Origin: a virus
Virus record (IMG/VR): IMGVR_UViG_3300021335_000003
Strand: one strand, 5' to 3'
Length of the DNA stretch: 64,000 bases
The notes below the pieces were generated by a model. The model was not told the origin of the DNA, did not search any database, and saw nothing but the letters and a program-made list of their open reading frames with translations. Position 1 is the first letter of the stretch, and the number at the start of each line of letters is the position of its first letter. Shown piece after piece: positions 1 through 64,000 of the stretch. Both the position numbers and the translations under genes were made by a program.

Positions 1-2
1 CA

Positions 3-1556
3 AAAAGTGTGACCAGTAGAAGAGGCAGTAGTCTTTTTGGTAGAGTTGCAGCAGGTGCAATTGGCGGTATTATTAGTGGTGGATTAAGCGGAAATAAGAA
101 TATTGGTCAAAATGCTCTAAGTGGTGCGTTAGGAGGAGCACTTGGAGGAGTTTTAGGCGGCGGTCTTGGCGGATTTGGTGGCGGATTAATAGGTGGATTA
201 CTTACTAATTTTAAAAGTGGAAATACACAAGGATTATTTGAAGGCATAAGCGGATTTTTAGGCGCACAAGCACCTCAAAACTTTGAGAGTTTTCTAAGTA
301 TGATTACTGGACAAATTTTAACCAAAAGCAGTATAGGTGAAAACCTAGCAAGAATAGCACAAGATCCTAGTAGTCTAAACAATTTAGGTAAAGCAAAAAT
401 AATTTCTGGTCATGAAGAACAAGGTAAAGCACCTATGGCGCAAACTGGACAAGTTTATGACAAGAAAAACAAGGTTTACACAAGAGCAAAAAATGTAGTC
501 AGTAACGACGAACGTGTGTTTGAATATCCTGCAGGCACAAGTATGATTAAAATTATTGAAGATGTAGTTTTAACTAGTCAATGGGCAAAAGATTTAAAAG
601 AAAGAGCACCAGACGAAAACGGAATGGTACCTTGGTTTAGAATTGATGCAGAAACATATTTAAAAGCTAACCAAACACAAGAAAATGTATATGGCGAAGA
701 TGCAAAAGTTTTCCATTATAAAGTTGTAGAATATATGGTGCATAGTAGTCACTTGCAAAGACCAAGCGACCCGGGTGTAAATTACAATGCTTTACGTGAA
801 AATGCAATCAAAGAATACAATTACATCTACAGTGGCGAAAACACAGATATATTAAATTTTGATATACAATTTAATGCAGCATTTTTTCAATTTCTACAGT
901 CAGATTACGGACAAGGTACAGTAGATTTTAAAACAGGTGGAATACAACAGAACACTGTGCAATCAAAACCAGAAACATTAACTATGAAAACAGAAAATTC
1001 TGGTGCATTTAGTGCTAATGGTGCGGTAGTACAAAGTTTTAATCCAAGCTCAAGCACACAGGGCAATGGCGGTGCTGGAATTGATAACAGTAAAATACGT
1101 TGGGCAAGACAATTCCATGATAACATTTTAGGATCTGGCAGTATGGACTTGGTAGAAGTTGATTTGGAAATATTTGGAGATCCGTATTTTATTGTTGATA
1201 CTGGCATGGGCAACTGGACAGATGAACCAGGAAGTTTAAACAGCACAGCAAATGGACAAGTTGAATATCAACGCAGTGAGTGTGATATACTTTTAAACTT
1301 TAGAACACCCATTGATTACAATCCGGAAACAGGCGGTATGATATTTCCAGAAGATACAATACCTGTACAACAGTTTAGCGGCTTGTATAGAGTTACAAAA
1401 ATCACAAACGAAATACGTGGAAACAAATTTACACAAGTTTTAAAATTATTACGTAGAAGAGGGCAACCAGAGGATACAAACACAACTGGTGATAATCCAG
1501 TTAAAGTTAGAGATACACAGCCAAATGAAAATATGGCAACACCGTTTAAAGGTTAA
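3..1556 (+). CDS. 5'-truncated tail/baseplate hub-like virion protein (gp27/late-control-D-like position) with a Gly-rich segment
   Basis: Frame is open from the window edge. C-terminal 'LEIFGDPYFI...FSGLYRVTKITNEIRGNKFTQVLKL' resembles hub-protein endings, and the gene lies directly upstream of the gp5-like spike. Confidence 0.6.
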   Translation, partial: KSVTSRRGSSLFGRVAAGAIGGIISGGLSGNKNIGQNALSGALGGALGGVLGGGLGGFGGGLIGGLLTNFKSGNTQGLFEGISGFLGAQAPQNFESFLSMITGQILTKSSIGENLARIAQDPSSLNNLGKAKIISGHEEQGKAPMAQTGQVYDKKNKVYTRAKNVVSNDERVFEYPAGTSMIKIIEDVVLTSQWAKDLKERAPDENGMVPWFRIDAETYLKANQTQENVYGEDAKVFHYKVVEYMVHSSHLQRPSDPGVNYNALRENAIKEYNYIYSGENTDILNFDIQFNAAFFQFLQSDYGQGTVDFKTGGIQQNTVQSKPETLTMKTENSGAFSANGAVVQSFNPSSSTQGNGGAGIDNSKIRWARQFHDNILGSGSMDLVEVDLEIFGDPYFIVDTGMGNWTDEPGSLNSTANGQVEYQRSECDILLNFRTPIDYNPETGGMIFPEDTIPVQQFSGLYRVTKITNEIRGNKFTQVLKLLRRRGQPEDTNTTGDNPVKVRDTQPNENMATPFKG

Positions 1557-1559
1557 AAA

Positions 1560-3251
1560 ATGGAAAAGAAAACAGCAAGTATAGAAACCTCAGAACAAAA
1601 ACGTACCGCTGGTATAGTTGAGCCAACAAAAAACGCTGGCCCATTTATTGCCCGTGTTATTAAACATGCTGATCCATATTACCTTGGTGGTTTAGAAGTT
1701 GAATTGTTAAAAACTACAGAAGCAGGCAATGTTGGAGAAACACTAGGACAAACTGCTATTGTTTATTATGCAAGTCCTTTTTACGGTGTAACTGGCGCAC
1801 AGCATTTAGGCAAAAACGACAGTTATTCAAACACACAAAAAAGTTATGGTTTTTGGATGGTACCGCCTGATCCAGGCACACTTGTACTTGTAACATTTGT
1901 AGAAGGTAGCAGAGAGTTTGGCTATTGGTTTGCTTGTATTCCCGAAAAAGGCATGACCTATATGTTACCAGGTGGTCAACCTGCAACAGAACAAACCAGT
2001 GGTAACATTCCAAAAGAATTAAAAGGTAAAAAATTACCAGTTGGAGAATACAACAAAAAAATTACAAAACCTAGCACAAACAATGTTGTAAAATACAAAA
2101 GACCTGTAAATGAAGACTTTGTTAATATATTAAAAGAACAAGGCACTGTAGAAGATGATATTAGAGGTATTACAACTACAAGTGCGCAACGTGAATTTCC
2201 AAGTGCAGTTTATGGATTTAGTTCTCCAGGTCCGCTTGATAAACGTGGAGGATCTCCGCAAGGTAAAGTTGGTATAAAAGAAAGTCAAGCAACTGTGCAT
2301 ACAAGTCGGTTGGGTAGTAGTAGTATTGTAATTGATGACGGCGATGACAAGTTTCTACGCAAAGGATCTCCTGAAGATACACCATATGAATATGTCAATA
2401 AAGAAGCAAGTGAAGCAGGCGGCGATGTAACACGCCCTGCTAATGAGATGATACGTTTCCGCACACGCACAGGTGCGCAAATTATGATTAATACCAGTGA
2501 AGATTTGATCTACATTAATAACAGTAGAGGCACTGCATGGATAGAAATGTCAAGTAATGGCAAACTTGATGTTTATGCAAAAGATAGTATTAGTTTTCAC
2601 ACAGAAACAGATTTCAACTTTATTGCAGATAGAGATATAAACTTTGAAGCTGGCAGAAATATTAACATGATGGTAAATTACAACCTTAATATTAGTGCAG
2701 CTCAAGATTATCAACTACTAGTCGGACGTAATGGAAACATAAAATTTAAAAACAATTTAGATACTACTGTTACTAATGATATGAAAACAACTGTGTTGAA
2801 TGACAAGCATGTTTTAGTTACAAATGATTTATTTGAAACTGCACAAAATGATGTGAATATATATGCAGGTAATAATATGAATTTGAGCGGCAAAGCAGGT
2901 GTAGGTGGATACAGCGGAGGAGATATGAAACTAACAGCAGTTGGTACAAGTAATATTAAATCTAGTCATCATAAAGAAACTGCAAACCGTATTGATATGA
3001 ACGGTCCACCTGCGGCTACTACTGAACCTGCACCAGAAGCAACTGAAGCAGTTTTACCTATAAAAGCATTTTTCCCACAACGTGTTCCACAGCACGAACC
3101 ATGGCAAGGACATGAAAACTGGAATCCATTAGAAACAGCACCTGAAAATACACAAGCTGTTGATACAGAAAGCCAAGACATACACATGGAAGAACGTCCT
3201 GTACATACTGATAGGACACCAATGAATGAATTAAAACCGGAGGATGATTGA
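1560..3251 (+). CDS. gp5: Baseplate central spike, gp5/VgrG-like (OB-fold plus beta-helix), with no lysozyme domain visible
   Basis: OB-fold signature 'YGFWMVPPDPGTLVLVTFVEG...GYWFACIP', 'RTRTGAQIMI', about 8-residue beta-helix repeats (DINFEAGRNINM...), and synteny with gp25/gp6. Confidence 0.8.
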   Translation: MEKKTASIETSEQKRTAGIVEPTKNAGPFIARVIKHADPYYLGGLEVELLKTTEAGNVGETLGQTAIVYYASPFYGVTGAQHLGKNDSYSNTQKSYGFWMVPPDPGTLVLVTFVEGSREFGYWFACIPEKGMTYMLPGGQPATEQTSGNIPKELKGKKLPVGEYNKKITKPSTNNVVKYKRPVNEDFVNILKEQGTVEDDIRGITTTSAQREFPSAVYGFSSPGPLDKRGGSPQGKVGIKESQATVHTSRLGSSSIVIDDGDDKFLRKGSPEDTPYEYVNKEASEAGGDVTRPANEMIRFRTRTGAQIMINTSEDLIYINNSRGTAWIEMSSNGKLDVYAKDSISFHTETDFNFIADRDINFEAGRNINMMVNYNLNISAAQDYQLLVGRNGNIKFKNNLDTTVTNDMKTTVLNDKHVLVTNDLFETAQNDVNIYAGNNMNLSGKAGVGGYSGGDMKLTAVGTSNIKSSHHKETANRIDMNGPPAATTEPAPEATEAVLPIKAFFPQRVPQHEPWQGHENWNPLETAPENTQAVDTESQDIHMEERPVHTDRTPMNELKPEDD

Positions 3252-4546
3252 TGTTTAAGGTAATTGGGGGCGAACTAAAAACAGCAGCATTACGAGAAAG
3301 TAATAAAATATTAGGAAACGCAGTAAATCAAATTGCAGCAAAAAACCCTATACCAACTATTGCAACAGTAGGTGCAATTCAAGGTTTTGCATCAAGTGGA
3401 AATTTACAAGGTGCAATTAGAGGGGCAGCACAAGGTGTCATAGGAGCTGGTTTACAGCAACTTGGAAATCAAATACCTCCTCAATTAGCAGGCGCCGCAG
3501 CAGCATTGCAAGGCATTGCCAATCCAGCAGCATTTACAGCAAACGGTTGGATAAATCCAGATACATTAGCAGGCGGTTATACAAATGCGGTGAGAAACGC
3601 TACTGGACAAGTAGGTACGCCAACTTCAACCTATGCAGGTACTATAGATGCATCTAATCCTTCTAAAGCTAGAACAATAATTATTGATGCTACACAAGGT
3701 GAAGTTCTAAATATCAAAGACAGTTTTTTACAAGGTGTTGCAGGTGGGTTGAGCAGCATAGCTGGACAAGGTATTAATAATCTATTAGGTAGTTTACCTA
3801 GCACAATGCAAAACCTATTAAGTACAACAGGATTAACTGGTGCATTAGGCAGCGCAATCAGTGGAGGTTTAGGAAAAGCATTAGGCGGACTTGGAAACGC
3901 ATTGGGAGATGTTGCTGGCAAACTAGCAAACGGGTTAGGTGGAGCAATTGCAAGTATTCCTGGTGTAGGACCTGTGTTTGAAGGATTTACAAAAGGAATT
4001 AGTTCTTTTGCTAAAAATTTAGATGGTGCAGTAAAAGGATTGCCTACAGATTTACAAATAGCAATCAGTGGTGCTGCTGCACAAGTAGGTGCTAATTTAA
4101 TAGGAAAAGCATTTAAAAAACCAAATGTTGTAAAAGATGTAGGAAGACAAGTTGCACGTAATATTGCTTTTAAAGAAAATCCTATTACTCAAGTAAATGC
4201 GATTGCCGAAACTGCTAATGAAGTCCATAGAAAAATATACAAAAGCACAGGAGATAAGAGCTTTTTAAATGCAGCAAATGCAGCTAGAAAAACAGCTAAA
4301 AAGTTTGGTACAAAACTTGTAAAAAAGAATAGTTTATTTTTATTAGATAACAATAAAGAACAAGTTACGCAACCTAATAAAATTGTAAATGGACAAGTAA
4401 CAAATATTAATAGCAACACTGTAAAAAAATCAACAACTAGTAACATTTGTTATCTACCAACAGATCCAGATTATAATAGAATTGCTGAATACATACCATA
4501 TGATGATATTGATGCCTGTTTAATATCTGGTGGCATTTCGAGGTAG
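3251..4546 (+). CDS. Gly/Ala-rich hypothetical protein, probably a virion component
   Basis: ATG at 3251 overlaps the gp5 stop (TGATG). Long small-residue helical repeats (GALGSAISGGLGKALGGLGNALG) and a basic C-terminus. Confidence 0.55.
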   Translation: MFKVIGGELKTAALRESNKILGNAVNQIAAKNPIPTIATVGAIQGFASSGNLQGAIRGAAQGVIGAGLQQLGNQIPPQLAGAAAALQGIANPAAFTANGWINPDTLAGGYTNAVRNATGQVGTPTSTYAGTIDASNPSKARTIIIDATQGEVLNIKDSFLQGVAGGLSSIAGQGINNLLGSLPSTMQNLLSTTGLTGALGSAISGGLGKALGGLGNALGDVAGKLANGLGGAIASIPGVGPVFEGFTKGISSFAKNLDGAVKGLPTDLQIAISGAAAQVGANLIGKAFKKPNVVKDVGRQVARNIAFKENPITQVNAIAETANEVHRKIYKSTGDKSFLNAANAARKTAKKFGTKLVKKNSLFLLDNNKEQVTQPNKIVNGQVTNINSNTVKKSTTSNICYLPTDPDYNRIAEYIPYDDIDACLISGGISR

Positions 4547-4555
4547 GATAAATAC
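4547..4555 (+). promoter_or_regulatory. Putative late promoter (GATAAATAC, variant of T4-like TATAAATA)
   Basis: The same TAAATA core recurs before several structural genes. ATG follows 4 nt after the core. Confidence 0.55.
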
Positions 4556-4558
4556 GTT

Positions 4559-4996
4559 ATGGCTACAAATGAAAAACCACTTTACAAAAATATCAGTATA
4601 AGTTCTCCTGCTACAGAAGAATCTGTAACCAGCAAACAATACAGAGGTATCAGTACCGTAGCCAATCCACGTGGATTTAATTTATATGACTTGGAAATAA
4701 TCAAGCAAGACATTATAAATCACTTCCATATTCGCAAAGGTGAAAAACTAGAAAATCCTATGTTTGGCACTGTTATTTGGGACGTATTATTTGAACCATT
4801 TACAGAAGATTTAAAAGAATTGATTATTCAAGATATTACAGAAGTAATCAATTATGATCCTCGCATTAGCGTAGAAACTGTAACTGTTGATGCATACGAA
4901 AGCGGATTGCAAGTTGATTGTACATTAACTTACATTCCGTATAGTATTAGCGAAACAATGCGTATTAAATTTGATCAAAACAACGGCCTTCTTTAA
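4559..4996 (+). CDS. gp25: Baseplate wedge subunit, gp25-like
   Basis: 'IKQDIINHFHIRKGEKLENPMFGTVIWDVLFEP...YDPRI' matches the gp25/GPW pattern; 145 aa; next to gp6. Confidence 0.9.
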   Translation: MATNEKPLYKNISISSPATEESVTSKQYRGISTVANPRGFNLYDLEIIKQDIINHFHIRKGEKLENPMFGTVIWDVLFEPFTEDLKELIIQDITEVINYDPRISVETVTVDAYESGLQVDCTLTYIPYSISETMRIKFDQNNGLL

Positions 4997-5017
4997 TATA
5001 CGCACATTATTACTTCA

Positions 5018-5026
5018 GGTAAATAT
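5018..5026 (+). promoter_or_regulatory. Putative late promoter (GGTAAATAT)
   Basis: TAAATA core in the short intergenic gap, followed by a GAGG RBS upstream of gp6. Confidence 0.4.
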
Positions 5027-5048
5027 ACTATAAAGTGAGGAATGGCAT

Positions 5049-8000
5049 ATGTCAACGACAGACAGGCAAAATCGACTTCTATTAGCAGAAGATTGGAAAA
5101 CGATATATCAAAGTTTCAAATACGCAGACTTCCAAAGCTATGACTTTGACAATCTACGTAGAACAATGATCACATACATCAGAGAAAATTATCCTGAAGA
5201 TTATAACGATTATATTGAAAGCTCAGAATATCTTGCACTGATTGATTTGATTGCATTTTTAGGTCAAAACCTAGCCTTCCGCACAGACCTAAATGCTAGA
5301 GAAAATTACATTGAAACAGCAGAGCGTAGAGAAAGCATTCTCCGCCTTGCAAGACTTATTAGCTACAATGCAAGTAGAAACACAACGGCCAATGGTTTAT
5401 TAAAAATTGACAGCATTAGCACAACAGAAGATGTGTTTGATGCAAATAACAATAATCTCAGTGGCCAAACAATATTATGGAATGATGCAACCAATCCTGA
5501 TTGGTATGAACAATTTACAAAAATTCTTAACGCAGCATTGCCATCAAATTCACGTTTTGGTCGTCCTATCAAAAGAACAAATGTAGATGGAGTTATTACA
5601 GAACAATATAGATTTAATGGCACTAACACAGATGTTCCTGTTTTTAGTTTTACTAAAACAGTTGATAACAAAAGTAGAAAGTTTGAAATTACCAGTGCAG
5701 GCATTGATACAGCAGATAATTTTATCTACGAAGAAGAGCCATTTCCTGGCAACAAACTAGCATTTTTGTACAGAGACAACGGGCAAGGTGCTGGTAGCTC
5801 TAACAGTGGATTTTTCTTTCATTTTAGACAAGGTACATTAAACAATAATGTGTTTTCTATTTCAAATCCTGTACCAAATACAACTGTTAATATAGATACA
5901 GACAATATCAATGAAACAGATGTTTGGCTGTATAAACTAGACAGTAATGGAGATGAACAAGATCTTTGGAATAAAGTGAGTAGTGTTGAAGGTAACAACA
6001 TTGTTTATAATAGTGTTGAAAAAGGCGTGCGTGATATTTACGGTGTGTTAAGTAGAATTAATGATAGAATTAGTTTAATCTTTAGTGACGGTGTTTTTGG
6101 TACACTACCTAAAGGCAGTTTTAAAGTATATTATAGAACAAGTTCAAACGAACAGTACAAAATTAATCCTGCAGATCTTATCGGCATTCAAATACAAATA
6201 CCATATCTCAGTAAAAATTCAACTAATGAAACATTAAACTTGGTCTTAGATTTGCAAAGCACTATATCAAATGCAGATGCAAGTGAAACAGATGAAAGTA
6301 TTAAAACAAATGCACCTAGCACATTTTATACGCAAAATAGATTAATAACTGGTGAAGATTATAATATAGGTCCGCTTGGTATCAGTCAACAAATTATTAA
6401 AACCAAAAGTGTTAATCGTACAAGTAGTGGTATTAGTAGATATTATGATTTACGTGACGCAACAGGAAAATATAGTAATACATTAATGTTTGGTGATGAT
6501 GGAAGTTTATATACTGAAGATCTTGCTAAAAAATTTAGTTTTGATTTTACAACAAGAACAGACATTGAAAGTGTAATAAACAATCAAGTAATTGAAATTA
6601 TTCAACATACACAAACTAAAAACTTTTATTACAAATATTTTGATAGAAACACCAGTGTTGAGGATTTAGATTTTACATGGAATCCAACAACAAATGATAC
6701 AAATCAAAGCAGTGGTATATTTCAAGACCAGTTTGATATTGCAGTAGCAGTTAGTAGTTTTACTGCTAGTGTTATGAGATTTGTTTCTCCTGGTAGTTTA
6801 GTTAAATTTATTGCACCTACAGGACAATACTTTGATAAAAATAACAATCTAGCAATTGGCACGCCAAGTGTATTAGGCGATAAAACATACATTTGGACAA
6901 AGGTTATAAGTGTTTTTGAAAACGGCACTGTACAAGATATTGACAGCAATTTAGGACCAATTCTGCTTAATGAAAATATACCAAGTGGTGCTAAGATAGC
7001 TGAAATAGTTCCTGTTTTAAATTTAACAATTGTCGATGATACATTAAGTCAAATGGTTGATCAAATTTTTTCATACAAAACCTTTGGCTTAAGATACGAC
7101 CAAGAAACCAGCGATTGGAAAGTTATAACAAATTTAAATCTAGACACGGTAAATCCATTTAGCCAAGGACGTACTGGAGATGCAACAGGTACTAACCAAG
7201 ACAGCAGTTGGATATTTTTATTTGAAACCAATGGTGAAACTTACACAGTAACACATCGTGGTTTACGTTATGTGTTTGAAAGCGATGAACAAATACGTTT
7301 TTACTTTGATGGAAATGACAGAATTTATGATAGTAAAACTGGACAAATTGTTACTGATACAATTGATGTATTAAGCAATAATAATCTACCAGATAGTTTA
7401 ACTAATTTTACCCAAAACTGGAAGTGGCAAGTAATTAGTGCATACAGAGGCGATGCTGGTTATGTAGATAGTAAAAAATTAGAAGTAGGATTTGTTGATA
7501 CAGACGCCGACGGAGTTATTGACGATCCAGACTTATTTACACAGATTGTTGCACCAGATTATTTGCCTGATACCAAATATATTTTTGCTAAGAAAATTTT
7601 AAGAAATGATGTAGAAACTTATGAATATGCAGATGCTGAAGAAAATAACATTATTGTCATTTCAAACGAAGCCGCCGCAGGATCATTAAGTGCATATACT
7701 AATAATCCAGTTTTTTATATTAGTAGCAAAGATGTATTTAAAAGAATCAACAGTTTAATGACTGGTTTAGAATTAGACATTAATTGGCGTGCTTATAAAG
7801 GTAGGGATAAATTAAGATTTAATTACAGACATGCCGCAGCTGAAAATCGCAGAATTGATCCTAGCAGTAGTAACATAATTGATTTGTACCTTTTAGAAAA
7901 AACATATGATACAGAATTTAGAAAATTCTTAAAAGGCGATATTACAACTAAACCTTTACCACCAAGTAGTGATGCATTGTATTTAAATTATGGACAAGAT

Positions 8001-8513
8001 ATCAAGAAAATTAAAAGTATAAGTGATGAATTAATTTATCATCCAGTAAAATACAAACCATTGTTTGGTAGTTTAGCTGATGAAGATTTGCAAGCAACAA
8101 TTAAAATTGTTAAAAACACAGCAAGAGTTGTAAATGATAACGAAGTAAAATCAAGAGTTATTGACAGTATTAATGAATATTTTGCACTTGAAAATTGGGA
8201 CTTTGGAGAAACATTTTATTTTAGTGAATTAGCAGCATATGTTATGAAGCAAGTTTCTCCTGATGTAGCTAGTATTGTGTTAGTACCAAAAAGTGAGACA
8301 CAAGTATTTGGTAGCCTATACGAAATAGTTTGCGAAAATGATGAAATATTTGTAAATGCTGCAAATGTTAGTGATGTAGAAATTATTGACAGTATTACAG
8401 CAGCAAGATTAAAAGCCACAGGAACAGTAGTAACTAGTGACGATGTTTTAAACACAGGAATACAAAGTAGCGTGACAAATACCAATATTATTACCGAAGG
8501 AAATGATTACTAA
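5049..8513 (+). CDS. gp6: Baseplate wedge subunit, gp6-like (jumbo-phage long form)
   Basis: 'YDFDNLRRTMITYI...ESSEYLALIDLIAFLGQNLAFRTDLNARENYIETAERRESILRLARLISY' and 'QNRLITGEDY' are gp6/baseplate-J-like hallmarks; 1154 aa. Confidence 0.85.
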   Translation: MSTTDRQNRLLLAEDWKTIYQSFKYADFQSYDFDNLRRTMITYIRENYPEDYNDYIESSEYLALIDLIAFLGQNLAFRTDLNARENYIETAERRESILRLARLISYNASRNTTANGLLKIDSISTTEDVFDANNNNLSGQTILWNDATNPDWYEQFTKILNAALPSNSRFGRPIKRTNVDGVITEQYRFNGTNTDVPVFSFTKTVDNKSRKFEITSAGIDTADNFIYEEEPFPGNKLAFLYRDNGQGAGSSNSGFFFHFRQGTLNNNVFSISNPVPNTTVNIDTDNINETDVWLYKLDSNGDEQDLWNKVSSVEGNNIVYNSVEKGVRDIYGVLSRINDRISLIFSDGVFGTLPKGSFKVYYRTSSNEQYKINPADLIGIQIQIPYLSKNSTNETLNLVLDLQSTISNADASETDESIKTNAPSTFYTQNRLITGEDYNIGPLGISQQIIKTKSVNRTSSGISRYYDLRDATGKYSNTLMFGDDGSLYTEDLAKKFSFDFTTRTDIESVINNQVIEIIQHTQTKNFYYKYFDRNTSVEDLDFTWNPTTNDTNQSSGIFQDQFDIAVAVSSFTASVMRFVSPGSLVKFIAPTGQYFDKNNNLAIGTPSVLGDKTYIWTKVISVFENGTVQDIDSNLGPILLNENIPSGAKIAEIVPVLNLTIVDDTLSQMVDQIFSYKTFGLRYDQETSDWKVITNLNLDTVNPFSQGRTGDATGTNQDSSWIFLFETNGETYTVTHRGLRYVFESDEQIRFYFDGNDRIYDSKTGQIVTDTIDVLSNNNLPDSLTNFTQNWKWQVISAYRGDAGYVDSKKLEVGFVDTDADGVIDDPDLFTQIVAPDYLPDTKYIFAKKILRNDVETYEYADAEENNIIVISNEAAAGSLSAYTNNPVFYISSKDVFKRINSLMTGLELDINWRAYKGRDKLRFNYRHAAAENRRIDPSSSNIIDLYLLEKTYDTEFRKFLKGDITTKPLPPSSDALYLNYGQDIKKIKSISDELIYHPVKYKPLFGSLADEDLQATIKIVKNTARVVNDNEVKSRVIDSINEYFALENWDFGETFYFSELAAYVMKQVSPDVASIVLVPKSETQVFGSLYEIVCENDEIFVNAANVSDVEIIDSITAARLKATGTVVTSDDVLNTGIQSSVTNTNIITEGNDY

Positions 8514-11500
8514 TGGCATACGAAGATAACCAAAACGAATATCCTATTCCAGGTCGCAATGATAGTAAAAGAACCAATGCCTCTTTATTACCAAGATATT
8601 TTCGTACCGATGCTAACAAAAAATTTGTAGGAAGTACATTAGATCAATTAACATCTCCTGGTGTTGTTGAAAAATTAAATGGCTTTGTAGGTAGCAGAGA
8701 AGCTAAAGCAGCCGTTATTACCGACAACTATATTGAAGATATAAATCAAGAACGTGAAAATTATCAATTAGAACCATATACAATCATTGAAGATGATTTA
8801 GGCAATATAGATTTTAATGCTGATTATTTAGATTTACTTGGACAAGTTAATGGCTTCGGTGGCACAACTACCAATCATGACAAGTTGTTTGCTCAAGAGT
8901 TTTATGCATGGAATCCACATATTGATTTTGACAAGTTCACAAACTTCCGTGAATATTATTGGTTACCAAATGGGCCACAAGAGGTTCCTGTAAGAGGAAC
9001 AGGTATTGATGTTGTAAGCACATTAAAAGTTAGACTTGAATATGATGGCGGCGATGCAGCATTTGTATTCACACCTGACGGAGTTACTCGTAATAAAATA
9101 TTAACACTGTACAGAGGTCAAACATATAGATTTGAAGTAGATACTCCTGGTCATCCTTTTGGTATTGCACTAAGCAGATTAAAAAATGTTCCTTATGCTG
9201 ACAGCACAGAATATGTAGAAAATTTATATTTAGAAGGTGTATCTATTACAGAAGAATATGACGATACTGTTGTATTTAGAGAAGACCTAGTAGGTGATGG
9301 ATTCTTAGAAAAAGGTGTGTTAGAATTTACAGTGCCAATGAATGCACCTGATAACTTGTATTATATCAGTCAAAATGATATTAATGTCAGTGGTAATTTA
9401 AATTTATTTGATATTGAAGAATCAACAGTTCTAAATGTTGAAGAAGAAATCTTAGGAAAGAAAACCTATAAAACAGTAGATGGCTGGGACTTTTCTAATG
9501 GTATGAAGGTGTATTTTACAGGCACAGTATATCCTGAGTCTTATGAGCAAGGATTATATTATGTAGAGGGTGTTGGCGAATCGATCGAACTTGTTGCAGT
9601 AAAAGATTTACAAGTACCTGCAATCTTTACACAGGATACACAAGTGCCATTTGACATTAATCCTTTTGATAGAGTGCCTTTTGGCGATGCAAAAAGTTTT
9701 GCAGGAACAAAAGATTATGTGTGTATTAACCGCAGAGACAAAAGTAAAAACCCTTGGAGTAGATACAACCGTTGGACACATAAGAGTGTTATAGAAAAAA
9801 GTGCAGAAATAAACAATACACCTATTGAAATTTTTGAAGACCTTAGAGCACTAAGACCTATCATTGAATTTGAACCAAACTTAAGATTGTTTAATCATGG
9901 TAACAAAGCCAAAGCAGCAGTAGATCTTGTTGATACTTTTACACCTGATGTGTTTAGCACAATTGAAGGTAGTGCAGGTTACAACGTTGATGGTGTAGAT
10001 TTAGCAGATGGAATGCGTGTGTTATTTACAGGTGATCAAGACTCTCTTGTAAATGGTAAAATTTACGAAGTTAATTTTATCACACATAATAACAATATAC
10101 AAATCAGTTTATTAGAAACCGGAGATACACTGCCTGCTGAAAACGAAACAATTTTAATTTTAGATGGTGATGTTAATGCTGGTTGTATGTATTGGTATGA
10201 TGGCAATCAATGGAATAAAGCACAAGACAAGTCAGGTATAAATCAATCTCCGTTATTTGATTTATTTGATAATGATGGAAACAGCATCGGTGATCAAACA
10301 ATTTATGATAGTACAGAATTTGTAGGAAACAGAATTTTTAATTATCGTGTTGGCGAAGGTACAAAGGATACCGAATTAGGATTTCCTTTGACATATCAAA
10401 ATTTTGTTAATATTGGTGATATAGTTTTTGATTTTCCGTTATTAAGTAAATCTTATAATTATAAGGTTGGCAATGATTTTGTACAAATATTTAGCGATAC
10501 ATTGTTTTTGAAAAAATTTGTAAATGAAACAGATCAATATGTAAATGCATGGAAAAAGTCAAATACAAAATCGCAACAATATGTTGTTAGAAAATTTACA
10601 GGATCAGAATATGTAAATAATTTTCCTATTGATGTTTATAATAACAGTGCAGAATTAGATGATTTAAAAGTTAAGGTATATGTTAATAGTTTATATAAAA
10701 CAGAAAGTACAGACTATACTTTAGTAAATTCTAGTAAAACAAAAACCATTGTCTTTAACAACGATTTACAATTTGAAGATATTATTGTAATTAAAACACA
10801 TAGCAAAGCAGATAAAAATAACAATGGCTATTACGAAATACCTTACAATTTAGAAAGAAATCCTCTCAATGAAAATATAACTGAATTTACTCTTGGAGAA
10901 GTTAATGATCATGTAGAAGGATTAATAACTGAATTACAAAATTTCCAAGGCACACAGCCTGGTATTAGTAATTTAAGAGATTTAGGTGATGTTGCAGCAT
11001 ATGGCAGAAAATTTATTCAGCATAGCGGACCAATTAATCTTTCTATGTATAATCTAGTTTCAAAAAATGCAAATATAATAAAAGCAGTAAGATATGCATC
11101 TAATGAATATCAAAAATTTAAAAGACAGTTTATTCAAATTGCAACTGACAATACATTTAACGGTACATTAAAAGAACACGTTGATTTTATTTTTAATTTG
11201 TTAAATGAAGATAAAACAGAAAAAACAAATTTTTATAGTACAGACATGGCAGGCACTGGCGGCAGTGTTGAAATTAAGTATGATGTTTTAGACAACAGAT
11301 TAAAAACATATGCCTTAAGTGCAAACTTTTCAAAAGATGTAATTAGTAATCTTGCAGTATATGTGTATATAAACGATGAACAACTTGTACATGGTAAAGA
11401 TTATACTTTTACAAATACAGGTTTTGTGAATATCTCAAAAGAATTTGCAAATGGAGATGTAATTAAAATTTATGAATATGCAAATACAGAAGGTAGTTTT

Positions 11501-14500
11501 ATTCCTCCTACTCCTACAAAAATAGGATTGTATCCAACATATGTTCCTGAAAAGTTTTTAGATAATTCATATAGAGAAAATACTAATGTGATTAGAGGGC
11601 ACGACGGTAGTTTGATGATTGCATACGACGATTATCGTGATGATTTAATTTTAGAATTAGAAAAAAGAATTTACAACAATTTAAAAGTATCATATGATGA
11701 AGATATATTTGATATAAATGATATTATCGGTGGCTATAGTAGAGACACTGGGGTCTCAAGACAAAGCATTGACGATATTATAATTACAGATTTTGTTAAA
11801 TGGTTAGATGTTGCTAAAATCAATGATTATACAAACAATGACTTTTTAGTGCAAGGCGATTCTTTTTCCTATAATTATAGCAAAAGTGTAAATTCAAAAA
11901 ATCAACTGTTACCAGGTTATTGGAGAGGTGTATATTTACAAGCATATGACACCGATCGTCCTCACACACATCCTTGGGAAATGTTAGGCTTTGCAAGTCA
12001 GCCAATATGGTGGAAAGAAGTTTATGGACCTGCACCATACACAAGTAACAATTTAATTTTATGGTCAGATTTGCAAAAAGGCATTGTGAGAGAACCAGGG
12101 CAACCTGTTGTAGTACGTTCTAAGTATGTAAGAAGCAATTTGTTAGAGCATTTGCCTGTTAATGAAAACGGACAATTGTTGTCACCTTTAGAAAGTGGAT
12201 ATGCTCAAAATTTTAGTTTTTCTGTGCAACAAAGCACAGAATACAAATTTGGCGATCATGCTCCAGTAGAAACTGCATGGAGAAGAAGTAGCGGATATCC
12301 TTTTGCTTTACTAACAGCAATGATTTTGTTACGTCCTGCACATACAATTGGTATTGGATTAGACAGATCTAGAATTACAAAAGATAAAACAAATAATATT
12401 GTTTATGGAAATACTAATAAAAGAATAAACACAAAAAATTTAACATTCCCAACTATCAATGGAAATATAACTGGTGGATTGTTAAATTACATTTTATACT
12501 ATACCCAACTTAACAATGAATTTTCTTTCGAAACTTATATAGATAACATTCAACGTATTGATAATAAAATAGGTTTTAAACTTGCAGGTTTTGCTAACAA
12601 AGATAAACTAAAATTGGTTTTAGATAGTAAAACACCCTTAAACCAAGGCAATGTGTTTGTACCTTTTGAAAATTATAATTTAACATTTAGAAGTAGTGCT
12701 CCTTTACAAACAATAACATATAGTGGTGTTATTGTTGAAAAAGTAAGCAGAGGATTTAAAATTACAGGATACGATCAAGAAGATCCGTATTTCTTTTATA
12801 ATGCAGTATTAGAAAGTGCAAATGATCCAGTTGTAAATGTTGGCGGAATTAGCGAAAGTTTTTCTACATGGTCTGATAACAAAACTTATGTAGCTGGTAA
12901 AATAGTTGAGTTTAATGATAGGTATTATAGAGTAAATGTCACTCATACCTCAGAAGAAAATTTTGACGAAACTAAATTTACACCTTTAAGAAGTTTGCCA
13001 CAGGTTGGTGGTGTAAATGCATATTTTAGAAAACGTTTTGATACTAATATTTCTCGCATTGATTACGGAACTGTTTTGACTAGTATTCAAGACGTTGTAG
13101 ATTTTCTTTTAGGTTATCAAAAACATTTATTATCACAAGGATTTATTTTTGATTATTTTAACAAAGAAACTGAAGCAATTGAAAATTGGTCACTAGCAGC
13201 AAAAGAGTTTATGTTTTGGACAAGTCAAAACTGGGCTCAATCAAGTATCATAACATTAAGTCCTGCTGCTAATAATTTGGTATTTTCACAAGATTATTAT
13301 GTTGTAGATAACTTGTTTGATAGTTTTTATAATTACCCTGTACTAAATCAAAATAGTAAAAAACTAAACTTTAACTTTTTTAATGTTTATAGAGATAATT
13401 CTAACAACTTCCAACTCACTTCAAGCGAAGATGGTATCTTCTTAATAAAATTACCATTAATTCAGAAGGAACATGTTGTTTTAATAGATAATACAACTGT
13501 GTTTAATGATGTTATTTTTAGCAAGAACACAGGTTATCGTCAGCAAAGAATTAAAATTGTTGGATATAGAACAGATCAGTGGAATGGTAGTTTAAATATT
13601 CCTGGTTTTATTTACGATGATGCAAAAGTAACTGAATGGGAATCATATAAAGATTATACTGTTGGCGAACTTGTAAAGTTTAAAGAATTTTATTATGCAG
13701 CAATTGCATCTCATAATGGCACTGAAAACTTTGATTTTAATTTATGGTCTAGACTACCAGAAAAGCCGGAAAACAAACTTCAACCAAACTGGGATTACAG
13801 AGCAAATCAATTTGCAGACTTTTATGATTTAGATACAGATAATTTTGATTCTGAACAACAAAGGTTAGCACAACACTTGATTGGTTATCAAAAAAGAAAT
13901 TATTTGTCAAACATTATACAAGACGATGTAAGTCAGTACAAGTTCTATCAAGGATTTATACAAGACAAAGGCACATCAAATAGTGTAACAAAATTGTTTG
14001 ATAAACTAGGAAGTGCTAACCAAGACAGTATAGAACTTTATGAAGAATGGGCAATACGAGTTGGTCAGTATGGTGCTGTATCTAGTTTTGATGAGGTTGA
14101 ATTTAAATTAGATGAAAAGCAGTTTAGAATTGAACCGCAAACAGTAGAATTAGTAAATCAAGTAGATAATACTAGAACAGATTTAGTTTATCAATATCCA
14201 AGTTCTGATGTTTTAATTAAACCATCAAACTACGATCAAGGGTTTTTACCAGTTAATAACACAGTAAATGAATATACTAAAACTGGTGGCTATGTAAAAT
14301 TAGATCAAGTGGACTTTTTAGCAAAAGTTTTAGAAGATATTTTAACAGTTGATATTGATACAGTTGATATCGGTTCATATGTTTGGACGCCCAAAGATGA
14401 AACAAGTTGGATGGTTTATCGCCATGTAACTGCACCATATAAAGTCACACATATTGAAAAAACTGATTTAGGTTTTAAAATGTATTTTAACACCAACATC

Positions 14501-17500
14501 GAATTAGAAGAAGATGCTATTATTGGTATTAATAACATAAATGATGAAGTAAATGGATTTTGGTTAGCAACCAATATTCAACGTAATATTATCAACAACG
14601 CTGATAGCACTATTACTCATCCAAATATTGAAATTGAAACTGATAATCCTATCAGCGACGATTATATTGATTTAGAAGATAGCACACTTGGTCTTGTAAG
14701 TGAATTTTGTATTAGAAGAGTTACTCAAGTAAGTGATATTAACATAGCTTTACAAACTTATGATTTAAACAACGATAGATTTTGGATTGACGATATAGGT
14801 AATGGTATAAGTGCAACTTACGATAATAAACCAACACTTACAAAACTACAAGATATATTAGCCAGCCAAGAATCCAGCGAACTTTTTGGACAAAGTATTG
14901 CCGCAAGTTATAACAACACAATATTAGCAGTTGGTGTGCCGGATATAGATGACGGCAAAGTTTATGTTTATACTAGAGGCAGTGATGCACAAGAACTAAG
15001 ATTAAATCAAACTTTAGAACCAAATATTGATTATCATGATATAGGAAGCGAATTTGGAGACAGTGTTGCAATAACACCAAACGGACAATATTTGTATGTT
15101 GGTGCGCCTCTTGCATCAAATGTAAGAAGCAGATACAAAGGTGCTTTAGATCCAATTGAAGAATATGCACAAGGCGATATTGTTAGCAGTAAAGGTGTGC
15201 TATGGGAAGCATTAAGAACTGTTACAGTTGAAAGTAGCACAATTAACTTAGAAAGTCAAGACTGGAAACGTGTAAAAATAATTCCAGCCGATCCTGGTGC
15301 TGATCCTATGAAGTATTCGCAACAGGGTGTTGTTTATATCTATAAAAAACTTGTAGATAATACTTTTGATTTAATCGATGTAATTTGTAGTAGTGCTCCA
15401 GGAACAAATGAAAAATTTGGCATAGGTGTAAAAGCAGTTTCACCTGGTGATTATGATCATAGCTTATATGTGAGAAGTTTAGCAGATAACGGAAGATTGT
15501 ATGTTATTAATAATGGCGGAATAAATGATGTTGATTCTTATTCATACAATATTGATGAGGATTATCGAGGTGAATGGCAAAGTATTGCAAAATACATAGA
15601 AAACGAAATTGTATATTACGAAGGCGATCTATATCAAGCAAATCAAACTGTATTTGCAGGTAATCCTTTTGATACAAGTTTATGGAACCAATTAGACACA
15701 TTTGTCGATTACACAGGATACTTAACAAGTGATTTAAGCGATACTACTGATTTGTATAATGAAGATAGTAGTGGTTTTGGTTTAGCAACAGATGTTGGTA
15801 TTACATTTGACATTAGTGGCAACGGTGAAGTTATAGCTCTTTCGGGTGTTTTAAATGCAGCAGAATTTAGAGTTGCAATTTATAGAAAACAAAACGGAAG
15901 ATATGTATTTGATCAAAACATTGATTCTCCTGTTGATAATGAATTCTTTGGACACAGTGTAAGTTTAAACACGCTTGGAAACAAGTTAGCAATTGGTGCT
16001 CCTGATTCAGATGAAGCTGGAATCACAAACGGACAGGTATATATTTACAAGTTAGTAAATCAACAATTTGAATTAGATCAAAAACTATTTTCTCCTGATG
16101 GAGAAAAAAATAATAGATTTGGAGTTTATGTAGATCTAGATGGTGAAAAACTAGCTGTAACTAGTGAAAGAGGTGATACAGAATTTGAAATATCTTTTGA
16201 TGTTTATAATACTGTATATCCAGATTCTTTAGCAAAATTTGGAAGTGCATATGTTAATAGTCCAGGTTCTGGCGAAACAGATGCTCCTACACTGTTTGAT
16301 AATGGTGCAACAAATATAATTGATAAAGTAAAAGATAACAGTCGTGTTTATCTATATGAAACTATTAACGACAAATTAATATATTCTGAGAAATTATTTT
16401 CAAGTACTGATATAAGTGACTCAAATATGAATTACGGATATTTGAATAGAAACCATTTATATGTTGTTGCACCTTCACAACCTTTAGATGATATTATTAA
16501 TGATTCTACTAATAATAACGGTATTATACAAGACTTTAGATCTGACTTAAATGCAACAGCTTGGACAATTAATTCACAAGTTGAACCTTTTGTAGATTTA
16601 AGTAAAATTAAAGGTGTTTGGTTATACGATAATAAAACAAAAGATTTAATTACGTATTTAGATTATATTGATCCTATTCAAGGTCGTATTGCTGGTCCAG
16701 CTGAGCAAGAAGTATCGTATAAGCTGTATTATGATCCAGCAGTTTATAATGTAGGTTCAACTGATACTGGCACAAAAGATTTATGGTCAACACAATATGT
16801 AGGAAAGTTGTGGTGGAATATTGACACAATCAAATGGTATAATCCTTACCAAGGAGATTTACAATTTAAAACAAATACATGGAATCAAATTATTCCAGGG
16901 TTTGACGTTGATATATATGAATGGGTTGAAAGTGATTATATTCCTAGTGAATGGGATGGATTAGCAGATACAACTGAAGGTTTAGCAGAAGGAATAAGTG
17001 GCACGAGTTTATATGGTGATGAAACTTATACAGTAGCCAATAGTTATGATCCTGTAACAGGTGTAGCAATACCAAAGTATTATTTCTGGGTAAAATCTAA
17101 AACAACATTACCTAACACATATGGTAGAAAAATTTCTGCACTTGATGTAGAAAATTTAATTAGAGACCCAGCAGCTCAAGGTTATAGATTTATAAATTTA
17201 TTTGATAGTAAAAATTATGCTTTACATAATGTAAGAAATTTAATTAAAGATAAAGACACAATTTTGCATATTGATTATTATAATACTGACGATATAGATA
17301 ATAATATACACAGTGAATATCAACTTTTAACTGAAGGACTTGCAAGTAGTAAGCCAAATGCAGATATAGTTGATAAATGGGTTGATAGTTTAGTTGGATA
17401 CAATGAACAAAGTATTCAACTACCAGATACTAGAGTGAGTATTGCTAGACGTTTTGGTATATTAAATGAACCAAATCAAAGTATGTTTGTAAATCGCAAA

Positions 17501-20500
17501 GAAGCTCTAAAACAAATTATTGAAAGAGTAAATGGAATCTTAACTGAATATGTAGTGGTAGATGAATTTGACATTTCTCCATTACAAAAAGTTGATCCAG
17601 CTCCTAGTAAGTTTAGTCATCTTTGGGATACCGAAATCGAAAGTGAAAGTTTGCTAAGATTTATCGGTACAGCAAAAATAGAACAAGCTGTTCTTACACC
17701 TGTGATAGAAGATGGCAGCATTGTTGAAGTGCAAATTACAAACGCAGGACGTGGTTACATTGATAGTAATTACACAAATGGTGCAACTAGAGACGGACCT
17801 ACAGTTACAATTGAAGGCACAGGTACCGGTGCAGAAATTAAAACTTACATTAATAATCTAGGACAAATTACAAGTGTAGAAATTATAAATGGTGGTAAAA
17901 ATTATTTAGACAACACAACACTGATAGTGCGACCGTTTAGTGTGCTTGTAAGAAATGATAGCGACATTGGCGGGTTTTGGGCAATATACAATTGGATTGC
18001 AAGCACCGGCGAATGGTTTAGAAATCAAATACAAGATTATGATGTATCCTTATATTGGAATTATATAGATTGGTATGCAGAAGGATATAATGCAGAAACT
18101 GCAATTAACTTTATTATTCCTGGCGCTTATGCACTAGAAAGTTTAGATGATAGAATTGGTAGTGTTGTAAAAATTGAAACTATTGGCAGCGGCGGCTGGT
18201 TGTTGTTAGAAAAAATTGACAATCAATCAAATGTAGATTATACTGTAAATTATAAATCTATAGGCAGACAAAACGGTACAATTCAATTTAGTAGCCAGTT
18301 GTATCAAAGTGAAAACGTAGGATATGACAAACTTATATACGATACAAGTTTTTATGACAGAGAACCTAGTGAAGAAATAAGAATTATTTTAAAAACTATT
18401 GAAAATAATTTATTTGTAGATCAATTAGAAGTCGAATGGAATAAACTTTTCTTCAGTAGTATTAGATATGCAATTAGCGAACAAATTGATGTTGATTGGA
18501 TCTTTAAATCTAGCTTTGTTACAGCAAAACACAACGTAGGTGAATTACAGCAAAAAATTACATATCAAAATGATAATTTACCAAACTATCAAGAGTATAT
18601 AAATGAAGTTAAACCATTTAGTACTAAAGTTCGTGAATATATCAGTGCATATGAAAAAGTTGATCCTACGCAAACTGTAACAACTGATTTTGATTTACCT
18701 CCTGCATATGATGCAGAAGCTGGTCGAGTTATTCCTGAGGCAATAAAATTTGTTAATAATGAACTTACCAATGTTAGTGCTAGTGCTTTGACATATCCAA
18801 AACGCAATTGGCTAGACAATGTTGGATTTGAAATCAAAGAGTTTGTAATTTTTAATGGTGGTAGTGGTTATACAAATACAGCTAATGTTACTGTTAGTGG
18901 CGGCGGAGGACCTACACTTGAAGGATTTGCATACTTAGGTGGTAGTAGTATCAGTTTTATTGATGTTAATACCAGTGGTGCAAGATATTTTAATACACCA
19001 ACAGTTACTATAAATGGAAGTTTGGAAGACGGTGGAGAAGAAGCAGTTGTTTATGCTATCATCGGTAACAACCTAGTAAGAAATACACACATGTTGATGC
19101 GTTTTGATAGAGTATCGGGTAATTACTTGTTCACAACTTTAGACGAAACAGAAACATTTGTCGGTAACGGTGGTCTTACAGAATTTAACTTGAAATGGCC
19201 AGCAAGCACACGAAGTGCAGATATCAGTATTACTGTCGCAGGCGTTGATCAACTTGTAAGCGATTTTACAATTAGTAACGAATTAGATCAGTCTAAGAGT
19301 TTTACACGTTACAAAGGACGTATTACATTTGCTGATGCTCCTGCAAATAATGCAGAGGTAATTATAAATTATAAGAAATCAACAGACTTATTAACAGCAG
19401 CAGACAGAATCAATTTCTTCTATAATCCAACAACAGGTATGCCAGGCAAAGACCTAGCACAGTTAATGGATGGTATCGATTATGATGGTGTTCAAATGGA
19501 CAGTATTGGCTTTGGTGAAAGTTTAGGTTGGGATCTACAAGGATTTGGCATTGACTTTGACACATTTGATACAAATAACGAAGACGAAGTTATTGTGTTA
19601 GATGGCAGCACACAAATTGTAAATCTGTCTAAAGAATTAGAAGCAGGTGTTGAATATAATGTGTATCTAAACAATGTGCGTATTGACGATCCTGCGTATC
19701 CGGGTCCTGGAACAATTAACCCTAATGCAAAAATGGTTACTATTACAGGTGACGGAATCACTAAATCTATATTCTTAGACAGTGATGTAATTACTACACA
19801 ATTAGATGATGTTATTGTAGTGCGTAAGAGTACAAGTGATGGCAGCTTTACACCTGAAAGCACAGCGTTTGATGTAAGTTTAGGTGGTGGTACTTTTGAA
19901 ACAACAACTGCAACAGGCATTGATCCAGGAGAAATTGTTGTAGATGGTGATGGATTTGTAACAGAAACCACATCAAAAGGTCCAGAAGAACAAGTTCCAG
20001 GTCAAGTTTTAGATACTATGGACATAACGGTTTATAACAGAGTATCACAAGGACAAGGCTTAATTGCAGTGCGTAATTACATTGCAGATGGCAACACACT
20101 AGAATGGGACTTTGATTTATTACCACAGACTGAAAACACAGTAATTGTAACAGTTGATGGCGAAGTAATTGGTCATGATGATCTTGTAATTGATTTTGAA
20201 CGCAAAGTTATTAGTTTAGCAGATAGCACAGTAATTGAAGCAAATAAAAATCTAAGTATTTTGTGTATTGGTACAAATGGTGTAGATATTGTTGATAGTG
20301 ATATTATTATTGCTGACGGTACAAGCACATTATTTGAATTACCTTTCTTATTCACTACAGAACAAAGTATATTTGTCACAATAAATGGTGTAAAGAAAGA
20401 ACGCACTACAGAATATGGTTATGACACTAACGATGCAGGATTTGGAGTATTAGAATTTCCAACTGTAATAGATGAAGGTTCTGTAATACAATACACTGTA

Positions 20501-22276
20501 TATAGTGACAATGTAAATCAATTCAGTGAAATGGTAATTGATAAAACTATGCTTGTAGATGGTACCAATAGAGTGCATAGATTTGAAAATGATGTTGTTG
20601 TACCATTTGTTAAAAAACCATATTCGCATAATATTCTAGTTCAACGCAGCAAAGGATCCAAGTTCCTTAATCCAGGATATAGAAAATCTTATACAATGAC
20701 ATTGTTAAGAGACTATGACATTGATGCATGGCAATTTGAAGATACAACATTAGTAAATAGCAGCGATGTTAAAGTTTATATTAATAATGAGCCACTAGAC
20801 GAAACTAAATGGAACTATGATCCACTTAATGGTAGAGTTGAAATTTTATCAAACAATATTGGATTACCAGGAGATCTGTTAGAAATCTTTATTATTCGTG
20901 ATGCAGAATATTTTTTCTTTAACACAATAGCAGAAATTGAAGGCGGCAGTGCTTTAGAAAAAATTCCAGCAGGCACAGATGTATCGTTTAGATTGAGCGA
21001 CGATAGCACAGTTGTTAATGCAAGAGTTGAAAGTTTTGCATATAGTGGTGATAATGCTCTTATCGAATTGCAAGGGTATGTAAGAGATTTATTTGATTTA
21101 AAGAGTACTGACGATACTCCAGAGATGATTGCAAATGATGACAGCACAGCAAATCTTAAAATTAAAGATGTTCGCTTACAAGAAACTGACAATTTGGTGT
21201 TGCTAGAAGCTCCTGAAGAATGGGAAGAAGTTAATATCTACACATTTAGCAATCATGATATTAACGAGTTTGAAAGAAACAGTTATGATGTTGTTTGGAA
21301 CACAAGTCAAGCACCTCAAGGCTCGCAAGAATATATAGATAAAAACTTGTTGAGTACAGGTTATATCAAGTTGCAAAAACCTGCACTAAGTGCAAATTAC
21401 GTTTGGGTATTTAAAAATGGTATTATACAAGTACCACAAAAAGATTATAAAATTACTGAGCGTAAAGATGGAGTGCAAATGTATGAAAAAGTAGATCCAA
21501 ATGATACAGTTGATGTACTACAATTTGCAGCACCAGTAAGTAAGCCTAAGTTTGGATTTAGAATATTTAAAGATATGTTAAATAGATTCCACTACAAGCG
21601 GTTGAATAATCAAAACGAATATGAATTACAACAACCATTAAATTATTTTGATCAAAGTATTCAATTAAAAGATGCAACAGGTTTAGAATCTCCAAACAGA
21701 GCATTGGGACTTCCAGGCATCATTTATATTGATAAAGAACGTATTGAATATTTTAGTTTAGACGGAAATGTTTTACGTCAATTACGTAGAGGTACCTTAG
21801 GTACCGGTATCAAAGAAACTTATCCTGCTAATACTAAAGTAGTAGGACAAGGAATTGAAGAAAATATTCCTTACAAAGATGCAATATATAGAACCAAGTT
21901 TATTGGTGATAGTAGTACAAAACAATTCTTGTTAGATTGGACACCTTCTAGTATAAATGAATTTGATGTTTATTTAGGCGGCATAAAACTACGTAAAGAC
22001 AGCATTGTAACTTTTGATCCTACAATAGACCAAGATTCTCCAGAAGCTGATATTACAATGGTTCCAGAATACACAATGGAAACAATTGTTTGGGGAGATG
22101 GTACAAGAGTTGCAATTTATCTTGCTGATTATATAGATCCTCCAGCTGATGGAACAATAATTGAAATTGTAAGAAAAACAGGAAGAATTTGGAATGAAAT
22201 TGGAAAATCTATTGCAGACAGTGAAAATGAAATATGCAAATTTATAACAGACAAAACAATATCGCTACCCCGATAA
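8513..22276 (+). CDS. Giant (4587 aa) baseplate/tail structural protein with FG-GAP-like propeller repeats and CBM5/12-like modules
   Basis: Single uninterrupted ORF coupled to gp6 (TAATG). Contains FG-x-S-V-A...L-A-V-G-A-P repeats, W-x5-Y-x-x-G/N-x-I/L-V...Y/W modules and NGGSGY motifs typical of myovirus baseplate proteins. Confidence 0.75.
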   Translation: MAYEDNQNEYPIPGRNDSKRTNASLLPRYFRTDANKKFVGSTLDQLTSPGVVEKLNGFVGSREAKAAVITDNYIEDINQERENYQLEPYTIIEDDLGNIDFNADYLDLLGQVNGFGGTTTNHDKLFAQEFYAWNPHIDFDKFTNFREYYWLPNGPQEVPVRGTGIDVVSTLKVRLEYDGGDAAFVFTPDGVTRNKILTLYRGQTYRFEVDTPGHPFGIALSRLKNVPYADSTEYVENLYLEGVSITEEYDDTVVFREDLVGDGFLEKGVLEFTVPMNAPDNLYYISQNDINVSGNLNLFDIEESTVLNVEEEILGKKTYKTVDGWDFSNGMKVYFTGTVYPESYEQGLYYVEGVGESIELVAVKDLQVPAIFTQDTQVPFDINPFDRVPFGDAKSFAGTKDYVCINRRDKSKNPWSRYNRWTHKSVIEKSAEINNTPIEIFEDLRALRPIIEFEPNLRLFNHGNKAKAAVDLVDTFTPDVFSTIEGSAGYNVDGVDLADGMRVLFTGDQDSLVNGKIYEVNFITHNNNIQISLLETGDTLPAENETILILDGDVNAGCMYWYDGNQWNKAQDKSGINQSPLFDLFDNDGNSIGDQTIYDSTEFVGNRIFNYRVGEGTKDTELGFPLTYQNFVNIGDIVFDFPLLSKSYNYKVGNDFVQIFSDTLFLKKFVNETDQYVNAWKKSNTKSQQYVVRKFTGSEYVNNFPIDVYNNSAELDDLKVKVYVNSLYKTESTDYTLVNSSKTKTIVFNNDLQFEDIIVIKTHSKADKNNNGYYEIPYNLERNPLNENITEFTLGEVNDHVEGLITELQNFQGTQPGISNLRDLGDVAAYGRKFIQHSGPINLSMYNLVSKNANIIKAVRYASNEYQKFKRQFIQIATDNTFNGTLKEHVDFIFNLLNEDKTEKTNFYSTDMAGTGGSVEIKYDVLDNRLKTYALSANFSKDVISNLAVYVYINDEQLVHGKDYTFTNTGFVNISKEFANGDVIKIYEYANTEGSFIPPTPTKIGLYPTYVPEKFLDNSYRENTNVIRGHDGSLMIAYDDYRDDLILELEKRIYNNLKVSYDEDIFDINDIIGGYSRDTGVSRQSIDDIIITDFVKWLDVAKINDYTNNDFLVQGDSFSYNYSKSVNSKNQLLPGYWRGVYLQAYDTDRPHTHPWEMLGFASQPIWWKEVYGPAPYTSNNLILWSDLQKGIVREPGQPVVVRSKYVRSNLLEHLPVNENGQLLSPLESGYAQNFSFSVQQSTEYKFGDHAPVETAWRRSSGYPFALLTAMILLRPAHTIGIGLDRSRITKDKTNNIVYGNTNKRINTKNLTFPTINGNITGGLLNYILYYTQLNNEFSFETYIDNIQRIDNKIGFKLAGFANKDKLKLVLDSKTPLNQGNVFVPFENYNLTFRSSAPLQTITYSGVIVEKVSRGFKITGYDQEDPYFFYNAVLESANDPVVNVGGISESFSTWSDNKTYVAGKIVEFNDRYYRVNVTHTSEENFDETKFTPLRSLPQVGGVNAYFRKRFDTNISRIDYGTVLTSIQDVVDFLLGYQKHLLSQGFIFDYFNKETEAIENWSLAAKEFMFWTSQNWAQSSIITLSPAANNLVFSQDYYVVDNLFDSFYNYPVLNQNSKKLNFNFFNVYRDNSNNFQLTSSEDGIFLIKLPLIQKEHVVLIDNTTVFNDVIFSKNTGYRQQRIKIVGYRTDQWNGSLNIPGFIYDDAKVTEWESYKDYTVGELVKFKEFYYAAIASHNGTENFDFNLWSRLPEKPENKLQPNWDYRANQFADFYDLDTDNFDSEQQRLAQHLIGYQKRNYLSNIIQDDVSQYKFYQGFIQDKGTSNSVTKLFDKLGSANQDSIELYEEWAIRVGQYGAVSSFDEVEFKLDEKQFRIEPQTVELVNQVDNTRTDLVYQYPSSDVLIKPSNYDQGFLPVNNTVNEYTKTGGYVKLDQVDFLAKVLEDILTVDIDTVDIGSYVWTPKDETSWMVYRHVTAPYKVTHIEKTDLGFKMYFNTNIELEEDAIIGINNINDEVNGFWLATNIQRNIINNADSTITHPNIEIETDNPISDDYIDLEDSTLGLVSEFCIRRVTQVSDINIALQTYDLNNDRFWIDDIGNGISATYDNKPTLTKLQDILASQESSELFGQSIAASYNNTILAVGVPDIDDGKVYVYTRGSDAQELRLNQTLEPNIDYHDIGSEFGDSVAITPNGQYLYVGAPLASNVRSRYKGALDPIEEYAQGDIVSSKGVLWEALRTVTVESSTINLESQDWKRVKIIPADPGADPMKYSQQGVVYIYKKLVDNTFDLIDVICSSAPGTNEKFGIGVKAVSPGDYDHSLYVRSLADNGRLYVINNGGINDVDSYSYNIDEDYRGEWQSIAKYIENEIVYYEGDLYQANQTVFAGNPFDTSLWNQLDTFVDYTGYLTSDLSDTTDLYNEDSSGFGLATDVGITFDISGNGEVIALSGVLNAAEFRVAIYRKQNGRYVFDQNIDSPVDNEFFGHSVSLNTLGNKLAIGAPDSDEAGITNGQVYIYKLVNQQFELDQKLFSPDGEKNNRFGVYVDLDGEKLAVTSERGDTEFEISFDVYNTVYPDSLAKFGSAYVNSPGSGETDAPTLFDNGATNIIDKVKDNSRVYLYETINDKLIYSEKLFSSTDISDSNMNYGYLNRNHLYVVAPSQPLDDIINDSTNNNGIIQDFRSDLNATAWTINSQVEPFVDLSKIKGVWLYDNKTKDLITYLDYIDPIQGRIAGPAEQEVSYKLYYDPAVYNVGSTDTGTKDLWSTQYVGKLWWNIDTIKWYNPYQGDLQFKTNTWNQIIPGFDVDIYEWVESDYIPSEWDGLADTTEGLAEGISGTSLYGDETYTVANSYDPVTGVAIPKYYFWVKSKTTLPNTYGRKISALDVENLIRDPAAQGYRFINLFDSKNYALHNVRNLIKDKDTILHIDYYNTDDIDNNIHSEYQLLTEGLASSKPNADIVDKWVDSLVGYNEQSIQLPDTRVSIARRFGILNEPNQSMFVNRKEALKQIIERVNGILTEYVVVDEFDISPLQKVDPAPSKFSHLWDTEIESESLLRFIGTAKIEQAVLTPVIEDGSIVEVQITNAGRGYIDSNYTNGATRDGPTVTIEGTGTGAEIKTYINNLGQITSVEIINGGKNYLDNTTLIVRPFSVLVRNDSDIGGFWAIYNWIASTGEWFRNQIQDYDVSLYWNYIDWYAEGYNAETAINFIIPGAYALESLDDRIGSVVKIETIGSGGWLLLEKIDNQSNVDYTVNYKSIGRQNGTIQFSSQLYQSENVGYDKLIYDTSFYDREPSEEIRIILKTIENNLFVDQLEVEWNKLFFSSIRYAISEQIDVDWIFKSSFVTAKHNVGELQQKITYQNDNLPNYQEYINEVKPFSTKVREYISAYEKVDPTQTVTTDFDLPPAYDAEAGRVIPEAIKFVNNELTNVSASALTYPKRNWLDNVGFEIKEFVIFNGGSGYTNTANVTVSGGGGPTLEGFAYLGGSSISFIDVNTSGARYFNTPTVTINGSLEDGGEEAVVYAIIGNNLVRNTHMLMRFDRVSGNYLFTTLDETETFVGNGGLTEFNLKWPASTRSADISITVAGVDQLVSDFTISNELDQSKSFTRYKGRITFADAPANNAEVIINYKKSTDLLTAADRINFFYNPTTGMPGKDLAQLMDGIDYDGVQMDSIGFGESLGWDLQGFGIDFDTFDTNNEDEVIVLDGSTQIVNLSKELEAGVEYNVYLNNVRIDDPAYPGPGTINPNAKMVTITGDGITKSIFLDSDVITTQLDDVIVVRKSTSDGSFTPESTAFDVSLGGGTFETTTATGIDPGEIVVDGDGFVTETTSKGPEEQVPGQVLDTMDITVYNRVSQGQGLIAVRNYIADGNTLEWDFDLLPQTENTVIVTVDGEVIGHDDLVIDFERKVISLADSTVIEANKNLSILCIGTNGVDIVDSDIIIADGTSTLFELPFLFTTEQSIFVTINGVKKERTTEYGYDTNDAGFGVLEFPTVIDEGSVIQYTVYSDNVNQFSEMVIDKTMLVDGTNRVHRFENDVVVPFVKKPYSHNILVQRSKGSKFLNPGYRKSYTMTLLRDYDIDAWQFEDTTLVNSSDVKVYINNEPLDETKWNYDPLNGRVEILSNNIGLPGDLLEIFIIRDAEYFFFNTIAEIEGGSALEKIPAGTDVSFRLSDDSTVVNARVESFAYSGDNALIELQGYVRDLFDLKSTDDTPEMIANDDSTANLKIKDVRLQETDNLVLLEAPEEWEEVNIYTFSNHDINEFERNSYDVVWNTSQAPQGSQEYIDKNLLSTGYIKLQKPALSANYVWVFKNGIIQVPQKDYKITERKDGVQMYEKVDPNDTVDVLQFAAPVSKPKFGFRIFKDMLNRFHYKRLNNQNEYELQQPLNYFDQSIQLKDATGLESPNRALGLPGIIYIDKERIEYFSLDGNVLRQLRRGTLGTGIKETYPANTKVVGQGIEENIPYKDAIYRTKFIGDSSTKQFLLDWTPSSINEFDVYLGGIKLRKDSIVTFDPTIDQDSPEADITMVPEYTMETIVWGDGTRVAIYLADYIDPPADGTIIEIVRKTGRIWNEIGKSIADSENEICKFITDKTISLPR
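14885..16160 (+). repeat. FG-GAP/integrin-alpha-like beta-propeller repeats within the giant protein
   Basis: FGQSIAAS..LAVGVP, FGDSVAIT..LYVGAP, FGIGVKAV, FGHSVSLN..LAIGAP and FGVYVDLD..LAVTS, mostly followed by G-x-V-Y-(V/I)-Y. Confidence 0.75.
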
Positions 22277-22280
22277 ATAC
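22272..22280 (+). promoter_or_regulatory. Putative late promoter (GATAAATAC) overlapping the giant gene's stop codon
   Basis: Identical 9-mer to the one at 4547. Confidence 0.55.
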
Positions 22281-22302
22281 ATTATAGGAACGGAATAAAA
22301 AT

Positions 22303-22905
22303 ATGGTTAATGAACAAAGTGGCGTACACATTGAAGGACACATAAAAATATACAATCCAGATTCTGGACATGTGTATATTAATAAACGTAATGCTATACA
22401 TTATGAAAACATGAGTATCAGTCTTGCTGAAAGTTTAGGTAATGCTGGAGAAGGATTCATATATGAAATGGGCTTTGGTAATGGAGGAACTAGTGTAGAT
22501 CCTACAGGTATTATCACATACCTAACACCAAACAGTACAGGTACAAATGCAAGTTTGTACAATCAAACATATTCTAAAGTTGTTGATGACCGTTCAGTCA
22601 ATAACGTAGATCCACAGCGTAATAAAATTGAAACACGCCACGTTACTGGTACAAATTATACCGATATTGTTGTAAGTGCATTGCTCGATTATGGTGAGCC
22701 TGATGGACAAGATGCATTTGATACTGCAACTGATACTGAACAGCAATTTGTATTTGACGAATTAGGACTTATTGGTTACTCACCAAACGGAACTGGTAGA
22801 TTACTAACACACGTTATTTTCCATCCTGTACAAAAGTCATTAAACAGATTAATTCAAATTGACTACACTGTAAGAGTACAAAGTTTAAGTGGAGGTAACA
22901 CTTAA
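22303..22905 (+). CDS. Conserved-looking baseplate/tail structural protein
   Basis: 200 aa with 'FDELGL...LLTHVIFHPVQKSLNRLIQIDYTVRVQ' ending typical of baseplate/fibre-attachment proteins; structural context. Confidence 0.6.
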   Translation: MVNEQSGVHIEGHIKIYNPDSGHVYINKRNAIHYENMSISLAESLGNAGEGFIYEMGFGNGGTSVDPTGIITYLTPNSTGTNASLYNQTYSKVVDDRSVNNVDPQRNKIETRHVTGTNYTDIVVSALLDYGEPDGQDAFDTATDTEQQFVFDELGLIGYSPNGTGRLLTHVIFHPVQKSLNRLIQIDYTVRVQSLSGGNT

Positions 22906-24923
22906 TGCCATATAATATTCCGTTCACAGATGAAGCAAACAAAGGCAATGTTACAGTAGAAGATCAAAGCATTAATACAGAAACAAGTATGAAGCTGCCG
23001 GGTCGTTTAACAACAGATTACGGACAAAGTGTAAATGAAAACTTTTTACATTTATTAGAAAACTTTGCTAATGCAAGTCCTCCTGCTAATCCAGTTGAAG
23101 GACAATTATGGTATGATACAACACAGAACGTTGATCAACTTAAAATTTATGATGGTACCAATTGGGTCGCAGCAGGCGGCCTAAAAAAAGGTCCATTTGA
23201 ACCTGATATATCAAATAGTGTTGCAGGAGATCTATGGGTTAATACAAGCACTAGCCAACTCTATCTTTACACTGGAAGTGGCTGGTTATTAGTTGGACCT
23301 AATTATAGTGATGGAAATAAAAGCGGCGCACTAGTCGAAGAAATTGTAGATACTGCAAGTGTAACTAGAACAGTTATTATAAATTATATTGAAGATATTC
23401 CTGTAACAATTTATACAAGATCTGAGTTTTCTCCAAAAACGCCTTTTGCAGGATATAACAGCACACTACCATTCAAAGTAGGAATTAATTTTAACAGAAA
23501 TCTTACTGATGCAAAATTTAATGGCACAGCAGATATTGCCGAAAACTTAAAGATAAGCGGAGCAAGCATTCCTGCATCAGATTTTATGAGAACCAATGTA
23601 GTAAATCAAGTAACAGAAAAATTGCAGATCAAAAGCAATCAAGGTGTTGAAATTGGATCAGCCAAAACATTAAGTCTTTTAGTAGAAGGAAACAATGGTA
23701 TTATTGAAAATACTATTCCTGGTGCTCCAATTGACGTCCGTGTTAATAACAATGGTACTTTTGTAGTGCCTATTCGTGTAAAGAGTAACACAAATGTTGG
23801 TATTAATAATTTAAATCCTTCAGAAAGTTTAGATGTAGTTGGTAATATTATTACAGATAGTAATATTAGAGTAAATGGTACCGATCAAAGTAACAATCCA
23901 ACAACAGGTTCATTAACTACAGCAGGAGGATTAGGTGTAACAAAAAATCTAAACGTTGGCGGTAATGCAACAATAGATGGTAATATAACACTTGCAAATC
24001 TACTTCCAGATCAAGCAAATGTTAGAAATATTGGTAGTAGTGTTTTACCTTTTGATACACTTTATGCAAACAGAATTACAGGTAATTTAACTGGTAATGT
24101 CACAGGTAATGTCAGTGGCACAGCAGGTAGCACAGGCAAATTAAATAGTACAACTACTTTTGCTATGACAGGACAAATTGTTAGTAGTAGTTTTGTATTT
24201 GATGGACAAACAGGCGGTAGTACAAAAACTTTTGGCACACAAGCGGCACCTGCTATTATTAGTGATCAAACTGCTGCAACAACCATCAATAGAACAGATG
24301 ACGAATTACTAGTTAATCAAGGAGGTGTGTTAGCAAAAGCAACTCCTGCACAACTAATTGGTAGTATTGATACAATGCCAGTAGGAACAATTATTATGTT
24401 TGGTGGTCCTGTTGCACCAGCTGGTTGGTTCATTTGCGACGGAGAAGAATACTCAGTTGTTACCTATTCAGACTTGGCAAGTGCAATTGGATTTGAAGCT
24501 GGTAATAGCAGCACATATTATTATGGAACTCCTACAACAGGTAATTTTAGAATTCCAGATTTAAGAGGACAACTTCCGCTAATGTCAACCGATTCAAGTT
24601 TGTCAGGAAGAGCGTTAGCATCAAATGCAATTACAACCGGTGGTTTAGGTAGCACAGATGGTAACACTGAAGTTACTATACAAGAAGAAAATCTACCTGA
24701 ACACAAACATGATTTGCAAGATGGCGATGACAATCAATACTATGCTGCAAGTTCTGCAACATATACTGGAGGAGATAGTGTTCCAAATGATGGCGATACA
24801 ACAGGTATTGGAACAAGATTAGAAACTAGTGGAGGAGTGCTTGGCTTACAAAACCTTCCAATTGATGTTACCAACCCGTATATTGCATTGAACTTTATTA
24901 TCTATCACGGAGTAACTTCATAA
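22905..24923 (+). CDS. Tail fibre/baseplate protein with tail-collar domain
   Basis: N-terminal 'ENFLHLLENFA...PVEGQLWYD' module and collar motif 'MPVGTIIMFGGPVAPAGWFICDG...FRIPDLRG' with 'NPYIALNFII' end. Confidence 0.8.
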   Translation: MPYNIPFTDEANKGNVTVEDQSINTETSMKLPGRLTTDYGQSVNENFLHLLENFANASPPANPVEGQLWYDTTQNVDQLKIYDGTNWVAAGGLKKGPFEPDISNSVAGDLWVNTSTSQLYLYTGSGWLLVGPNYSDGNKSGALVEEIVDTASVTRTVIINYIEDIPVTIYTRSEFSPKTPFAGYNSTLPFKVGINFNRNLTDAKFNGTADIAENLKISGASIPASDFMRTNVVNQVTEKLQIKSNQGVEIGSAKTLSLLVEGNNGIIENTIPGAPIDVRVNNNGTFVVPIRVKSNTNVGINNLNPSESLDVVGNIITDSNIRVNGTDQSNNPTTGSLTTAGGLGVTKNLNVGGNATIDGNITLANLLPDQANVRNIGSSVLPFDTLYANRITGNLTGNVTGNVSGTAGSTGKLNSTTTFAMTGQIVSSSFVFDGQTGGSTKTFGTQAAPAIISDQTAATTINRTDDELLVNQGGVLAKATPAQLIGSIDTMPVGTIIMFGGPVAPAGWFICDGEEYSVVTYSDLASAIGFEAGNSSTYYYGTPTTGNFRIPDLRGQLPLMSTDSSLSGRALASNAITTGGLGSTDGNTEVTIQEENLPEHKHDLQDGDDNQYYAASSATYTGGDSVPNDGDTTGIGTRLETSGGVLGLQNLPIDVTNPYIALNFIIYHGVTS

Positions 24924-26806
24924 TGGCCTATAAATTAAATAAAACAGACGGATCGTTATTAGTAGAATTAGTAGATGGAAGATTAGATACAACATCCGCT
25001 GATATTAGTCTTATAGGTAAAAACTATCAAGGATTTGGTGAAAGCATAAATGAAAACTTTATTAAAATGTTGGAAAACTTTTCTAACACAACTGCTCCTA
25101 GTAAGCCGATTAAAGGACAATTATGGTACGATACTTCAACAGGCAGATTAAAAGTTTATGACGGCATCACCTTTAGAAGTACAGATAGTACAATTTACAG
25201 TGCCACACAACCAGATGAATTAATCGAAGGCGATATTTGGATCGACGGTTCAAAAGATCAAGTATTCTTTTGGAATGGTACAGAAACAGTTTTAGTAGGT
25301 CCTGTATTTGATAAAACACAAGCAACAACTGGAGATGTTGTAGAAACAATTAAAGACACACTAGGGCAAAACAGAACAGTAGTAAAAAGATATATAAACG
25401 GAAGTTTAATAGGTATTGAAACAAAAGTAGCATTTACTCCTGCGCCTTCTATTCCAGGATTTGCAGATTTAGAAGTTGGTTTCAATATTAGTGCAAGTTT
25501 TAACACTTACAAATTTTTAGGCGCTGCTAATAGTGCCAAACAACTTATTGATGATTTTGGTAACGTATATGATCAAAGTAGTTTCTTAAGCACAAGTAAT
25601 AACAGTACAACAACAGGCAGCATCAGTATTAAAGATGACAACGGTTTATTCCTTGGTGACGATTTTGATTTAAACATCAGACAAGATGGCGCAGTTACAA
25701 ATTTGAAAATGCAAAAATCTAACCAAGATTTTAAAATTGCATTTGTAACTAATAATTTACAAGACAGTGTATATTTTGATGCAAGTGAAAAACGTGTAGG
25801 ATTTTTCCAAAGTTCGCTACCTGCATACACAGTTGATATTGCAGGCGACTTGCGTGTTACAGGTAACATTTTAGTTGAAGGTGATAGTGTAAGTTTAGAC
25901 GTTGCTAAATTACGTGTAGAGGATCACAGAATTGAACTTGCAATTCAAGATGATAGCACACTAATCAGTGAAGCAGATCTTGCAGGATTAGAAGCATTAA
26001 ATGGTCCTGCTGGCATTGTTGTAAGAGTTAGCGGTGATGATAAAGAATGGGCATTTTACACAGGTACAAATAGTTGGACAAGTAGCCACGATATATCACT
26101 TTTAAATGATAGTGATAGTTATTATGTAGGACTTAATGAAGTACTTTCAAGAGATACATTAGGTAGCACAGTTGAAAACAGTAGTCTTAGAACAGTTGGT
26201 AAATTAATTAATTTAACAGTTGGTCCTGCTGGCGGTGAAACAATGACCATCACAGAAGACACAATTTCAACCACTGCTGGTTTGCAAATTACCAGTGTTG
26301 ATCCAATTGAATTAACTAATGCTAAACAAATTAAAAATGTAGCAGATCCTACAGACAATGGCGATGTAACAAATAAAAAATATGTCGATGATGCGGTATT
26401 ATCTACACCTGTTGTTTTTGGAGTAGATATTACCGGCTTAGGCACAACTTATAATCCTGGAACATATGCAGATGGCACATGTGATGACGGTTTACTCGTT
26501 AATATAGCAACAATGTTAAGTGAAATATCGCCACCTACTACACAAAGAAATGGAACAGTTGCAAAAATACATGCATATTATTTTGAAGCTACAACAGACC
26601 CAATTGATGTACAATCTGGCATAACAAAAACACTTACTGCTGTTGATAGTGCCGGTGTGCAGAACGTAAATGTTGTAGGCGATTTTGCAATTAGTGATCC
26701 AACTGCAACAGTTACACTTACAGTAACAAGGCGTGTCATTACAATGACAATTAGTTCATCTCTATGGGATGTAAATGGAAGCACTATTGAGACATCAGCG
26801 GTATAA
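24923..26806 (+). CDS. Tail fibre-like protein (N-terminal paralog of the previous gene)
   Basis: 'LIGKNYQGFGESINENFIKMLENFS...PIKGQLWYD' and 'NVADPTDNGDVTNKKYVD' fibre motif. Confidence 0.75.
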   Translation: MAYKLNKTDGSLLVELVDGRLDTTSADISLIGKNYQGFGESINENFIKMLENFSNTTAPSKPIKGQLWYDTSTGRLKVYDGITFRSTDSTIYSATQPDELIEGDIWIDGSKDQVFFWNGTETVLVGPVFDKTQATTGDVVETIKDTLGQNRTVVKRYINGSLIGIETKVAFTPAPSIPGFADLEVGFNISASFNTYKFLGAANSAKQLIDDFGNVYDQSSFLSTSNNSTTTGSISIKDDNGLFLGDDFDLNIRQDGAVTNLKMQKSNQDFKIAFVTNNLQDSVYFDASEKRVGFFQSSLPAYTVDIAGDLRVTGNILVEGDSVSLDVAKLRVEDHRIELAIQDDSTLISEADLAGLEALNGPAGIVVRVSGDDKEWAFYTGTNSWTSSHDISLLNDSDSYYVGLNEVLSRDTLGSTVENSSLRTVGKLINLTVGPAGGETMTITEDTISTTAGLQITSVDPIELTNAKQIKNVADPTDNGDVTNKKYVDDAVLSTPVVFGVDITGLGTTYNPGTYADGTCDDGLLVNIATMLSEISPPTTQRNGTVAKIHAYYFEATTDPIDVQSGITKTLTAVDSAGVQNVNVVGDFAISDPTATVTLTVTRRVITMTISSSLWDVNGSTIETSAV

Positions 26807-26807
26807 C

Positions 26808-26816
26808 GATAAATAA
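26808..26816 (+). promoter_or_regulatory. Putative late promoter (GATAAATAA)
   Basis: TAAATA core in the intergenic gap, followed by a GAGG RBS. Confidence 0.55.
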
Positions 26817-26839
26817 CATAAGCACGAGGAACAACAATA

Positions 26840-28414
26840 ATGGCATATATTGTAAATAGATTTAACGGCACACAACTAACAGTTGTTGAGGACGGCACAA
26901 TTGATCAAACAACAGACATCAAGTTTGTTGGTAGAAATTACAGCGGTTACGGTGAAGTACAGAACGAAAATTATCTACATTTACTAGAAAATTTTAGCGG
27001 AACAACTGCACCTGTAAAAGCATTAGATGGACAAGTTTGGTACGATGCAAGTACAACCAAATTAAAATTTTACACAGGTAGTGCATGGAAAACAGCAGGC
27101 GGTACTGAAGTAAGTGCAACTGAACCAGTTGGCCTAGATGAAGGCGACCTTTGGTGGTCAAGCACAAGTAATCAGTTGTATGGTAAAACTGCCGGTGGTG
27201 AATTTATTCTTGTTGGTCCTCAGAGTGCTGGTAGTGGTACTACACAAATGCTTAGTGTTAATGTATTATCAGCACCAGATAACATAGAAAAAACTATTAT
27301 TGTTGCTTTAATTAATGATGTTGCCATTTACGTTATATCAAATGAAGAATTTACTCTTGCTACAACTCAACCTGCCGGAACACCTACACTTACCACAAGA
27401 TTTAATACAATCAAACGTGGTATTACTTTTATGAATACTCCAGCAGATGGTATTACAGAAAATGAAGAAGATATTGACGTATCTGGTTTAAGTAATGAAC
27501 CTATTATTTGGGGAACATCAAGCAACTCACTGAAACTAGGCGGATTTTCAGCTAATGATTTTATTGGTGCAGGAAATTTAAATTTTATTCCATCACAAGA
27601 TGCTGCTGCCGCTAAAGTACAATTTGCAGATATAGGTGTTACTATTGGAGATACAGACGATTTACTTCTTCATGTTCCGGACAGTGAAACACCGATTATT
27701 GCTAACCAAATTTCTAGTAAATTAAGATTTGCTGCAAAACTAAGCGGTGGTGGAGTGCAAAATATTTTACGCTTACAAGCTCAAGACACATTAAATCCTA
27801 TTTCTGGTATGTATCCAGAAACAACTGACGTATTTAATATTGGTAGTTCGACTGAAAGATTTGCAGAAATTCATGCTGCATCTTTTGTAGGTACTGCTAC
27901 TAAAGCAGGAACAGTTGATGTGGGCGGAACTGGCAGAAGTGCAAGTACAGCAGCATCACCAAATACTATTGCTGCAAGAGATAGCAATGGCGATTTGACA
28001 GCACGTTTCTTTAACGGAACTGCTACACAGGCACAGTATGCAGACTTAGCTGAAAAATACACTACCGAAATTGAACATCCGGTAGGAACTGTTATGACTG
28101 TATCCGCACAAAGATTTGTAGAAGAAGCAGATGTAAGTGCAGAAACAAGACCGTGTAGATCAAGTGATTTAGCAATTGGTGTTATCAGTGAAAATCCAGC
28201 ATACTTAATGAATGCAGATATTGACGGACAAGCTATTGCATTGAAAGGTCGTGTTCCAGTAAGATGCACAGGTATTGTTGAAAAAGGCACTCCTGTATAT
28301 GCATGGGAAGATGGCGTATGTACAACAACTGCAACTAGAGCACTTGTTGGTATTGCGTTAGAAACAAATACAAATCCAGAAGAAAAATTAGTAGAGTGTG
28401 TGCTGAAAGTATAA
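26840..28414 (+). CDS. Tail fibre-like protein with C-terminal intramolecular-chaperone/autocleavage (peptidase G2-like) domain
   Basis: Same N-terminal module as the two preceding genes. C-terminal 'YADLAEKY...IGVISENPAYLMN...IALKGRVPVRCTG...LVGIALE'. Confidence 0.75.
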   Translation: MAYIVNRFNGTQLTVVEDGTIDQTTDIKFVGRNYSGYGEVQNENYLHLLENFSGTTAPVKALDGQVWYDASTTKLKFYTGSAWKTAGGTEVSATEPVGLDEGDLWWSSTSNQLYGKTAGGEFILVGPQSAGSGTTQMLSVNVLSAPDNIEKTIIVALINDVAIYVISNEEFTLATTQPAGTPTLTTRFNTIKRGITFMNTPADGITENEEDIDVSGLSNEPIIWGTSSNSLKLGGFSANDFIGAGNLNFIPSQDAAAAKVQFADIGVTIGDTDDLLLHVPDSETPIIANQISSKLRFAAKLSGGGVQNILRLQAQDTLNPISGMYPETTDVFNIGSSTERFAEIHAASFVGTATKAGTVDVGGTGRSASTAASPNTIAARDSNGDLTARFFNGTATQAQYADLAEKYTTEIEHPVGTVMTVSAQRFVEEADVSAETRPCRSSDLAIGVISENPAYLMNADIDGQAIALKGRVPVRCTGIVEKGTPVYAWEDGVCTTTATRALVGIALETNTNPEEKLVECVLKV

Positions 28415-28418
28415 GTAC
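28410..28418 (+). promoter_or_regulatory. Possible late promoter variant (TATAAGTAC)
   Basis: One mismatch to the TAAATA core, at a gene boundary before a GGAG RBS. Confidence 0.35.
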
Positions 28419-28435
28419 TATAACGGAGATTAAGT

Positions 28436-29338
28436 ATGCCAGAAATAGTTTCAGCAGCAAGATACAATGAATTACAAGGTCGAATATCGGGTTTATTAGG
28501 AGTAGGAAACAGAGACAAAGGGTACAATCAGATAGTATCTTCTACAGGACAACCTTCTGAGACAGTGGTTCTTGCGTCACATATGAATTCTTTATACACT
28601 GACTTTGAAAAAGTTTATGTGCATATCAATGGAACAACTCCAACAACTATTTCTACTGTAACTAGCGACGATGATATAGAAGAAGTATTGTATGCTGCCT
28701 ATGAATCATTAATCACAACATTAGAAAACGATAGGTTTATACTACATCCTACACAAGCAACTGCTGAATCTGCAGGTGTAAATAGTATCAAAAATGGTTC
28801 AGCATCGCCTTGGGGTGGAACTGCAACACCGCAACAAATCAATCATACTATTGATGTTGGTTTTTCTAGTGCTAATGAACGTAGAGCATTTTTTAATGCT
28901 GGAGGACAAATACGTTTTGAAGCAAGTATTGATATTAGTTCAGTAGGCGGTGCCGATTTGGCAAAAAACCAAGCATGGGAAACAATGCTTGATAACAGTG
29001 GGCAAGTTCAGTTTGGTAGAGCTGCAACTGCTACAACTGGAAGCGGTACAGCATATACTATTGGTAACGAAGATTTAACAGATACCTATCAAAAAATATA
29101 TCTTAAAGAAGGCGACCCTAGCGGAACATATGCTGAAAATAATTGGTATGTAGAAGCAAAAAATAAAACAGATTCTACCATTACATTTAATATTGTTTTT
29201 TGGGACTTAGATGTAGGATCAGGCGGAGCCGATGAGTATGTTGCAGGAATTTTAACAAGTAGTGTATCGCATTTGCGAGCCTCAGGTACGTATGTTAGTA
29301 ATGATGCACCAGCATATGTTAAAACTAGCGAGTTATGA
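28436..29338 (+). CDS. Virion structural protein (tail-associated)
   Basis: Thr/Ser/Gly-rich; 'RAFFNAGGQIRF' motif shared with the next gene. Confidence 0.6.
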   Translation: MPEIVSAARYNELQGRISGLLGVGNRDKGYNQIVSSTGQPSETVVLASHMNSLYTDFEKVYVHINGTTPTTISTVTSDDDIEEVLYAAYESLITTLENDRFILHPTQATAESAGVNSIKNGSASPWGGTATPQQINHTIDVGFSSANERRAFFNAGGQIRFEASIDISSVGGADLAKNQAWETMLDNSGQVQFGRAATATTGSGTAYTIGNEDLTDTYQKIYLKEGDPSGTYAENNWYVEAKNKTDSTITFNIVFWDLDVGSGGADEYVAGILTSSVSHLRASGTYVSNDAPAYVKTSEL

Positions 29339-29367
29339 TTGACAAAGTAAATAAATCATACTATATT
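29339..29367 (+). promoter_or_regulatory. Sigma70-type promoter TTGACA-N17-TATATT
   Basis: -35 at 29339-29344, -10 at 29362-29367, followed by AAGGA RBS and ATG at 29385. Confidence 0.7.
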
Positions 29368-29384
29368 ATAAAAAAGGATATTAA

Positions 29385-30548
29385 ATGGCTCAATTTACTC
29401 CAATATTAGCATCTCATTATAATGCAATTAGAGAACTTGTGGCTGGTAGATTAGGCAGTGTGTCGGTGTATGTAGAGTATCCTAGTTTAACAACACCTTT
29501 AACAACAAGCGGTGGTTACGGAAGAAATTTTACAAGTGACGAAGTTGTAGGAGGAAGTACGCCTGGTGTAAGTGACATTGTTACTGAAGACCAACATTTT
29601 AATTTATGGTTAGATTTACAAGCAGGACATAACCATTGTTATGGAACACTAGCAACAGATATATCACCTACTGAATTTGAAGGTAAAACAACTTATCCTC
29701 TTGATGCCGATCAAAATAATAGAGATTTAATTGCATGGCAGCATAAACTAGATTTGGATACAATCGCCGACACTGTGTTGGCATTTAATCATGCAAGCAC
29801 CGAATTTCCTAGTAGCAGTTTTACAGGAGTAGAGCCATTAGAAACTACAGGCGGTGTTAGTACCAGCAGTACACGAACTACACAGTTTGGAGGTAGCTCT
29901 GATGCTGTAAAAGTAATTAGACATGACGTGACTGTAAATTTTGGTAGTCATAATAATTTAATTTATTATCTAGCAGCTGGTGGTGAAATACTTTTCCAGG
30001 CTAGTGCATCAGGAGGTAGTACAGGCACACCAAATACAAAAGATTGGGATTGGGCTCAAACACTATCAGGTGCTGGAACAGTAAGATTTAGACGTAGAAA
30101 TCAAACCACATGGGAATGTGAAGCTATTTCGCCAGGATCGGGGACTGGTTATAGTAATGCTACCATTGGTAGCGGTTCCACATGGACAAAAGTTTTTGAA
30201 AAATTTGGAGGTTCGACAGTTGGTGCTCCAAATATTGGCGATCCAACAGGTACAACTATATACGATGATAACGTTTTTAGGATATATGCTAGAACCAATA
30301 CTGCATTTGCAAGTGCAACACAATTACAATTTAGAATAGAAGTTGATGATGCCGATTTAGGTACAGGCGGCCAGACTGGGTATCCTGGAGAAACCGATAG
30401 AGGTACTTTGGTTGATGAAAGTGTAACAGCAAATATTACAAGTACAGTATTTACAAAGACACCAAACAGCACATTTGTTTATGACGGTGTAACCTATAAT
30501 GGTATTGTGTTAGAAACTCCAACAGGTGTAAAAAATTCCGACTTTTAA
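29385..30548 (+). CDS. Virion structural protein, paralog of 28436-29338
   Basis: Shared 'YN.(L/I)...(I/V).G.LG...GY', 'YYLAAGGEILF' and 'K(D/N)..W...L...G.V.F' motifs. Confidence 0.6.
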   Translation: MAQFTPILASHYNAIRELVAGRLGSVSVYVEYPSLTTPLTTSGGYGRNFTSDEVVGGSTPGVSDIVTEDQHFNLWLDLQAGHNHCYGTLATDISPTEFEGKTTYPLDADQNNRDLIAWQHKLDLDTIADTVLAFNHASTEFPSSSFTGVEPLETTGGVSTSSTRTTQFGGSSDAVKVIRHDVTVNFGSHNNLIYYLAAGGEILFQASASGGSTGTPNTKDWDWAQTLSGAGTVRFRRRNQTTWECEAISPGSGTGYSNATIGSGSTWTKVFEKFGGSTVGAPNIGDPTGTTIYDDNVFRIYARTNTAFASATQLQFRIEVDDADLGTGGQTGYPGETDRGTLVDESVTANITSTVFTKTPNSTFVYDGVTYNGIVLETPTGVKNSDF

Positions 30549-30577
30549 TTGACAATCGTAAAAAACTACTATATAAT
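30549..30577 (+). promoter_or_regulatory. Perfect sigma70 consensus promoter TTGACA-N17-TATAAT heading the enzyme cluster
   Basis: -35 at 30549-30554, -10 at 30572-30577, AGGAG RBS, ATG at 30599. Confidence 0.85.
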
Positions 30578-30598
30578 AATACTATATAGGAGAAATAC

Positions 30599-30946
30599 AT
30601 GGACGAACGTCTTCAAAAAGCACTTGATCATAGTAATTACATGGTTACACTTAACAATCAAAAAAGATTGTTAAAAGAACAATATCAAGAAAATTTAGTA
30701 TATTATTTTAACGGCGGGCAGTTCACAGTTACACAAGGATTGGTTAGTTTTTGTCAAAGTTTAGTTAGTCTAAATCAAGACGAAACTATTATAATTGATG
30801 ACAACGATTTGCCTATTGCAGTAGATGATTTAAAAAACTTTTTAAGTGAAATTGTTACCAAATACTTTGAAGCAGCAAATAGTTATCTTGTTGAATACAA
30901 TCAATTAAAGAAAAACAGAACTGTAGAAAGTGTTGTTAATTTATGA
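30599..30946 (+). CDS. Hypothetical protein (115 aa), first gene of the glycosyltransferase operon
   Basis: Good RBS; ATGA overlap with the next gene. Confidence 0.6.
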   Translation: MDERLQKALDHSNYMVTLNNQKRLLKEQYQENLVYYFNGGQFTVTQGLVSFCQSLVSLNQDETIIIDDNDLPIAVDDLKNFLSEIVTKYFEAANSYLVEYNQLKKNRTVESVVNL

Positions 30947-31776
30947 GCAAAGGTGTATTGTTATTTGCCAATAACAATGGAAGTATTGATTACGTAAAAC
31001 AAGCAGTATATTTGGCAAAACGGATTGAAAAGTATTTACAATTACCTGTTAGTTTAGTTACAAGTAACAAATTAACAAAAGAACAATCAAAGGTATTTGA
31101 CCAAATTATTCCATCTACTTTATCGGTAGCAAAAAGCAGTACTAAGCGTCATTGTGACGGCGATATGTATGATAAAATAACTAAATTTTATAATAACGAT
31201 AGAGCATCTGCATATGATTTAACTCCATATGAACAAACTATTGTTATGGATACAGATTTTATTATATCAAACAACTTATTGAATAATTGTTTTATACAAA
31301 ATAAAAACTTTTTAATTTACAAAGATGCTACGCATGTAGGAATACATACTGGTACTCCTGAATTCCAAAGGGTAAGCGATACTAGTATTGACTTTTACTG
31401 GGCAACAGTGTTCTTTTTTAGAAAATCTCAAGATACACAAATATTTTTTGATTTAATAAAACACATTCATGAAAATTATTTGCATTATCGAAGTATGTAT
31501 CAGTTTAGGACCACTGTGTTTAGAAATGATTTTGCATTTAGTATGGCAATACATATTATGAATGGTTATCAAACTGGCGAATTCGCAGGTACATTGCCTG
31601 GTAAAAAGTTTTATGCTATAGACAAAGATGTGTTAATTGATATAGTAGATGATGAAATTAAAATATTAGTTCAAAAAACAAACAGGTTTGGCGAATATAC
31701 TGCTGTAAAATTAAAAGGTAGTAATTGTCATGTAATGAATAAGTTTAGTTTGGAGAGAATTATTGAAAACAAATAA
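30943..31776 (+). CDS. GT-A fold glycosyltransferase-like protein (GT8-like)
   Basis: 'KGVLLFA.N...DY...A..LA..I' start and 'TPYEQTIVMDTDF' DxD motif. Confidence 0.65.
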   Translation: MSKGVLLFANNNGSIDYVKQAVYLAKRIEKYLQLPVSLVTSNKLTKEQSKVFDQIIPSTLSVAKSSTKRHCDGDMYDKITKFYNNDRASAYDLTPYEQTIVMDTDFIISNNLLNNCFIQNKNFLIYKDATHVGIHTGTPEFQRVSDTSIDFYWATVFFFRKSQDTQIFFDLIKHIHENYLHYRSMYQFRTTVFRNDFAFSMAIHIMNGYQTGEFAGTLPGKKFYAIDKDVLIDIVDDEIKILVQKTNRFGEYTAVKLKGSNCHVMNKFSLERIIENK

Positions 31777-32611
31777 TTTTACAATGCTGGCACAAAATAG
31801 TGATTTTGATTATGTAAGGCAAGCATACCTTGCAGCTATGAGTATCAAGGCAACAAACAATAACAGCAAAATTTGTTTAGTAACAAACGATCCAGTTCCT
31901 ACAAAGTATAAACAAGTATTCGATGACATTGTAGATATCCCTTGGGGCGATCATGCCGAAAATGAAAATTGGAAAGTTAGTAATCGTTGGAAAATTTATC
32001 ATGCAATTCCATATACTGAAACTGTTGTTATAGATACTGATATGCTTGTTTTAGACGATTTGTCTTTATGGTTTGATTTTCTGCAAAATTATGATCTATT
32101 TTATACTAGCACAGTGACCACATATAGAGGAGAACAAATTCCAAAAGACTCTCATTATAGAAAAATATTTTATAATTTTAATTTGCCTAATTTATATAAC
32201 GGATTTCATTATTTTAAAAAGAGTGACACAGCACATGAGTTTAATAATTGGTTAGAATTAATTACTAACAATTGGCAACAATTTTATATACAGGTTAATA
32301 ATTCCTTAAAACACCTACCACATCCTAGTATGGATATTACAGCAGCAATAGCAAGTTTAATAATGGATAATCAACATTTAATTACAAATAACAAAACTAG
32401 ATATCCAAGTTTTGTACATATGAAACCAAAAGTACAAAACTGGGTAGATAATTTTAGTTATAGATGGCAAGACAGAGTAGGTGTTTATTTAGATAATGAC
32501 CTCAAATTAAAAATCGGCAATTATCAACAAAATGGTATCTTCCATTACACTGAAAAAGATTTTGTTACAAGTAACATTGTAAAGAAATATGAAACATATT
32601 TAGGAATATAA
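31763..32611 (+). CDS. GT-A fold glycosyltransferase-like protein (GT8-like), paralog of the previous gene
   Basis: TTG start with GGAG RBS; 'PYTETVVIDTDMLVLDD' DxD motif; 'FVHMKP' and 'FHY' motifs. Confidence 0.65.
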   Translation: MKTNNFTMLAQNSDFDYVRQAYLAAMSIKATNNNSKICLVTNDPVPTKYKQVFDDIVDIPWGDHAENENWKVSNRWKIYHAIPYTETVVIDTDMLVLDDLSLWFDFLQNYDLFYTSTVTTYRGEQIPKDSHYRKIFYNFNLPNLYNGFHYFKKSDTAHEFNNWLELITNNWQQFYIQVNNSLKHLPHPSMDITAAIASLIMDNQHLITNNKTRYPSFVHMKPKVQNWVDNFSYRWQDRVGVYLDNDLKLKIGNYQQNGIFHYTEKDFVTSNIVKKYETYLGI

Positions 32612-32613
32612 CG

Positions 32614-33162
32614 ATGCAGATAAAACGTTATGTGTGCTTTGAAGAAGACGGATCTATTTACAAAATTACAAATAAACCAGATGATAGGTTTCAAAACTTA
32701 GAAGTAGATTTTTCTGAGGTAGAGGATTTTATTACAGGTAAACGTAGTTTGTTAGAACACAAAGTTGAGTTTGATTTTATTGAAAAAAAATATAACATCA
32801 AAAGTCAAAAACAACTTAACGATGATAAGCTCATGTGGGCATTTTTATATGAGATTCCTACAACTATGCCGGAAGAAAAGCAAATAGTTATTACAAAAAA
32901 TAACTTAAAAAAACAATGGCAATTGTCAATTGACGAAGAATTTGAAAAACAAATTAATGATCAAAAAATTACAATTGATATGACTAACTATTTCTTTAGT
33001 GTTACTAAACAAAGTGATCCAAACGTGCTGTACAAACTGCTTAACTTTGATGAAACAATGCAATTACCATTTACAGAAGATTTTGAATTTGACGATAGCA
33101 AAATTTCAGTATATACTACACGTAGATTTGATTCTTATTACTACGAGGAAATAAATGAGTAA
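32614..33162 (+). CDS. Hypothetical protein (182 aa, acidic)
   Basis: ORF tightly packed within the operon; no motif recognised. Confidence 0.55.
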   Translation: MQIKRYVCFEEDGSIYKITNKPDDRFQNLEVDFSEVEDFITGKRSLLEHKVEFDFIEKKYNIKSQKQLNDDKLMWAFLYEIPTTMPEEKQIVITKNNLKKQWQLSIDEEFEKQINDQKITIDMTNYFFSVTKQSDPNVLYKLLNFDETMQLPFTEDFEFDDSKISVYTTRRFDSYYYEEINE

Positions 33163-34069
33163 TACATTTAGAGTTGTTGACTATGACATTATCTATCTAA
33201 GTTATGATGAACCAAATGCAGAAAAAAACTTTGCAGATTTAGTAAGCAAATGTCCATGGGCTGAACACGTCAGCGGAGTAAAGGGCAGTGATAGTGCGCA
33301 CAAAGCCGCAGCAGAAAAATCAACAACAGACAGATTTATTACAGTAGATGCTGATAACATTATAAATGATAACTTTTTAAACCAAGTAATCGATTTTGAC
33401 GAAAACACAGATTTGACAAACAAAGTTATAAGTTGGACTGCAAAAAACATTATCAACGGACTTAGTTACGGTAACGGCGGACTAAAGTGTTGGCCTAAAC
33501 AGCATGTGTTAAACATGCGCACACACGAGAATGCACCTGCAGATAATCCACATGCACAAGTAGATTTTTGTTGGGATACACAATATATTCAAATGAACGG
33601 CACATTTAGCACTATTCATAACAATGCTACACCACAACAAGCATGGCGTGCTGGATTCCGTGAAGGTGTTAAAATGGCACTAGATCAGGGTGTGCGTCCA
33701 GACTATGAAGGATTTAAACGCAATCACTGGAAAAACTTACACAGACTTTACATTTGGCTAATGGTAGGAGCCGATGTTGAAAACGGACGTTGGGCAATAC
33801 ATGGTGCTAGAGAAGGTTTATACAAGACCATGTGTACTGACTGGGATTATATTAATGTACGTGATTTTGATTATTTAAACGATTATTGGAGCAATAAAGA
33901 TATTGCCGATATGGAAGAACAAACAGAAGAGCTCGGTGCTAAATTGATACATGAATTAGATATTCCAATTGCAGAAGAATGTTTAAATGCACAACAAAGT
34001 GCATTCTTTAAAAGTGTATATCAAAATCCTGTAAGAGATAACAGTACAAAATTTTTAGATAGAGAGTAA
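33155..34069 (+). CDS. Glycosyltransferase-like protein (GT-A, DxD)
   Basis: 'IIYLSYDEPNA', 'FITVDADN', 'NGLSYGNGGLKCW' and 'AWRAGFREGVK'; paralog of the C-terminal domain of 38579-39613. Confidence 0.6.
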   Translation: MSNTFRVVDYDIIYLSYDEPNAEKNFADLVSKCPWAEHVSGVKGSDSAHKAAAEKSTTDRFITVDADNIINDNFLNQVIDFDENTDLTNKVISWTAKNIINGLSYGNGGLKCWPKQHVLNMRTHENAPADNPHAQVDFCWDTQYIQMNGTFSTIHNNATPQQAWRAGFREGVKMALDQGVRPDYEGFKRNHWKNLHRLYIWLMVGADVENGRWAIHGAREGLYKTMCTDWDYINVRDFDYLNDYWSNKDIADMEEQTEELGAKLIHELDIPIAEECLNAQQSAFFKSVYQNPVRDNSTKFLDRE

Positions 34070-34071
34070 TA

Positions 34072-35445
34072 ATGGAGCGCAGCGAAAGTGAAGAAATAAA
34101 GCGCATTGATGGTATAACACAAGAAATATCACCAACGTTTTGTTTTGCAAAATGGTATCATGCTAACATATATTTCCAAACAGGTGAAACACACAGTTGT
34201 TATCATCCTGCTCCTCATAAGATTGACACAGCACCGTTATTAGAAAATCCAAGTGCAATACACAACACAGCACAAAAGAAACAAGAACGTGCTGCTATGA
34301 TGCGTGGTGAACAACCTAGTGGTTGTAACTACTGTTGGAAAATTGAAGCACTTGGTAAAGATTATGTCAGTGATAGAAAGCAGCGTAATCAAACTATTTT
34401 CTTCAAGCATAGACTGAATGCTGTAAAAGAAGGTGGTGCAGAGTTTGACGTTAATCCAGAATACTTGGAAGTATCATTTGGCAACGAATGTAACTTTAGA
34501 TGCGGATATTGTCATCCAAAAGCAAGCAGCAGATATTATCAAGAAATCAAACAACATGGTCCTTACACAAATGTTAAAAATCACAGATGTGATATTGACT
34601 GGTTTCAGATATTTGAAGAAGAAAACAATCCGTATTTAGATGCGTTTTGGCGTTGGTGGCCTGAGCTTAGTAAAGAGCTGCACATTCTGCGCATTACAGG
34701 CGGAGAGCCAACAATACAACAAAGCACGTACAAACTGTTTGATATGTTAGACGCAGATCCTAAGCCCGAACTAGAACTAAACTGTAACAGCAACTTAGGC
34801 GGCAAACCAAAGCAGTTAGAAAAGTTTACAAACCGTGTAAATGATTTGCTTACAAATAATAAAATTCGACGTTTTAAAATGTTCACTAGTATTGACACTT
34901 GGGGCAAACGTGCAGAATACATACGTGACGGATTAGACATAGAAGTGTTTGAACGCAATTTGGATTATTTTATGCGTAACTGTGAAGCACCTATGGTGTT
35001 GATGATTACGTTTAACATATTCAGTGTAACAACATTCCGCACACTATTAGAAAAGATCTTAGAATGGCGTGCAAAATACAATGATGTAGAAACACACAGA
35101 TGGCAACGTTTGGGTTTTGATACACCGCATCTAAAAGAGCCGCTGCAATATGATATTAACATTTTGCCAAACAACTATATGACCTATATGCGTGACCATT
35201 TGCAGTTTATAAAAGAAAATGTAGATGACAATCGCAAAGATGCGTTTAGCACTATTGAGTATGAAAAATTTAGACGTGTTGTTGATTATATGGATACAAC
35301 AGAATATCCACTAGAAAAAGTTATACAAGGGCGTAGAGATTTCCACAACTTCTTTGAAGAACAAGGACGCAGACGTGGAGTTGATCACAAACAAGTATTT
35401 CCAGAAATGTCAGACTTTTTTGAGTTGTGCAGCAAATACGTCTAG
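34072..35445 (+). CDS. Radical SAM enzyme with N-terminal Twitch/SPASM-like Cys domain
   Basis: CNFRCGYC and ITGGEP; N-terminal C..KW...SCYH...CNYC. Confidence 0.9.
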   Translation: MERSESEEIKRIDGITQEISPTFCFAKWYHANIYFQTGETHSCYHPAPHKIDTAPLLENPSAIHNTAQKKQERAAMMRGEQPSGCNYCWKIEALGKDYVSDRKQRNQTIFFKHRLNAVKEGGAEFDVNPEYLEVSFGNECNFRCGYCHPKASSRYYQEIKQHGPYTNVKNHRCDIDWFQIFEEENNPYLDAFWRWWPELSKELHILRITGGEPTIQQSTYKLFDMLDADPKPELELNCNSNLGGKPKQLEKFTNRVNDLLTNNKIRRFKMFTSIDTWGKRAEYIRDGLDIEVFERNLDYFMRNCEAPMVLMITFNIFSVTTFRTLLEKILEWRAKYNDVETHRWQRLGFDTPHLKEPLQYDINILPNNYMTYMRDHLQFIKENVDDNRKDAFSTIEYEKFRRVVDYMDTTEYPLEKVIQGRRDFHNFFEEQGRRRGVDHKQVFPEMSDFFELCSKYV

Positions 35446-36024
35446 TACCTGTTTTGACTCAGGCCATTGTACTTTAGACAGATCATTTAACCAGTGTTCA
35501 ACATCAACTTTCCAAAATGTTTGGAATGCACCTTTGTACTCTAGTTCAAATGGATCTTTAAGATATCCATGACGTGACATAATTTTAGCCCAAGTTCTAT
35601 GCACTTTGCGTTGGCTTGCTGTTTCTAGGTTATTTGTGCTTACATACATTGGCTTTTCTAGCCCTAAGTAATAAAAACAAGCAGGTGTAAGCATCTGACT
35701 TGTGTGATGATTCATAGGGCTACGATCATTGTTATGTACTTTGTGTCCTCTTATGTCATCTACACGTTCAATAAGCAATGCTGTACGTGCAGCAATACGA
35801 TGTGCATTTTTGCCAAGTATGCCCAATTGTTTTAAACTATGTGTGATTGTTGTACCTATTACTCTGTCTTTATAATACAAAAGTATTAGTGTAGCATCTT
35901 CGTGCTTATCAATATAATCAATAAGCACTGTTTTGTTATGGTTGTTGTAAAAGCCTCTAGCAGCAGCACCTTCGTACCAATCTGCTAGATCTTGTGTTCC
36001 GTCATAAACTTCTAGTCTATACAA
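35410..36024 (-). CDS. Hypothetical protein, possibly GNAT-fold acyltransferase-like
   Basis: Probable TTG start at 36024 overlaps the ligase stop (ORF is open to 36060). Beta-alpha pattern 'LILLYYKDRVIGT...HRIAAR...MYVSTN'; the fold call is weak. Confidence 0.4.
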   Translation of the reverse strand: MYRLEVYDGTQDLADWYEGAAARGFYNNHNKTVLIDYIDKHEDATLILLYYKDRVIGTTITHSLKQLGILGKNAHRIAARTALLIERVDDIRGHKVHNNDRSPMNHHTSQMLTPACFYYLGLEKPMYVSTNNLETASQRKVHRTWAKIMSRHGYLKDPFELEYKGAFQTFWKVDVEHWLNDLSKVQWPESKQVLDVFAAQLKKV

Positions 36025-37006
36025 AAACTTGCGTCCTGTCAATCTTACGTAGATTATCATCTACTTTAATTTCATCTACTTTTTTAGCTTTAATTTCGTA
36101 TGCGCATTTGTGTTGTTTTGTGAACTGTGTAATATCTAAATCGCCTGTGTAATATACAACACATTCGTGTGCAACTTTTCTACATAGTGCTAAACTTGCA
36201 CCATTTTCAATCGCAACTTTTTCAATTTGCTCTGGATAAACTCTGTCACCACAATTTTCCATTTTAAATGCATTGAATCTACGCCCTGATAGTGCAAACT
36301 CATCTGCGTCTGTAAATTCTACTAGATCGCCACTGTTCCACCATTCTGTTTGATCTTTGTACTTGCAGCAGAACTCAGTTGTGCCATCATCGTGTTTCTC
36401 AAACTTGTATTCAATATTAGGATTTATATCACTAAACTTATACACGTCTTGGCGTTCTGTGCTCATAATAACCGGAGGTACTTCTGTGCTGCCGTAACCT
36501 GTGTTAACCTGTTTTGCTCCTTTTGAACGCAAATCTTCCATTAGTCCTGTAGGAGTAATGTCACTGCCTACCTGCATTTGCTTCATACAACTTAAATCCA
36601 AGTTTTTCCATTTCTTGTGTCTATGCCAAGTTTTCCAAACATTAGGAAGTATCAACATATTTGTCGGCTGTACTTCACGAATTCTATCTGGTAGATTGGC
36701 AACTGTTGTCTCAATAAATGTATCACAGTTTGCAACGTGACAAGGATATAGGCTCATACTTGTAAAACCAATGCCTCTAGGATTGTATAATGCCATCATA
36801 CTACTGTTTGAATCAAGCATGAAATATTCTGCATTGTATTCTGCAACTTTGCGCATTAGTTTTGCACTGTGTTGATATGTTTTAGGATTACCAGTTGTAC
36901 CGCTGGTAGTCACTGTAATATTCCAATTTTCTAAATAGTTAATAACTGCTGATCTCACGTGATCATTGTTACTTTCCATATAGGGTATGCCGTCAATATA
37001 GATCAT
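36017..37006 (-). CDS. Compact adenylate-forming (acyl-CoA synthetase/AMP-binding) enzyme
   Basis: TTSGTTGNPK (A3), GYGSTE (A5), SGDL (A7), GR (A8), 'VYPEQIE' and RKIDR (A10); GGAGG RBS. Confidence 0.85.
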   Translation of the reverse strand: MIYIDGIPYMESNNDHVRSAVINYLENWNITVTTSGTTGNPKTYQHSAKLMRKVAEYNAEYFMLDSNSSMMALYNPRGIGFTSMSLYPCHVANCDTFIETTVANLPDRIREVQPTNMLILPNVWKTWHRHKKWKNLDLSCMKQMQVGSDITPTGLMEDLRSKGAKQVNTGYGSTEVPPVIMSTERQDVYKFSDINPNIEYKFEKHDDGTTEFCCKYKDQTEWWNSGDLVEFTDADEFALSGRRFNAFKMENCGDRVYPEQIEKVAIENGASLALCRKVAHECVVYYTGDLDITQFTKQHKCAYEIKAKKVDEIKVDDNLRKIDRTQVFV

Positions 37007-37036
37007 GCTGAATACACCTCCAAATTTGTAATTTTA

Positions 37037-37064
37037 ATTATAGCACAGATTTAGTGTAAGTCAA
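37037..37064 (-). promoter_or_regulatory. Sigma70-type promoter TTGACT-N16-TATAAT with extended -10 (TGc)
   Basis: Minus strand: -35 at 37064-37059, -10 at 37042-37037, upstream of the ligase and overlapping the end of the fibre-like gene. Confidence 0.65.
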
Positions 37065-38508
37065 TCCAATTGTTACCATCGTAACCTTGAAATTTATTAG
37101 TATTAACATTAAAGATAATCATGCCTGCTTCAGCAACCATGCTATCTCTATCTGCAAAAGTAGTACCTCTTGCTTTGAATACCGGTACAGTTAAAACACC
37201 ATCACCGTCAAAGCTCAAACGTCTTGGATTTGTTTGGTCGTGATTATCACTGCCTTTTGGCAAACTCACAACAAATTTACTTTCTACATATGTATCAGTT
37301 GGTGCTGCATCTGCATAGATACCAAACAAGCCACCAGTAACAAAATCTGATCCATTGTAACCTTCGCCTGAAACAATTGCTAGTGGATTATCTGTTCCTA
37401 CAGCAGTTTTTGCATTTACTGTTCCGTTGTATTTTTTAACATTTAAAAATTCTTCATCTGCACTAGTTTCCACTGTGATTGCATCTGAAAAAATATTCAC
37501 ATCGCAATCAATTGCATCCGTAATATAGCCACCAATTGTTACTACACCATTTACGGGGTGTAACACTGTTCCTTGCGCACTAGCAGTTAAAGCATCTTGC
37601 GCACCGTTTTCATCACTGTATATAAAGTTACCATCAAAATTTCCTCTAATAGTAGCAGGTGCAGTATCACAGTCTGGATCAATAGGATCGTGTAGTGTAA
37701 TAATTTCTTGGCCATTGTAATGATGCACATGCGCACGTAATGCAGTATCTGCTCTTGTAGCGCCAAGCATGACAATCGGGCCACGGGCTAAGTCATCATC
37801 GGCAGGTGCTATATGGTGTTCTAATCCACCGTAAAAACTATATTGAGGATGAGTTATTGTAGTGTTTAAGTTTGTTATGTTTGTGGTATCTGGAGCACCT
37901 TCGTATGTGTCTAAATTTGTACCGATTAAATGCCCGTTTAAATTACCTACAATATTACCTGTAACGTTACCTACCAAATCTCCTGTAACATCGCCTGTGT
38001 GTTCGCCTACACTGTTACCAAAAAATTCACCATATGAAGTACCATTGAAGTCTCCACTGAATGTGCCATACACAACACCTTCACTTGTGATGTTTCCATA
38101 TACATCACCATATAGATCGCCTGTAATTGTTGTAGCAGTTACAGTTCTATTTGTAGCATCAACGATTGTTGTACCTTCTGGATCAACAACGTTTCCATAA
38201 ACAGGAGCATTGATTCTAGCATTTATACCGTCAATAAGTTTTGTTGCGCCACTGTTATCATATACACTACCTGATACATCTGCTTTAAACAAACGTTCGC
38301 TTGCATTATATACAACATTACCTTCTGGATCGTGTATATCACCAACCAATGGTCCATACAATTTTCCTGTAGATACATCAACTTGTATTAATCCTTCGTT
38401 GGATACAACATCTGCTTTAATAACACCTTGCCAACTATCAACAAGTGTAGATTCATCTGCGCCTACAATATCTAATCTATATGCTTCACCTGGTATAAAA
38501 TCTGCCAT
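37051..38508 (-). CDS. Fibre-like virion protein embedded in the enzyme cluster
   Basis: G-D/N-V/L-x tetrapeptide repeats (GDVTGDLVGNVTGNIVGNLNG) as in 22905-24923; C-terminal 'RDSMVAEAGMIIFNVNTNKFQGYDGNNW'; GGAGG RBS. Confidence 0.7.
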   Translation of the reverse strand: MADFIPGEAYRLDIVGADESTLVDSWQGVIKADVVSNEGLIQVDVSTGKLYGPLVGDIHDPEGNVVYNASERLFKADVSGSVYDNSGATKLIDGINARINAPVYGNVVDPEGTTIVDATNRTVTATTITGDLYGDVYGNITSEGVVYGTFSGDFNGTSYGEFFGNSVGEHTGDVTGDLVGNVTGNIVGNLNGHLIGTNLDTYEGAPDTTNITNLNTTITHPQYSFYGGLEHHIAPADDDLARGPIVMLGATRADTALRAHVHHYNGQEIITLHDPIDPDCDTAPATIRGNFDGNFIYSDENGAQDALTASAQGTVLHPVNGVVTIGGYITDAIDCDVNIFSDAITVETSADEEFLNVKKYNGTVNAKTAVGTDNPLAIVSGEGYNGSDFVTGGLFGIYADAAPTDTYVESKFVVSLPKGSDNHDQTNPRRLSFDGDGVLTVPVFKARGTTFADRDSMVAEAGMIIFNVNTNKFQGYDGNNWIDLH

Positions 38509-38525
38509 AACGTCCTCCGCTACAT

Positions 38526-38533
38526 TATTTATC
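38526..38533 (-). promoter_or_regulatory. Putative late promoter (GATAAATA) for the embedded fibre-like gene
   Basis: Same motif as 4547, 22272 and 26808, on the minus strand 18 nt upstream of the start. Confidence 0.6.
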
Positions 38534-38543
38534 TATTCTGTTC

Positions 38544-38572
38544 TTGACTTCGAAGTTAAGTTATCATATAAT
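38544..38572 (+). promoter_or_regulatory. Sigma70-type promoter TTGACT-N17-TATAAT (likely leaderless transcript)
   Basis: -35 at 38544-38549, -10 at 38567-38572, ATG at 38579, no SD. Confidence 0.75.
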
Positions 38573-38578
38573 TACATT

Positions 38579-39613
38579 ATGTATGATATTTTTTACATAG
38601 GCAATCCGTCTAAATTACAATTTACCAAACTTAAAACTAGATTTCCTACAGCAAAATATGCTGAAGATGTTCCACAAGCAAAACGTAAAAGTCTTACAAA
38701 AATGCTTTGGATTGTTTATGATAACCTTGTGGTTAATGAAGACTTTGATTTTAATTATACAGTTAATGAATATAATGACACATATACTCACGTATTCAAG
38801 AATGGTGATTTTTATGACGGTATATGTTTAATGCCAAAAAATAGTCATCATGGACCAGGTGAATTAAAAGCAAGATTTTATATTAACAAAAAGTTTGTAG
38901 AAATACAAGCAAGTATGCCTATGGCATCTAATTTTGATAAAGTTTTTATCAGTTACAATGAGCCAAATGCAGACGAAAATTATGAGCGTATATTAGAACG
39001 TTTTCCAGATGTAAAACGCATACACGGTGTAAAAGGAATTCATCAAGCACACATAGCCGCTGCTAGTTTATGTGAAACAGAAATGTTTTGGATTATAGAC
39101 GGTGATGCACAACTGATGGATGATTTTGCATTTGATTATATTCCAGAACATCATAATCAAGGTGCTGTGCATGTGTGGAGAAGTTTAAATCCGGTAAATG
39201 GGTTAGTATATGGCTATGGTGGTATAAAACTGTTTCCTACAAAACTAACTTTAACAATGGATACAAGCAAACCTGATATGACAACCAGTATTAGTGACAA
39301 GTTTGTAGCCATGAATAAAATTTCTAATATTACAGCTTTTAACACTGATCCTTTTAACACATGGAAAAGTGCTTTTAGAGAATGTGTCAAATTGAGTAGT
39401 AAAATTATTGACAGACAAAAAGACGAAGAAACAAATAAAAGATTGAGAACTTGGTGTATATATACAGAAAATGATCCTCCTTTTGCAGAATATGCGTTAA
39501 AAGGTGCAAAAGCTGGCGCTGCTTATGGTGCTCGTCACAGAAACAATACCGAAGAATTGAAACGTATCAATGACTTTGACTGGTTGAAGGAAAAGTTTGA
39601 TGGAAATATTTGA
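38579..39613 (+). CDS. Two-domain glycosyltransferase-like protein
   Basis: True start is probably MYDIFYIG (38579) rather than the ORF-track 38210. Tandem domains: 'TKMLWIVYDN' and 'FISYNEPNA...TEMFWIIDGDA...NGLVYGYGGIKLFP...WKSAFRECVK'. Confidence 0.65.
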   Translation: MYDIFYIGNPSKLQFTKLKTRFPTAKYAEDVPQAKRKSLTKMLWIVYDNLVVNEDFDFNYTVNEYNDTYTHVFKNGDFYDGICLMPKNSHHGPGELKARFYINKKFVEIQASMPMASNFDKVFISYNEPNADENYERILERFPDVKRIHGVKGIHQAHIAAASLCETEMFWIIDGDAQLMDDFAFDYIPEHHNQGAVHVWRSLNPVNGLVYGYGGIKLFPTKLTLTMDTSKPDMTTSISDKFVAMNKISNITAFNTDPFNTWKSAFRECVKLSSKIIDRQKDEETNKRLRTWCIYTENDPPFAEYALKGAKAGAAYGARHRNNTEELKRINDFDWLKEKFDGNI

Positions 39614-40640
39614 AATACTAGATAGATTTGAATTATTAAATAAAAATAATACAAATTTTGAATTGCTACGTAGATCATATGTTGATGAAGATTTGCACAG
39701 TATTCTTAAATTAAGTAATAATGAAGAATTGCGTAAAGCAATTTTAGAAAAAAATATTCATAGTATTTTTAGGATTGTTGAAAACAAAAGATGTATAGGC
39801 GATCTAGAGGATTTGCGTAAAGCGGTTTTAGAAAATAATTTACACAGTTTGTTTAGATTATTACCAGGTAATGAAGATTTACGCAAGGCAGTCATTGAAA
39901 ATAATATTTACAGTATTTTTAGACTTACAAAAAATGAAGATTTAAAAAAATTAGTTACTGATAATAATATATGGAGTTTATTTAAATTACTTAATACATA
40001 TACAGAAAGTTATTTTGTAAAAGCACTAAAAGATATAATAACAAATGATATTAATTTTGATAAAGATTGTTTAAGCCGGGGACAAATTAAAAGTAAAATG
40101 TGGCTAGTAGAAACAATACAAGACCTTGATTTAGATTTAGGCACAGTATTTCTATGTGCAGGATGGTATGCCACACTAGCAACAATGCTTTTTGAAAGTG
40201 ACGCAAAAATAAATAAGATTGTAAGTTTTGATTCAGATCCTAATGTTTGGAAAATTGCAGAAATTTTTAATAAAAAATGGGTGTTAGAAGATTGGCGATT
40301 TAAAGCATGTACTCAAGATATACATGAAATTATGTTTGATGAGCACATATATGAAGTAAATAAAAGTGATGGAACAAAAGAAACATTATGGGGATATCCT
40401 AATACTGTAATTAACACAAGTACAGAACATATTAATGATTATGAAAATTGGTATAATAATATTTTAGATAATCAATTGCTTGTATTACAAGGTAACAATT
40501 ATTTTGAAATCAATGAACATGTTAATTGTTCAAATGATTTAAATGAATTTAGTAAAAAATCGCCTATGAGTAAAGTTTTATATGAAGGTGAGTTAGAACT
40601 ATATAGATATAAAAGGTTTATGAAAATTGGATATAAATGA
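39600..40640 (+). CDS. Class I SAM-dependent methyltransferase-like protein with N-terminal helical repeats
   Basis: 'VFLCAGWYATLA' (motif I-like), 'IVSFDSD', 'VINTSTEH' and 'LQGNNY'; ATG at 39600. Confidence 0.65.
   Translation: MEIFEILDRFELLNKNNTNFELLRRSYVDEDLHSILKLSNNEELRKAILEKNIHSIFRIVENKRCIGDLEDLRKAVLENNLHSLFRLLPGNEDLRKAVIENNIYSIFRLTKNEDLKKLVTDNNIWSLFKLLNTYTESYFVKALKDIITNDINFDKDCLSRGQIKSKMWLVETIQDLDLDLGTVFLCAGWYATLATMLFESDAKINKIVSFDSDPNVWKIAEIFNKKWVLEDWRFKACTQDIHEIMFDEHIYEVNKSDGTKETLWGYPNTVINTSTEHINDYENWYNNILDNQLLVLQGNNYFEINEHVNCSNDLNEFSKKSPMSKVLYEGELELYRYKRFMKIGYK
39687..39993 (+). repeat. Four to five imperfect ~21-aa repeats (E-D/E-L-R-K-A-V/I-x-E-N-N-x-x-S-x-F-R-L)
   Basis: Visible in both protein and DNA (gaagatttacgcaaggca / gaggatttgcgtaaagcg / gaagaattgcgtaaagca). 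Confidence 0.8.
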
Positions 40641-40851
40641 TTTAGATGTTAGGCAATTGCAAAAGGAAAGTGCAAGAGCACTAAGCACTATGCAAGCTAC
40701 AAATAATAATATTTGGCAGTTTAACAAAAAAGCACACCATAATAGCCAAAATTGGTATAAAGCAGTAATTGAATGGTACATAGAGCAATATGGCGATTTA
40801 CCAAGCAAGACCGGACCTGGCAAGGATGTAAAGTTAATATACGATGTATAA
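40627..40851 (+). CDS. Small hypothetical protein (74 aa)
   Basis: TTG start; overlaps both neighbours and exactly fills the gap in the operon. Confidence 0.6.
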   Translation: MDINDLDVRQLQKESARALSTMQATNNNIWQFNKKAHHNSQNWYKAVIEWYIEQYGDLPSKTGPGKDVKLIYDV

Positions 40852-41923
40852 GTATGAAGATATACGTGTAGTTCATTTAGAAAACACACAAAACTGTCAA
40901 GCCAGTTGTCCTATGTGCGATCGAAATCAAAACGGCGGCGCAATAAACCCGCATATTGATCTCAGCGAACTTACACTAGAAGATTGCAAACGCATCTTTG
41001 AACCAGATTTTATCAAACAACTTAACACAATGTACATGTGTGGCAACTTGGGTGATCCTATTGTAGCAAGAGACACATTAGATATATTCAAATACTTTAG
41101 AGAGCATAACAGTAAAATGTGGCTCTCTATGAACACAAATGCAGGAGCAAAAGATGAAACATGGTGGCGTGAACTTGCCCAAGTCTTTGGTAGAATGGGT
41201 GCTGTTATTTTCAGCGTGGATGGTCTTAGTGACACTAATCATTTATACAGGCAGGGTGTTGTCTGGGACAATGTAGAACGCAACATGCGAGCATTTATAG
41301 ATGCTGGCGGCAGAGCACGTTGGGACTTTTTAATCTTTGAACACAACCAACATCAAGTTGAAGAAGCAGAAGCATTAGCAAATGCTTGGGGATGTGAAAG
41401 ATTTATTAAAAAGAAAACAGGCAGATTTGTTACTGCTAGTAGCGAAAAGAAAGAATCTCATCAAGCAGTAAATCGCAAAGGCAAAGAAACACAAAAATTA
41501 TCAAAGCCAAAAGAGGAGTTCCAAAATAATGCAATCAAACAATATGACAAAGTAAAAGACAAACACGGTAGTATGGATGCATACTATAACAGAGCAGAAA
41601 TACAATGCAAAGTTAAAGACGAGGGCAATTTGTTTATTACAGCAGAAGGACTTGCTATGCCCTGTTGTTGGACTGCTGGACGTATGTACAAGTGGTGGCA
41701 CAAAGATCCTAAGGTAGAACAAGTTTGGGACTTCATTGATGACGTAGGCGGCAAAGAAGCAATCAGTGCTAAGAAGCACGGATTAAAGGCTGTTTTTGAT
41801 ACAGGCATATTTGACAACATAGAAAACAGTTGGAGCAAGCCAAGTTGTGCAGATGGCAAGTTAAAAGTATGTAGTATGAAGTGCGGTAAAGAATTTGATC
41901 CTTTTGGAGCTCAATTTAAATGA
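40844..41923 (+). CDS. Radical SAM enzyme with C-terminal Twitch/SPASM-like domain
   Basis: CQASCPMC, CGNLGDP and FSVDG; C-terminal C...PCC...CSMKC. Confidence 0.9.
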   Translation: MYKYEDIRVVHLENTQNCQASCPMCDRNQNGGAINPHIDLSELTLEDCKRIFEPDFIKQLNTMYMCGNLGDPIVARDTLDIFKYFREHNSKMWLSMNTNAGAKDETWWRELAQVFGRMGAVIFSVDGLSDTNHLYRQGVVWDNVERNMRAFIDAGGRARWDFLIFEHNQHQVEEAEALANAWGCERFIKKKTGRFVTASSEKKESHQAVNRKGKETQKLSKPKEEFQNNAIKQYDKVKDKHGSMDAYYNRAEIQCKVKDEGNLFITAEGLAMPCCWTAGRMYKWWHKDPKVEQVWDFIDDVGGKEAISAKKHGLKAVFDTGIFDNIENSWSKPSCADGKLKVCSMKCGKEFDPFGAQFK

Positions 41924-42990
41924 TACAAAAAGTAGAATTAGAAATTACTAGTGATTGTAATGCAGCATGTCCCGGCTGTGCAAGAACACTCAATAACCAC
42001 TTACTGCAAATAAACAGTTTTACATTGCAAGATTTACAAGATATATTTCCTGATGATGATTACAGTAGTGTTGAATTTAAATTTTGCGGTGTTTTAGGAG
42101 ATCCAATTGTTAATCCTGATTGTTTTGAAATGACAAAATATCTATTAGAACGTGGAGCCTACTGTGAATACAGCACTAATGGAGGATATAATACAGAGCA
42201 ATGGTGGAAAAATTTAGGACAACTTGCTAGCCAATACATGGGAAAATTACATGTACATTTCTGTGTAGATGGACATAAAGAAACTAATCATATATACCGT
42301 ATTAACACAAAATGGAATGTTGTTGAACGAAACATGATTGCTTTTTCTGAAACTGCACCTCAACAACATGCTACTTGGGTTTTTATTGAATTTGATCATA
42401 ACGAAAAAGATCTTGTTACTGCTAGAGCACACGCTTCAGTTTTAGGTTTTGATTTTGCAACTAGAACAGGTATGAGAAATAGTTATCACCGATGGGTATC
42501 TCAAACAGGAAAGAAAAATCAAAAACAAACAAAAGTAATCACTACTACTGGAAACAAAGAACATAAGCAAAAAGATGTTGCTAAAGAATTAGATAAATTT
42601 ATTTTAGAATATAAAACTAAAAAAAGACAAACAGATCAAAATAAAGTACAAGATATTATTTCTAGTATAACTTGTAAGTTTATACATGAACAAGAAATTT
42701 TTATTGCAAATGATTTAACTGTTTGGCCTTGTTGTTTTTTATGGGATAGTGTTTTTAAAAATTCTGAAAAAATTGTAGATAAATTAAACTATTTTGACAA
42801 TGGATGGAACAATTTAAAAAAACATAGATTAGATGACATTTTAAATCATGAATGGTATAAAAAACTTCTAGAAGCTAGTTGGACACCTGGGCATCCTTTG
42901 CATCTTTCTAGATGTATAAAGACCTGTGCTAAAAATAAAGCCTATCATAACGAACTTTATTATATAGAAACAAATGAAATACGCAAATAA
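41920..42990 (+). CDS. Radical SAM enzyme with C-terminal Twitch/SPASM-like domain (paralog)
   Basis: CNAACPGC, CGVLGDP and FCVDG; C-terminal C...WPCC...CIKTC. Confidence 0.9.
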   Translation: MIQKVELEITSDCNAACPGCARTLNNHLLQINSFTLQDLQDIFPDDDYSSVEFKFCGVLGDPIVNPDCFEMTKYLLERGAYCEYSTNGGYNTEQWWKNLGQLASQYMGKLHVHFCVDGHKETNHIYRINTKWNVVERNMIAFSETAPQQHATWVFIEFDHNEKDLVTARAHASVLGFDFATRTGMRNSYHRWVSQTGKKNQKQTKVITTTGNKEHKQKDVAKELDKFILEYKTKKRQTDQNKVQDIISSITCKFIHEQEIFIANDLTVWPCCFLWDSVFKNSEKIVDKLNYFDNGWNNLKKHRLDDILNHEWYKKLLEASWTPGHPLHLSRCIKTCAKNKAYHNELYYIETNEIRK

Positions 42991-43032
42991 TCATATGACA
43001 AATAACTACGTATATAATAAGGTAAGTATAAT

Positions 43033-43773
43033 ATGGACGTTAAAATTGGAATAATAGGTAGTAGTAACAGTAAAGGTAAAAATCACGTAGGATATGGTGA
43101 GACTAGTGATGATATGGCCGATGTGTGCAAACATTTTATGCCTGATTATAAATTTATTAATTGTGCCTATCAAGGATTTGGCAGTGAAAGATTTTTACAA
43201 TATACAGTGTATTTGAAAGAAACATACAATATTACACACTTGTTGATTGAAAATGTTGAAAATAGAACTTTTAAAAGTTTTCATAAAAATTGGCAATGGT
43301 TTGAAAAAATGGAAAAAGAAATTGACGAAACTCCATCAAGTATGAAAGATTATTATCTAAGATTTATGAAAAATTATGATGTTTATTATACTCCTTGGTT
43401 TAACGAAGCAAATTGGAAAAAATCAATCTTAAAAGAAGTTCCAGCAAAACAAGCAAAATCTTGGCATGATATAAATCTAATGTTAGTAAGAGCTAAACAA
43501 TTTTATATGCAAGGATTAATAGATGTTCAGTCTGTGAAAATACTGTGTAAACATTTAAAAATACGTCCAATAGTTTGGGTTTTTGATCCACGCCCAGGAA
43601 GAGTTGGAGATCATCCTACTATACCTAGTGCCTTGGAATATTTTAGAGATATAAAAGGTAACAAAAAAAGAGAACATATTGGACCAGACGGCGGGCATCT
43701 TTCTAAAGAAGCACAATATGAAATAGTTGAGATGTATATAAAACCTATGATAGAAAAGGCAGTAAATGGCTAA
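43033..43773 (+). CDS. SGNH/GDSL-like hydrolase or acyltransferase
   Basis: N-terminal IIGSSNS, 'NCAYQGFG' block-II-like segment and C-terminal DGGH. Confidence 0.55.
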   Translation: MDVKIGIIGSSNSKGKNHVGYGETSDDMADVCKHFMPDYKFINCAYQGFGSERFLQYTVYLKETYNITHLLIENVENRTFKSFHKNWQWFEKMEKEIDETPSSMKDYYLRFMKNYDVYYTPWFNEANWKKSILKEVPAKQAKSWHDINLMLVRAKQFYMQGLIDVQSVKILCKHLKIRPIVWVFDPRPGRVGDHPTIPSALEYFRDIKGNKKREHIGPDGGHLSKEAQYEIVEMYIKPMIEKAVNG

Positions 43774-45166
43774 AGTAAGTGATACATTCTGCATCCTTCC
43801 ATGGGTGCATTTAAGCACAAGACCAGATGGTAGTATGAGGGTTTGTTGTACAGCAAACGCATCAAGTGTTGGCCCTACCAATGATAAAGAGCATGGTGGC
43901 CAGGTTGGCATATTAAAAACTGATGACGGAAAACCAAATAATTTGAATGTCACTGATTTTCAAACTGCATGGAATAGTCAGTATATGAAAAATGTGCGTA
44001 AGCAAATGATGAACGGCGAAAAGCCACCTAGTTGTTTAAAGTGTTACAAAGAAGAAGCAGCTGGACACAACTCAAAGCGTATGTGGGAAACAGCATATTG
44101 GAGTCAGCGTACTAATGTAGATGAACTTATTGCAAATACAACAGAAGACGGTGAAGTACCACCACAACTAGCATATATTGATTTGCGTTTTGGTACAAAA
44201 TGCCAATTAGCATGTGTTATGTGTTCGCCACACGATAGTTCAGGTTGGATCAAAGACTACAAAAAGATCTTTCCAGAAGTAAAAAATGAATCATTAAAGG
44301 AAACAATGCAATGGCAAGACAAAGGCAGCACAAACGGTAGCAGTTATAATTGGCATAAACAAAACCCTGTGTTTTGGCAGCAGTTTTACGAACAAATGCC
44401 TAACATGCAACAAATTTATTTTGCAGGTGGCGAAAGTCTTATTATCGAAGAACATTATGAAATACTTGAAGAAGCAATACGTCAAGGTATAGCAAAAGAT
44501 TTGGAACTGCGTTATAACTCAAATGGTGTAGAGTGGCGTGAAGACTTATTTGATTTATGGAAAGAATTTAAACTTGTAAGATTCCATTACAGTGTAGATA
44601 GCATACACGAAATGAATGATTATATACGTTATCCTAGTAAATGGAAACGCACCGAAGAAGTTTTTCATATACTAGATAAAGAAACCAGTAATAATGTAGA
44701 AGTAACAATTGCTTGTGCAGTACAGGCATTAAACATTTATTATTTGCCAGACTTTATAAAATGGAAACTAACACAAAACTTTAATAAAATCAATATGTGG
44801 CCATTTGGTGCAGGAGGCATTAATTATCACTTTGTGTATCATCCGCCACACCTCAATGTAAAAGTATTACCAGACTGGTTCAAAGCAGAAGTACGTAAGA
44901 AATATGAAGAATTTTATCCTTGGTGGGAAGAAAACTGGGAACTAGGGGTACCTGTTTGGCATAAAGGCAAAATTACAAAAGAAATGTTTGATAACGCACC
45001 TTACGGTTTAAAACGTTTAGAAGGTATGTTAAGTTTTATGGAAAGCGAAGACTGGAGCAGACGTTTGCCCGAGATGCAAGAGTTTTTACAAAGATGCGAT
45101 TCTCAACGTGGTAATAGTTTTGCAGAGGTATTTCCTGAGATGAAGGACATATTTGATGGACGATAA
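43766..45166 (+). CDS. Radical SAM enzyme with N-terminal Twitch/SPASM-like domain
   Basis: FCILPW...RVCC...CLKC, then CQLACVMC and FAGGE. Confidence 0.9.
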   Translation: MAKVSDTFCILPWVHLSTRPDGSMRVCCTANASSVGPTNDKEHGGQVGILKTDDGKPNNLNVTDFQTAWNSQYMKNVRKQMMNGEKPPSCLKCYKEEAAGHNSKRMWETAYWSQRTNVDELIANTTEDGEVPPQLAYIDLRFGTKCQLACVMCSPHDSSGWIKDYKKIFPEVKNESLKETMQWQDKGSTNGSSYNWHKQNPVFWQQFYEQMPNMQQIYFAGGESLIIEEHYEILEEAIRQGIAKDLELRYNSNGVEWREDLFDLWKEFKLVRFHYSVDSIHEMNDYIRYPSKWKRTEEVFHILDKETSNNVEVTIACAVQALNIYYLPDFIKWKLTQNFNKINMWPFGAGGINYHFVYHPPHLNVKVLPDWFKAEVRKKYEEFYPWWEENWELGVPVWHKGKITKEMFDNAPYGLKRLEGMLSFMESEDWSRRLPEMQEFLQRCDSQRGNSFAEVFPEMKDIFDGR

Positions 45167-46004
45167 ACACTACCTTGAATATTTAGAACAAGGATATAAA
45201 AACAAGAAATTTATAGACACTTATGAATTATTGTTTAGACCATATCCTGAGATACATAGGATAAACGGATTACCTGTGCATTTTGATCCAAATGCAAAAA
45301 ACTTACTTGTAAGTTTAAGTGGTGGTGCAGATAGTAGTATCCTAACTTATATGCTTTGTGACTACATAGAAAAGAACAATTATAATAATAAAATTTATTG
45401 TATGACACTTGTACGTTTTTGGAAAGAAAAACCTTGGCTTGCTCCTATGGCAGAGGATGTGTATAATTATTTAAAGGAACGCTTTCCAAATATTATACAA
45501 GAACAAGTGTGGGGCTTTTTACCGCCAGAGTTTGAAGACGTACCTCTTACACGTTTAGGTAAAGAACATATTTTTACAAAACTACCAAGAGAAGCAAACT
45601 GTGATGTGTTATGCACATTGGATTTTCAAGAATATGTAATGCACAGATACAAAATTGATTTGATATATACTGGTATCACAATGAATCCTCCGTTTGCTAC
45701 TGAAGATGAACCTACATTCCGCAATGAAGAATATATGAAAGACAATTGGGATTGGGCTATTAGCGGCCCTGCTATCAATCCATTTGGACTATTACGCAAA
45801 AATTTTACAATGGCACAGTATCATAATTATAATCAATGGGACTTGTTAAAACTTACTAGAAGTTGCGAAGGCGATGTAAGAGAATTTGGTGAAGAATACA
45901 GACACAATAGACAATATCCACCAGAGTGCGGACACTGTTTTTTCTGCCAAGAAAAGCAATGGGGTTTGGATAATTGTAATGGCTTCTTATTGGAGAACAT
46001 ATGA
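45156..46004 (+). CDS. QueC-like PP-loop (N-type ATP pyrophosphatase) enzyme
   Basis: SLSGGADS PP-loop, 'TRSCE' and zinc-type CGHCFFC-x-E-K; ATG at 45156. Confidence 0.75.
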   Translation: MDDKHYLEYLEQGYKNKKFIDTYELLFRPYPEIHRINGLPVHFDPNAKNLLVSLSGGADSSILTYMLCDYIEKNNYNNKIYCMTLVRFWKEKPWLAPMAEDVYNYLKERFPNIIQEQVWGFLPPEFEDVPLTRLGKEHIFTKLPREANCDVLCTLDFQEYVMHRYKIDLIYTGITMNPPFATEDEPTFRNEEYMKDNWDWAISGPAINPFGLLRKNFTMAQYHNYNQWDLLKLTRSCEGDVREFGEEYRHNRQYPPECGHCFFCQEKQWGLDNCNGFLLENI

Positions 46005-47329
46005 GCTTACCTTGTTATTACTCAATAGGTGGATTAAACTTTAAAAACGGCTTTGTAACAAGTTGTCCGCAGCAGCACGAAAAAATGCAAATACTAGATG
46101 ATGCTTGGCTACCCAGCGATTTTTACAACAACGAACTATTCCGCAAACACAGATTAGAAATGATGCGTGGTGAATGGAGTTTTGGTTGCGATATGTGCGA
46201 GCATGTAGAACGTGACCGTAGCGGTACAAGTATGCGCCAAGAACAGGAAGCAGATCTTACACATTACAATCCAAAAACTGGAGAAGTAGATTTTGCAGGA
46301 CTTAAAACTGTAGAAATACGTTTTAGTCATAGTTGTAATATGGCTTGTCTGCATTGTAGTCAAGTGTTTAGTAGTGGTTGGATGAAGAAACTCAAAGAAT
46401 ATACACCAGACGACGAAGATCACAAACACCAATTACATCAACTTACAGGACGTATGCACAGATCATCTGTTGATGATGATTTTACAATGCAGATTAGTAC
46501 TAAACGTGCATTAGAAATTGCAGAAGATTTAAACAAAAACTTTCCTAACTTAGAACGCATTGATTTTGCAGGCGGCGAAGTATTGTATCAAAAACAGTTT
46601 TTGCCTACTCTAGAAAAATTAAGCGAACATCCAAATGCAGAAAACATAAAAATTATATTCCATAGTAACTTTAATGCAGATTTTGATCCAGAGGCCTTAA
46701 GTTTTCTCTTGAAAAAATTTGGATATTGTAATATAATGATAAGTGTAGATGCAGGTCCTAAGTTGTATCCATACTTTAGACAAGGAGATTGGAATAAACT
46801 CAAAGAAAACATTGAAAAATTCAAAGCAGTTGATAACAAGCACAGTCACATCAATTTGGTATGTACAACTAGTGTTTACCAGCTAATGGAATTCGAAGAT
46901 GTAATGCGTGGTTTTATATCATTAGAATGTGATTATATCAATTGTAGTATTGTTTATACACCTGCTTATTTAAATCCTAGTGTAATGATGTTAAAATACA
47001 GAGGCCCTACACTAAATGAAATTGAAAACGCAAGGAATGCTGTAATTAAATTAGATAAAGAACGCAGAAGAAATATACTCACAACCAAAAATATGTATAA
47101 TTATGTTTGGGATGACGAAATTAAATATGGATGGTGGACTGATATTACCAGTGCATTACAGGCTATTGAACAAGTGCGTGAATATGTTTTAAAACATCAG
47201 TCTAGTAATAAGGATTATGAAGCATTGCTAAGGTATATTCCAAAAAGTGATATGATTTGGAAGCAAAATTTTAACGATCATATAACCAAATTCAAATTTG
47301 AAAATGGAGAATTACATTATAATGTATGA
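46001..47329 (+). CDS. Radical SAM enzyme with N-terminal Twitch/SPASM-like domain
   Basis: PCYY...SCP...CDMC, then CNMACLHC and FAGGE. Confidence 0.9.
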   Translation: MSLPCYYSIGGLNFKNGFVTSCPQQHEKMQILDDAWLPSDFYNNELFRKHRLEMMRGEWSFGCDMCEHVERDRSGTSMRQEQEADLTHYNPKTGEVDFAGLKTVEIRFSHSCNMACLHCSQVFSSGWMKKLKEYTPDDEDHKHQLHQLTGRMHRSSVDDDFTMQISTKRALEIAEDLNKNFPNLERIDFAGGEVLYQKQFLPTLEKLSEHPNAENIKIIFHSNFNADFDPEALSFLLKKFGYCNIMISVDAGPKLYPYFRQGDWNKLKENIEKFKAVDNKHSHINLVCTTSVYQLMEFEDVMRGFISLECDYINCSIVYTPAYLNPSVMMLKYRGPTLNEIENARNAVIKLDKERRRNILTTKNMYNYVWDDEIKYGWWTDITSALQAIEQVREYVLKHQSSNKDYEALLRYIPKSDMIWKQNFNDHITKFKFENGELHYNV

Positions 47330-48152
47330 AGTTAATAACAGCTACTATAAAAACATTGCTGATGATGTAATATTACATACTGTATCTCATCTTACAATTC
47401 CATTTGATCAAAAATGGAAAAAAATTGCTGTAAATTTAAGTGGAGGTGCTGATAGCGCATTACTAACATATATATTGTGTAAAATTATAAAAGAAAATAA
47501 ATTAGATACTGTAGTAGATATAATTACATATCAAAGGTGTTGGGAAACAAGACCGTGGCAAGGCTATATTAGTAAAAAAGTTTATCATTGGCTTAAACTT
47601 GAATTTCCAAAAATTATAGGAGAACGTTTAACAACTTATATTCCTCCAGAAATTGAACACGGTGTAATAGGTAATATTGTAAATGACAGAAGTGGCGATC
47701 AAATCATTGTAGGTAGTTTTAACAAATTTGCTGCTTGGGAATATAATTTAGATGCTGTATATAATGCTACAAGTAAAAATCCTGATGATTTACGTGAAGA
47801 TCGTATGACCAACAGAGATAAAGATGCCGAAGATGGAAATTTAATGGATTTATGGATGCCTAGTAAAAAAGTAAATGCTACTTTTGTACATCCGTTTAGA
47901 TTTGTAAAAAAAGATTGGATTGTTGCCCAGTATCATATATTGAATATTTTAGATTTATATAATACTACACGTAGTTGTGAAGGTGATATAAATCATCACG
48001 ATATTGTAAAAAGTGCATGTCCTAGCTTTGATAATTATTTTCCTGGTATGCATGTTCCAGAATGTAAGCAGTGTTGGTGGTGTGAAGAAAGAAAATGGGC
48101 AGAAACTAGAGTTAAAAAAACAATAGAGGAAATAAATGATTATAACAGGTAA
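47322..48152 (+). CDS. QueC-like PP-loop enzyme (paralog of 45156-46004)
   Basis: NLSGGADS, 'TRSCEG' and CKQCWWCEER; probable ATG at 47322. Confidence 0.75.
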   Translation: MYEVNNSYYKNIADDVILHTVSHLTIPFDQKWKKIAVNLSGGADSALLTYILCKIIKENKLDTVVDIITYQRCWETRPWQGYISKKVYHWLKLEFPKIIGERLTTYIPPEIEHGVIGNIVNDRSGDQIIVGSFNKFAAWEYNLDAVYNATSKNPDDLREDRMTNRDKDAEDGNLMDLWMPSKKVNATFVHPFRFVKKDWIVAQYHILNILDLYNTTRSCEGDINHHDIVKSACPSFDNYFPGMHVPECKQCWWCEERKWAETRVKKTIEEINDYNR

Positions 48153-48699
48153 CAAAGATTTTGGTGTGGCTGCTGCACTTTACAAATTGTATCCAGATGC
48201 AGAATTTATCAGCAGAGACACAGGATACGATTTTGGCAAAAAATTAGATATGGAACGTTGTGCAGAAGCAGTACTAGCACACGATGTTTTTGTTAATTGT
48301 AGTGCATTGTTTCGATTTAATCAAACTAGTCTGTTAGATATTGTTTATAAAAAATGTGTGCTAGAAAAACATAACTGTCATATTATTAATATAGGTAGCA
48401 CAACAGATAGAGTGAAAAAAGGTGGCGCTTGGCTGTATAATGCAGAAAAGAAAGCATTGCGTGATTATTCAAACACACTAGGATTAACAGGCGTATGGGC
48501 AAGCGGACCTAAAATCAGTTATATCAGTTTTGGTACCTTGGATAATAACCAACACAAACACCCTGATAGAAAATGTATGAATATAGATGTAGCTGCAAGC
48601 TACATTAAATGGATTGTTGATCAACCTAAAAATCTTAATATAAATGAAATAAGTATTGATCCTATGCAACCGGAAATGTGGCATGAAGAAGATACCTAA
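48136..48699 (+). CDS. Short-chain dehydrogenase/reductase (compact)
   Basis: IITG...G, 'DVFVN', 'INIGS' and catalytic YNAEK (YxxxK). Confidence 0.75.
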   Translation: MIITGNKDFGVAAALYKLYPDAEFISRDTGYDFGKKLDMERCAEAVLAHDVFVNCSALFRFNQTSLLDIVYKKCVLEKHNCHIINIGSTTDRVKKGGAWLYNAEKKALRDYSNTLGLTGVWASGPKISYISFGTLDNNQHKHPDRKCMNIDVAASYIKWIVDQPKNLNINEISIDPMQPEMWHEEDT

Positions 48700-49828
48700 A
48701 CATGCATGTGTAATGCCATTCCATCATATGGCAATGCGTCCAGATGGACAGATATTTCCTTGCTGTATATTTAGACAGGAAGAAGTGCCTGATGATTTGA
48801 ATGTAGCACACCCTGATCCATTTAATCACGAATATATGAATTGGTTAAGACAAAAAATGCTCAATGATGAGTATGTGCATGGTTGTAAAAAGTGTTATGA
48901 AGATGAAAAACACAGTGCTAGAAGTATGCGAACTGATCTAATATCTCCATGGGGAGGAGATTTTGGATTACCGAGTGAAGAAGAAGGGCTAGGGCGTGTA
49001 AAGAAACTTACAAATATTGATTTAGCATTATCTAATGTGTGTAATAACAAGTGTAGAATGTGTATGCCTCAATTAAGCACACACTGGTACAGTGATGCTA
49101 AAAAACTAGGTATGGAAATACCCAAAGGTGTTATCACTAACAATACAATTGTTGATTCATATGACTTGAGTGACTTGCGTTTTATCAAAGTATTAGGCGG
49201 TGAACCTATGATGGAGCAAGCAAAACTCAAAAAAGTGCTGAATAAATGCACACTTGAAAATATAACAATATTACTAGTCACAAATGTTAGTATATTGCCT
49301 GATGACGAATTATTGGATTTGCTAAAACAATGTAAAAATGTTAATATTGATTTAAGTATTGATAGTTATGGTAAATTAAATGAATTTTTACGTAAAGACA
49401 GCAACTGGCAAAATGTATATAACAATATTCAATGGTATAAAGAACATTTTGATAATATAAATGTACATAGTGCTATTAGTGCTTACAACGTAAATAAATT
49501 ACACGAAATAATTAACTTTTGTGTTGAACAAAAACTGTATCATGAATGTGTAGTAGTGGACGGCCCTCAGTGGATGCAACCAAGAAATCTTCCTAATGAA
49601 ATAAAATCTTGGCTATTAGATTATTTAGAAGACTTGGAAAATAATACAACTGTAATTTATAAAAAAATTATTAATTTATTAAAAAATGAAATGAAAACAG
49701 ATGGCGATTTTGGATTATTTGTCCGTAACGATGCACAATTTAATAAAATAAGGAATGAACATTGGATGGATAAAAACGAAGAATTATGGAACAGGATTGA
49801 AAAACTTATTACACCGGAGTTATTTTAA
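48683..49828 (+). CDS. Radical SAM enzyme with N-terminal Twitch/SPASM-like domain
   Basis: ACVMPF...PCC...CKKC, then CNNKCRMC and LGGEP; probable ATG at 48683. Confidence 0.9.
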   Translation: MKKIPKHACVMPFHHMAMRPDGQIFPCCIFRQEEVPDDLNVAHPDPFNHEYMNWLRQKMLNDEYVHGCKKCYEDEKHSARSMRTDLISPWGGDFGLPSEEEGLGRVKKLTNIDLALSNVCNNKCRMCMPQLSTHWYSDAKKLGMEIPKGVITNNTIVDSYDLSDLRFIKVLGGEPMMEQAKLKKVLNKCTLENITILLVTNVSILPDDELLDLLKQCKNVNIDLSIDSYGKLNEFLRKDSNWQNVYNNIQWYKEHFDNINVHSAISAYNVNKLHEIINFCVEQKLYHECVVVDGPQWMQPRNLPNEIKSWLLDYLEDLENNTTVIYKKIINLLKNEMKTDGDFGLFVRNDAQFNKIRNEHWMDKNEELWNRIEKLITPELF

Positions 49829-51141
49829 TGACAGAAACATTTTGTCCTATACCTTGGATATTTCAAGCAGCTAGATCAAATGGTGATATAAGAATTTGTT
49901 GTCAAGCTAACATTACAAAAAATCAAGGTGTTATACGTAAGGAAGATGGTAGTGCATATAATGTAGGTATTGACGATCTAAATGAGTCTCGTAACGCTGA
50001 CCTTATGAAAAATGTTAGACTTAATATGTTAAATGGTATATGGAGCGACGAATGTGGACGTTGTAAAAACGAAGAACTCAATGGATTAAGCAGCAGGCGA
50101 AAATACGAAGAAAAAAATTGGCCTAATTTTACATTTGATAAAGCTAAAAGTATAACAAATGCAGATGGCAGTATTGATACCAACAAAAATCCTGTTCAAT
50201 ATTATGATTTACGTTTTGGAAATTTTTGTAATTTAAAATGTCGTATGTGTGGTCCAACTGATAGTGACACGTGGTATGAAGATTGGGAAAAACTTACAGG
50301 AAAAACAACTTATAAAGAAACTAGCGGTGAAGTACAAATATATCGTAAAGGAAACAAACTTGTTTCTGATGCATACAATTGGGTACATAACGACAGTTTT
50401 TGGAAACAATTATATAATAATGTGCAAAATATAGAACATGTATATTTTGCAGGTGGAGAACCTATGCTTATAGATAGGCATTACGATTTTTTACAACATT
50501 GCATTGATACCGACAGCGCAAAAAATATCATAGTCGAATATAATACAAATATGAGCACATTGCCTCCGAGAGTAATTGATATGTGGAAGCAGTTTAAACA
50601 AGTTAGAGTAGGTGCTAGTATAGATGGAATGGGTAAAGTATTGGAATATCAACGTAATCCTGCCAAATGGAGTAAGTTACTAAAAAATTTATATACATTA
50701 GATGCATCATCGCCAAATATTGTTGCTTGGTTAGCATTTACAGTGACAGCATACAATGTGAATCATATGGTATATTTTATGAAATGGAAACTTATGGAGA
50801 GCGGTTTTAAAAAACTTAACTGTTTTAAAGGCAAACCTATTATCACTTTCCACATGGCACATCATCCTAAACACTTAAATATCCGTGTGCTACCAGATGA
50901 ACTAAAAAACAAGGTAACAGAAAATTTTGATAGATTTGTTGATTGGATTGAAACTTCTGATTTTCCTGAAAACACTAAAAATAAAGCTAAAGACATACGC
51001 AATAGCATAGTAAGTTATATGACAAGCGAAAGCTATTATAAAGAGTATTGGGATTATTTTAAGCAATATACCAATACTTTAGACAAAATTAGAGCTGAAA
51101 GTTTAATTGATGTAGAACCTATATTTAAGGATTATATTTAA
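49828..51141 (+). CDS. Radical SAM enzyme with N-terminal Twitch/SPASM-like domain
   Basis: FCPIPW...RICC...CGRC, then CNLKCRMC and FAGGEP; closest in motifs to 43766-45166. Confidence 0.9.
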   Translation: MTETFCPIPWIFQAARSNGDIRICCQANITKNQGVIRKEDGSAYNVGIDDLNESRNADLMKNVRLNMLNGIWSDECGRCKNEELNGLSSRRKYEEKNWPNFTFDKAKSITNADGSIDTNKNPVQYYDLRFGNFCNLKCRMCGPTDSDTWYEDWEKLTGKTTYKETSGEVQIYRKGNKLVSDAYNWVHNDSFWKQLYNNVQNIEHVYFAGGEPMLIDRHYDFLQHCIDTDSAKNIIVEYNTNMSTLPPRVIDMWKQFKQVRVGASIDGMGKVLEYQRNPAKWSKLLKNLYTLDASSPNIVAWLAFTVTAYNVNHMVYFMKWKLMESGFKKLNCFKGKPIITFHMAHHPKHLNIRVLPDELKNKVTENFDRFVDWIETSDFPENTKNKAKDIRNSIVSYMTSESYYKEYWDYFKQYTNTLDKIRAESLIDVEPIFKDYI

Positions 51142-52277
51142 TGAGTTTTGATACAGTTGATTTATTAACAGGCAAAGTTTTCCAAGTTACTTGGGACTTA
51201 GGAAGACGTTGTAATTATGATTGTAGTTATTGTCCTGCACATAGGCACGATAACTTTAGTCCTCACGCTAGTTTAGATGAACTTAAAAGTGCTGTAGATT
51301 TTTTATTTGAATATATTGACACCTATATGGAAAAACGTAGCTATAAACACACAAGTATTAGTTTTACAGGTGGAGAACCGACAGTCAATCCAAATTTTAT
51401 TCCTTTTGTAAAATATTTAAAAGAAGAATACGAAGCCAAGTATAAAGATAAATGGGCTTGTGGTTTTGCTCTTACAAGTAATGGTGCAATGAGCGCAAAA
51501 ATGGCTGATGCAGTAATGGAAAATTTAGGACACATTACAGTTAGCTATCACGCAGAAAGTGATAACAAACTTAAACAACAAGTACGTGATAGAATAAAAC
51601 AATTTCATGATGCAGATTTTAGTATTAGTTGTAATGTAATGTTTCATGCAGCGTATTTTGACGAATGTAAAGATTTGTGTGATTATCTACATGATTTAGG
51701 TGTGAAATATGTTCCTAGAATTATTGGCGAAGAGCCAGACAGCAAAAGTAATTTTGCACATATGTACACTGATGAACAATTAGATTATATGAAAAATTAT
51801 TGGACATATAAAAATGCAGAATTAAATGAAACAAAAGAAGAAGCTGCTGTTTTAAGTGCTGCCGGAGAAAAAACTAGTGAAAAGAAAAAACTAGGTATGA
51901 CAATTGGACGTCCTTGTTGCGGAAGTAGAGAAATGTGCTTGAGTTTGAACGGTGAAAGTCGTAAAAGCACCTTTGTTGATTTGAGAGAATTTAAAGGATG
52001 GCATTGTAGTGTAAATTATTTCTTTTTACATCTCGAACAACAAACAGATAGTGTTTATCATCATCAAACTTGCCAAGCTCGCTTTGATCAAACTCGAGGT
52101 CCTATTGGCAAAATTAGTGAAGGCGCAAAAATTTTATCAGATCTTAAAGAAAAAATGAACAACAACACTTTGCCTACAATTATATGTCCTAAACACACTT
52201 GTGGTTGTGGTTTGTGTGCACCAAAAAGCAAATACGAAGAAAATTATAACAAGGTAATGGAAAACCATATTTTATGA
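51141..52277 (+). CDS. Radical SAM enzyme with Cys-rich C-terminal domain
   Basis: WDLGRRCNYDCSYC and FTGGEP; C-terminal PCC...FKGWHC...C...CPKHTCGCGLC. Confidence 0.9.
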   Translation: MSFDTVDLLTGKVFQVTWDLGRRCNYDCSYCPAHRHDNFSPHASLDELKSAVDFLFEYIDTYMEKRSYKHTSISFTGGEPTVNPNFIPFVKYLKEEYEAKYKDKWACGFALTSNGAMSAKMADAVMENLGHITVSYHAESDNKLKQQVRDRIKQFHDADFSISCNVMFHAAYFDECKDLCDYLHDLGVKYVPRIIGEEPDSKSNFAHMYTDEQLDYMKNYWTYKNAELNETKEEAAVLSAAGEKTSEKKKLGMTIGRPCCGSREMCLSLNGESRKSTFVDLREFKGWHCSVNYFFLHLEQQTDSVYHHQTCQARFDQTRGPIGKISEGAKILSDLKEKMNNNTLPTIICPKHTCGCGLCAPKSKYEENYNKVMENHIL

Positions 52278-52906
52278 ACTTCAAAGAAATACAAAAACTA
52301 GATTCATATTTTGTTGTTTATGCATTAATTGCCGGTCATTGGAAAGGCAGAACTTGTATAGATGTTGGTTTAAATGACAGAAAGTATCTAAGTTTTTGGC
52401 AACCTATGTTTGAAAAAATTATAGGTTATGAACCAAATCCGTGGTGTAATATAGATACAAGTGAAAGTAAATATGATGATTGTGTAGTACACAAAAAAGC
52501 AATTAGTAATTATACTGGAGAAGCTATACTTTATTGTAATATGGATGATAGTGGGTATTCTACATTAGAAGATTATACTAAACTTAATTTTGGAAATAAT
52601 TGGAAAAAAATAAAACAAATAGAAGTAGAAGTTACCACATTGGACAATGAACATTACAATAAAACATCAGATATAGATTTTATAAAAATTGATATAGAAC
52701 AGCATGATAATTATGCATTGTTGGGTGCAGAAAAAATTATCAAACAATGCAGTCCTTTGGTTCATGTAGAACATTTTGATTCTTATACCCGTGATATTTT
52801 CAAAACTTTTAACTATATAAGTTTTGTACCTTATGATAAGAGATTAGGTTTATGGGGAATTCCAAAAGAAAAATCACATTTTTTTGAAAGATGGACAAAA
52901 AAATAA
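52274..52906 (+). CDS. FkbM-family SAM-dependent methyltransferase
   Basis: 'CIDVG', 'GYEPNP', 'KAIS', 'VTTLD' and 'IDFIKIDIE...L.GA..II....P...VE'. Confidence 0.8.
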   Translation: MNFKEIQKLDSYFVVYALIAGHWKGRTCIDVGLNDRKYLSFWQPMFEKIIGYEPNPWCNIDTSESKYDDCVVHKKAISNYTGEAILYCNMDDSGYSTLEDYTKLNFGNNWKKIKQIEVEVTTLDNEHYNKTSDIDFIKIDIEQHDNYALLGAEKIIKQCSPLVHVEHFDSYTRDIFKTFNYISFVPYDKRLGLWGIPKEKSHFFERWTKK

Positions 52907-52910
52907 AATT

Positions 52911-53933
52911 ATGCAATACGTGGATAAGAATAACTTATTTGAAATTCAAATAGATGTAACTAGCTATTGCAATAGTTATTGTGGTGCTTGTGTTAGAAAT
53001 ATAAAAGGCGGTCCTGTTAATCCAAACGTTATATTAGAGCATATTGATTGGAATGTTTGGAAAGATATTTGTACTTTTTGTGGCGAAAACAATGTCAAGC
53101 TAATGACATTTAATGGCAACTTTGGAGATATTTCTAGTCATCCTAATTATATTGAAATGTTAGAATATCTATATAAAAAAACAAAAAAGATTAAATTAAA
53201 TATTCACACAAATGGAGGTGCGAGATCGGAAAAATTTTGGAAAGATTTAGCTGGTTGTGTTAAAAAATTTCCTTCATCTATTGTAACTTTTAGTATAGAT
53301 GGATTAGAAGATACTAATCATATATATCGTCGAGGTACAGATTTTTCAAAAATTATTCATAACATGACCGCATATATAAAAAGCGGTGGTTTAGCTCGAT
53401 GGAGAATGATTGTATTTGATCATAATAAACATCAAATTCAACAAGCAAGTGATCTTGCAAAAAAACTAGGATGCTACGCTTTTTCTTTGAATAGAAGTTT
53501 TGATACTAATATCGAAGTAATGCAATACAGAACCTTTGATGCAGGATATATTACTTCTCCTAATCACGATGAAGTAAAAGTTTTATCAGCAAAATTTGAT
53601 TGGGAACTGAAATTAGATCAAGAAATGTCACAATACAAAGGTTTAGAAAAAAATGATACGTTATGTCCTTGGCAACAAGATAAAAAAATTCAAATTAATC
53701 AAATAGGAGAGGTATGGCCTTGTTGTTATTATAGTATGCACACAGGACGCCCTAACGATAGACGTAGATTTATTTGGTTTGATGAGCAATTAAAACAATA
53801 CCAAGAACATTTTAATAATATTAAATTTTATAAATTATCTCAAATTCTTGAGCATGAATTTTTTACTAAAGATTTGCAATATAGTTTTAAAAATAGTAAA
53901 ATGGGATTATGTAAAGAGAAATGTGGAGTGTAA
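52911..53933 (+). CDS. Radical SAM enzyme with C-terminal Twitch/SPASM-like domain (third paralog of the 40844 type)
   Basis: CNSYCGAC, NGNFGD, TNGG and FSIDGL; C-terminal CPW...WPCC...CKEKC; probable ATG at 52911. Confidence 0.88.
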   Translation: MQYVDKNNLFEIQIDVTSYCNSYCGACVRNIKGGPVNPNVILEHIDWNVWKDICTFCGENNVKLMTFNGNFGDISSHPNYIEMLEYLYKKTKKIKLNIHTNGGARSEKFWKDLAGCVKKFPSSIVTFSIDGLEDTNHIYRRGTDFSKIIHNMTAYIKSGGLARWRMIVFDHNKHQIQQASDLAKKLGCYAFSLNRSFDTNIEVMQYRTFDAGYITSPNHDEVKVLSAKFDWELKLDQEMSQYKGLEKNDTLCPWQQDKKIQINQIGEVWPCCYYSMHTGRPNDRRRFIWFDEQLKQYQEHFNNIKFYKLSQILEHEFFTKDLQYSFKNSKMGLCKEKCGV

Positions 53934-53934
53934 T

Positions 53935-54603
53935 ATGAAAGTTGTCTGTGTTGGATGTAGTTTTACTGATGGTTTATTACAATATCAAACTAAACATCAT
54001 GGAACATATCCATACATATTAGGTAGATTGTTACCTGAAGCAACTATATATAATCTTGGACATAAAGGAAGTGATAATTTATTTTCTTTAATTATGATAG
54101 AACAAGCAATAAAAGAAATTCAACCAGATGTTATTGTAAGGCAAGTTGCAAGTCCTCAAAGATTTTTTATTGTGAAACCAGATATAAATGTTAATTTTTT
54201 TGATTTTGTAAAAAATATAGTTCTAAACTATAATGCATTAGATAAAAAAAAGTTACAACATTTTATAAATTTTTTTACTCCTACTACCGGTGTAGGAAAA
54301 TTATATGATGAAAAAACGCAAGACAACCTAAGAAATATGCATTATAGGTATCATAATCTTATGTTATCTCAATATCAAACTGACGCATATTTAAATTACG
54401 GTGATATTTTAATGGAACAAAATAAAATCAAGAATGTTACTTTTTCATGGTTAAAAAACAATAAGTACAAAGACTGTGTTTCTATAGAAGAAACAATAGG
54501 ATTTAATAAAAATTACTTTTGCGACCCACAAGGGCATTTTAATGCAGAAGGTAACGCATTAGTAGCAGAGCAAGTAAAAAATATGATAATGGAAAAAAGA
54601 TGA
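53935..54603 (+). CDS. SGNH/GDSL-like hydrolase or acyltransferase
   Basis: MKVVCVGCSFTDG, 'NLGHKGSDN' and C-terminal DPQGHFNAEGN; probable ATG at 53935. Confidence 0.65.
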   Translation: MKVVCVGCSFTDGLLQYQTKHHGTYPYILGRLLPEATIYNLGHKGSDNLFSLIMIEQAIKEIQPDVIVRQVASPQRFFIVKPDINVNFFDFVKNIVLNYNALDKKKLQHFINFFTPTTGVGKLYDEKTQDNLRNMHYRYHNLMLSQYQTDAYLNYGDILMEQNKIKNVTFSWLKNNKYKDCVSIEETIGFNKNYFCDPQGHFNAEGNALVAEQVKNMIMEKR

Positions 54604-55769
54604 CAAAAGAAAAACAATTTGAATGTGGATTTTTATCTTCAGGTATATGGATAGGACCTGGAGCAAAAAATGTTATGCCCTGTTGTCATGTTAGTAAATT
54701 TGGTAATAGAAATAGTTTTGAAGAATTTGATAGTTTAATAAATCATCCTTCTCTTGTTGCAGTAAGAAAAGAAGCAGCACAAGGAAAAATACCTTCGATA
54801 TGTAATGATTGCGTATCAAAAGAAAAAGACGGTTTGTTTTCTCCTAGAAATAAAGCAAATAAATTTTTTAGTAATAAAGGCGTTGTAAAAGAAATCATCG
54901 ATTATACCGATGTAGAGCAAATTTATGTAAGTCTTTCAAACATTTGTAATTTTAAATGTGTTATGTGCAGTGGAGGTCAAAGTCATTTAATCGCTAAAGA
55001 AAGAAGTGCAGACTCTATTAGAGATCCTTTGTTAATGGTTAATGATGATAAATTTGAACAATTTATTGATGTTATAAAAAAAGCAAAAAATCTTAAAAAT
55101 ATTCAAGTTACAGGTGGCGAACCATTTCAACATAAAATTAGACTACGTAAATTATTAGAACATTTACCTAAAGACATATATTTTTATATGCACACCAATG
55201 GAAGTTTTTTTGATAAAGAAACACAGGAATTGTGTAAGATGATGGAAAGTTTTAGAGAGGCATCTGTAATTTTTAGTGTTGATGGTTATGAGAATTCTTT
55301 TGAATATCAAAGAACAAATGGTGTATGGAAAGACGTTTTGTATAATCTTGAACAATTCAATAAAGTAATTGACACAACAAAAGTAAAACCTAGATTAGGA
55401 TATACAGTAACGTGTTTTAATGTAATTGATGTAGTAAATTTTATTAAAAATTATCATTATCTTTTTGACAGACTAGATTTTCATCCAATAAGAAAACCTG
55501 AAGAATATGTGATTGGAATGTTAAACCAAGATACATTAGAAAAAACTTATGACGAATTGAAAAACTTTTTACAAAACATTAACGATGATGTAAAAAATAA
55601 AATTCATGTAAAAGAAGTTTTAGTAAATTTAGAAAATTACATAAACAATAACGTTTCTGAGACTAATATTGAACAGTTTTGGAAAACCGCCAAATATATG
55701 ACAGAAGTAAGAGGTATCAATTTAGAAACAAAATTGCCTTCTTTAATAAAAAAATTAAGGACAGTATAA
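54600..55769 (+). CDS. Radical SAM enzyme with N-terminal Twitch/SPASM-like domain
   Basis: FEC...PCC...CNDC, then CNFKCVMC, TGGEP and FSVDG. Confidence 0.9.
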   Translation: MTKEKQFECGFLSSGIWIGPGAKNVMPCCHVSKFGNRNSFEEFDSLINHPSLVAVRKEAAQGKIPSICNDCVSKEKDGLFSPRNKANKFFSNKGVVKEIIDYTDVEQIYVSLSNICNFKCVMCSGGQSHLIAKERSADSIRDPLLMVNDDKFEQFIDVIKKAKNLKNIQVTGGEPFQHKIRLRKLLEHLPKDIYFYMHTNGSFFDKETQELCKMMESFREASVIFSVDGYENSFEYQRTNGVWKDVLYNLEQFNKVIDTTKVKPRLGYTVTCFNVIDVVNFIKNYHYLFDRLDFHPIRKPEEYVIGMLNQDTLEKTYDELKNFLQNINDDVKNKIHVKEVLVNLENYINNNVSETNIEQFWKTAKYMTEVRGINLETKLPSLIKKLRTV

Positions 55770-56536
55770 TGAATTTTGATAAAATAGTATTATTAGGAAC
55801 AAGTCATACTTTACCAGAATTCAATTCTATTCAAACTGAAGTAACTGAAAATTTTGATATAGAATTTGATAATCACGCTGTAAGTTCTTTAGGAATTGAT
55901 AGTTATTTTTTAAGAATGCAAATGATTTTTGAAAATAACAAAGAAAAAAAATTATTACTACTTGCAGAAATTCCATGTGGTGGAAGGTATCATGAATTTT
56001 ATCATAATAATGATAAAGATTATTCAAAATGGAGTATGCTAAAAAAAGAGTTTTGGGGTATTCACGGAGAATATTGTACATTAAAACATGGAAAATATCC
56101 TAATTACATTACATATTTTAATGTAGCTAAATTATTTAATGCTAAACATACTTTAGTAGATTCATCGATTACAAAAGCACTTTTAAAACTCAAAACTTTA
56201 TCTGATAGGCGTATGGAAGACGAAAATTCTGTTGCACAAATTTTAGCTTTAAATGCATTTGCCAAAAATACAGGAAATGAAATAATTTGGTTTAGTTTTA
56301 ACAATCATCTTATTAAGGAAAAACAGGTAAAAAAAGATTTTGAAAAATATTCAGTTAATCTTGTAACAAAAATTGTTTTAGAAGAATGCTTATGTGAAAA
56401 GTATGGATACAATGACGTCATAGAAATGAAAAAAAATTCTGAAATATATCCCGATGGTAGTCACATCACAAGACAGGATTGGAAATTTTTAGCAAATAAA
56501 TTTTTTATACCTTTGCTAAAAGATAAATTGACGTAA
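55769..56536 (+). CDS. SGNH/GDSL-like hydrolase or acyltransferase
   Basis: IVLLGTSHT, 'NHAVSSLG' and C-terminal PDGSH; ATG at 55769 (TAATG coupling). Confidence 0.55.
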   Translation: MNFDKIVLLGTSHTLPEFNSIQTEVTENFDIEFDNHAVSSLGIDSYFLRMQMIFENNKEKKLLLLAEIPCGGRYHEFYHNNDKDYSKWSMLKKEFWGIHGEYCTLKHGKYPNYITYFNVAKLFNAKHTLVDSSITKALLKLKTLSDRRMEDENSVAQILALNAFAKNTGNEIIWFSFNNHLIKEKQVKKDFEKYSVNLVTKIVLEECLCEKYGYNDVIEMKKNSEIYPDGSHITRQDWKFLANKFFIPLLKDKLT

Positions 56537-56556
56537 GTAAGAATAGATGTTATAAT
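56528..56556 (+). promoter_or_regulatory. Sigma70-type promoter TTGACG-N17-TATAAT (likely leaderless transcript)
   Basis: -35 at 56528-56533, -10 at 56551-56556, ATG at 56562, no SD. Confidence 0.7.
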
Positions 56557-56561
56557 TAAGA

Positions 56562-57674
56562 ATGAACGAAAATTTAAAATGGTCAAATTATGACTTCACT
56601 AAAATACCGTTTGATGATATTGTCAGTGTTGGCCAACGTACTCTTTTGTATCGTGATATATTTACAGTATCTTGGTTGTTAGGCAGATTTTGTAACTATA
56701 GATGTAGTTACTGCTGGCCCTATGCAAGAAGTGATAGGAAAGATCATAGACCAACTGAATTATGTTTAAAAACAATTGATGAAATAAAAAGGCAAGCACG
56801 TGAAAACAGTTTTAACAGTTTCCATTTTAGCCTTAGTGGCGGCGAGCCAACTTTCCATCCTGGTTACTTAGATATTTTACAGCATCTTGCCGATGATGTT
56901 GATAATACCAATTATACCTCTGTCCATATGACATCAAACTGTAGCCGTCCAATGAGTTGGTTTGAAGATTATGTAGAACGTGTAAAGCTATTTCATAGAG
57001 CAAGTATTACAGCCAGCCTACATACAGAACACTTAAATACTCGTGAGAAGATGCAAGACTTTGCAGACAAGTTGATATTGTGTCAGGAGCATGATGTACA
57101 GGTTACGATCAATATGGTTATGGTTCCGGACTGGTTTGAGCGTGATTGGGAAAACGCTCTATTCTTTCATGAGCAAGGTATTAATGTCACCCTTAAACCG
57201 CAGTCCGACCCTACGGCGTCAAGAATCGTTGAAGGATACAAAGAAGAAGATTTGAAACGTTTATGGAATGGTATGCCACAACGTGCATACACAGAAAGCA
57301 AACGTGTATGGGCAGAACGTCCAAAGCCAAAGTTTGAAATACCCAAAGATGCATATCACAAACCAGATGCAAGTGTTCCATGGCATTTCCAAGTAGAGTT
57401 TAGAGACAAAGACGGTAAAGCATGGTATATGGATCAAGCAGAACGTTTTAATGCTTTCAACTTTAACAAGTTTAAAGGCTGGAGTTGTAATGCTGGTTAT
57501 CAAGGTATTATCATTCGTGAGCCTGATGGTAGTGTAAAACGTTCATACAGTTGCCATGATGTTCCAATTGGCAATATAGAAACTGGATTTAAACTATTTG
57601 ATAAACCAATGCCTTGTATTACAGAAAGTTGTGTAAGTAGTGCAGATAGTAAAATACCAAAAAGAAAGTTATAA
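56562..57674 (+). CDS. Radical SAM enzyme (paralog type of 51141-52277)
   Basis: WLLGRFCNYRCSYC and LSGGEP; C-terminal FKGWSC...SC...PCITESC. Confidence 0.9.
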   Translation: MNENLKWSNYDFTKIPFDDIVSVGQRTLLYRDIFTVSWLLGRFCNYRCSYCWPYARSDRKDHRPTELCLKTIDEIKRQARENSFNSFHFSLSGGEPTFHPGYLDILQHLADDVDNTNYTSVHMTSNCSRPMSWFEDYVERVKLFHRASITASLHTEHLNTREKMQDFADKLILCQEHDVQVTINMVMVPDWFERDWENALFFHEQGINVTLKPQSDPTASRIVEGYKEEDLKRLWNGMPQRAYTESKRVWAERPKPKFEIPKDAYHKPDASVPWHFQVEFRDKDGKAWYMDQAERFNAFNFNKFKGWSCNAGYQGIIIREPDGSVKRSYSCHDVPIGNIETGFKLFDKPMPCITESCVSSADSKIPKRKL

Positions 57675-59222
57675 CATTTGCCAAAATTCATGTGTTTGAC
57701 GGTTAGGATCACTTTCCCAACCTAGTACTTGTTTTACATATTCATCTTCTAATTTTAGATCCGTGCTGTGTTCTAATTTATGTATTTTATTTACAATGTC
57801 TCTATCTTCAACATCACCTACTAGTTGTCCACCAGTGCCATAAACACTATTAGTTCCTAACCCAAATTCTTCAGCCCATTTTATCAAATCTTTACGTCTT
57901 GCGTTTCGGATTTTCATATTGTTTATTTCTTTTCCGTTAGTTACTACCCAATCTCCGTTATCATCTACATAGTATTCAAACATATTTTCATAAAACACAG
58001 GAGAACCCGGAAATACTAACATTGTAGTCCCAACTTCGATTTGTTTGATAGGATTGCCTGCAAATTGTCTGTTATTTTTCATCCATTCATAATTTTCTTT
58101 ATGATGTTTTTCTAGTTCGCCAGGATAACCCACAATCATTAAGAGTACTAAATTTATTTTATATTTTTTGTAATGTTCTAAATTTTCATGCATTATTTTG
58201 TTAGAGAATTTTTTACGCATATGATCACGCACTTCTTCGCTAAAACTTTCAACTCCAATAATCATGCTATGCCATCTTGCTTTTCGCATTTTTTTAAATA
58301 TACGTTCAGGCATTCTTTTAAATATTGCAAGCCCTTGCATTCCTTTAAATGGCGAACCCGCAGCAATAATTAGATCAAGTAACTCTTCAAATTGTTTTGT
58401 GTTACCATTTACTAAGCTATCATAAAAGAAAAACCTATCAATGCCATAAGTATTTTTGTAGTGCATCATTTCGTCAAATATGTTTTGTGCGCTACGCCAA
58501 CGGAATTTGGGCCAATATGCTTCTACATCACAAAATGTACATTTTCTAACACAGCCTCTACTACCAATAATTGCTAGTTCGTTACGCTTTTTATATTTTA
58601 CATCTCTTACTTGATCACCTACAGGAGAACCTCCTGTGTATTGTGTTACATCTAAACCTGTATAGTCTGGAATTGCCAGATTGTCTAAATTGTCTATTTG
58701 TTTTGTTTTTATTATACCAGGTTTATATTTTCCTTTTACAATATCAGGTAACACTTCCTCACCTTCACTTAACACTACAAAATCTGCAAGACCCATTTCT
58801 ATTATATGTTTGCCGTATTGTGTCATAGGAGCACCTCCTGCAATTATAAGTTTTGCAGGGTCTAATTTTTTAACTTCTGTAGCAAGTTTTTTAAATGTAG
58901 GCAAACTTCTATGACTAAAACAACTTATACCAATATGTGTATGATTTGTAGAAACAATTTCTTTTGCCCAAGAACATATTTCGTCATCGTACATTTCTTC
59001 GCAAAACTGTTTAAATTCTTCACCTTTAAACAATGTTTGATCTGTTTCTAACCAAATACTGTGCCATTTGTCTGTGTGTATTGTTTTTTGCCATAAGTCA
59101 AAATTAAAGTCACGTATTTGTACATCTACTCCATGCTTTTTACAAGCGCCTTGTAAAAAACCAAGACTCAAAGGTGGCACATTTACACTGTGCTTTGGTA
59201 TTACACATAAAAATAAACTCAC
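57669..59222 (-). CDS. Cobalamin (B12)-binding radical SAM enzyme (class B methyltransferase-like)
   Basis: PPLSLGFL, 'IGISCFS', IIAGGA, 'EGEE', SRGCVRKCTFC, 'IGVESFS' and 'IVGYPGE'. Confidence 0.9.
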   Translation of the reverse strand: MSLFLCVIPKHSVNVPPLSLGFLQGACKKHGVDVQIRDFNFDLWQKTIHTDKWHSIWLETDQTLFKGEEFKQFCEEMYDDEICSWAKEIVSTNHTHIGISCFSHRSLPTFKKLATEVKKLDPAKLIIAGGAPMTQYGKHIIEMGLADFVVLSEGEEVLPDIVKGKYKPGIIKTKQIDNLDNLAIPDYTGLDVTQYTGGSPVGDQVRDVKYKKRNELAIIGSRGCVRKCTFCDVEAYWPKFRWRSAQNIFDEMMHYKNTYGIDRFFFYDSLVNGNTKQFEELLDLIIAAGSPFKGMQGLAIFKRMPERIFKKMRKARWHSMIIGVESFSEEVRDHMRKKFSNKIMHENLEHYKKYKINLVLLMIVGYPGELEKHHKENYEWMKNNRQFAGNPIKQIEVGTTMLVFPGSPVFYENMFEYYVDDNGDWVVTNGKEINNMKIRNARRKDLIKWAEEFGLGTNSVYGTGGQLVGDVEDRDIVNKIHKLEHSTDLKLEDEYVKQVLGWESDPNRQTHEFWQML

Positions 59223-60415
59223 ACGTTATCCCAAATCATTTTATCATTACACATTTTAAAAAGTATTCCTGTACGTGTATTTAATAAACTTGCGTGTTCG
59301 CCTACGTGTTCAACAGCAACATTTACAAAGTAAGCTCTTCCTGGTTTAAACATATATTCAACACGTTTTTCAAACGTCATTTTCATTTCAGCAAATGGAA
59401 TTATAATTCTAAATCCTTGTGTTGTATAATCTTCGTGATCCTTATGAGATTTTGTTTTCCATCCTTTGTGAGTAGTAATATAATTTACTCTGCATATATC
59501 ATCAAACTTATCTAACAAATCTCTAGTAGCAGGACCTACTGACTCTTTTAATTCTAAACTTCCTGGTTTGTTTAAACTTACACCTTGATATACACTACTT
59601 CTAAATCCCAGGTATGTCATTAAAATTATGTTTATACTTGGACTTATTACAAAATCATTTAGGCGTTTAAGCATATAATTATCTTTTTTATCAAAATCAT
59701 CAAATTCTTTTTGTAGAACATCTACATCTACAGATAATCCTAAATCTACAACATAAGGATATTTTTCTGGTTGTGTAGGATATTTTGCTTTTACAGGTAA
59801 AGTTTCCTCATTTTTCATTTCAAGAAGATATGGATCGTATTTTTTAAAAAGTTTTTCAAAATCTATACTAAAAATATGTTGATCTACACCATTAAGACTT
59901 TTTATACCTTTGTAATCAAATTCTTGATGCAAGATGTTTCCTGCTACATCTGCATAGCCTTTGTGTTTTAAAGCCCGCACTTGTGCAGTCATTTTTCTGT
60001 TATACTCATATACAGTTAATATTAATTCTTTTTTACCTAACTCGCAAGCTCTTATGGATTGATGTGTTAAAAACCCAAATTCTTTGAAATTTAAACTTCT
60101 AAATTTTGCTCTTTTAGATTTAAGTGTATATGTTAAATATCCACCTCTATAAGTGTTGTTATCAATTTCATATCCTGCACTAATCGCAACATTAGGCATC
60201 AACCACACTTTATCTATTTTTTCATCGTTCCATTTTACATTAGATGCTTTATATGCATTCTGATATTCTTCTTCGCTTAGTTTATTATTTGTTATTCTTT
60301 TTAGTTTGTTTAAGCCATAATTCATATAACTTAAAGGCAAATTTAAATCTTCTTCAAATATTTTTTCTCTAAATTTAGTAATTTTAGGATCATCTTTATC
60401 TAACATAATTATCAT
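59219..60415 (-). CDS. Two-domain protein: unknown (possibly GNAT-like) N-terminus plus C-terminal Asp/Asn beta-hydroxylase-like Fe(II)/2OG oxygenase
   Basis: C-terminal 'RVNY...SHKDH...RIIIP...GRAYFVNVAVEH...R' HxD...H facial triad, similar to 63039-63752. Confidence 0.6.
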   Translation of the reverse strand: MIIMLDKDDPKITKFREKIFEEDLNLPLSYMNYGLNKLKRITNNKLSEEEYQNAYKASNVKWNDEKIDKVWLMPNVAISAGYEIDNNTYRGGYLTYTLKSKRAKFRSLNFKEFGFLTHQSIRACELGKKELILTVYEYNRKMTAQVRALKHKGYADVAGNILHQEFDYKGIKSLNGVDQHIFSIDFEKLFKKYDPYLLEMKNEETLPVKAKYPTQPEKYPYVVDLGLSVDVDVLQKEFDDFDKKDNYMLKRLNDFVISPSINIILMTYLGFRSSVYQGVSLNKPGSLELKESVGPATRDLLDKFDDICRVNYITTHKGWKTKSHKDHEDYTTQGFRIIIPFAEMKMTFEKRVEYMFKPGRAYFVNVAVEHVGEHASLLNTRTGILFKMCNDKMIWDNV

Positions 60416-61173
60416 TTTAAAGATTCCTTTTTCATCAAAAACTTTTCAATAATCCAACCATCTAAGTCCCATTCCCACCATTTGACTTTTGTAGTATAAC
60501 TGCCAGGATTAGCATGATGATTGTTATGCCATCCGCTTCCACCAAAAGTTGCATAAAGATTTACCCACCAATTATTTGTGCTTTGGTCTTTTGTTTCAAA
60601 ATTTCTATATCCAAATTTATGACATAGTATGTTTATTGCTGCACCACTTAAAAGTCCTGTTGCTCCTGGAATAGCAAATAGATAAATTGCAATACGTGGA
60701 TCTATAATAAATGCAACTATTAATGTTAAATACCAAATTGTAAAGTACCAATCACGCAAAAATTTATGAAATGGATTTCGTAGCAAATCTCTAACTACAC
60801 TAGGATTTACTGGAACTTTATCATTTAACCAAAAAAATGTTTTCCAAGTTTCTGAAGCAGGATGAGGATCACCTTCCCTATCACTGTTTTTATGATGTAC
60901 TCTATGATTAGCCGTCCAAGTTAAACTAGGACCAAAACCACCATATACTCCTAAGAATGTTAAAATGTTTTCTACTGTTCTGCTTGTAGTAAAACTTCTA
61001 TGCGATAGTAATCTATGATAACCAATTTCTAAACCTAAATTAGCAAATATATATTTTCCAAACACAGATAACAGTAGCCATATAGGATCCCAATAAAATA
61101 TTAAACCAATAATGCTTGTTATGTAAAGCACTGATTGTAAAAATAATAGTTTTTGATGAAAAGTTTTTAACAT
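60412..61173 (-). CDS. Membrane fatty-acid desaturase (delta-9/OLE1/DesC-like)
   Basis: His boxes HRLLSH, HRVHH and HNNHH; 'SDREGDPH'; hydrophobic TM segments. Confidence 0.9.
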   Translation of the reverse strand: MLKTFHQKLLFLQSVLYITSIIGLIFYWDPIWLLLSVFGKYIFANLGLEIGYHRLLSHRSFTTSRTVENILTFLGVYGGFGPSLTWTANHRVHHKNSDREGDPHPASETWKTFFWLNDKVPVNPSVVRDLLRNPFHKFLRDWYFTIWYLTLIVAFIIDPRIAIYLFAIPGATGLLSGAAINILCHKFGYRNFETKDQSTNNWWVNLYATFGGSGWHNNHHANPGSYTTKVKWWEWDLDGWIIEKFLMKKESLK

Positions 61174-61176
61174 TTT

Positions 61177-61974
61177 TTAACCTTCTAAATATAAATCTAC
61201 TTCTTCTGATCCTTGTATGTGTAATGCATAACTGTTTGATTGTTTTGCTTTTACAATTTGTTCTTGTAATGTATGCTTCAACTGTCTTTTTACATTTGCA
61301 TCTTTATATTGTATATAGTTTGTAGGATGAAATACATCGCTTTGATAAATTGAAACTTGTTCGCTATGTGTAGTATATCCATTGACATCGCAGAATTTTT
61401 TTGCAACATGTGTTGTTAGCATAGGTCCATTACCATAATCTACATAACTAAATCTTTTATCTACAGGCAAGTCTAATTGTTCTAAAAAAGCATCAAGCAT
61501 TTCATTTATAAATTTTCCTCTTGGCTCACTGCCTATTAAATTATTACAAAGGTATATGTCTGTATTGTAAAAATTATAAACATTTACAAAGTTCTTTACG
61601 CAATCTCTTAAACTTAAACCTGTTGGTGTTTTTTTAAGTTTTTTATTTTCTGGTATATGCGGAAATTGATATGTGCAAAAAGCAGGAGTACTTAAAAAAT
61701 TTTTTATATCTTTTAAAAACATAACATCTAAATCTGCATACACTCCGCCATATTTTTTTAAAATGCATAATCTGACATAATCTGAAATCATGGTTGGACC
61801 ATAGTGTTTTTTTAAATACTTGTAGGTTTTGTCGTTTCTAAATTCTGCTTCTATATTTTCATCACGCCAATTAGTAATTCTAAAGTTTGGCATAGCATCA
61901 CGCCAAGTTGGCGTAAAATCAAAAGTAGGTATTTTTTCACCTATCCAAACATTATGTAGAACACTAGGTATCAT
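61177..61974 (-). CDS. Glycosyltransferase, GT32/OCH1-like (DxD sugar-binding)
   Basis: MIPSVLHNVWIG, SDYVRL..L..YGGVYADLDV and 'GPMLTT'. Confidence 0.85.
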   Translation of the reverse strand: MIPSVLHNVWIGEKIPTFDFTPTWRDAMPNFRITNWRDENIEAEFRNDKTYKYLKKHYGPTMISDYVRLCILKKYGGVYADLDVMFLKDIKNFLSTPAFCTYQFPHIPENKKLKKTPTGLSLRDCVKNFVNVYNFYNTDIYLCNNLIGSEPRGKFINEMLDAFLEQLDLPVDKRFSYVDYGNGPMLTTHVAKKFCDVNGYTTHSEQVSIYQSDVFHPTNYIQYKDANVKRQLKHTLQEQIVKAKQSNSYALHIQGSEEVDLYLEG

Positions 61975-62554
61975 GTAAAATTCTATCTAATTCGTTAAAT
62001 GATATATTTGATTGCCAATTACAAGCAACTCTATAATGATTATCAGGATGATCAGGTATAAGTTCATATGCCCCATGAAGTATTTTTGTATTCATAATAT
62101 GAGGAGTTGACATATTATGCACTTCAGCAGGTTCAAACCAATCGCAATGTTGAATTGTGTATTCTATACCACCTGGAGCAATCCTATCTACATCATAAAT
62201 TTTGTCCTTAGGAGGATCATAAAATGCTGTACCTGCCCCTTCACTATGTACAACAGGAAAAAATAAACTACCTTCTTTATCGTGATTATGTGGCTCACAT
62301 TGATAAAGCTGCTTCGACGGATCATTATAAGATAAAAATAAAATACCTGGCGTCAAATTAAGAGAATTTTTAAATTCAGATAAAATAGGAAATTTATCGT
62401 ACATAATTTTTAGAGTTTCTTCAGTAGATCCTGCATAATGCATATATTTGTACCTACCTTGAAAACGTTTGTCATTTTGCACAAGATTCCATACACCTTT
62501 AATTGCTTCAAATACATCATGTATAATAGGATTATCAATTTCTTTCACATACAT
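61964..62554 (-). CDS. Hypothetical protein, possibly cupin/2OG-Fe(II) oxygenase-like
   Basis: 'PHNH...LFFPV...GTAFY...PHIMNTKILHG...RVA' pattern. Confidence 0.45.
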   Translation of the reverse strand: MYVKEIDNPIIHDVFEAIKGVWNLVQNDKRFQGRYKYMHYAGSTEETLKIMYDKFPILSEFKNSLNLTPGILFLSYNDPSKQLYQCEPHNHDKEGSLFFPVVHSEGAGTAFYDPPKDKIYDVDRIAPGGIEYTIQHCDWFEPAEVHNMSTPHIMNTKILHGAYELIPDHPDNHYRVACNWQSNISFNELDRILHDT

Positions 62555-62556
62555 AA

Positions 62557-63042
62557 TTAAAACCTTTTATTGATTGTAATATAATTATCATATTTTTTGT
62601 GCCAACCTGTGATTTCTTCAATTTCCGAAAAATATGTTTTCCAGTTTTTATTCCAGTCTTCGTAATCTTTATAGAAAAAATTTAATTTGCCTATGTTATC
62701 ATTTTTCCAATTAATCCAGGCGTAATAAATATCTTCTGTTTTCTTTTCTTCTTTGTTAGGAAAATTATGAGATACCCAAAAATCTACTCTGCGTTTCTTT
62801 ATACTTTTCCAAAATGCGTCAAAATCTTTACAGGTTGCAATGTAAAATACATTTGGATCTAATTCTAGCAATGAACCAGAAGGTCCGTGTATATTGTAGT
62901 AAGCAGGATTTTGTCCTAATGGTGTTAAGTGCTTCCAAAATGTTTGTTTGCGTGTTACTGTAAAGTTTTCTTTTACAGTAGCATGTAACCAGTTTGTGCC
63001 AGTTCGTTGCAAACCAATTACATGATAATGTTTGTACTTCAC
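62557..63042 (-). CDS. Sulfotransferase-like (P-loop) protein
   Basis: 'IGLQRTGTNWL' resembles the PAPS 5'-phosphosulfate-binding motif; also 'WKH' and 'YED'; GTG start. Confidence 0.55.
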   Translation of the reverse strand: MKYKHYHVIGLQRTGTNWLHATVKENFTVTRKQTFWKHLTPLGQNPAYYNIHGPSGSLLELDPNVFYIATCKDFDAFWKSIKKRRVDFWVSHNFPNKEEKKTEDIYYAWINWKNDNIGKLNFFYKDYEDWNKNWKTYFSEIEEITGWHKKYDNYITINKRF

Positions 63043-63752
63043 ATAAGAACCTTTTGACTATCCAAACTTATTATTAAATGATTGCGAGGAGTATTTCCTC
63101 CATTTACAGCATAATGTTTTACACCTGGATTTACCAGCCAAACACTACCATCAGCAGGAATATGCTCTCTATATTCGTTACCGTCTTTATCCCAACCGCC
63201 GTTAAAACATTTATCATTAGTTTCTAGTGCAATGTGCAGTCTTATACCATAAAGTGTGTCATAGTCTATATGAGGTTTAACTTCGCTATGTGGTGCTAGA
63301 TTTGCAAATCGAGTCCTGTGCGACCCTGTGAACGTGTCGAGTACCTCACGTAAATACAAAGGAACATCATCTTTAACTTTTCTATACCAGCGTTCATCTG
63401 CTTTAGGATCACGTTTTGCTACTCTTGTATCCCAAGCACTACCACTTAATTCAGTCCTTTGGCTTATATCATATGACTCGTCAAACTCAGTCAAACTTAA
63501 TTGTTGATAACTAGACGTTTCCCAGTCTAAATCACAAACACAATCAACTTTCTCTAGTTCTTCTTCTTTGAAAAACATTTTTGGAAGTTTAGTATGTGTT
63601 TCGCACATATGAGCGTAGTCACTGCCAAGCCCATCCCAAACTTTGTCTGCTGCAAACTGATTTAATTCTTCCTTGAGTCTTTTGATGTCAAATCTGTAAT
63701 CAAGTCTAGCAATGACTGGTAGTTCGTGTCGTCCTTTCCAGCTACTTGACAT
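63039..63752 (-). CDS. Aspartyl/asparaginyl beta-hydroxylase-like (LpxO-like) Fe(II)/2OG oxygenase
   Basis: 'RTRFANLAPHSEVKPHIDY...RLHIAL...HIPADGSVWLVNPGVKHYAVNGG..PRNHLII'; ATG at 63752 with GGAGG RBS. Confidence 0.8.
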   Translation of the reverse strand: MSSSWKGRHELPVIARLDYRFDIKRLKEELNQFAADKVWDGLGSDYAHMCETHTKLPKMFFKEEELEKVDCVCDLDWETSSYQQLSLTEFDESYDISQRTELSGSAWDTRVAKRDPKADERWYRKVKDDVPLYLREVLDTFTGSHRTRFANLAPHSEVKPHIDYDTLYGIRLHIALETNDKCFNGGWDKDGNEYREHIPADGSVWLVNPGVKHYAVNGGNTPRNHLIISLDSQKVLM

Positions 63753-63779
63753 TTTAACCTCCAATATACTTCTCCAACT

Positions 63780-63788
63780 GTATTTAAT
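63780..63788 (-). promoter_or_regulatory. Putative late promoter (ATTAAATAC) upstream of the hydroxylase-to-B12-rSAM operon
   Basis: TAAATA core at 63786-63781 on the minus strand, in the intergenic gap. Confidence 0.45.
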
Positions 63789-63791
63789 CCT

Positions 63792-64000
63792 TTAGACCAC
63801 AGGTGTGGTTTTATCTTTGATGAATATTTTTTCAATTATCCAACCAATCAAATCATATCTGTGTAATCTGTACTTATTTGGATTATCATGATGCACATCA
63901 TGGAAAGCATCACCAAATGTAATTAAAGCTAACCAAAGAACGGTTCTTGGTTGATAATCTTTATGTGCCCAACTTAAAACTAAAGTTCCAAAAAACAAAG
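63792..64000 (-). CDS. C-terminal part of a second fatty-acid desaturase (truncated by window end)
   Basis: 'SWAH...LALITFGDAFHDVHHDNP...DLIGWIIE' mirrors the C-terminus of 60412-61173. Confidence 0.8.
   Translation of the reverse strand, partial: LFFGTLVLSWAHKDYQPRTVLWLALITFGDAFHDVHHDNPNKYRLHRYDLIGWIIEKIFIKDKTTPVV

Follow-up and report, generated by a model that had tools for sequence, protein, structure and literature searches.

An abundant, uncultured marine jumbo myovirus, distantly related to the Rak2/Atu_ph07 group, carries directly behind its tail genes an island of radical SAM and sugar-handling enzymes, which most likely build an unusual modified sugar. The analysis covered a stretch of 64,000 nucleotides (the window), and the reading preferred here, with a probability of roughly 0.45, is radical tailoring of nucleotide-activated sugars. 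The core consists of two plus-strand arrays, 30599–35445 and 38579–57674. Between them they encode eleven radical SAM enzymes that diverged from one another long ago, a pair of QueC-fold ATP-dependent enzymes, a pair of GT-A-like transferases, methyltransferases and one small protein with an accessory domain. In the proposed pathway, every radical SAM paralog would make a single change, independent of oxygen, to an intermediate that is a nucleotide-activated sugar or resembles a sugar, the candidate edits being dehydrogenation, epimerisation, deoxygenation and C–C or C-methyl chemistry. The QueC-like enzymes may adenylate a carboxylate to give an amide or nitrile, the methyltransferases may cap hydroxyl or amino groups, and the GT-A-like proteins would pass the product to an acceptor, for which DNA, the host envelope and proteins of the virion are the candidates. 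The proposal of an earlier note on this DNA, a pathway that tailors sugars or glycans, fits the GT-A fold and DxD motif of two proteins (38579 and 33155), a Pfam glycosyltransferase, an FkbM methyltransferase and the sugar genes of related islands.

Of the radical SAM genes in the island, 12 in number and all intact, six are of the N-terminal-twitch type (NF033640; group A), three are SPASM-like, two are generic and one is B12-type. All 12 retain CX3CX2C, 11 have auxiliary-cluster domains and one binds B12, in agreement with the earlier count. Group-A proteins have an N-terminal four-Cys domain followed by the CX3CX2C core and begin at 34072, 43766, 46001, 48656, 49828 and 54600. The NF033640 scan covered four of these six (188–426 bits, cut-off 170), including 34072–35445 (+, 298 bits), 46001–47329 (+, 188 bits) and the most conserved member, the island anchor 43766–45166 (+, 426 bits); the other two were placed by alignment. 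Two N-twitch enzymes (48656 and 49828) and group-C 51141 occupy 48656–52277 (+). Two group-B enzymes (40844 and 41920, within 40844–42990, +) have a C-terminal SPASM-like Cys cluster with a non-canonical CxxxCPxC and no GGE motif. The segment 52884–57674 (+) holds group-B 52884, a 222-aa ORF (53935), N-twitch 54600, a 255-aa ORF (55769) and group-C 56562; no family was assigned to the two ORFs. The B12-binding enzyme lies at 57669–59222 (−). The paralogs are only 20–34% identical to one another, while each orthologue is 60–98% conserved across relatives, a combination that speaks for separate functions under selection.

NF033640 (N_Twi_rSAM, twitch domain-containing radical SAM protein) is a catalogued family without a characterised member; it has expanded to six copies here and to 11–13 in each of the relatives, and its cut-off was reached in none of 14 control bacterial genomes. 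The solved sequences nearest to the N-twitch profile (E 1.6e-8 to 0.01) include viperin, BlsE and MoaA, which act on nucleotides or nucleoside sugars, and also SkfB and YydG. Its N-terminal domain aligns to the twitch domain of BtrN. BtrN, BlsE, viperin and MoaA share a radical SAM core and an auxiliary-cluster domain with the island enzymes; however, the domain order is inverted here, with the twitch domain N-terminal, and identity is too low for transfer of substrate or reaction.

Two PP-loop paralogs, 45153–46004 (+) and 47298–48152 (+), are 30% identical to each other and share an invariant SGGADS and a Cys4 motif (C...CxxCxxC). A model of the latter (pLDDT 85) matched QueC best (VIA Z 15.0 and 14.6), followed by Cap9 (13.7) and QatC (12.2), which bears out the earlier report of two QueC-like proteins. 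QueC and Cap9/QatC likewise have the PP-loop SGGxDS and a C-terminal Cys4 zinc motif. In contrast to QueC, the island has two diverged copies, each paired with radical SAM genes rather than placed in a FolE–QueD–QueE operon.

These enzymes could alternatively belong to a nucleotide or DNA hypermodification system, in which early radical SAM, QueC-like, methyltransferase and GT-like enzymes make or elaborate a modified base, for example a 7-deazaguanine derivative, or a modified nucleotide that enters the phage DNA as a defence against host restriction. This alternative is considered unlikely. The presence of two QueC-fold enzymes speaks for it, but these proteins are only 13–18% identical to QueC and neither matches the QueC HMM. 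Viperin and MoaA, among the nearest solved relatives, work on nucleotides; however, no established DNA hypermodification pathway is known to need more than a single radical SAM enzyme. FolE occurs in the same accessory region in all four relatives checked, and thymidylate synthase (ThyA) and DHFR stand directly behind the array in a 99%-identical strain, in place of the minus-strand block of the window, although DHFR beside ThyA would suggest ordinary dTMP synthesis. No nucleotide-metabolism or replication genes are interleaved in the island of the window, as noted earlier. The searches of the window ORFs turned up neither a kinase nor a transferase of the thymidine-hypermodification systems known so far. 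A search with PF01702 found no DNA transglycosylase in the relatives, a weak negative given the divergence of DpdA in phages and a contig completeness of 38–72%. Strain-level mosaicism would fit an arms race with restriction systems, and the early-looking island promoters recall the early-type promoters of T4 DNA-modification genes.

A perfect sigma-70-type promoter (TTGACA-17-TATAAT, 12 of 12 positions) lies at 30549–30577 (+), within the 50 nt of intergenic space ahead of the island; a promoter at 38544–38572 precedes 38579, and the group-C gene 56562 has its own of sigma-70 type, ending 6 nt before the ATG. The plus-strand island genes are served by sigma-70-type promoters, whereas the GATAAATA late motif marks the tail genes as well as a fibre-like gene embedded in the island; both promoter classes are conserved in relatives. 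Since they are read from host-type sigma-70 promoters, the plus-strand arrays are probably expressed in the early or middle phase of infection. The fibre-like structural protein (37051–38508, −), with Gly-x repeats and a conserved C-terminal motif, has the late motif 18 nt upstream; the motif precedes the gene in seven of seven orthologues, and the gene is among the most variable (33–81% identity). Downstream lies an AMP-binding (adenylate-forming) enzyme (36017–37006, −) with its own sigma-70-type promoter at 37064–37037 (11 of 12 positions, present in 8/8 orthologues). The adenylating ligase named in the earlier note is thus present, but truncated (PF00501, E 5e-13, profile positions 170–337 only). 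Behind it, a 216-aa ORF (35410–36060, −) shows a faint FeeM/GNAT-like hint below the cut-off (Pfam FeeM, E 0.03), which does not support the GNAT-like call of the earlier note. Taken as a whole, the stretch falls into no fewer than four transcription units, whose promoters differ in class and one of which is a strain-specific block open to replacement, so that it is not the single 33-kb super-cluster first described; these units, the fibre-like ORF and a 74-aa gene had been overlooked in that first reading. Adjacency is the one argument for placing the product on tail or baseplate proteins, a placement that is not supported: the promoters of the island are of sigma-70 type, whereas the structural genes use the late motif. 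Position fails to separate the virion, DNA and the host surface as the target, because the promoter classes differ, the other flank holds ThyA/DHFR in the 99%-identical strain and FolE lies in the same accessory region of the four relatives.

The GT-A-like protein at 38579–39613 (+) probably starts at ATG 38579, 6 nt past the −10 box of the promoter mentioned above. Its model (pLDDT 81; invariant D174/D176), over residues 115–255, matched B4GALNT1 (VIA Z 11.4), IspD (10.5) and ThuS (10.3); the modelled, putative GT-A-like fold is therefore indistinguishable from that of IspD-type nucleotidyltransferases (Z 10.5 versus 11.4). The protein at 33155–34069 (+) is a paralog of its C-terminal part (blastp E 3e-22) with a common invariant DxD, and its fold is assigned via the model of 38579. 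Chlorovirus A64R, Mimivirus R699 and TarP are among the structural matches; these and phage GtrB-type GT2 systems share the GT-A-like fold with DxD but, unlike the island, have no radical SAM enzymes. With the DXD glycosyltransferase at 61177–61974 (−, Pfam above cut-off), three of five proposed GT-like proteins have support, while the other two have none. Similarly, one of two proposed methyltransferases is secure, the FkbM-family protein at 52274–52906 (+; PF05050, E 9e-14, above cut-off); none of the 80 listed relative loci has one in its flanks. The other (39597–40640, +), with five 22-aa N-terminal repeats and a candidate class-I methyltransferase-like C-terminal domain, has an Atlas lead to Methyltransf_31/PCMT/NAS clusters and no Pfam match.

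A previously unannotated 74-aa gene at 40627–40851 (+) fills a supposed 203-nt gap (40641–40843). It is present in 68 of 80 relatives at 74–100% identity (mean column identity 85%), and its product matches no known family. Elsewhere the domain occurs as a fusion, at the N-terminus of 40844-type radical SAM proteins and at the C-terminus of those of group-C type, and the product is predicted from these fusions to be a radical-SAM accessory domain. RRE/PqqD domains in RiPP systems are likewise free or fused to radical SAM enzymes. This resemblance would suit a quite unlikely alternative with RiPP-like logic, in which the SPASM/twitch enzymes and the 74-aa domain cross-link, epimerise or mature a phage or host protein, possibly of the virion, and the QueC- and GT-like proteins add groups. 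However, the 74-aa protein has no PqqD/RRE match and no Cys, and its conservation extends from end to end. In the island, whose genes are tightly packed and overlapping, with no further free space, no small ORF was found that resembles a precursor with a variable core. The best NCBIfam matches of groups B and C, all weak, are peptide/cofactor maturases (MftC, PqqE, PapB, YhhB and W-cofactor maturase), and SkfB and YydG count among the nearest solved sequences, whereas the scores of the N-twitch family come nowhere near the cut-off of any peptide maturase. The structures of Cap9 and QatC, both related to the QueC-fold enzymes, were determined with protein partners bound, the GT-A matches include the S-glycosyltransferases ThuS and SunS, and a fibre-like gene is embedded in the island; against this, sugar-nucleotide enzymes recur in related islands.

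More than 150 marine viral contigs have the island at the corresponding position, in mosaic form. The anchor 43766 has 2145 homologues and was found at 159 viral loci, with 82–98% identity in the 80 listed. Even where the wedge protein of a relative is only 35–65% identical, the island still follows the baseplate and fibre genes, so that it is not unlinked from structural genes; it is an accessory island found throughout the lineage. Its gene content varies strongly among relatives, and the anchor stands alone in another phage-like contig, which argues that at least this enzyme may work on a common cellular metabolite rather than a pathway intermediate. Such observations, together with the several transcription units of different promoter classes and the swapping of a block of six or more genes between 99%-identical strains, favour a further reading, also judged rather improbable, in which there is no single pathway, but a hypervariable set of independent auxiliary genes (morons) between the tail and nucleotide-metabolism modules, which act on various substrates unrelated to each other, among them host lipids or lipid A in the case of the minus-strand block. 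Yet the core order 38579, 39597, small gene, 40844, 41920, 43766, 51141, 56562 is kept down to 35% wedge identity, genes are overlapping and translationally coupled, and the recurrence of a radical SAM gene paired with a QueC-like gene suggests that their steps are coupled.

The genes on the minus strand stand apart from the core as two additions: the late fibre-like gene with the adenylating enzyme, and a strain-specific lipid/glycolipid-type block (57669–64000, −). Identity to the 99% strain (L092) ends exactly at 57674, where the block is replaced. It consists of the B12 radical SAM enzyme, with weak lipid-methylase matches, a 398-aa ORF, a fatty-acid desaturase (60412–61173, −; Pfam above cut-off), the glycolipid-type DXD glycosyltransferase, two further ORFs, an Asp/Asn beta-hydroxylase-like protein of LpxO-family type (63039–63764, −; Pfam above cut-off) and another desaturase, which runs past the window end and is whole in a relative (L093); the 398-aa and two further ORFs have no assigned family. 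The desaturases reported earlier are thus present, together with a hydroxylase-like protein.

About 14 island ORFs have no detectable family in profile searches of the window ORFs, so that the description of nearly every ORF as an enzyme was overstated. The leading cassette begins with four ORFs (30599–33162, +) (115, 277, 282 and 182 aa) with no Pfam, NCBIfam or PHROG match, of which 30943 and 31763 are paralogs; the leading ORFs recur in the same order in a second phage lineage (L084), which keeps the 30599–34072 cassette. A 246-aa ORF (43033–43773, +), found in few relatives, has no family match. The SDR is a weak partial match, below cut-off, in a 187-aa protein (48136–48699, +) that is 61–95% conserved in relatives. 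Three supposed SGNH-like proteins (one Lipase_GDSL_2 match, E 0.17) and a sulfotransferase-like protein (E 0.09) had only sub-threshold hints.

No nucleotide-sugar synthase, epimerase or aminotransferase above threshold was found within the window; such genes occur in relatives. Within the radical SAM islands of three of these (G001, G002 and G005) there are NAD-dependent epimerase/dehydratase matches and short, incomplete matches of DegT-like type, and in the second lineage three contigs end the array with a carbamoyltransferase, two of the three showing DegT and a 4,6-dehydratase just beyond. The restriction of sugar-nucleotide genes to relatives counts against the sugar reading, as do the IspD-like Z score, the group-B/C maturase matches, the protein partners of Cap9 and QatC, the lone anchor and the roughly 14 unassigned ORFs.

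Phage radical SAM arrays as such are not new. The T4-like Campylobacter phages CP220 and CPt10 carry 11–12 radical SAM genes in exchangeable modules (Timms et al., 2010; PMC2853527), a similar number, but host, habitat and partner genes differ, and no orthology was detected, as tblastn with three island radical SAM enzymes found no Campylobacter phage. It is still true, as stated earlier, that no phage pathway so far characterised is known to contain so many radical SAM enzymes. Pieces of the island are present in DNase-treated metatranscriptome assemblies, consistent with, though no proof of, its transcription.

The radical SAM-rich island at 30549-64000, located behind the baseplate and fibre genes, is real and abundant, and it would belong in kind to the virus-encoded tailoring or glycosylation islands. 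Radical SAM enzymes carry out chemically difficult reactions, and all 12 of the radical SAM genes counted in the earlier note were upheld by Pfam, NCBIfam and motif checks, with one CX3CX2C motif in each. All-against-all blastp split these genes (named here by their start coordinates) into four groups: group A, of the N-terminal-twitch type, in which a Cys-rich domain precedes the core (34072, 43766, 46001, 48656, 49828 and 54600); group B, with a C-terminal SPASM-like cluster and an unusual CxxxCPxC (40844, 41920 and 52884); a generic group C (51141 and 56562); and a B12-binding radical SAM gene on the minus strand (57669-59222). The scan with NF033640 (N_Twi_rSAM; cut-off 170 bits) took in four group A genes, scoring 298 bits for 34072, 426 for 43766, 188 for 46001 and 368 for 49828, while 48656 and 54600 were grouped by blastp and alignment. 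In all six group A paralogs C27, C90, C93, C146, C150 and C153 are invariant, and a CC pair is found in five of them; the SPASM Pfam matches in the N-terminal-twitch proteins lie at residues 9-94 and 18-80. In group B, both the aromatic residue and the GGE motif are absent. Among solved proteins, those nearest to the N-twitch profile are viperin, SkfB, BlsE, MoaA and YydG, the substrates of which are nucleotides, nucleoside sugars or peptides, and the twitch domain of BtrN aligns with the N-terminal domain of the profile.

Taken as a whole, the observation of the earlier note is mostly right. Its two QueC-like proteins, the PP-loop paralogs 45153 and 47298, are borne out by the SGGxDS motif, the Cys4 zinc site and the QueC fold: both keep SGGADS and C...CxxCxxC (invariant S48-S53, C227, C256, C259 and C262), and QueC is the best fold for the PP-loop model (pLDDT 85; Z 15.0 and 14.6), followed by the QueC-like proteins Cap9 (13.7) and QatC (12.2), with generic PP-loop enzymes at Z 11-12.8. 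Neither paralog gave a QueC family HMM match over the cut-off, the only matches being weak ones to TilS_N/PP-loop. Whereas the preQ0 synthase QueC has its place in a FolE-QueD-QueE operon, the PP-loop genes of the window adjoin radical SAM genes, and in relatives FolE is at a distance of tens of kb. Furthermore, 38579-39613 shows the fold of a nucleotide-diphospho-sugar transferase, as does its paralog 33155-34069, and the DxD (D174 and D176) is invariant. The fold matches of 38579 were B4GALNT1 (Z 11.4, rmsd 2.9, 138 residues aligned), the IspD-type nucleotidyltransferases, nearly as high (Z 10.5), and ThuS (Z 10.3); neither protein has a Pfam or NCBIfam match, and an Atlas lead points to Glycos_transf_2, at 0.87 only. 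Families passing the Pfam cut-offs comprise FkbM, a truncated AMP-binding enzyme, a desaturase, a DXD glycosyltransferase (PF04488; 61177-61974) and an Asp/Asn hydroxylase-like protein. For SGNH, GNAT and sulfotransferase, all called in the earlier note, there are sub-threshold hints only; scans for their signature motifs gave no clear outcome. For 39597-40640, a class-I methyltransferase-like domain following five 22-aa repeats is a lead only; the repeats are in tandem and open the protein (39597-40000), with the consensus EDLRKAV.E.N.HS.FRLL. None of the GT-like, MTase-like and PP-loop alignments, used as profiles, had a significant match among PDB sequences, and approximately 14 island ORFs have no family in Pfam, NCBIfam and further profile searches.

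Radical tailoring of nucleotide-activated sugars is the favoured function, with a probability of about 0.45, because of the GT-A-like proteins, the Pfam glycosyltransferase, FkbM, the sugar enzymes of relatives and the nearest solved radical SAM enzymes. In such a pathway the QueC-like enzymes would amidate a carboxylate and the GT-A-like proteins would transfer the tailored sugar product. Among the related viral genomes, G001, G002 and G005 have epimerase/dehydratase matches and short partial DegT-like matches inside their radical SAM islands, and in G004 and G005 a GT-B gene adjoins an epimerase near FolE. In a second phage lineage, represented by three contigs, the radical SAM arrays end in a carbamoyltransferase, with DegT and a 4,6-dehydratase just past it in two of the three.

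The stretch does not form the single 33-kb cluster that had been proposed, but several units with different promoter classes and a replaceable block. The heptamer ATAAATA is approximately eightfold under-represented, with six occurrences in 64 kb (46.9 +/- 6.5 expected), and TATAAATA is absent from the window (13 expected). The six sites are at 4548, 22273, 26809, 38532 (minus strand), 40209 and 62725, and four of them read GATAAATA, 5-25 nt upstream of gene starts. The genes concerned are three structural ones (4559, 22303 and 26840) and the minus-strand ORF 37051-38508 within the island, which encodes a fibre-like protein with glycine repeats, whose C-terminal motif is conserved in the alignment; GATAAATA is kept in all seven orthologues of this ORF that were examined. 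By analogy with T4-type late promoters, GATAAATA is probably the late promoter motif of the phage. The few intergenic gaps of the island carry sigma-70 consensus promoters in the sense orientation, at 30549-30577 (plus strand, 12/12 positions), 38544-38572 (plus, 11/12), 37064-37037 (minus, 11/12) and, before 56562, within 56537-56562 (plus, TTGACG-17-TATAAT). Promoters of 11-12/12 precede 17 of 28 orthologues of 56562 and all eight of 36017, compared with 7-9 for in-operon control genes. For both 38579 and 56562, only 5-7 nt separate the end of the -10 box from the ATG and a Shine-Dalgarno sequence is absent, which points to early messages that are leaderless or nearly so; this layout recurs in 17 of 28 orthologues of 56562. 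No sigma-70 match of at least 11/12 occurs in a gap preceding a gene in the first 20 kb of the structural module. The island enzymes are therefore probably early or middle genes, unlike the adjoining tail genes. The ORF 29385-30548, called a fibre gene in the earlier note, has no family match; it has an 11/12 sigma-70-type promoter (29339-30548 region) and a domain in common with 28436-29338, and the left edge of the early region may be at ~29339-30548, not 30549. Two DNase-treated metatranscriptomes from the source study yielded contigs that match pieces across 36-56 kb at identities of at least 99%, which is consistent with, but not proof of, transcription of this region. The contigs cover 23-24 of 30 bins, where uncovered bins are meaningless and strand, starts and level are not readable; two low-support joints (shorter-side match of 20-24 letters) were ignored.

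The promoter classes bear on the acceptor of the product. The virion, as in the decoration pathway of the earlier note, is a possible acceptor: positional linkage to structural genes is kept in five relatives, and the adjoining fibres and a fibre-like gene embedded in the island speak for the virion. However, the sigma-70-type promoters of the island differ from GATAAATA on the structural genes, and beyond position this reading is unsupported. The early-type promoters and the QueC fold speak for DNA or nucleotides as the target, as do FolE in the accessory region of all four relatives and the ThyA/DHFR neighbours; the DpdA/TGT family PF01702 gave no match in these four relatives, the contigs of which are incomplete, and phage DpdA is divergent. 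It is conceivable, although unlikely, that the N-twitch enzymes form a novel enzyme class that edits nucleotide-activated sugars (or nucleotides) independently of oxygen, of which a strain-variable set of 11-20, acting early in infection, would give combinatorial hyper-tailored sugars on the virion or on deazaguanine-containing DNA. If true, viruses would thereby have an equivalent of the O-antigen diversity of bacteria, made through radical chemistry.

A third target, protein, is raised by a small gene of 74 aa (40627-40851, plus strand), to which the 203-nt 'gap' at 40641-40843 belongs. Of 80 related loci, 68 keep this gene, at 74-100% identity (mean column identity 85%), and its position is invariably directly 3' of the methyltransferase-like gene. 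Because its domain is fused to radical SAM proteins elsewhere in two ways, to the N-terminus of 40844-type proteins (436-446 aa) and to the C-terminus of group-C-like proteins (414 aa), the 74-aa protein is, to judge from these fusions, a radical SAM accessory domain. It lacks Cys and has no second copy within the window, and searches against Pfam, PqqD and solved structures gave nothing but low-complexity-like matches to designed armadillo repeats. A predicted complex with the MTase-like protein scored 0.00 and gave no verdict. RiPP radical SAM/SPASM systems have an adjacent precursor peptide and a PqqD-like RRE. In profile searches PqqD/RRE, the RiPP recognition domain, was absent from all island proteins and the 74-aa protein, and no small ORF with a variable core (precursor peptide) was found in the island. 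Protein modification is nonetheless a live alternative to sugar tailoring, in view of the accessory domain, weak maturase-like matches and the resemblance to Cap9/QatC.

The phage itself is a myovirus, bases 1-30548 being a plus-strand baseplate and fibre module with a hub/lysozyme protein, a gp25-like wedge protein, a 1154-aa wedge protein, a giant 4587-aa protein (8513-22276) and three fibre paralogs with N-termini in common and a tail-collar domain in at least one. The wedge protein is 33-36% identical to counterparts in Atu_ph07, SCTP-2 and Rak2-like jumbo phages, and the hub protein is 28-32% identical to the hubs of PA5oct and K64-1. A cyanophage origin was rejected, as psbA is absent from the relatives and the baseplate is Rak2/Atu_ph07-like. 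The 4587-aa protein contains a CBM_5_12 carbohydrate-binding module at residues 1452-1483, found in its first 1496 aa. The three successive fibre genes at 22905-28414 are ~32% identical over their N-terminal ~260 aa and differ in their C-termini, and are likely to be an exchangeable receptor-binding set.

An orthologue of 43766 (43766-45166) is present in 159 IMG/VR loci, the 80 listed being 82-98% identical, and 2145 homologues were found at E < 1e-5. Metagenomes of many studies, from seawater, marine and marsh sources, contain near-identical DNA, with marsh or seawater samples that hold at least 0.9 of the sampled words, so the island chemistry is probably ecologically common. The order wedge-fibres-island is kept in five relatives, in agreement with the proposed linkage to the fibre genes, at wedge identities of 54-65% and, in one, 35%. 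The anchors of the island are 38579, 39597, the 74-aa gene, 40844, 41920, 43766, 51141 and 56562; other paralogs vary among relatives. Above the cut-off, G001 has 11 NF033640 genes and G002 has 13, their total radical-SAM-like matches being 17 and 20, respectively, and none of 14 control bacterial genomes reached this cut-off. A strain 99.0% identical to the window (L092) matches it from 44600 to exactly 57674, past which a hydroxylase-like gene, thymidylate synthase, DHFR and an HNH gene replace the block from the B12 radical SAM gene to the GT. Because identity stops at this point and other genes follow, the minus-strand block after 57674 is, on this comparison, a replaceable cassette. A contig of the second lineage (L084) keeps the 30599-34072 cassette. 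In another matched locus (L093, 16719-18696), past the window end, the minus-strand block goes on: a second fatty-acid desaturase is encoded there, as is a 798-aa protein that matches Peptidase_S8 weakly.

The island DNA had no megablast match among 50,697 phage records, and tblastn of three island radical SAM enzymes against cultured phages gave only weak matches, to RsoM2USA, Vibrio K566/K567 and Pelagibacter phage Mosig, so that no cultured island carrier is among them; in K566 and RsoM2USA the annotated surroundings of the matches gave no information. A report of 2010 described arrays of 11-12 radical SAM genes in the Campylobacter phages CP220 and CPt10, with no function given (PMC2853527). 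Orthology between these arrays and the window enzymes was not found by tblastn with three enzymes, and a literature search found no study of radical SAM arrays in marine jumbo phages and, for phages, Timms 2010 only. NF033640 is a catalogued family without an assayed member, and here it has 6-13 copies per genome in one phage lineage. Identifying the product would reveal a biosynthetic capacity new to viruses, be it a new glycan coat, DNA modification or protein modification, and would supply novel enzymes for the chemistry of sugars or nucleotides. Experiments gain three new handles: the classes of promoter, the cassette exchanged between strains, and the small accessory domain that occurs fused to radical SAM proteins.

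A single-protein scan of genome contigs with 43766 gave one phage-like contig, binned in a Candidatus Dojkabacteria MAG. That a 57%-identical orthologue stands alone in this contig (JANWZV010000008.1, 9959-11365) suggests that the 43766 enzyme works on a common metabolite. The neighbours of this orthologue are a zeta-toxin-like kinase, a DUF2201/VWA protein, a MoxR ATPase and a 5'-3' exonuclease. On a 2.16-Mb bacterial contig (L083), two N-twitch-like radical SAM genes (10001-12772) stand beside DarT, an SLFN/AlbA_2 ATPase and large unknown proteins, surroundings that look like a defence island.

Follow-up and report, generated by a model that had tools for sequence, protein, structure and literature searches.

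Radical SAM genes behind the tail module

The window analyzed here, a 64,000-nucleotide stretch of IMG/VR record IMGVR_UViG_3300021335_000003, derives from an uncultured marine T4-like/Rak2-like jumbo phage and carries an island of radical SAM genes positioned directly after the baseplate and tail-fiber genes (Table 1). An initial annotation, made from the sequence alone, had placed eleven radical SAM open reading frames in this region. All eleven lie where it had placed them and are uninterrupted, each encodes one CxxxCxxC motif, and both motif inspection and BLAST return the three architectures that the annotation had distinguished (types A, B, and C), with BLAST identities inside the groups of 20 to 31%, 24 to 34%, and 21%, respectively. 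A twelfth radical SAM gene, of the B12-binding class, abuts the eleven-gene region and was not included in the earlier count.

From 38.6 to 57.7 kb, the starts and stops of the genes overlap, which points to a single operon with translational coupling. The perfect promoter-like site at the island's upstream edge is suggestive only, since sites of this kind are no more numerous here than in shuffles. Among the matches listed for the baseplate proteins, the nearest belong to Rak2/Atu_ph07-type jumbo phages (35% identity) and none to a pelagimyophage. Marine T4-like phages possess a hypervariable "host recognition cluster" with radical SAM cassettes, and 12 radical SAM genes have been reported for one T4-like environmental genome (Zaragoza-Solas 2020, PMC7029224; Nishimura 2017, PMC5332604). 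As in the present phage, those cassettes form a variable island amid tail and fiber genes that combines glycosyltransferases with radical SAM enzymes. However, these papers give gene counts only, without architectures, a core set, a Bdellovibrionota link, or a function.

Table 1. Radical SAM genes, partner genes, and promoter-like site of the island
Feature	Coordinates	Strand	Evidence
Promoter-like site, perfect sigma-70 consensus	30549..30577	+	TTGACA-17-TATAAT, 12/12; island's upstream edge
GT-A-like protein with DxD, without Pfam match	33155..34069	+	Consensus "...FIxVDGDN..."; D65 and D67 invariant
A1, type A	34072..35445	+	NF033640 297.9 bits; Cys 24, 43, 85, 88; C140xxxC144xxC147
Conserved 74-aa ORF overlapping B1 start	40627..40851	+	Full length in 68/80 viral loci, 74-99% aa identity
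B1, type B, CGxxGDP replacing GGEP	40844..41923	+	Pfam Radical_SAM 34 bits; Cys 18/22/25, 255, 274/275, 343, 347
B2, type B	41920..42990	+	Pfam SPASM 252-317, E 0.0018, under cutoff; 31% identity to B1
A2, type A, most conserved	43766..45166	+	NF033640 426 bits; Pfam SPASM 9-94, Radical_SAM 142-310
PP-loop ATPase-like paralog 1	45153..46004	+	SGGADS at 56; 30% identity to 47298 gene; weak TilS N-terminal match
A3, type A, partner of following PP-loop gene	46001..47329	+	NF033640 187.5 bits
PP-loop ATPase-like paralog 2, tied to A3	47298..48152	+	SGGADS at 48; C227, C256xxC259xxC262 invariant
Short SDR-like protein, kept in cassette	48136..48699	+	Weak adh_short and YdfG matches
A4, type A	48683..49828	+	NF033640 248.3 bits; weak N-terminal Pfam SPASM match
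A5, type A, core member	49828..51141	+	NF033640 367.7 bits
C1, type C, nine C-terminal Cys	51141..52277	+	Pfam Radical_SAM 47.7 bits
FkbM-family methyltransferase	52274..52906	+	Pfam Methyltransf_21, 52.5 bits
B3, type B, strain-variable	52911..53933	+	C-terminal Pfam SPASM 23.3 bits, above cutoff of 21.5
A6, type A, strain-variable	54600..55769	+	NF033640 195.4 bits
C2, type C, core member, four C-terminal Cys	56562..57674	+	Pfam Radical_SAM 58.9 bits
Twelfth radical SAM, B12-binding class	57669..59222	-	Pfam B12-binding 42 bits, Radical_SAM 72.8 bits, both above cutoffs

Cysteine modules of the three architectures

In the type A proteins, the Cys-rich stretch said to precede CxxxCxxC takes the form C-x17/18-(C)C-x40-62-CxxC, and the "close variants" mentioned in the annotation correspond to A1 and A3, where a single Cys replaces the CC found elsewhere. 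Conservation of cysteines, scored on homologues drawn from 80 viral loci, is far beyond chance in all three types: C9, C27, C90, and C93 of type A are retained in 96 to 98% of 268 sequences, the type B cysteines in 92 to 94% of 127 sequences, and the type C cysteines in 85% of 71 sequences. The N-terminal domain is a true twitch module, as judged by a Pfam SPASM match on A2 that lies above its cutoff; by a search of the PDB with the profile of the isolated domain, in which the sole match was the BtrN twitch with the four cluster Cys aligned; and by an hhalign comparison with the type B C-terminal domain (probability 96.5%, E 7e-10). Given four Cys in a BtrN-type twitch, the auxiliary [4Fe-4S] cluster is predicted to be fully ligated.

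The permuted layout proposed for type A is thus real, but its novelty did not hold, since it is already curated as N_Twi_rSAM (NCBIfam NF033640). The curated cutoff of this model, 170 bits, is exceeded by each of the six type A proteins (188 to 426 bits), which match it end to end and have in common the four-Cys N-terminal twitch, CxxxCxxC, GGE, and a helical C-terminal region. RadicalSAM.org also records SPASM/twitch megacluster members whose conserved Cys precede the barrel (PMC9477430); the domain order is hence not novel as such. NF033640 is a naming model only, without a member of known substrate, and is mentioned by no paper in the literature searched. In this island, it is represented by six deeply diverged phage paralogs (8 to 14 type A genes in the whole viral records of relatives), with types B and C always alongside. 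BtrN, the butirosin 2-deoxy-scyllo-inosamine dehydrogenase (PDB 4M7S/4M7T) and founding twitch enzyme, shares with type A the C-x17-C spacing of the first Cys pair, whereas CxxC follows after a longer gap in type A than in BtrN and the twitch of BtrN lies behind the barrel. The type A barrels show no special closeness to BtrN, many other radical SAM enzymes being at least as near; in a confident AF2 model of A2 (pLDDT 89.7), the barrel resembles those of SPASM/twitch enzymes and of radical SAM enzymes acting on sugars or nucleotides (anSME, CteB, BlsE, viperin, and DesII) at Z values of about 12 (11.8 for BlsE).

Type B proteins start directly at the radical SAM motif and, as the annotation had it, show C-G-x-x-G-D-P where GGEP is expected, followed by a C-terminal C-x18-CC-x59-67-CxxxC. 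The type B module is homologous to the type A twitch but placed behind the barrel, and the SAM-binding motif is altered. Among solved structures, the sugar decarboxylase BlsE (cytosylglucuronate decarboxylase, PDB 7VOB) is nearest in sequence (E 1e-9), in a match confined to the barrel at around 15% identity; the CGxxGDP of type B, in place of GGEP, is a further difference. The best NCBIfam matches of type B are metalloenzyme and peptide maturases, far under cutoff. In type C, the W-x-x-G-R-x-C-N-Y-x-C-S-Y-C and F-x-x-W-x-C motifs are invariant, in line with the original description, and the C-terminal Cys domain differs from the A/B twitch module. The invariant residues of C2, for which 4838 database clusters exist, are W38, G41, C44, N45, C48, Y50, C51, F304, W307, C309, and C331. 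In all, the eleven proteins are genuine radical SAM enzymes, each with one predicted extra Cys-ligated iron-sulfur site, and Pfam reported a PqqD/RRE leader-binding domain in none of them.

Co-inherited core and partner genes

Related loci were collected as 80 viral contigs centered on an A2 ortholog (present in 80/80), each carrying 2 to 13 A/B/C genes. B1 is a core gene (73/80). At an identity of at least 50%, orthologs of A1 occur in 11/80 loci (best Bdellovibrionota match, 39%) and those of B3 in just 6/80, while A6 has no ortholog above 39% identity among the 80 loci; the 268 type A sequences fall into 100 clusters at 60% identity. Bdellovibrionota chromosomes carry types A, B, and C together with the same core and 8 to 20 type A copies, at identities of 63% (A2), 67% (C2), 52% (A5), 46% (B1), and 46% (C1). 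A core of five genes (B1, A2, A5, C1, and C2) is co-inherited in a large marine jumbo phage clade and in Bdellovibrionota chromosomes, and A1, A3, A4, A6, B2, and B3 are accessory and strain-variable. Such co-inheritance across phages and bacteria argues that the paralogs are not redundant copies. Their divergence, rightly called deep by the annotation, is old, and the paralogs are individually conserved: A2 is far nearer to its Bdellovibrionota orthologs than to A5, its nearest paralog (31% identity), which fits specialized, nonredundant roles. The paralogs did not cluster with a single characterized housekeeping family.

Searches of Pfam, NCBIfam, PHROG, and the PDB left most of the island's genes outside the radical SAM set without a match, and the label "glycosyltransferase" for the core partners accordingly stands for a DxD motif plus an Atlas lead. 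The GT-A-like protein upstream of A1 is a paralog of the C-terminal part of the 38210-39613 product; its nearest Atlas clusters are named GT2-like (score 0.99, a lead only), and its homologues adjoin A2 in Bdellovibrionota loci. For the second PP-loop protein, a PDB profile search reached TtuA, LarE, and AsnB, in each case over the PP-loop region only, and its C...CxxCxxC pattern resembles the zinc site of QueC. Its ortholog is fused to that of A3 as one ORF in two loci (L057 and L075), and relatives also show two type A enzymes fused to each other. The SDR-like protein is found in 35 viral loci at an identity of at least 60% and in Bdellovibrionota loci too, and Asp/Asn beta-hydroxylase genes occur in the island and in one bacterial locus. 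The 74-aa ORF, immediately ahead of B1 and strongly conserved, contains no Cys, and its center is conserved evenly, with no leader/core split; it was not found in large Bdellovibrionota contigs, which keep the enzyme core. Neighbors of the Bdellovibrionota arrays include GT2, GT-C (PMT_2), AsnB amidotransferase, UDP-Glc/GDP-Man dehydrogenase, and Asp/Arg hydroxylase genes. No nucleotide-sugar synthesis gene was recognized within the window's island.

Candidate substrates of the cassette

We favor, with a probability of roughly 0.55, a modular, oxygen-independent pathway for sugar or glycan tailoring. Because the bacterial core set lies beside sugar-handling genes, a sugar structure is the most likely target; the uronic-acid genes (UDP-sugar dehydrogenase and AsnB) beside a bacterial array recall the sugar context of BlsE. 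The putative substrate is a single sugar-type molecule (a glycan, a nucleotide sugar, or a lipid-linked sugar), and each enzyme would abstract hydrogen at its own position there. The electron would then pass to the fully ligated auxiliary cluster, on the model of BtrN, where a four-Cys cluster fits the part of electron acceptor while a sugar-like alcohol is oxidized. Dehydrogenation, epimerization, deoxygenation, decarboxylation, or C-C bond formation could then proceed without oxygen, the steps possibly running in sequence and possibly by new radical chemistry, as the annotation had proposed. Finishing would fall to the GT-A-like transferases, amide- or thio-forming PP-loop enzymes, the SDR-like protein, the FkbM methyltransferase, and the B12-dependent radical SAM methylase. 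Known antibiotic pathways contain one or two sugar-tailoring twitch radical SAM enzymes, compared to eleven here. Counting against a sugar substrate are the peptide enzymes anSME, CteB, and SkfB, found at the same Z as sugar enzymes, the conserved ORF ahead of B1, the many partner genes without database matches, and the failure to recognize a nucleotide-sugar synthesis gene in the island.

These same observations bear on an alternative that we regard as unlikely, namely RiPP- or maturase-like modification of peptides or proteins (cross-links, epimerization, or formylglycine-type oxidation) with the 74-aa product or the neighboring giant fiber and baseplate proteins as candidate targets. Characterized SPASM/twitch enzymes mostly act on peptides, anSME, CteB, and SkfB rank among the top structural and sequence neighbors, and the maturase matches of type B, the hydroxylases (a protein-modifying type), and the tail-fiber genes immediately preceding the island would all suit such a role, as would retention of the small ORF across viral loci. 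However, the Pfam search gave no leader-binding domain, the N terminus of type A is a twitch, and type B has no N-terminal extension; the putative substrate has no leader/core pattern and is absent from Bdellovibrionota loci, and the bacterial loci contain sugar genes without fiber genes.

Hypermodification of phage DNA bases, or modified nucleotides as products, appears improbable. Viperin and MoaA are as similar to the barrel as other neighbors, and the Cys site of the PP-loop proteins resembles the zinc site of QueC, but the viperin, MoaA, and QueE models score 18 to 43 bits against cutoffs of 180 to 284, and the shared bacterial loci hold glycosyltransferase, uronic-acid, and amidotransferase genes rather than DNA modification genes. 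The auxiliary cluster of MoaA has three Cys and binds substrate, in contrast to the four-Cys cluster of type A. Rather unlikely, too, is the absence of any single pathway, with the accessory enzymes forming a mix-and-match toolbox whose members would each work alone, in no order, on different host or phage molecules, an arms race keeping them diverse. Accessory members differ strongly among close loci, A6 and B3 are almost without close orthologs, type A is split into many clusters, and the island sits in a hypervariable host-recognition region known from marine T4-like phages (PMC7029224). Set against this are the joint inheritance of five members in phages and bacteria, the translationally coupled genes of one operon, and the A3::PP-loop and type A::type A fusions of relatives, which argue for joint action, at least inside submodules.

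Radical SAM proteins and their auxiliary domains

All eleven radical SAM open reading frames (ORFs) of the 24-kb island are intact, and each carries a single CxxxCxxC motif. BLAST recovered the three groups proposed in the initial annotation, with identities of 20 to 31% within type A (A1 to A6), 24 to 34% within type B (B1 to B3), and 21% within type C (C1 and C2), and with almost no BLAST similarity between groups. The motifs by which the groups had been told apart were also found: in type A, C-x17/18-(C)C-x40-62-CxxC precedes the radical SAM motif, with CC replaced by a single Cys in A1 and A3; in type B, CGxxGDP occupies the GGEP position and the C terminus bears C-x18-CC...CxxxC; in type C, W-x-x-G-R-x-CNYxCSYC and F-x-x-W-x-C are present. 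Eight of the eleven proteins score above the Pfam cutoff for the radical SAM superfamily (PF04055). A1 falls below it (24.7 versus 29.5), and B2 and B3 have no Pfam Radical_SAM match; all three retain CxxxCxxC and match radical SAM models in NCBIfam. A twelfth radical SAM gene encodes a B12-binding domain followed by a radical SAM domain, both above Pfam cutoffs.

From 80 related viral loci, we assembled 268 type A, 127 type B, and 71 type C nonidentical homologues. The extra Cys residues are conserved at 96 to 98% in type A, 92 to 94% in type B, and 85% in type C, where they comprise four C-terminal positions. Because these residues persist at 85 to 98% despite sequence identities of 20 to 30%, their conservation lies far beyond chance, and it would fit a role as metal ligands.

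The permuted order ascribed to type A, with the Cys-rich domain ahead of the core, is real but not new, as it is covered by the NCBIfam model NF033640 (N_Twi_rSAM, "twitch domain-containing radical SAM protein"). All six type A proteins exceed the curated cutoff of 170 bits (A1, 297.9; A2, 426; A3, 187.5; A4, 248.3; A5, 367.7; A6, 195.4), so the inverted layout has already been catalogued by NCBI curators. Types B and C reach 32 to 46 bits and hence fall outside the family. In A2, Pfam places SPASM at residues 9 to 94 and Radical_SAM at residues 142 to 310. Conserved N-terminal Cys residues have been described within the SPASM/twitch megacluster at RadicalSAM.org (PMC9477430). The literature searched yielded no paper naming NF033640 or giving it a function, and nothing on "N-terminal twitch," on Bdellovibrio with radical SAM and SPASM, or on phage, glycan, and twitch together.

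When the N-terminal 100 to 120 residues of type A were isolated as a profile, the sole PDB match was BtrN, over its twitch domain; the full-length profile matched BtrN with an E value of 1e-5. In this comparison, which covered the twitch ligands and fold, each of the four type A Cys residues shares an alignment column with a Cys of the BtrN motifs C, C, and CxxC, the four ligands of the BtrN auxiliary cluster. The same N-terminal domain aligns with the C-terminal domain of type B in hhalign (96.5%; E value, 7e-10), and one operon thus carries one module at both positions. Both the column-level ligand match and this homology are new here.

SPASM/twitch membership of the type B domain is supported by the Pfam SPASM score of B3 (23.3 versus a cutoff of 21.5), with B2 below the cutoff, and among solved structures the sugar decarboxylase BlsE comes closest to type B in sequence (E value, 1e-9). 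The type C C-terminal domain reaches 3.9% against the type A domain and 0.1% against the type B domain in hhalign; it has no Pfam match, and the region has a pLDDT below 50 in the AF2 model. The nearest relatives of type C are ChlB, MoaA, and viperin, with the barrel alone matched. In a confident AF2 model of A2 (pLDDT, 89.7; pTM, 0.90), a beta-hairpin and helices (residues 1 to 100) are followed by linker helices, the barrel, and a C-terminal region made of helices. With this model, Foldseek and VIA matches are confined to the barrel (residues ∼130 to 430), which matches anSME, CteB, BlsE, viperin, DesII, and SkfB at Z scores of 11 to 12, with no single best relative.

Predicted operon partners and distribution of the core

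Genes between ∼38.6 and 57.7 kb overlap or abut one another and therefore look like one operon. Other genes of the island encode an FkbM methyltransferase, an AMP-binding fragment, a DXD glycosyltransferase, a fatty-acid-desaturase-like protein, and an Asp/Arg hydroxylase; for most non-radical-SAM genes of the island, Pfam, NCBIfam, and PHROGs gave no useful match. The genes starting at 33155 and 38210 belong to one family, whose GT-A-like consensus contains an invariant DxD. Sequence and profile searches returned no PDB match for this family, and the nearest Atlas clusters are named GT2-like, which is a lead only.

Features of the window outside the eleven radical SAM ORFs
Feature	Coordinates	Strand	Context
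Giant ORF, 4587 aa, CBM5/12 and FG-GAP repeats	8513-22276	+	Between baseplate wedge and tail-collar genes
Sigma-70 consensus site, 12/12	30549-30577	+	Upstream edge of island
Inverted three-gene block	35410-38508	-	Opposite to rest of island
Sigma-70 consensus site, 11/12	38544-38572	+	Just before long plus-strand operon
74-aa ORF, TTG start	40627-40851	+	Overlaps B1 start by 8 nt
PP-loop paralog 1, SGGADS	45153-46004	+	After A2
PP-loop paralog 2, SGGADS	47298-48152	+	After A3
Twelfth radical SAM gene, B12-binding class	57669-59222	-	PF02310, 42 bits; PF04055, 72.8 bits

The two PP-loop paralogs share an invariant T-R-S-C-E and C-x2-C-x2-C, which suggests a Cys4 metal site; the pattern recalls that of QueC. 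No curated family fits these proteins, and in sequence and profile searches of the PDB the PP-loop motif was the sole match. In two related viral loci, the orthologs of A3 and the PP-loop gene 47298 are fused (L057:12556-15039, 827 aa; L075:12598-15129, 843 aa), and in a third, two type A enzymes are fused in tandem (L008:5948-8215, 755 aa). These fusions, of which the A3::PP-loop pairing is new here, argue for joint action.

No match was obtained when the island was compared by megablast with 50,697 isolated phage genomes; by tblastn, A2 gave only matches of 22 to 24%, in three jumbo phages, and C2 gave none. Marine metagenomes contain thousands of clusters at 90% for A2 and likewise for C2, on contigs of up to 350 kb. 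In the 80 IMG/VR loci, the 10 kb around the A2 ortholog hold 2 to 13 A, B, or C genes (median, 8), and five long viral records each hold ∼8 to 14 type A genes above the cutoff. Close orthologs are frequent for B1, B2, A2, A5, C1, C2, the PP-loop gene 47298, and the SDR-like gene 48136; A6 and B3 have hardly any, and the 268 type A sequences fall into 100 clusters at 60% identity. The picture in phages is one of a conserved core and a fast-varying accessory set. Twelve radical SAM genes, together with Fe-S assembly genes, have been reported from a T4-like viral genome of marine origin (Nishimura 2017, PMC5332604), and radical SAM cassettes have been described inside a hypervariable host recognition cluster of pelagimyophages (Zaragoza-Solas 2020, PMC7029224).

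Prokaryotes were scanned at one genome per species with a nine-sequence A2/A5 alignment as the query. A2 orthologs of 55 to 63% identity were found on chromosomes and megabase-scale contigs of Bdellovibrionota, where types A, B, and C occur together. Top identities on large contigs of this phylum are 63% for A2, 67% for C2, 52% for A5, and 46% for both B1 and C1, far above the identities between paralogs; the duplications are therefore old, with each lineage retained. This five-gene core of all three types (B1, A2, A5, C1, and C2), common to phages and Bdellovibrionota, is new here. Five Bdellovibrionota genomes carry 8 to 20 type A genes each, and all 14 control genomes carry none. Genes next to the bacterial arrays encode, among others, two GT2 proteins (one of 623 aa), a PMT_2-type GT-C, an AsnB-type amidotransferase, a UDP-glucose/GDP-mannose dehydrogenase fragment, and an Asp/Arg hydroxylase. 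Given the 60 to 67% identity of A2 and C2 between phage and bacteria, the host of the phage lineage could itself belong to Bdellovibrionota or exchange genes with this phylum.

A prophage origin of the bacterial copies was rejected, as they lie on megabase-scale chromosomes in several separate arrays; no phage genes were found among the ∼20 neighbors scanned. The Bdellovibrionota genomes behind loci L088, L097, L120, L142, and L117 (G006 to G010) span 1.9 to 4.5 Mb, and their 8 to 20 N_Twi_rSAM genes are spread over several tandem arrays; 16 are found in a genome of 1.9 Mb. A2 at 57 to 83% identity also occurs on five metagenome-assembled genome (MAG) contigs (L081, L082, L083, L106, and L107) labeled Crocinitomicaceae, Arcticimaribacter, Neisseriaceae, Gammaproteobacteria, and Rickettsiales. 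Four of the five carry the phage-only 74-aa ORF, the exception being L082 (2.9 kb); all five probably derive from phages and were placed in bacterial MAGs by binning.

Candidate functions

Radical SAM enzymes are a main source of new enzyme chemistry. The proposal in the initial annotation of specialized, sequential reactions by these paralogs, probably with new radical chemistry, is a reasonable hypothesis. Four-Cys ligation, the sugar-gene neighborhoods, and the affinities to BlsE and BtrN point to step-specialized enzymes that would edit several positions of a sugar or glycan without oxygen, a reading to which we assign a probability of roughly 0.55. The four-Cys ligation predicted for type A, as in BtrN, fits a cluster that would accept an electron rather than bind substrate. 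Should the product be a glycan displayed on the virion or the cell surface, it would be relevant to the mutual recognition of marine phages and their hosts, and it would account for the Fe-S assembly genes in these phages, as proposed by Nishimura 2017 (PMC5332604).

Modification of a peptide or protein instead seems unlikely. The small ORF directly before B1 is present at full length, with 74 to 99% amino acid identity, in 68 of the 80 related viral loci, a conservation new here; its center is near-invariant (ESARAL..ATNNNI..FNK.AHHNS..WY.AVI.WY). It is evenly conserved, lacks Cys, and matches no family, and the large Bdellovibrionota contigs lack it while keeping the core. The leader-recognition (PqqD/RRE) domain of RiPP maturases was detected by Pfam in none of the eleven proteins (E values up to 0.01), although a divergent RRE could be present; the PqqE and sactisynthase equivalog families were rejected, with scores far under cutoffs. 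We regard modification of nucleotides or DNA as improbable, the QueC-like pattern of the PP-loop paralogs notwithstanding; membership in the viperin, MoaA, and QueE families was rejected at best scores of 18 to 43 bits against NCBIfam cutoffs of 180 to 284. That the genes form a toolbox without a pathway, as the variable accessory set might suggest, is quite unlikely, and the gene fusions speak for enzymes acting together.

Beyond sugar or glycan editing as such, a bolder and rather doubtful extension is that the core in phages and predatory Bdellovibrionota makes an unknown class of radical-edited carbohydrate or cofactor-like molecule, with twitch-first enzymes catalyzing reaction types undescribed for radical SAM proteins and variable accessory paralogs diversifying the product in a host-range arms race. 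The reactions of this core could include C-C cross-links and multiple epimerizations or deoxygenations, possibly at the polymer level. No member of the subfamily with inverted domain order has been studied, yet its genes rank with the most common ones in an abundant marine phage lineage, and N_Twi_rSAM copy number rises to 8 to 20 per genome in phages and predatory bacteria. The five-gene core, the A3::PP-loop fusion pair, and the sugar-gene neighborhoods offer a small, concrete experimental target.

Phage genes and minor features of the window

The upstream half of the window (GC content, ∼32%) holds phage tail genes, among them a gp5-like spike, gp25, and a tail-collar protein. The baseplate wedge protein (1154 aa; PHROG 10646, 976 bits) is 33 to 36% identical to those of Rak2-, Atu_ph07-, and SCTP-2-type jumbo phages, and the 4587-aa ORF is probably a giant baseplate or fiber protein of the phage lineage. 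Sigma-70-like sites, two of which are listed in the table, are in total no more numerous than in shuffles. Within the inverted block, a 329-aa ORF matches the middle of an AMP-binding domain only (profile positions 170 to 337 of 384), and a 485-aa ORF has a 299-nt overlap with the 5' end of 38210 as annotated, so that translation of 38210 probably begins at the ATG at 38579 instead.
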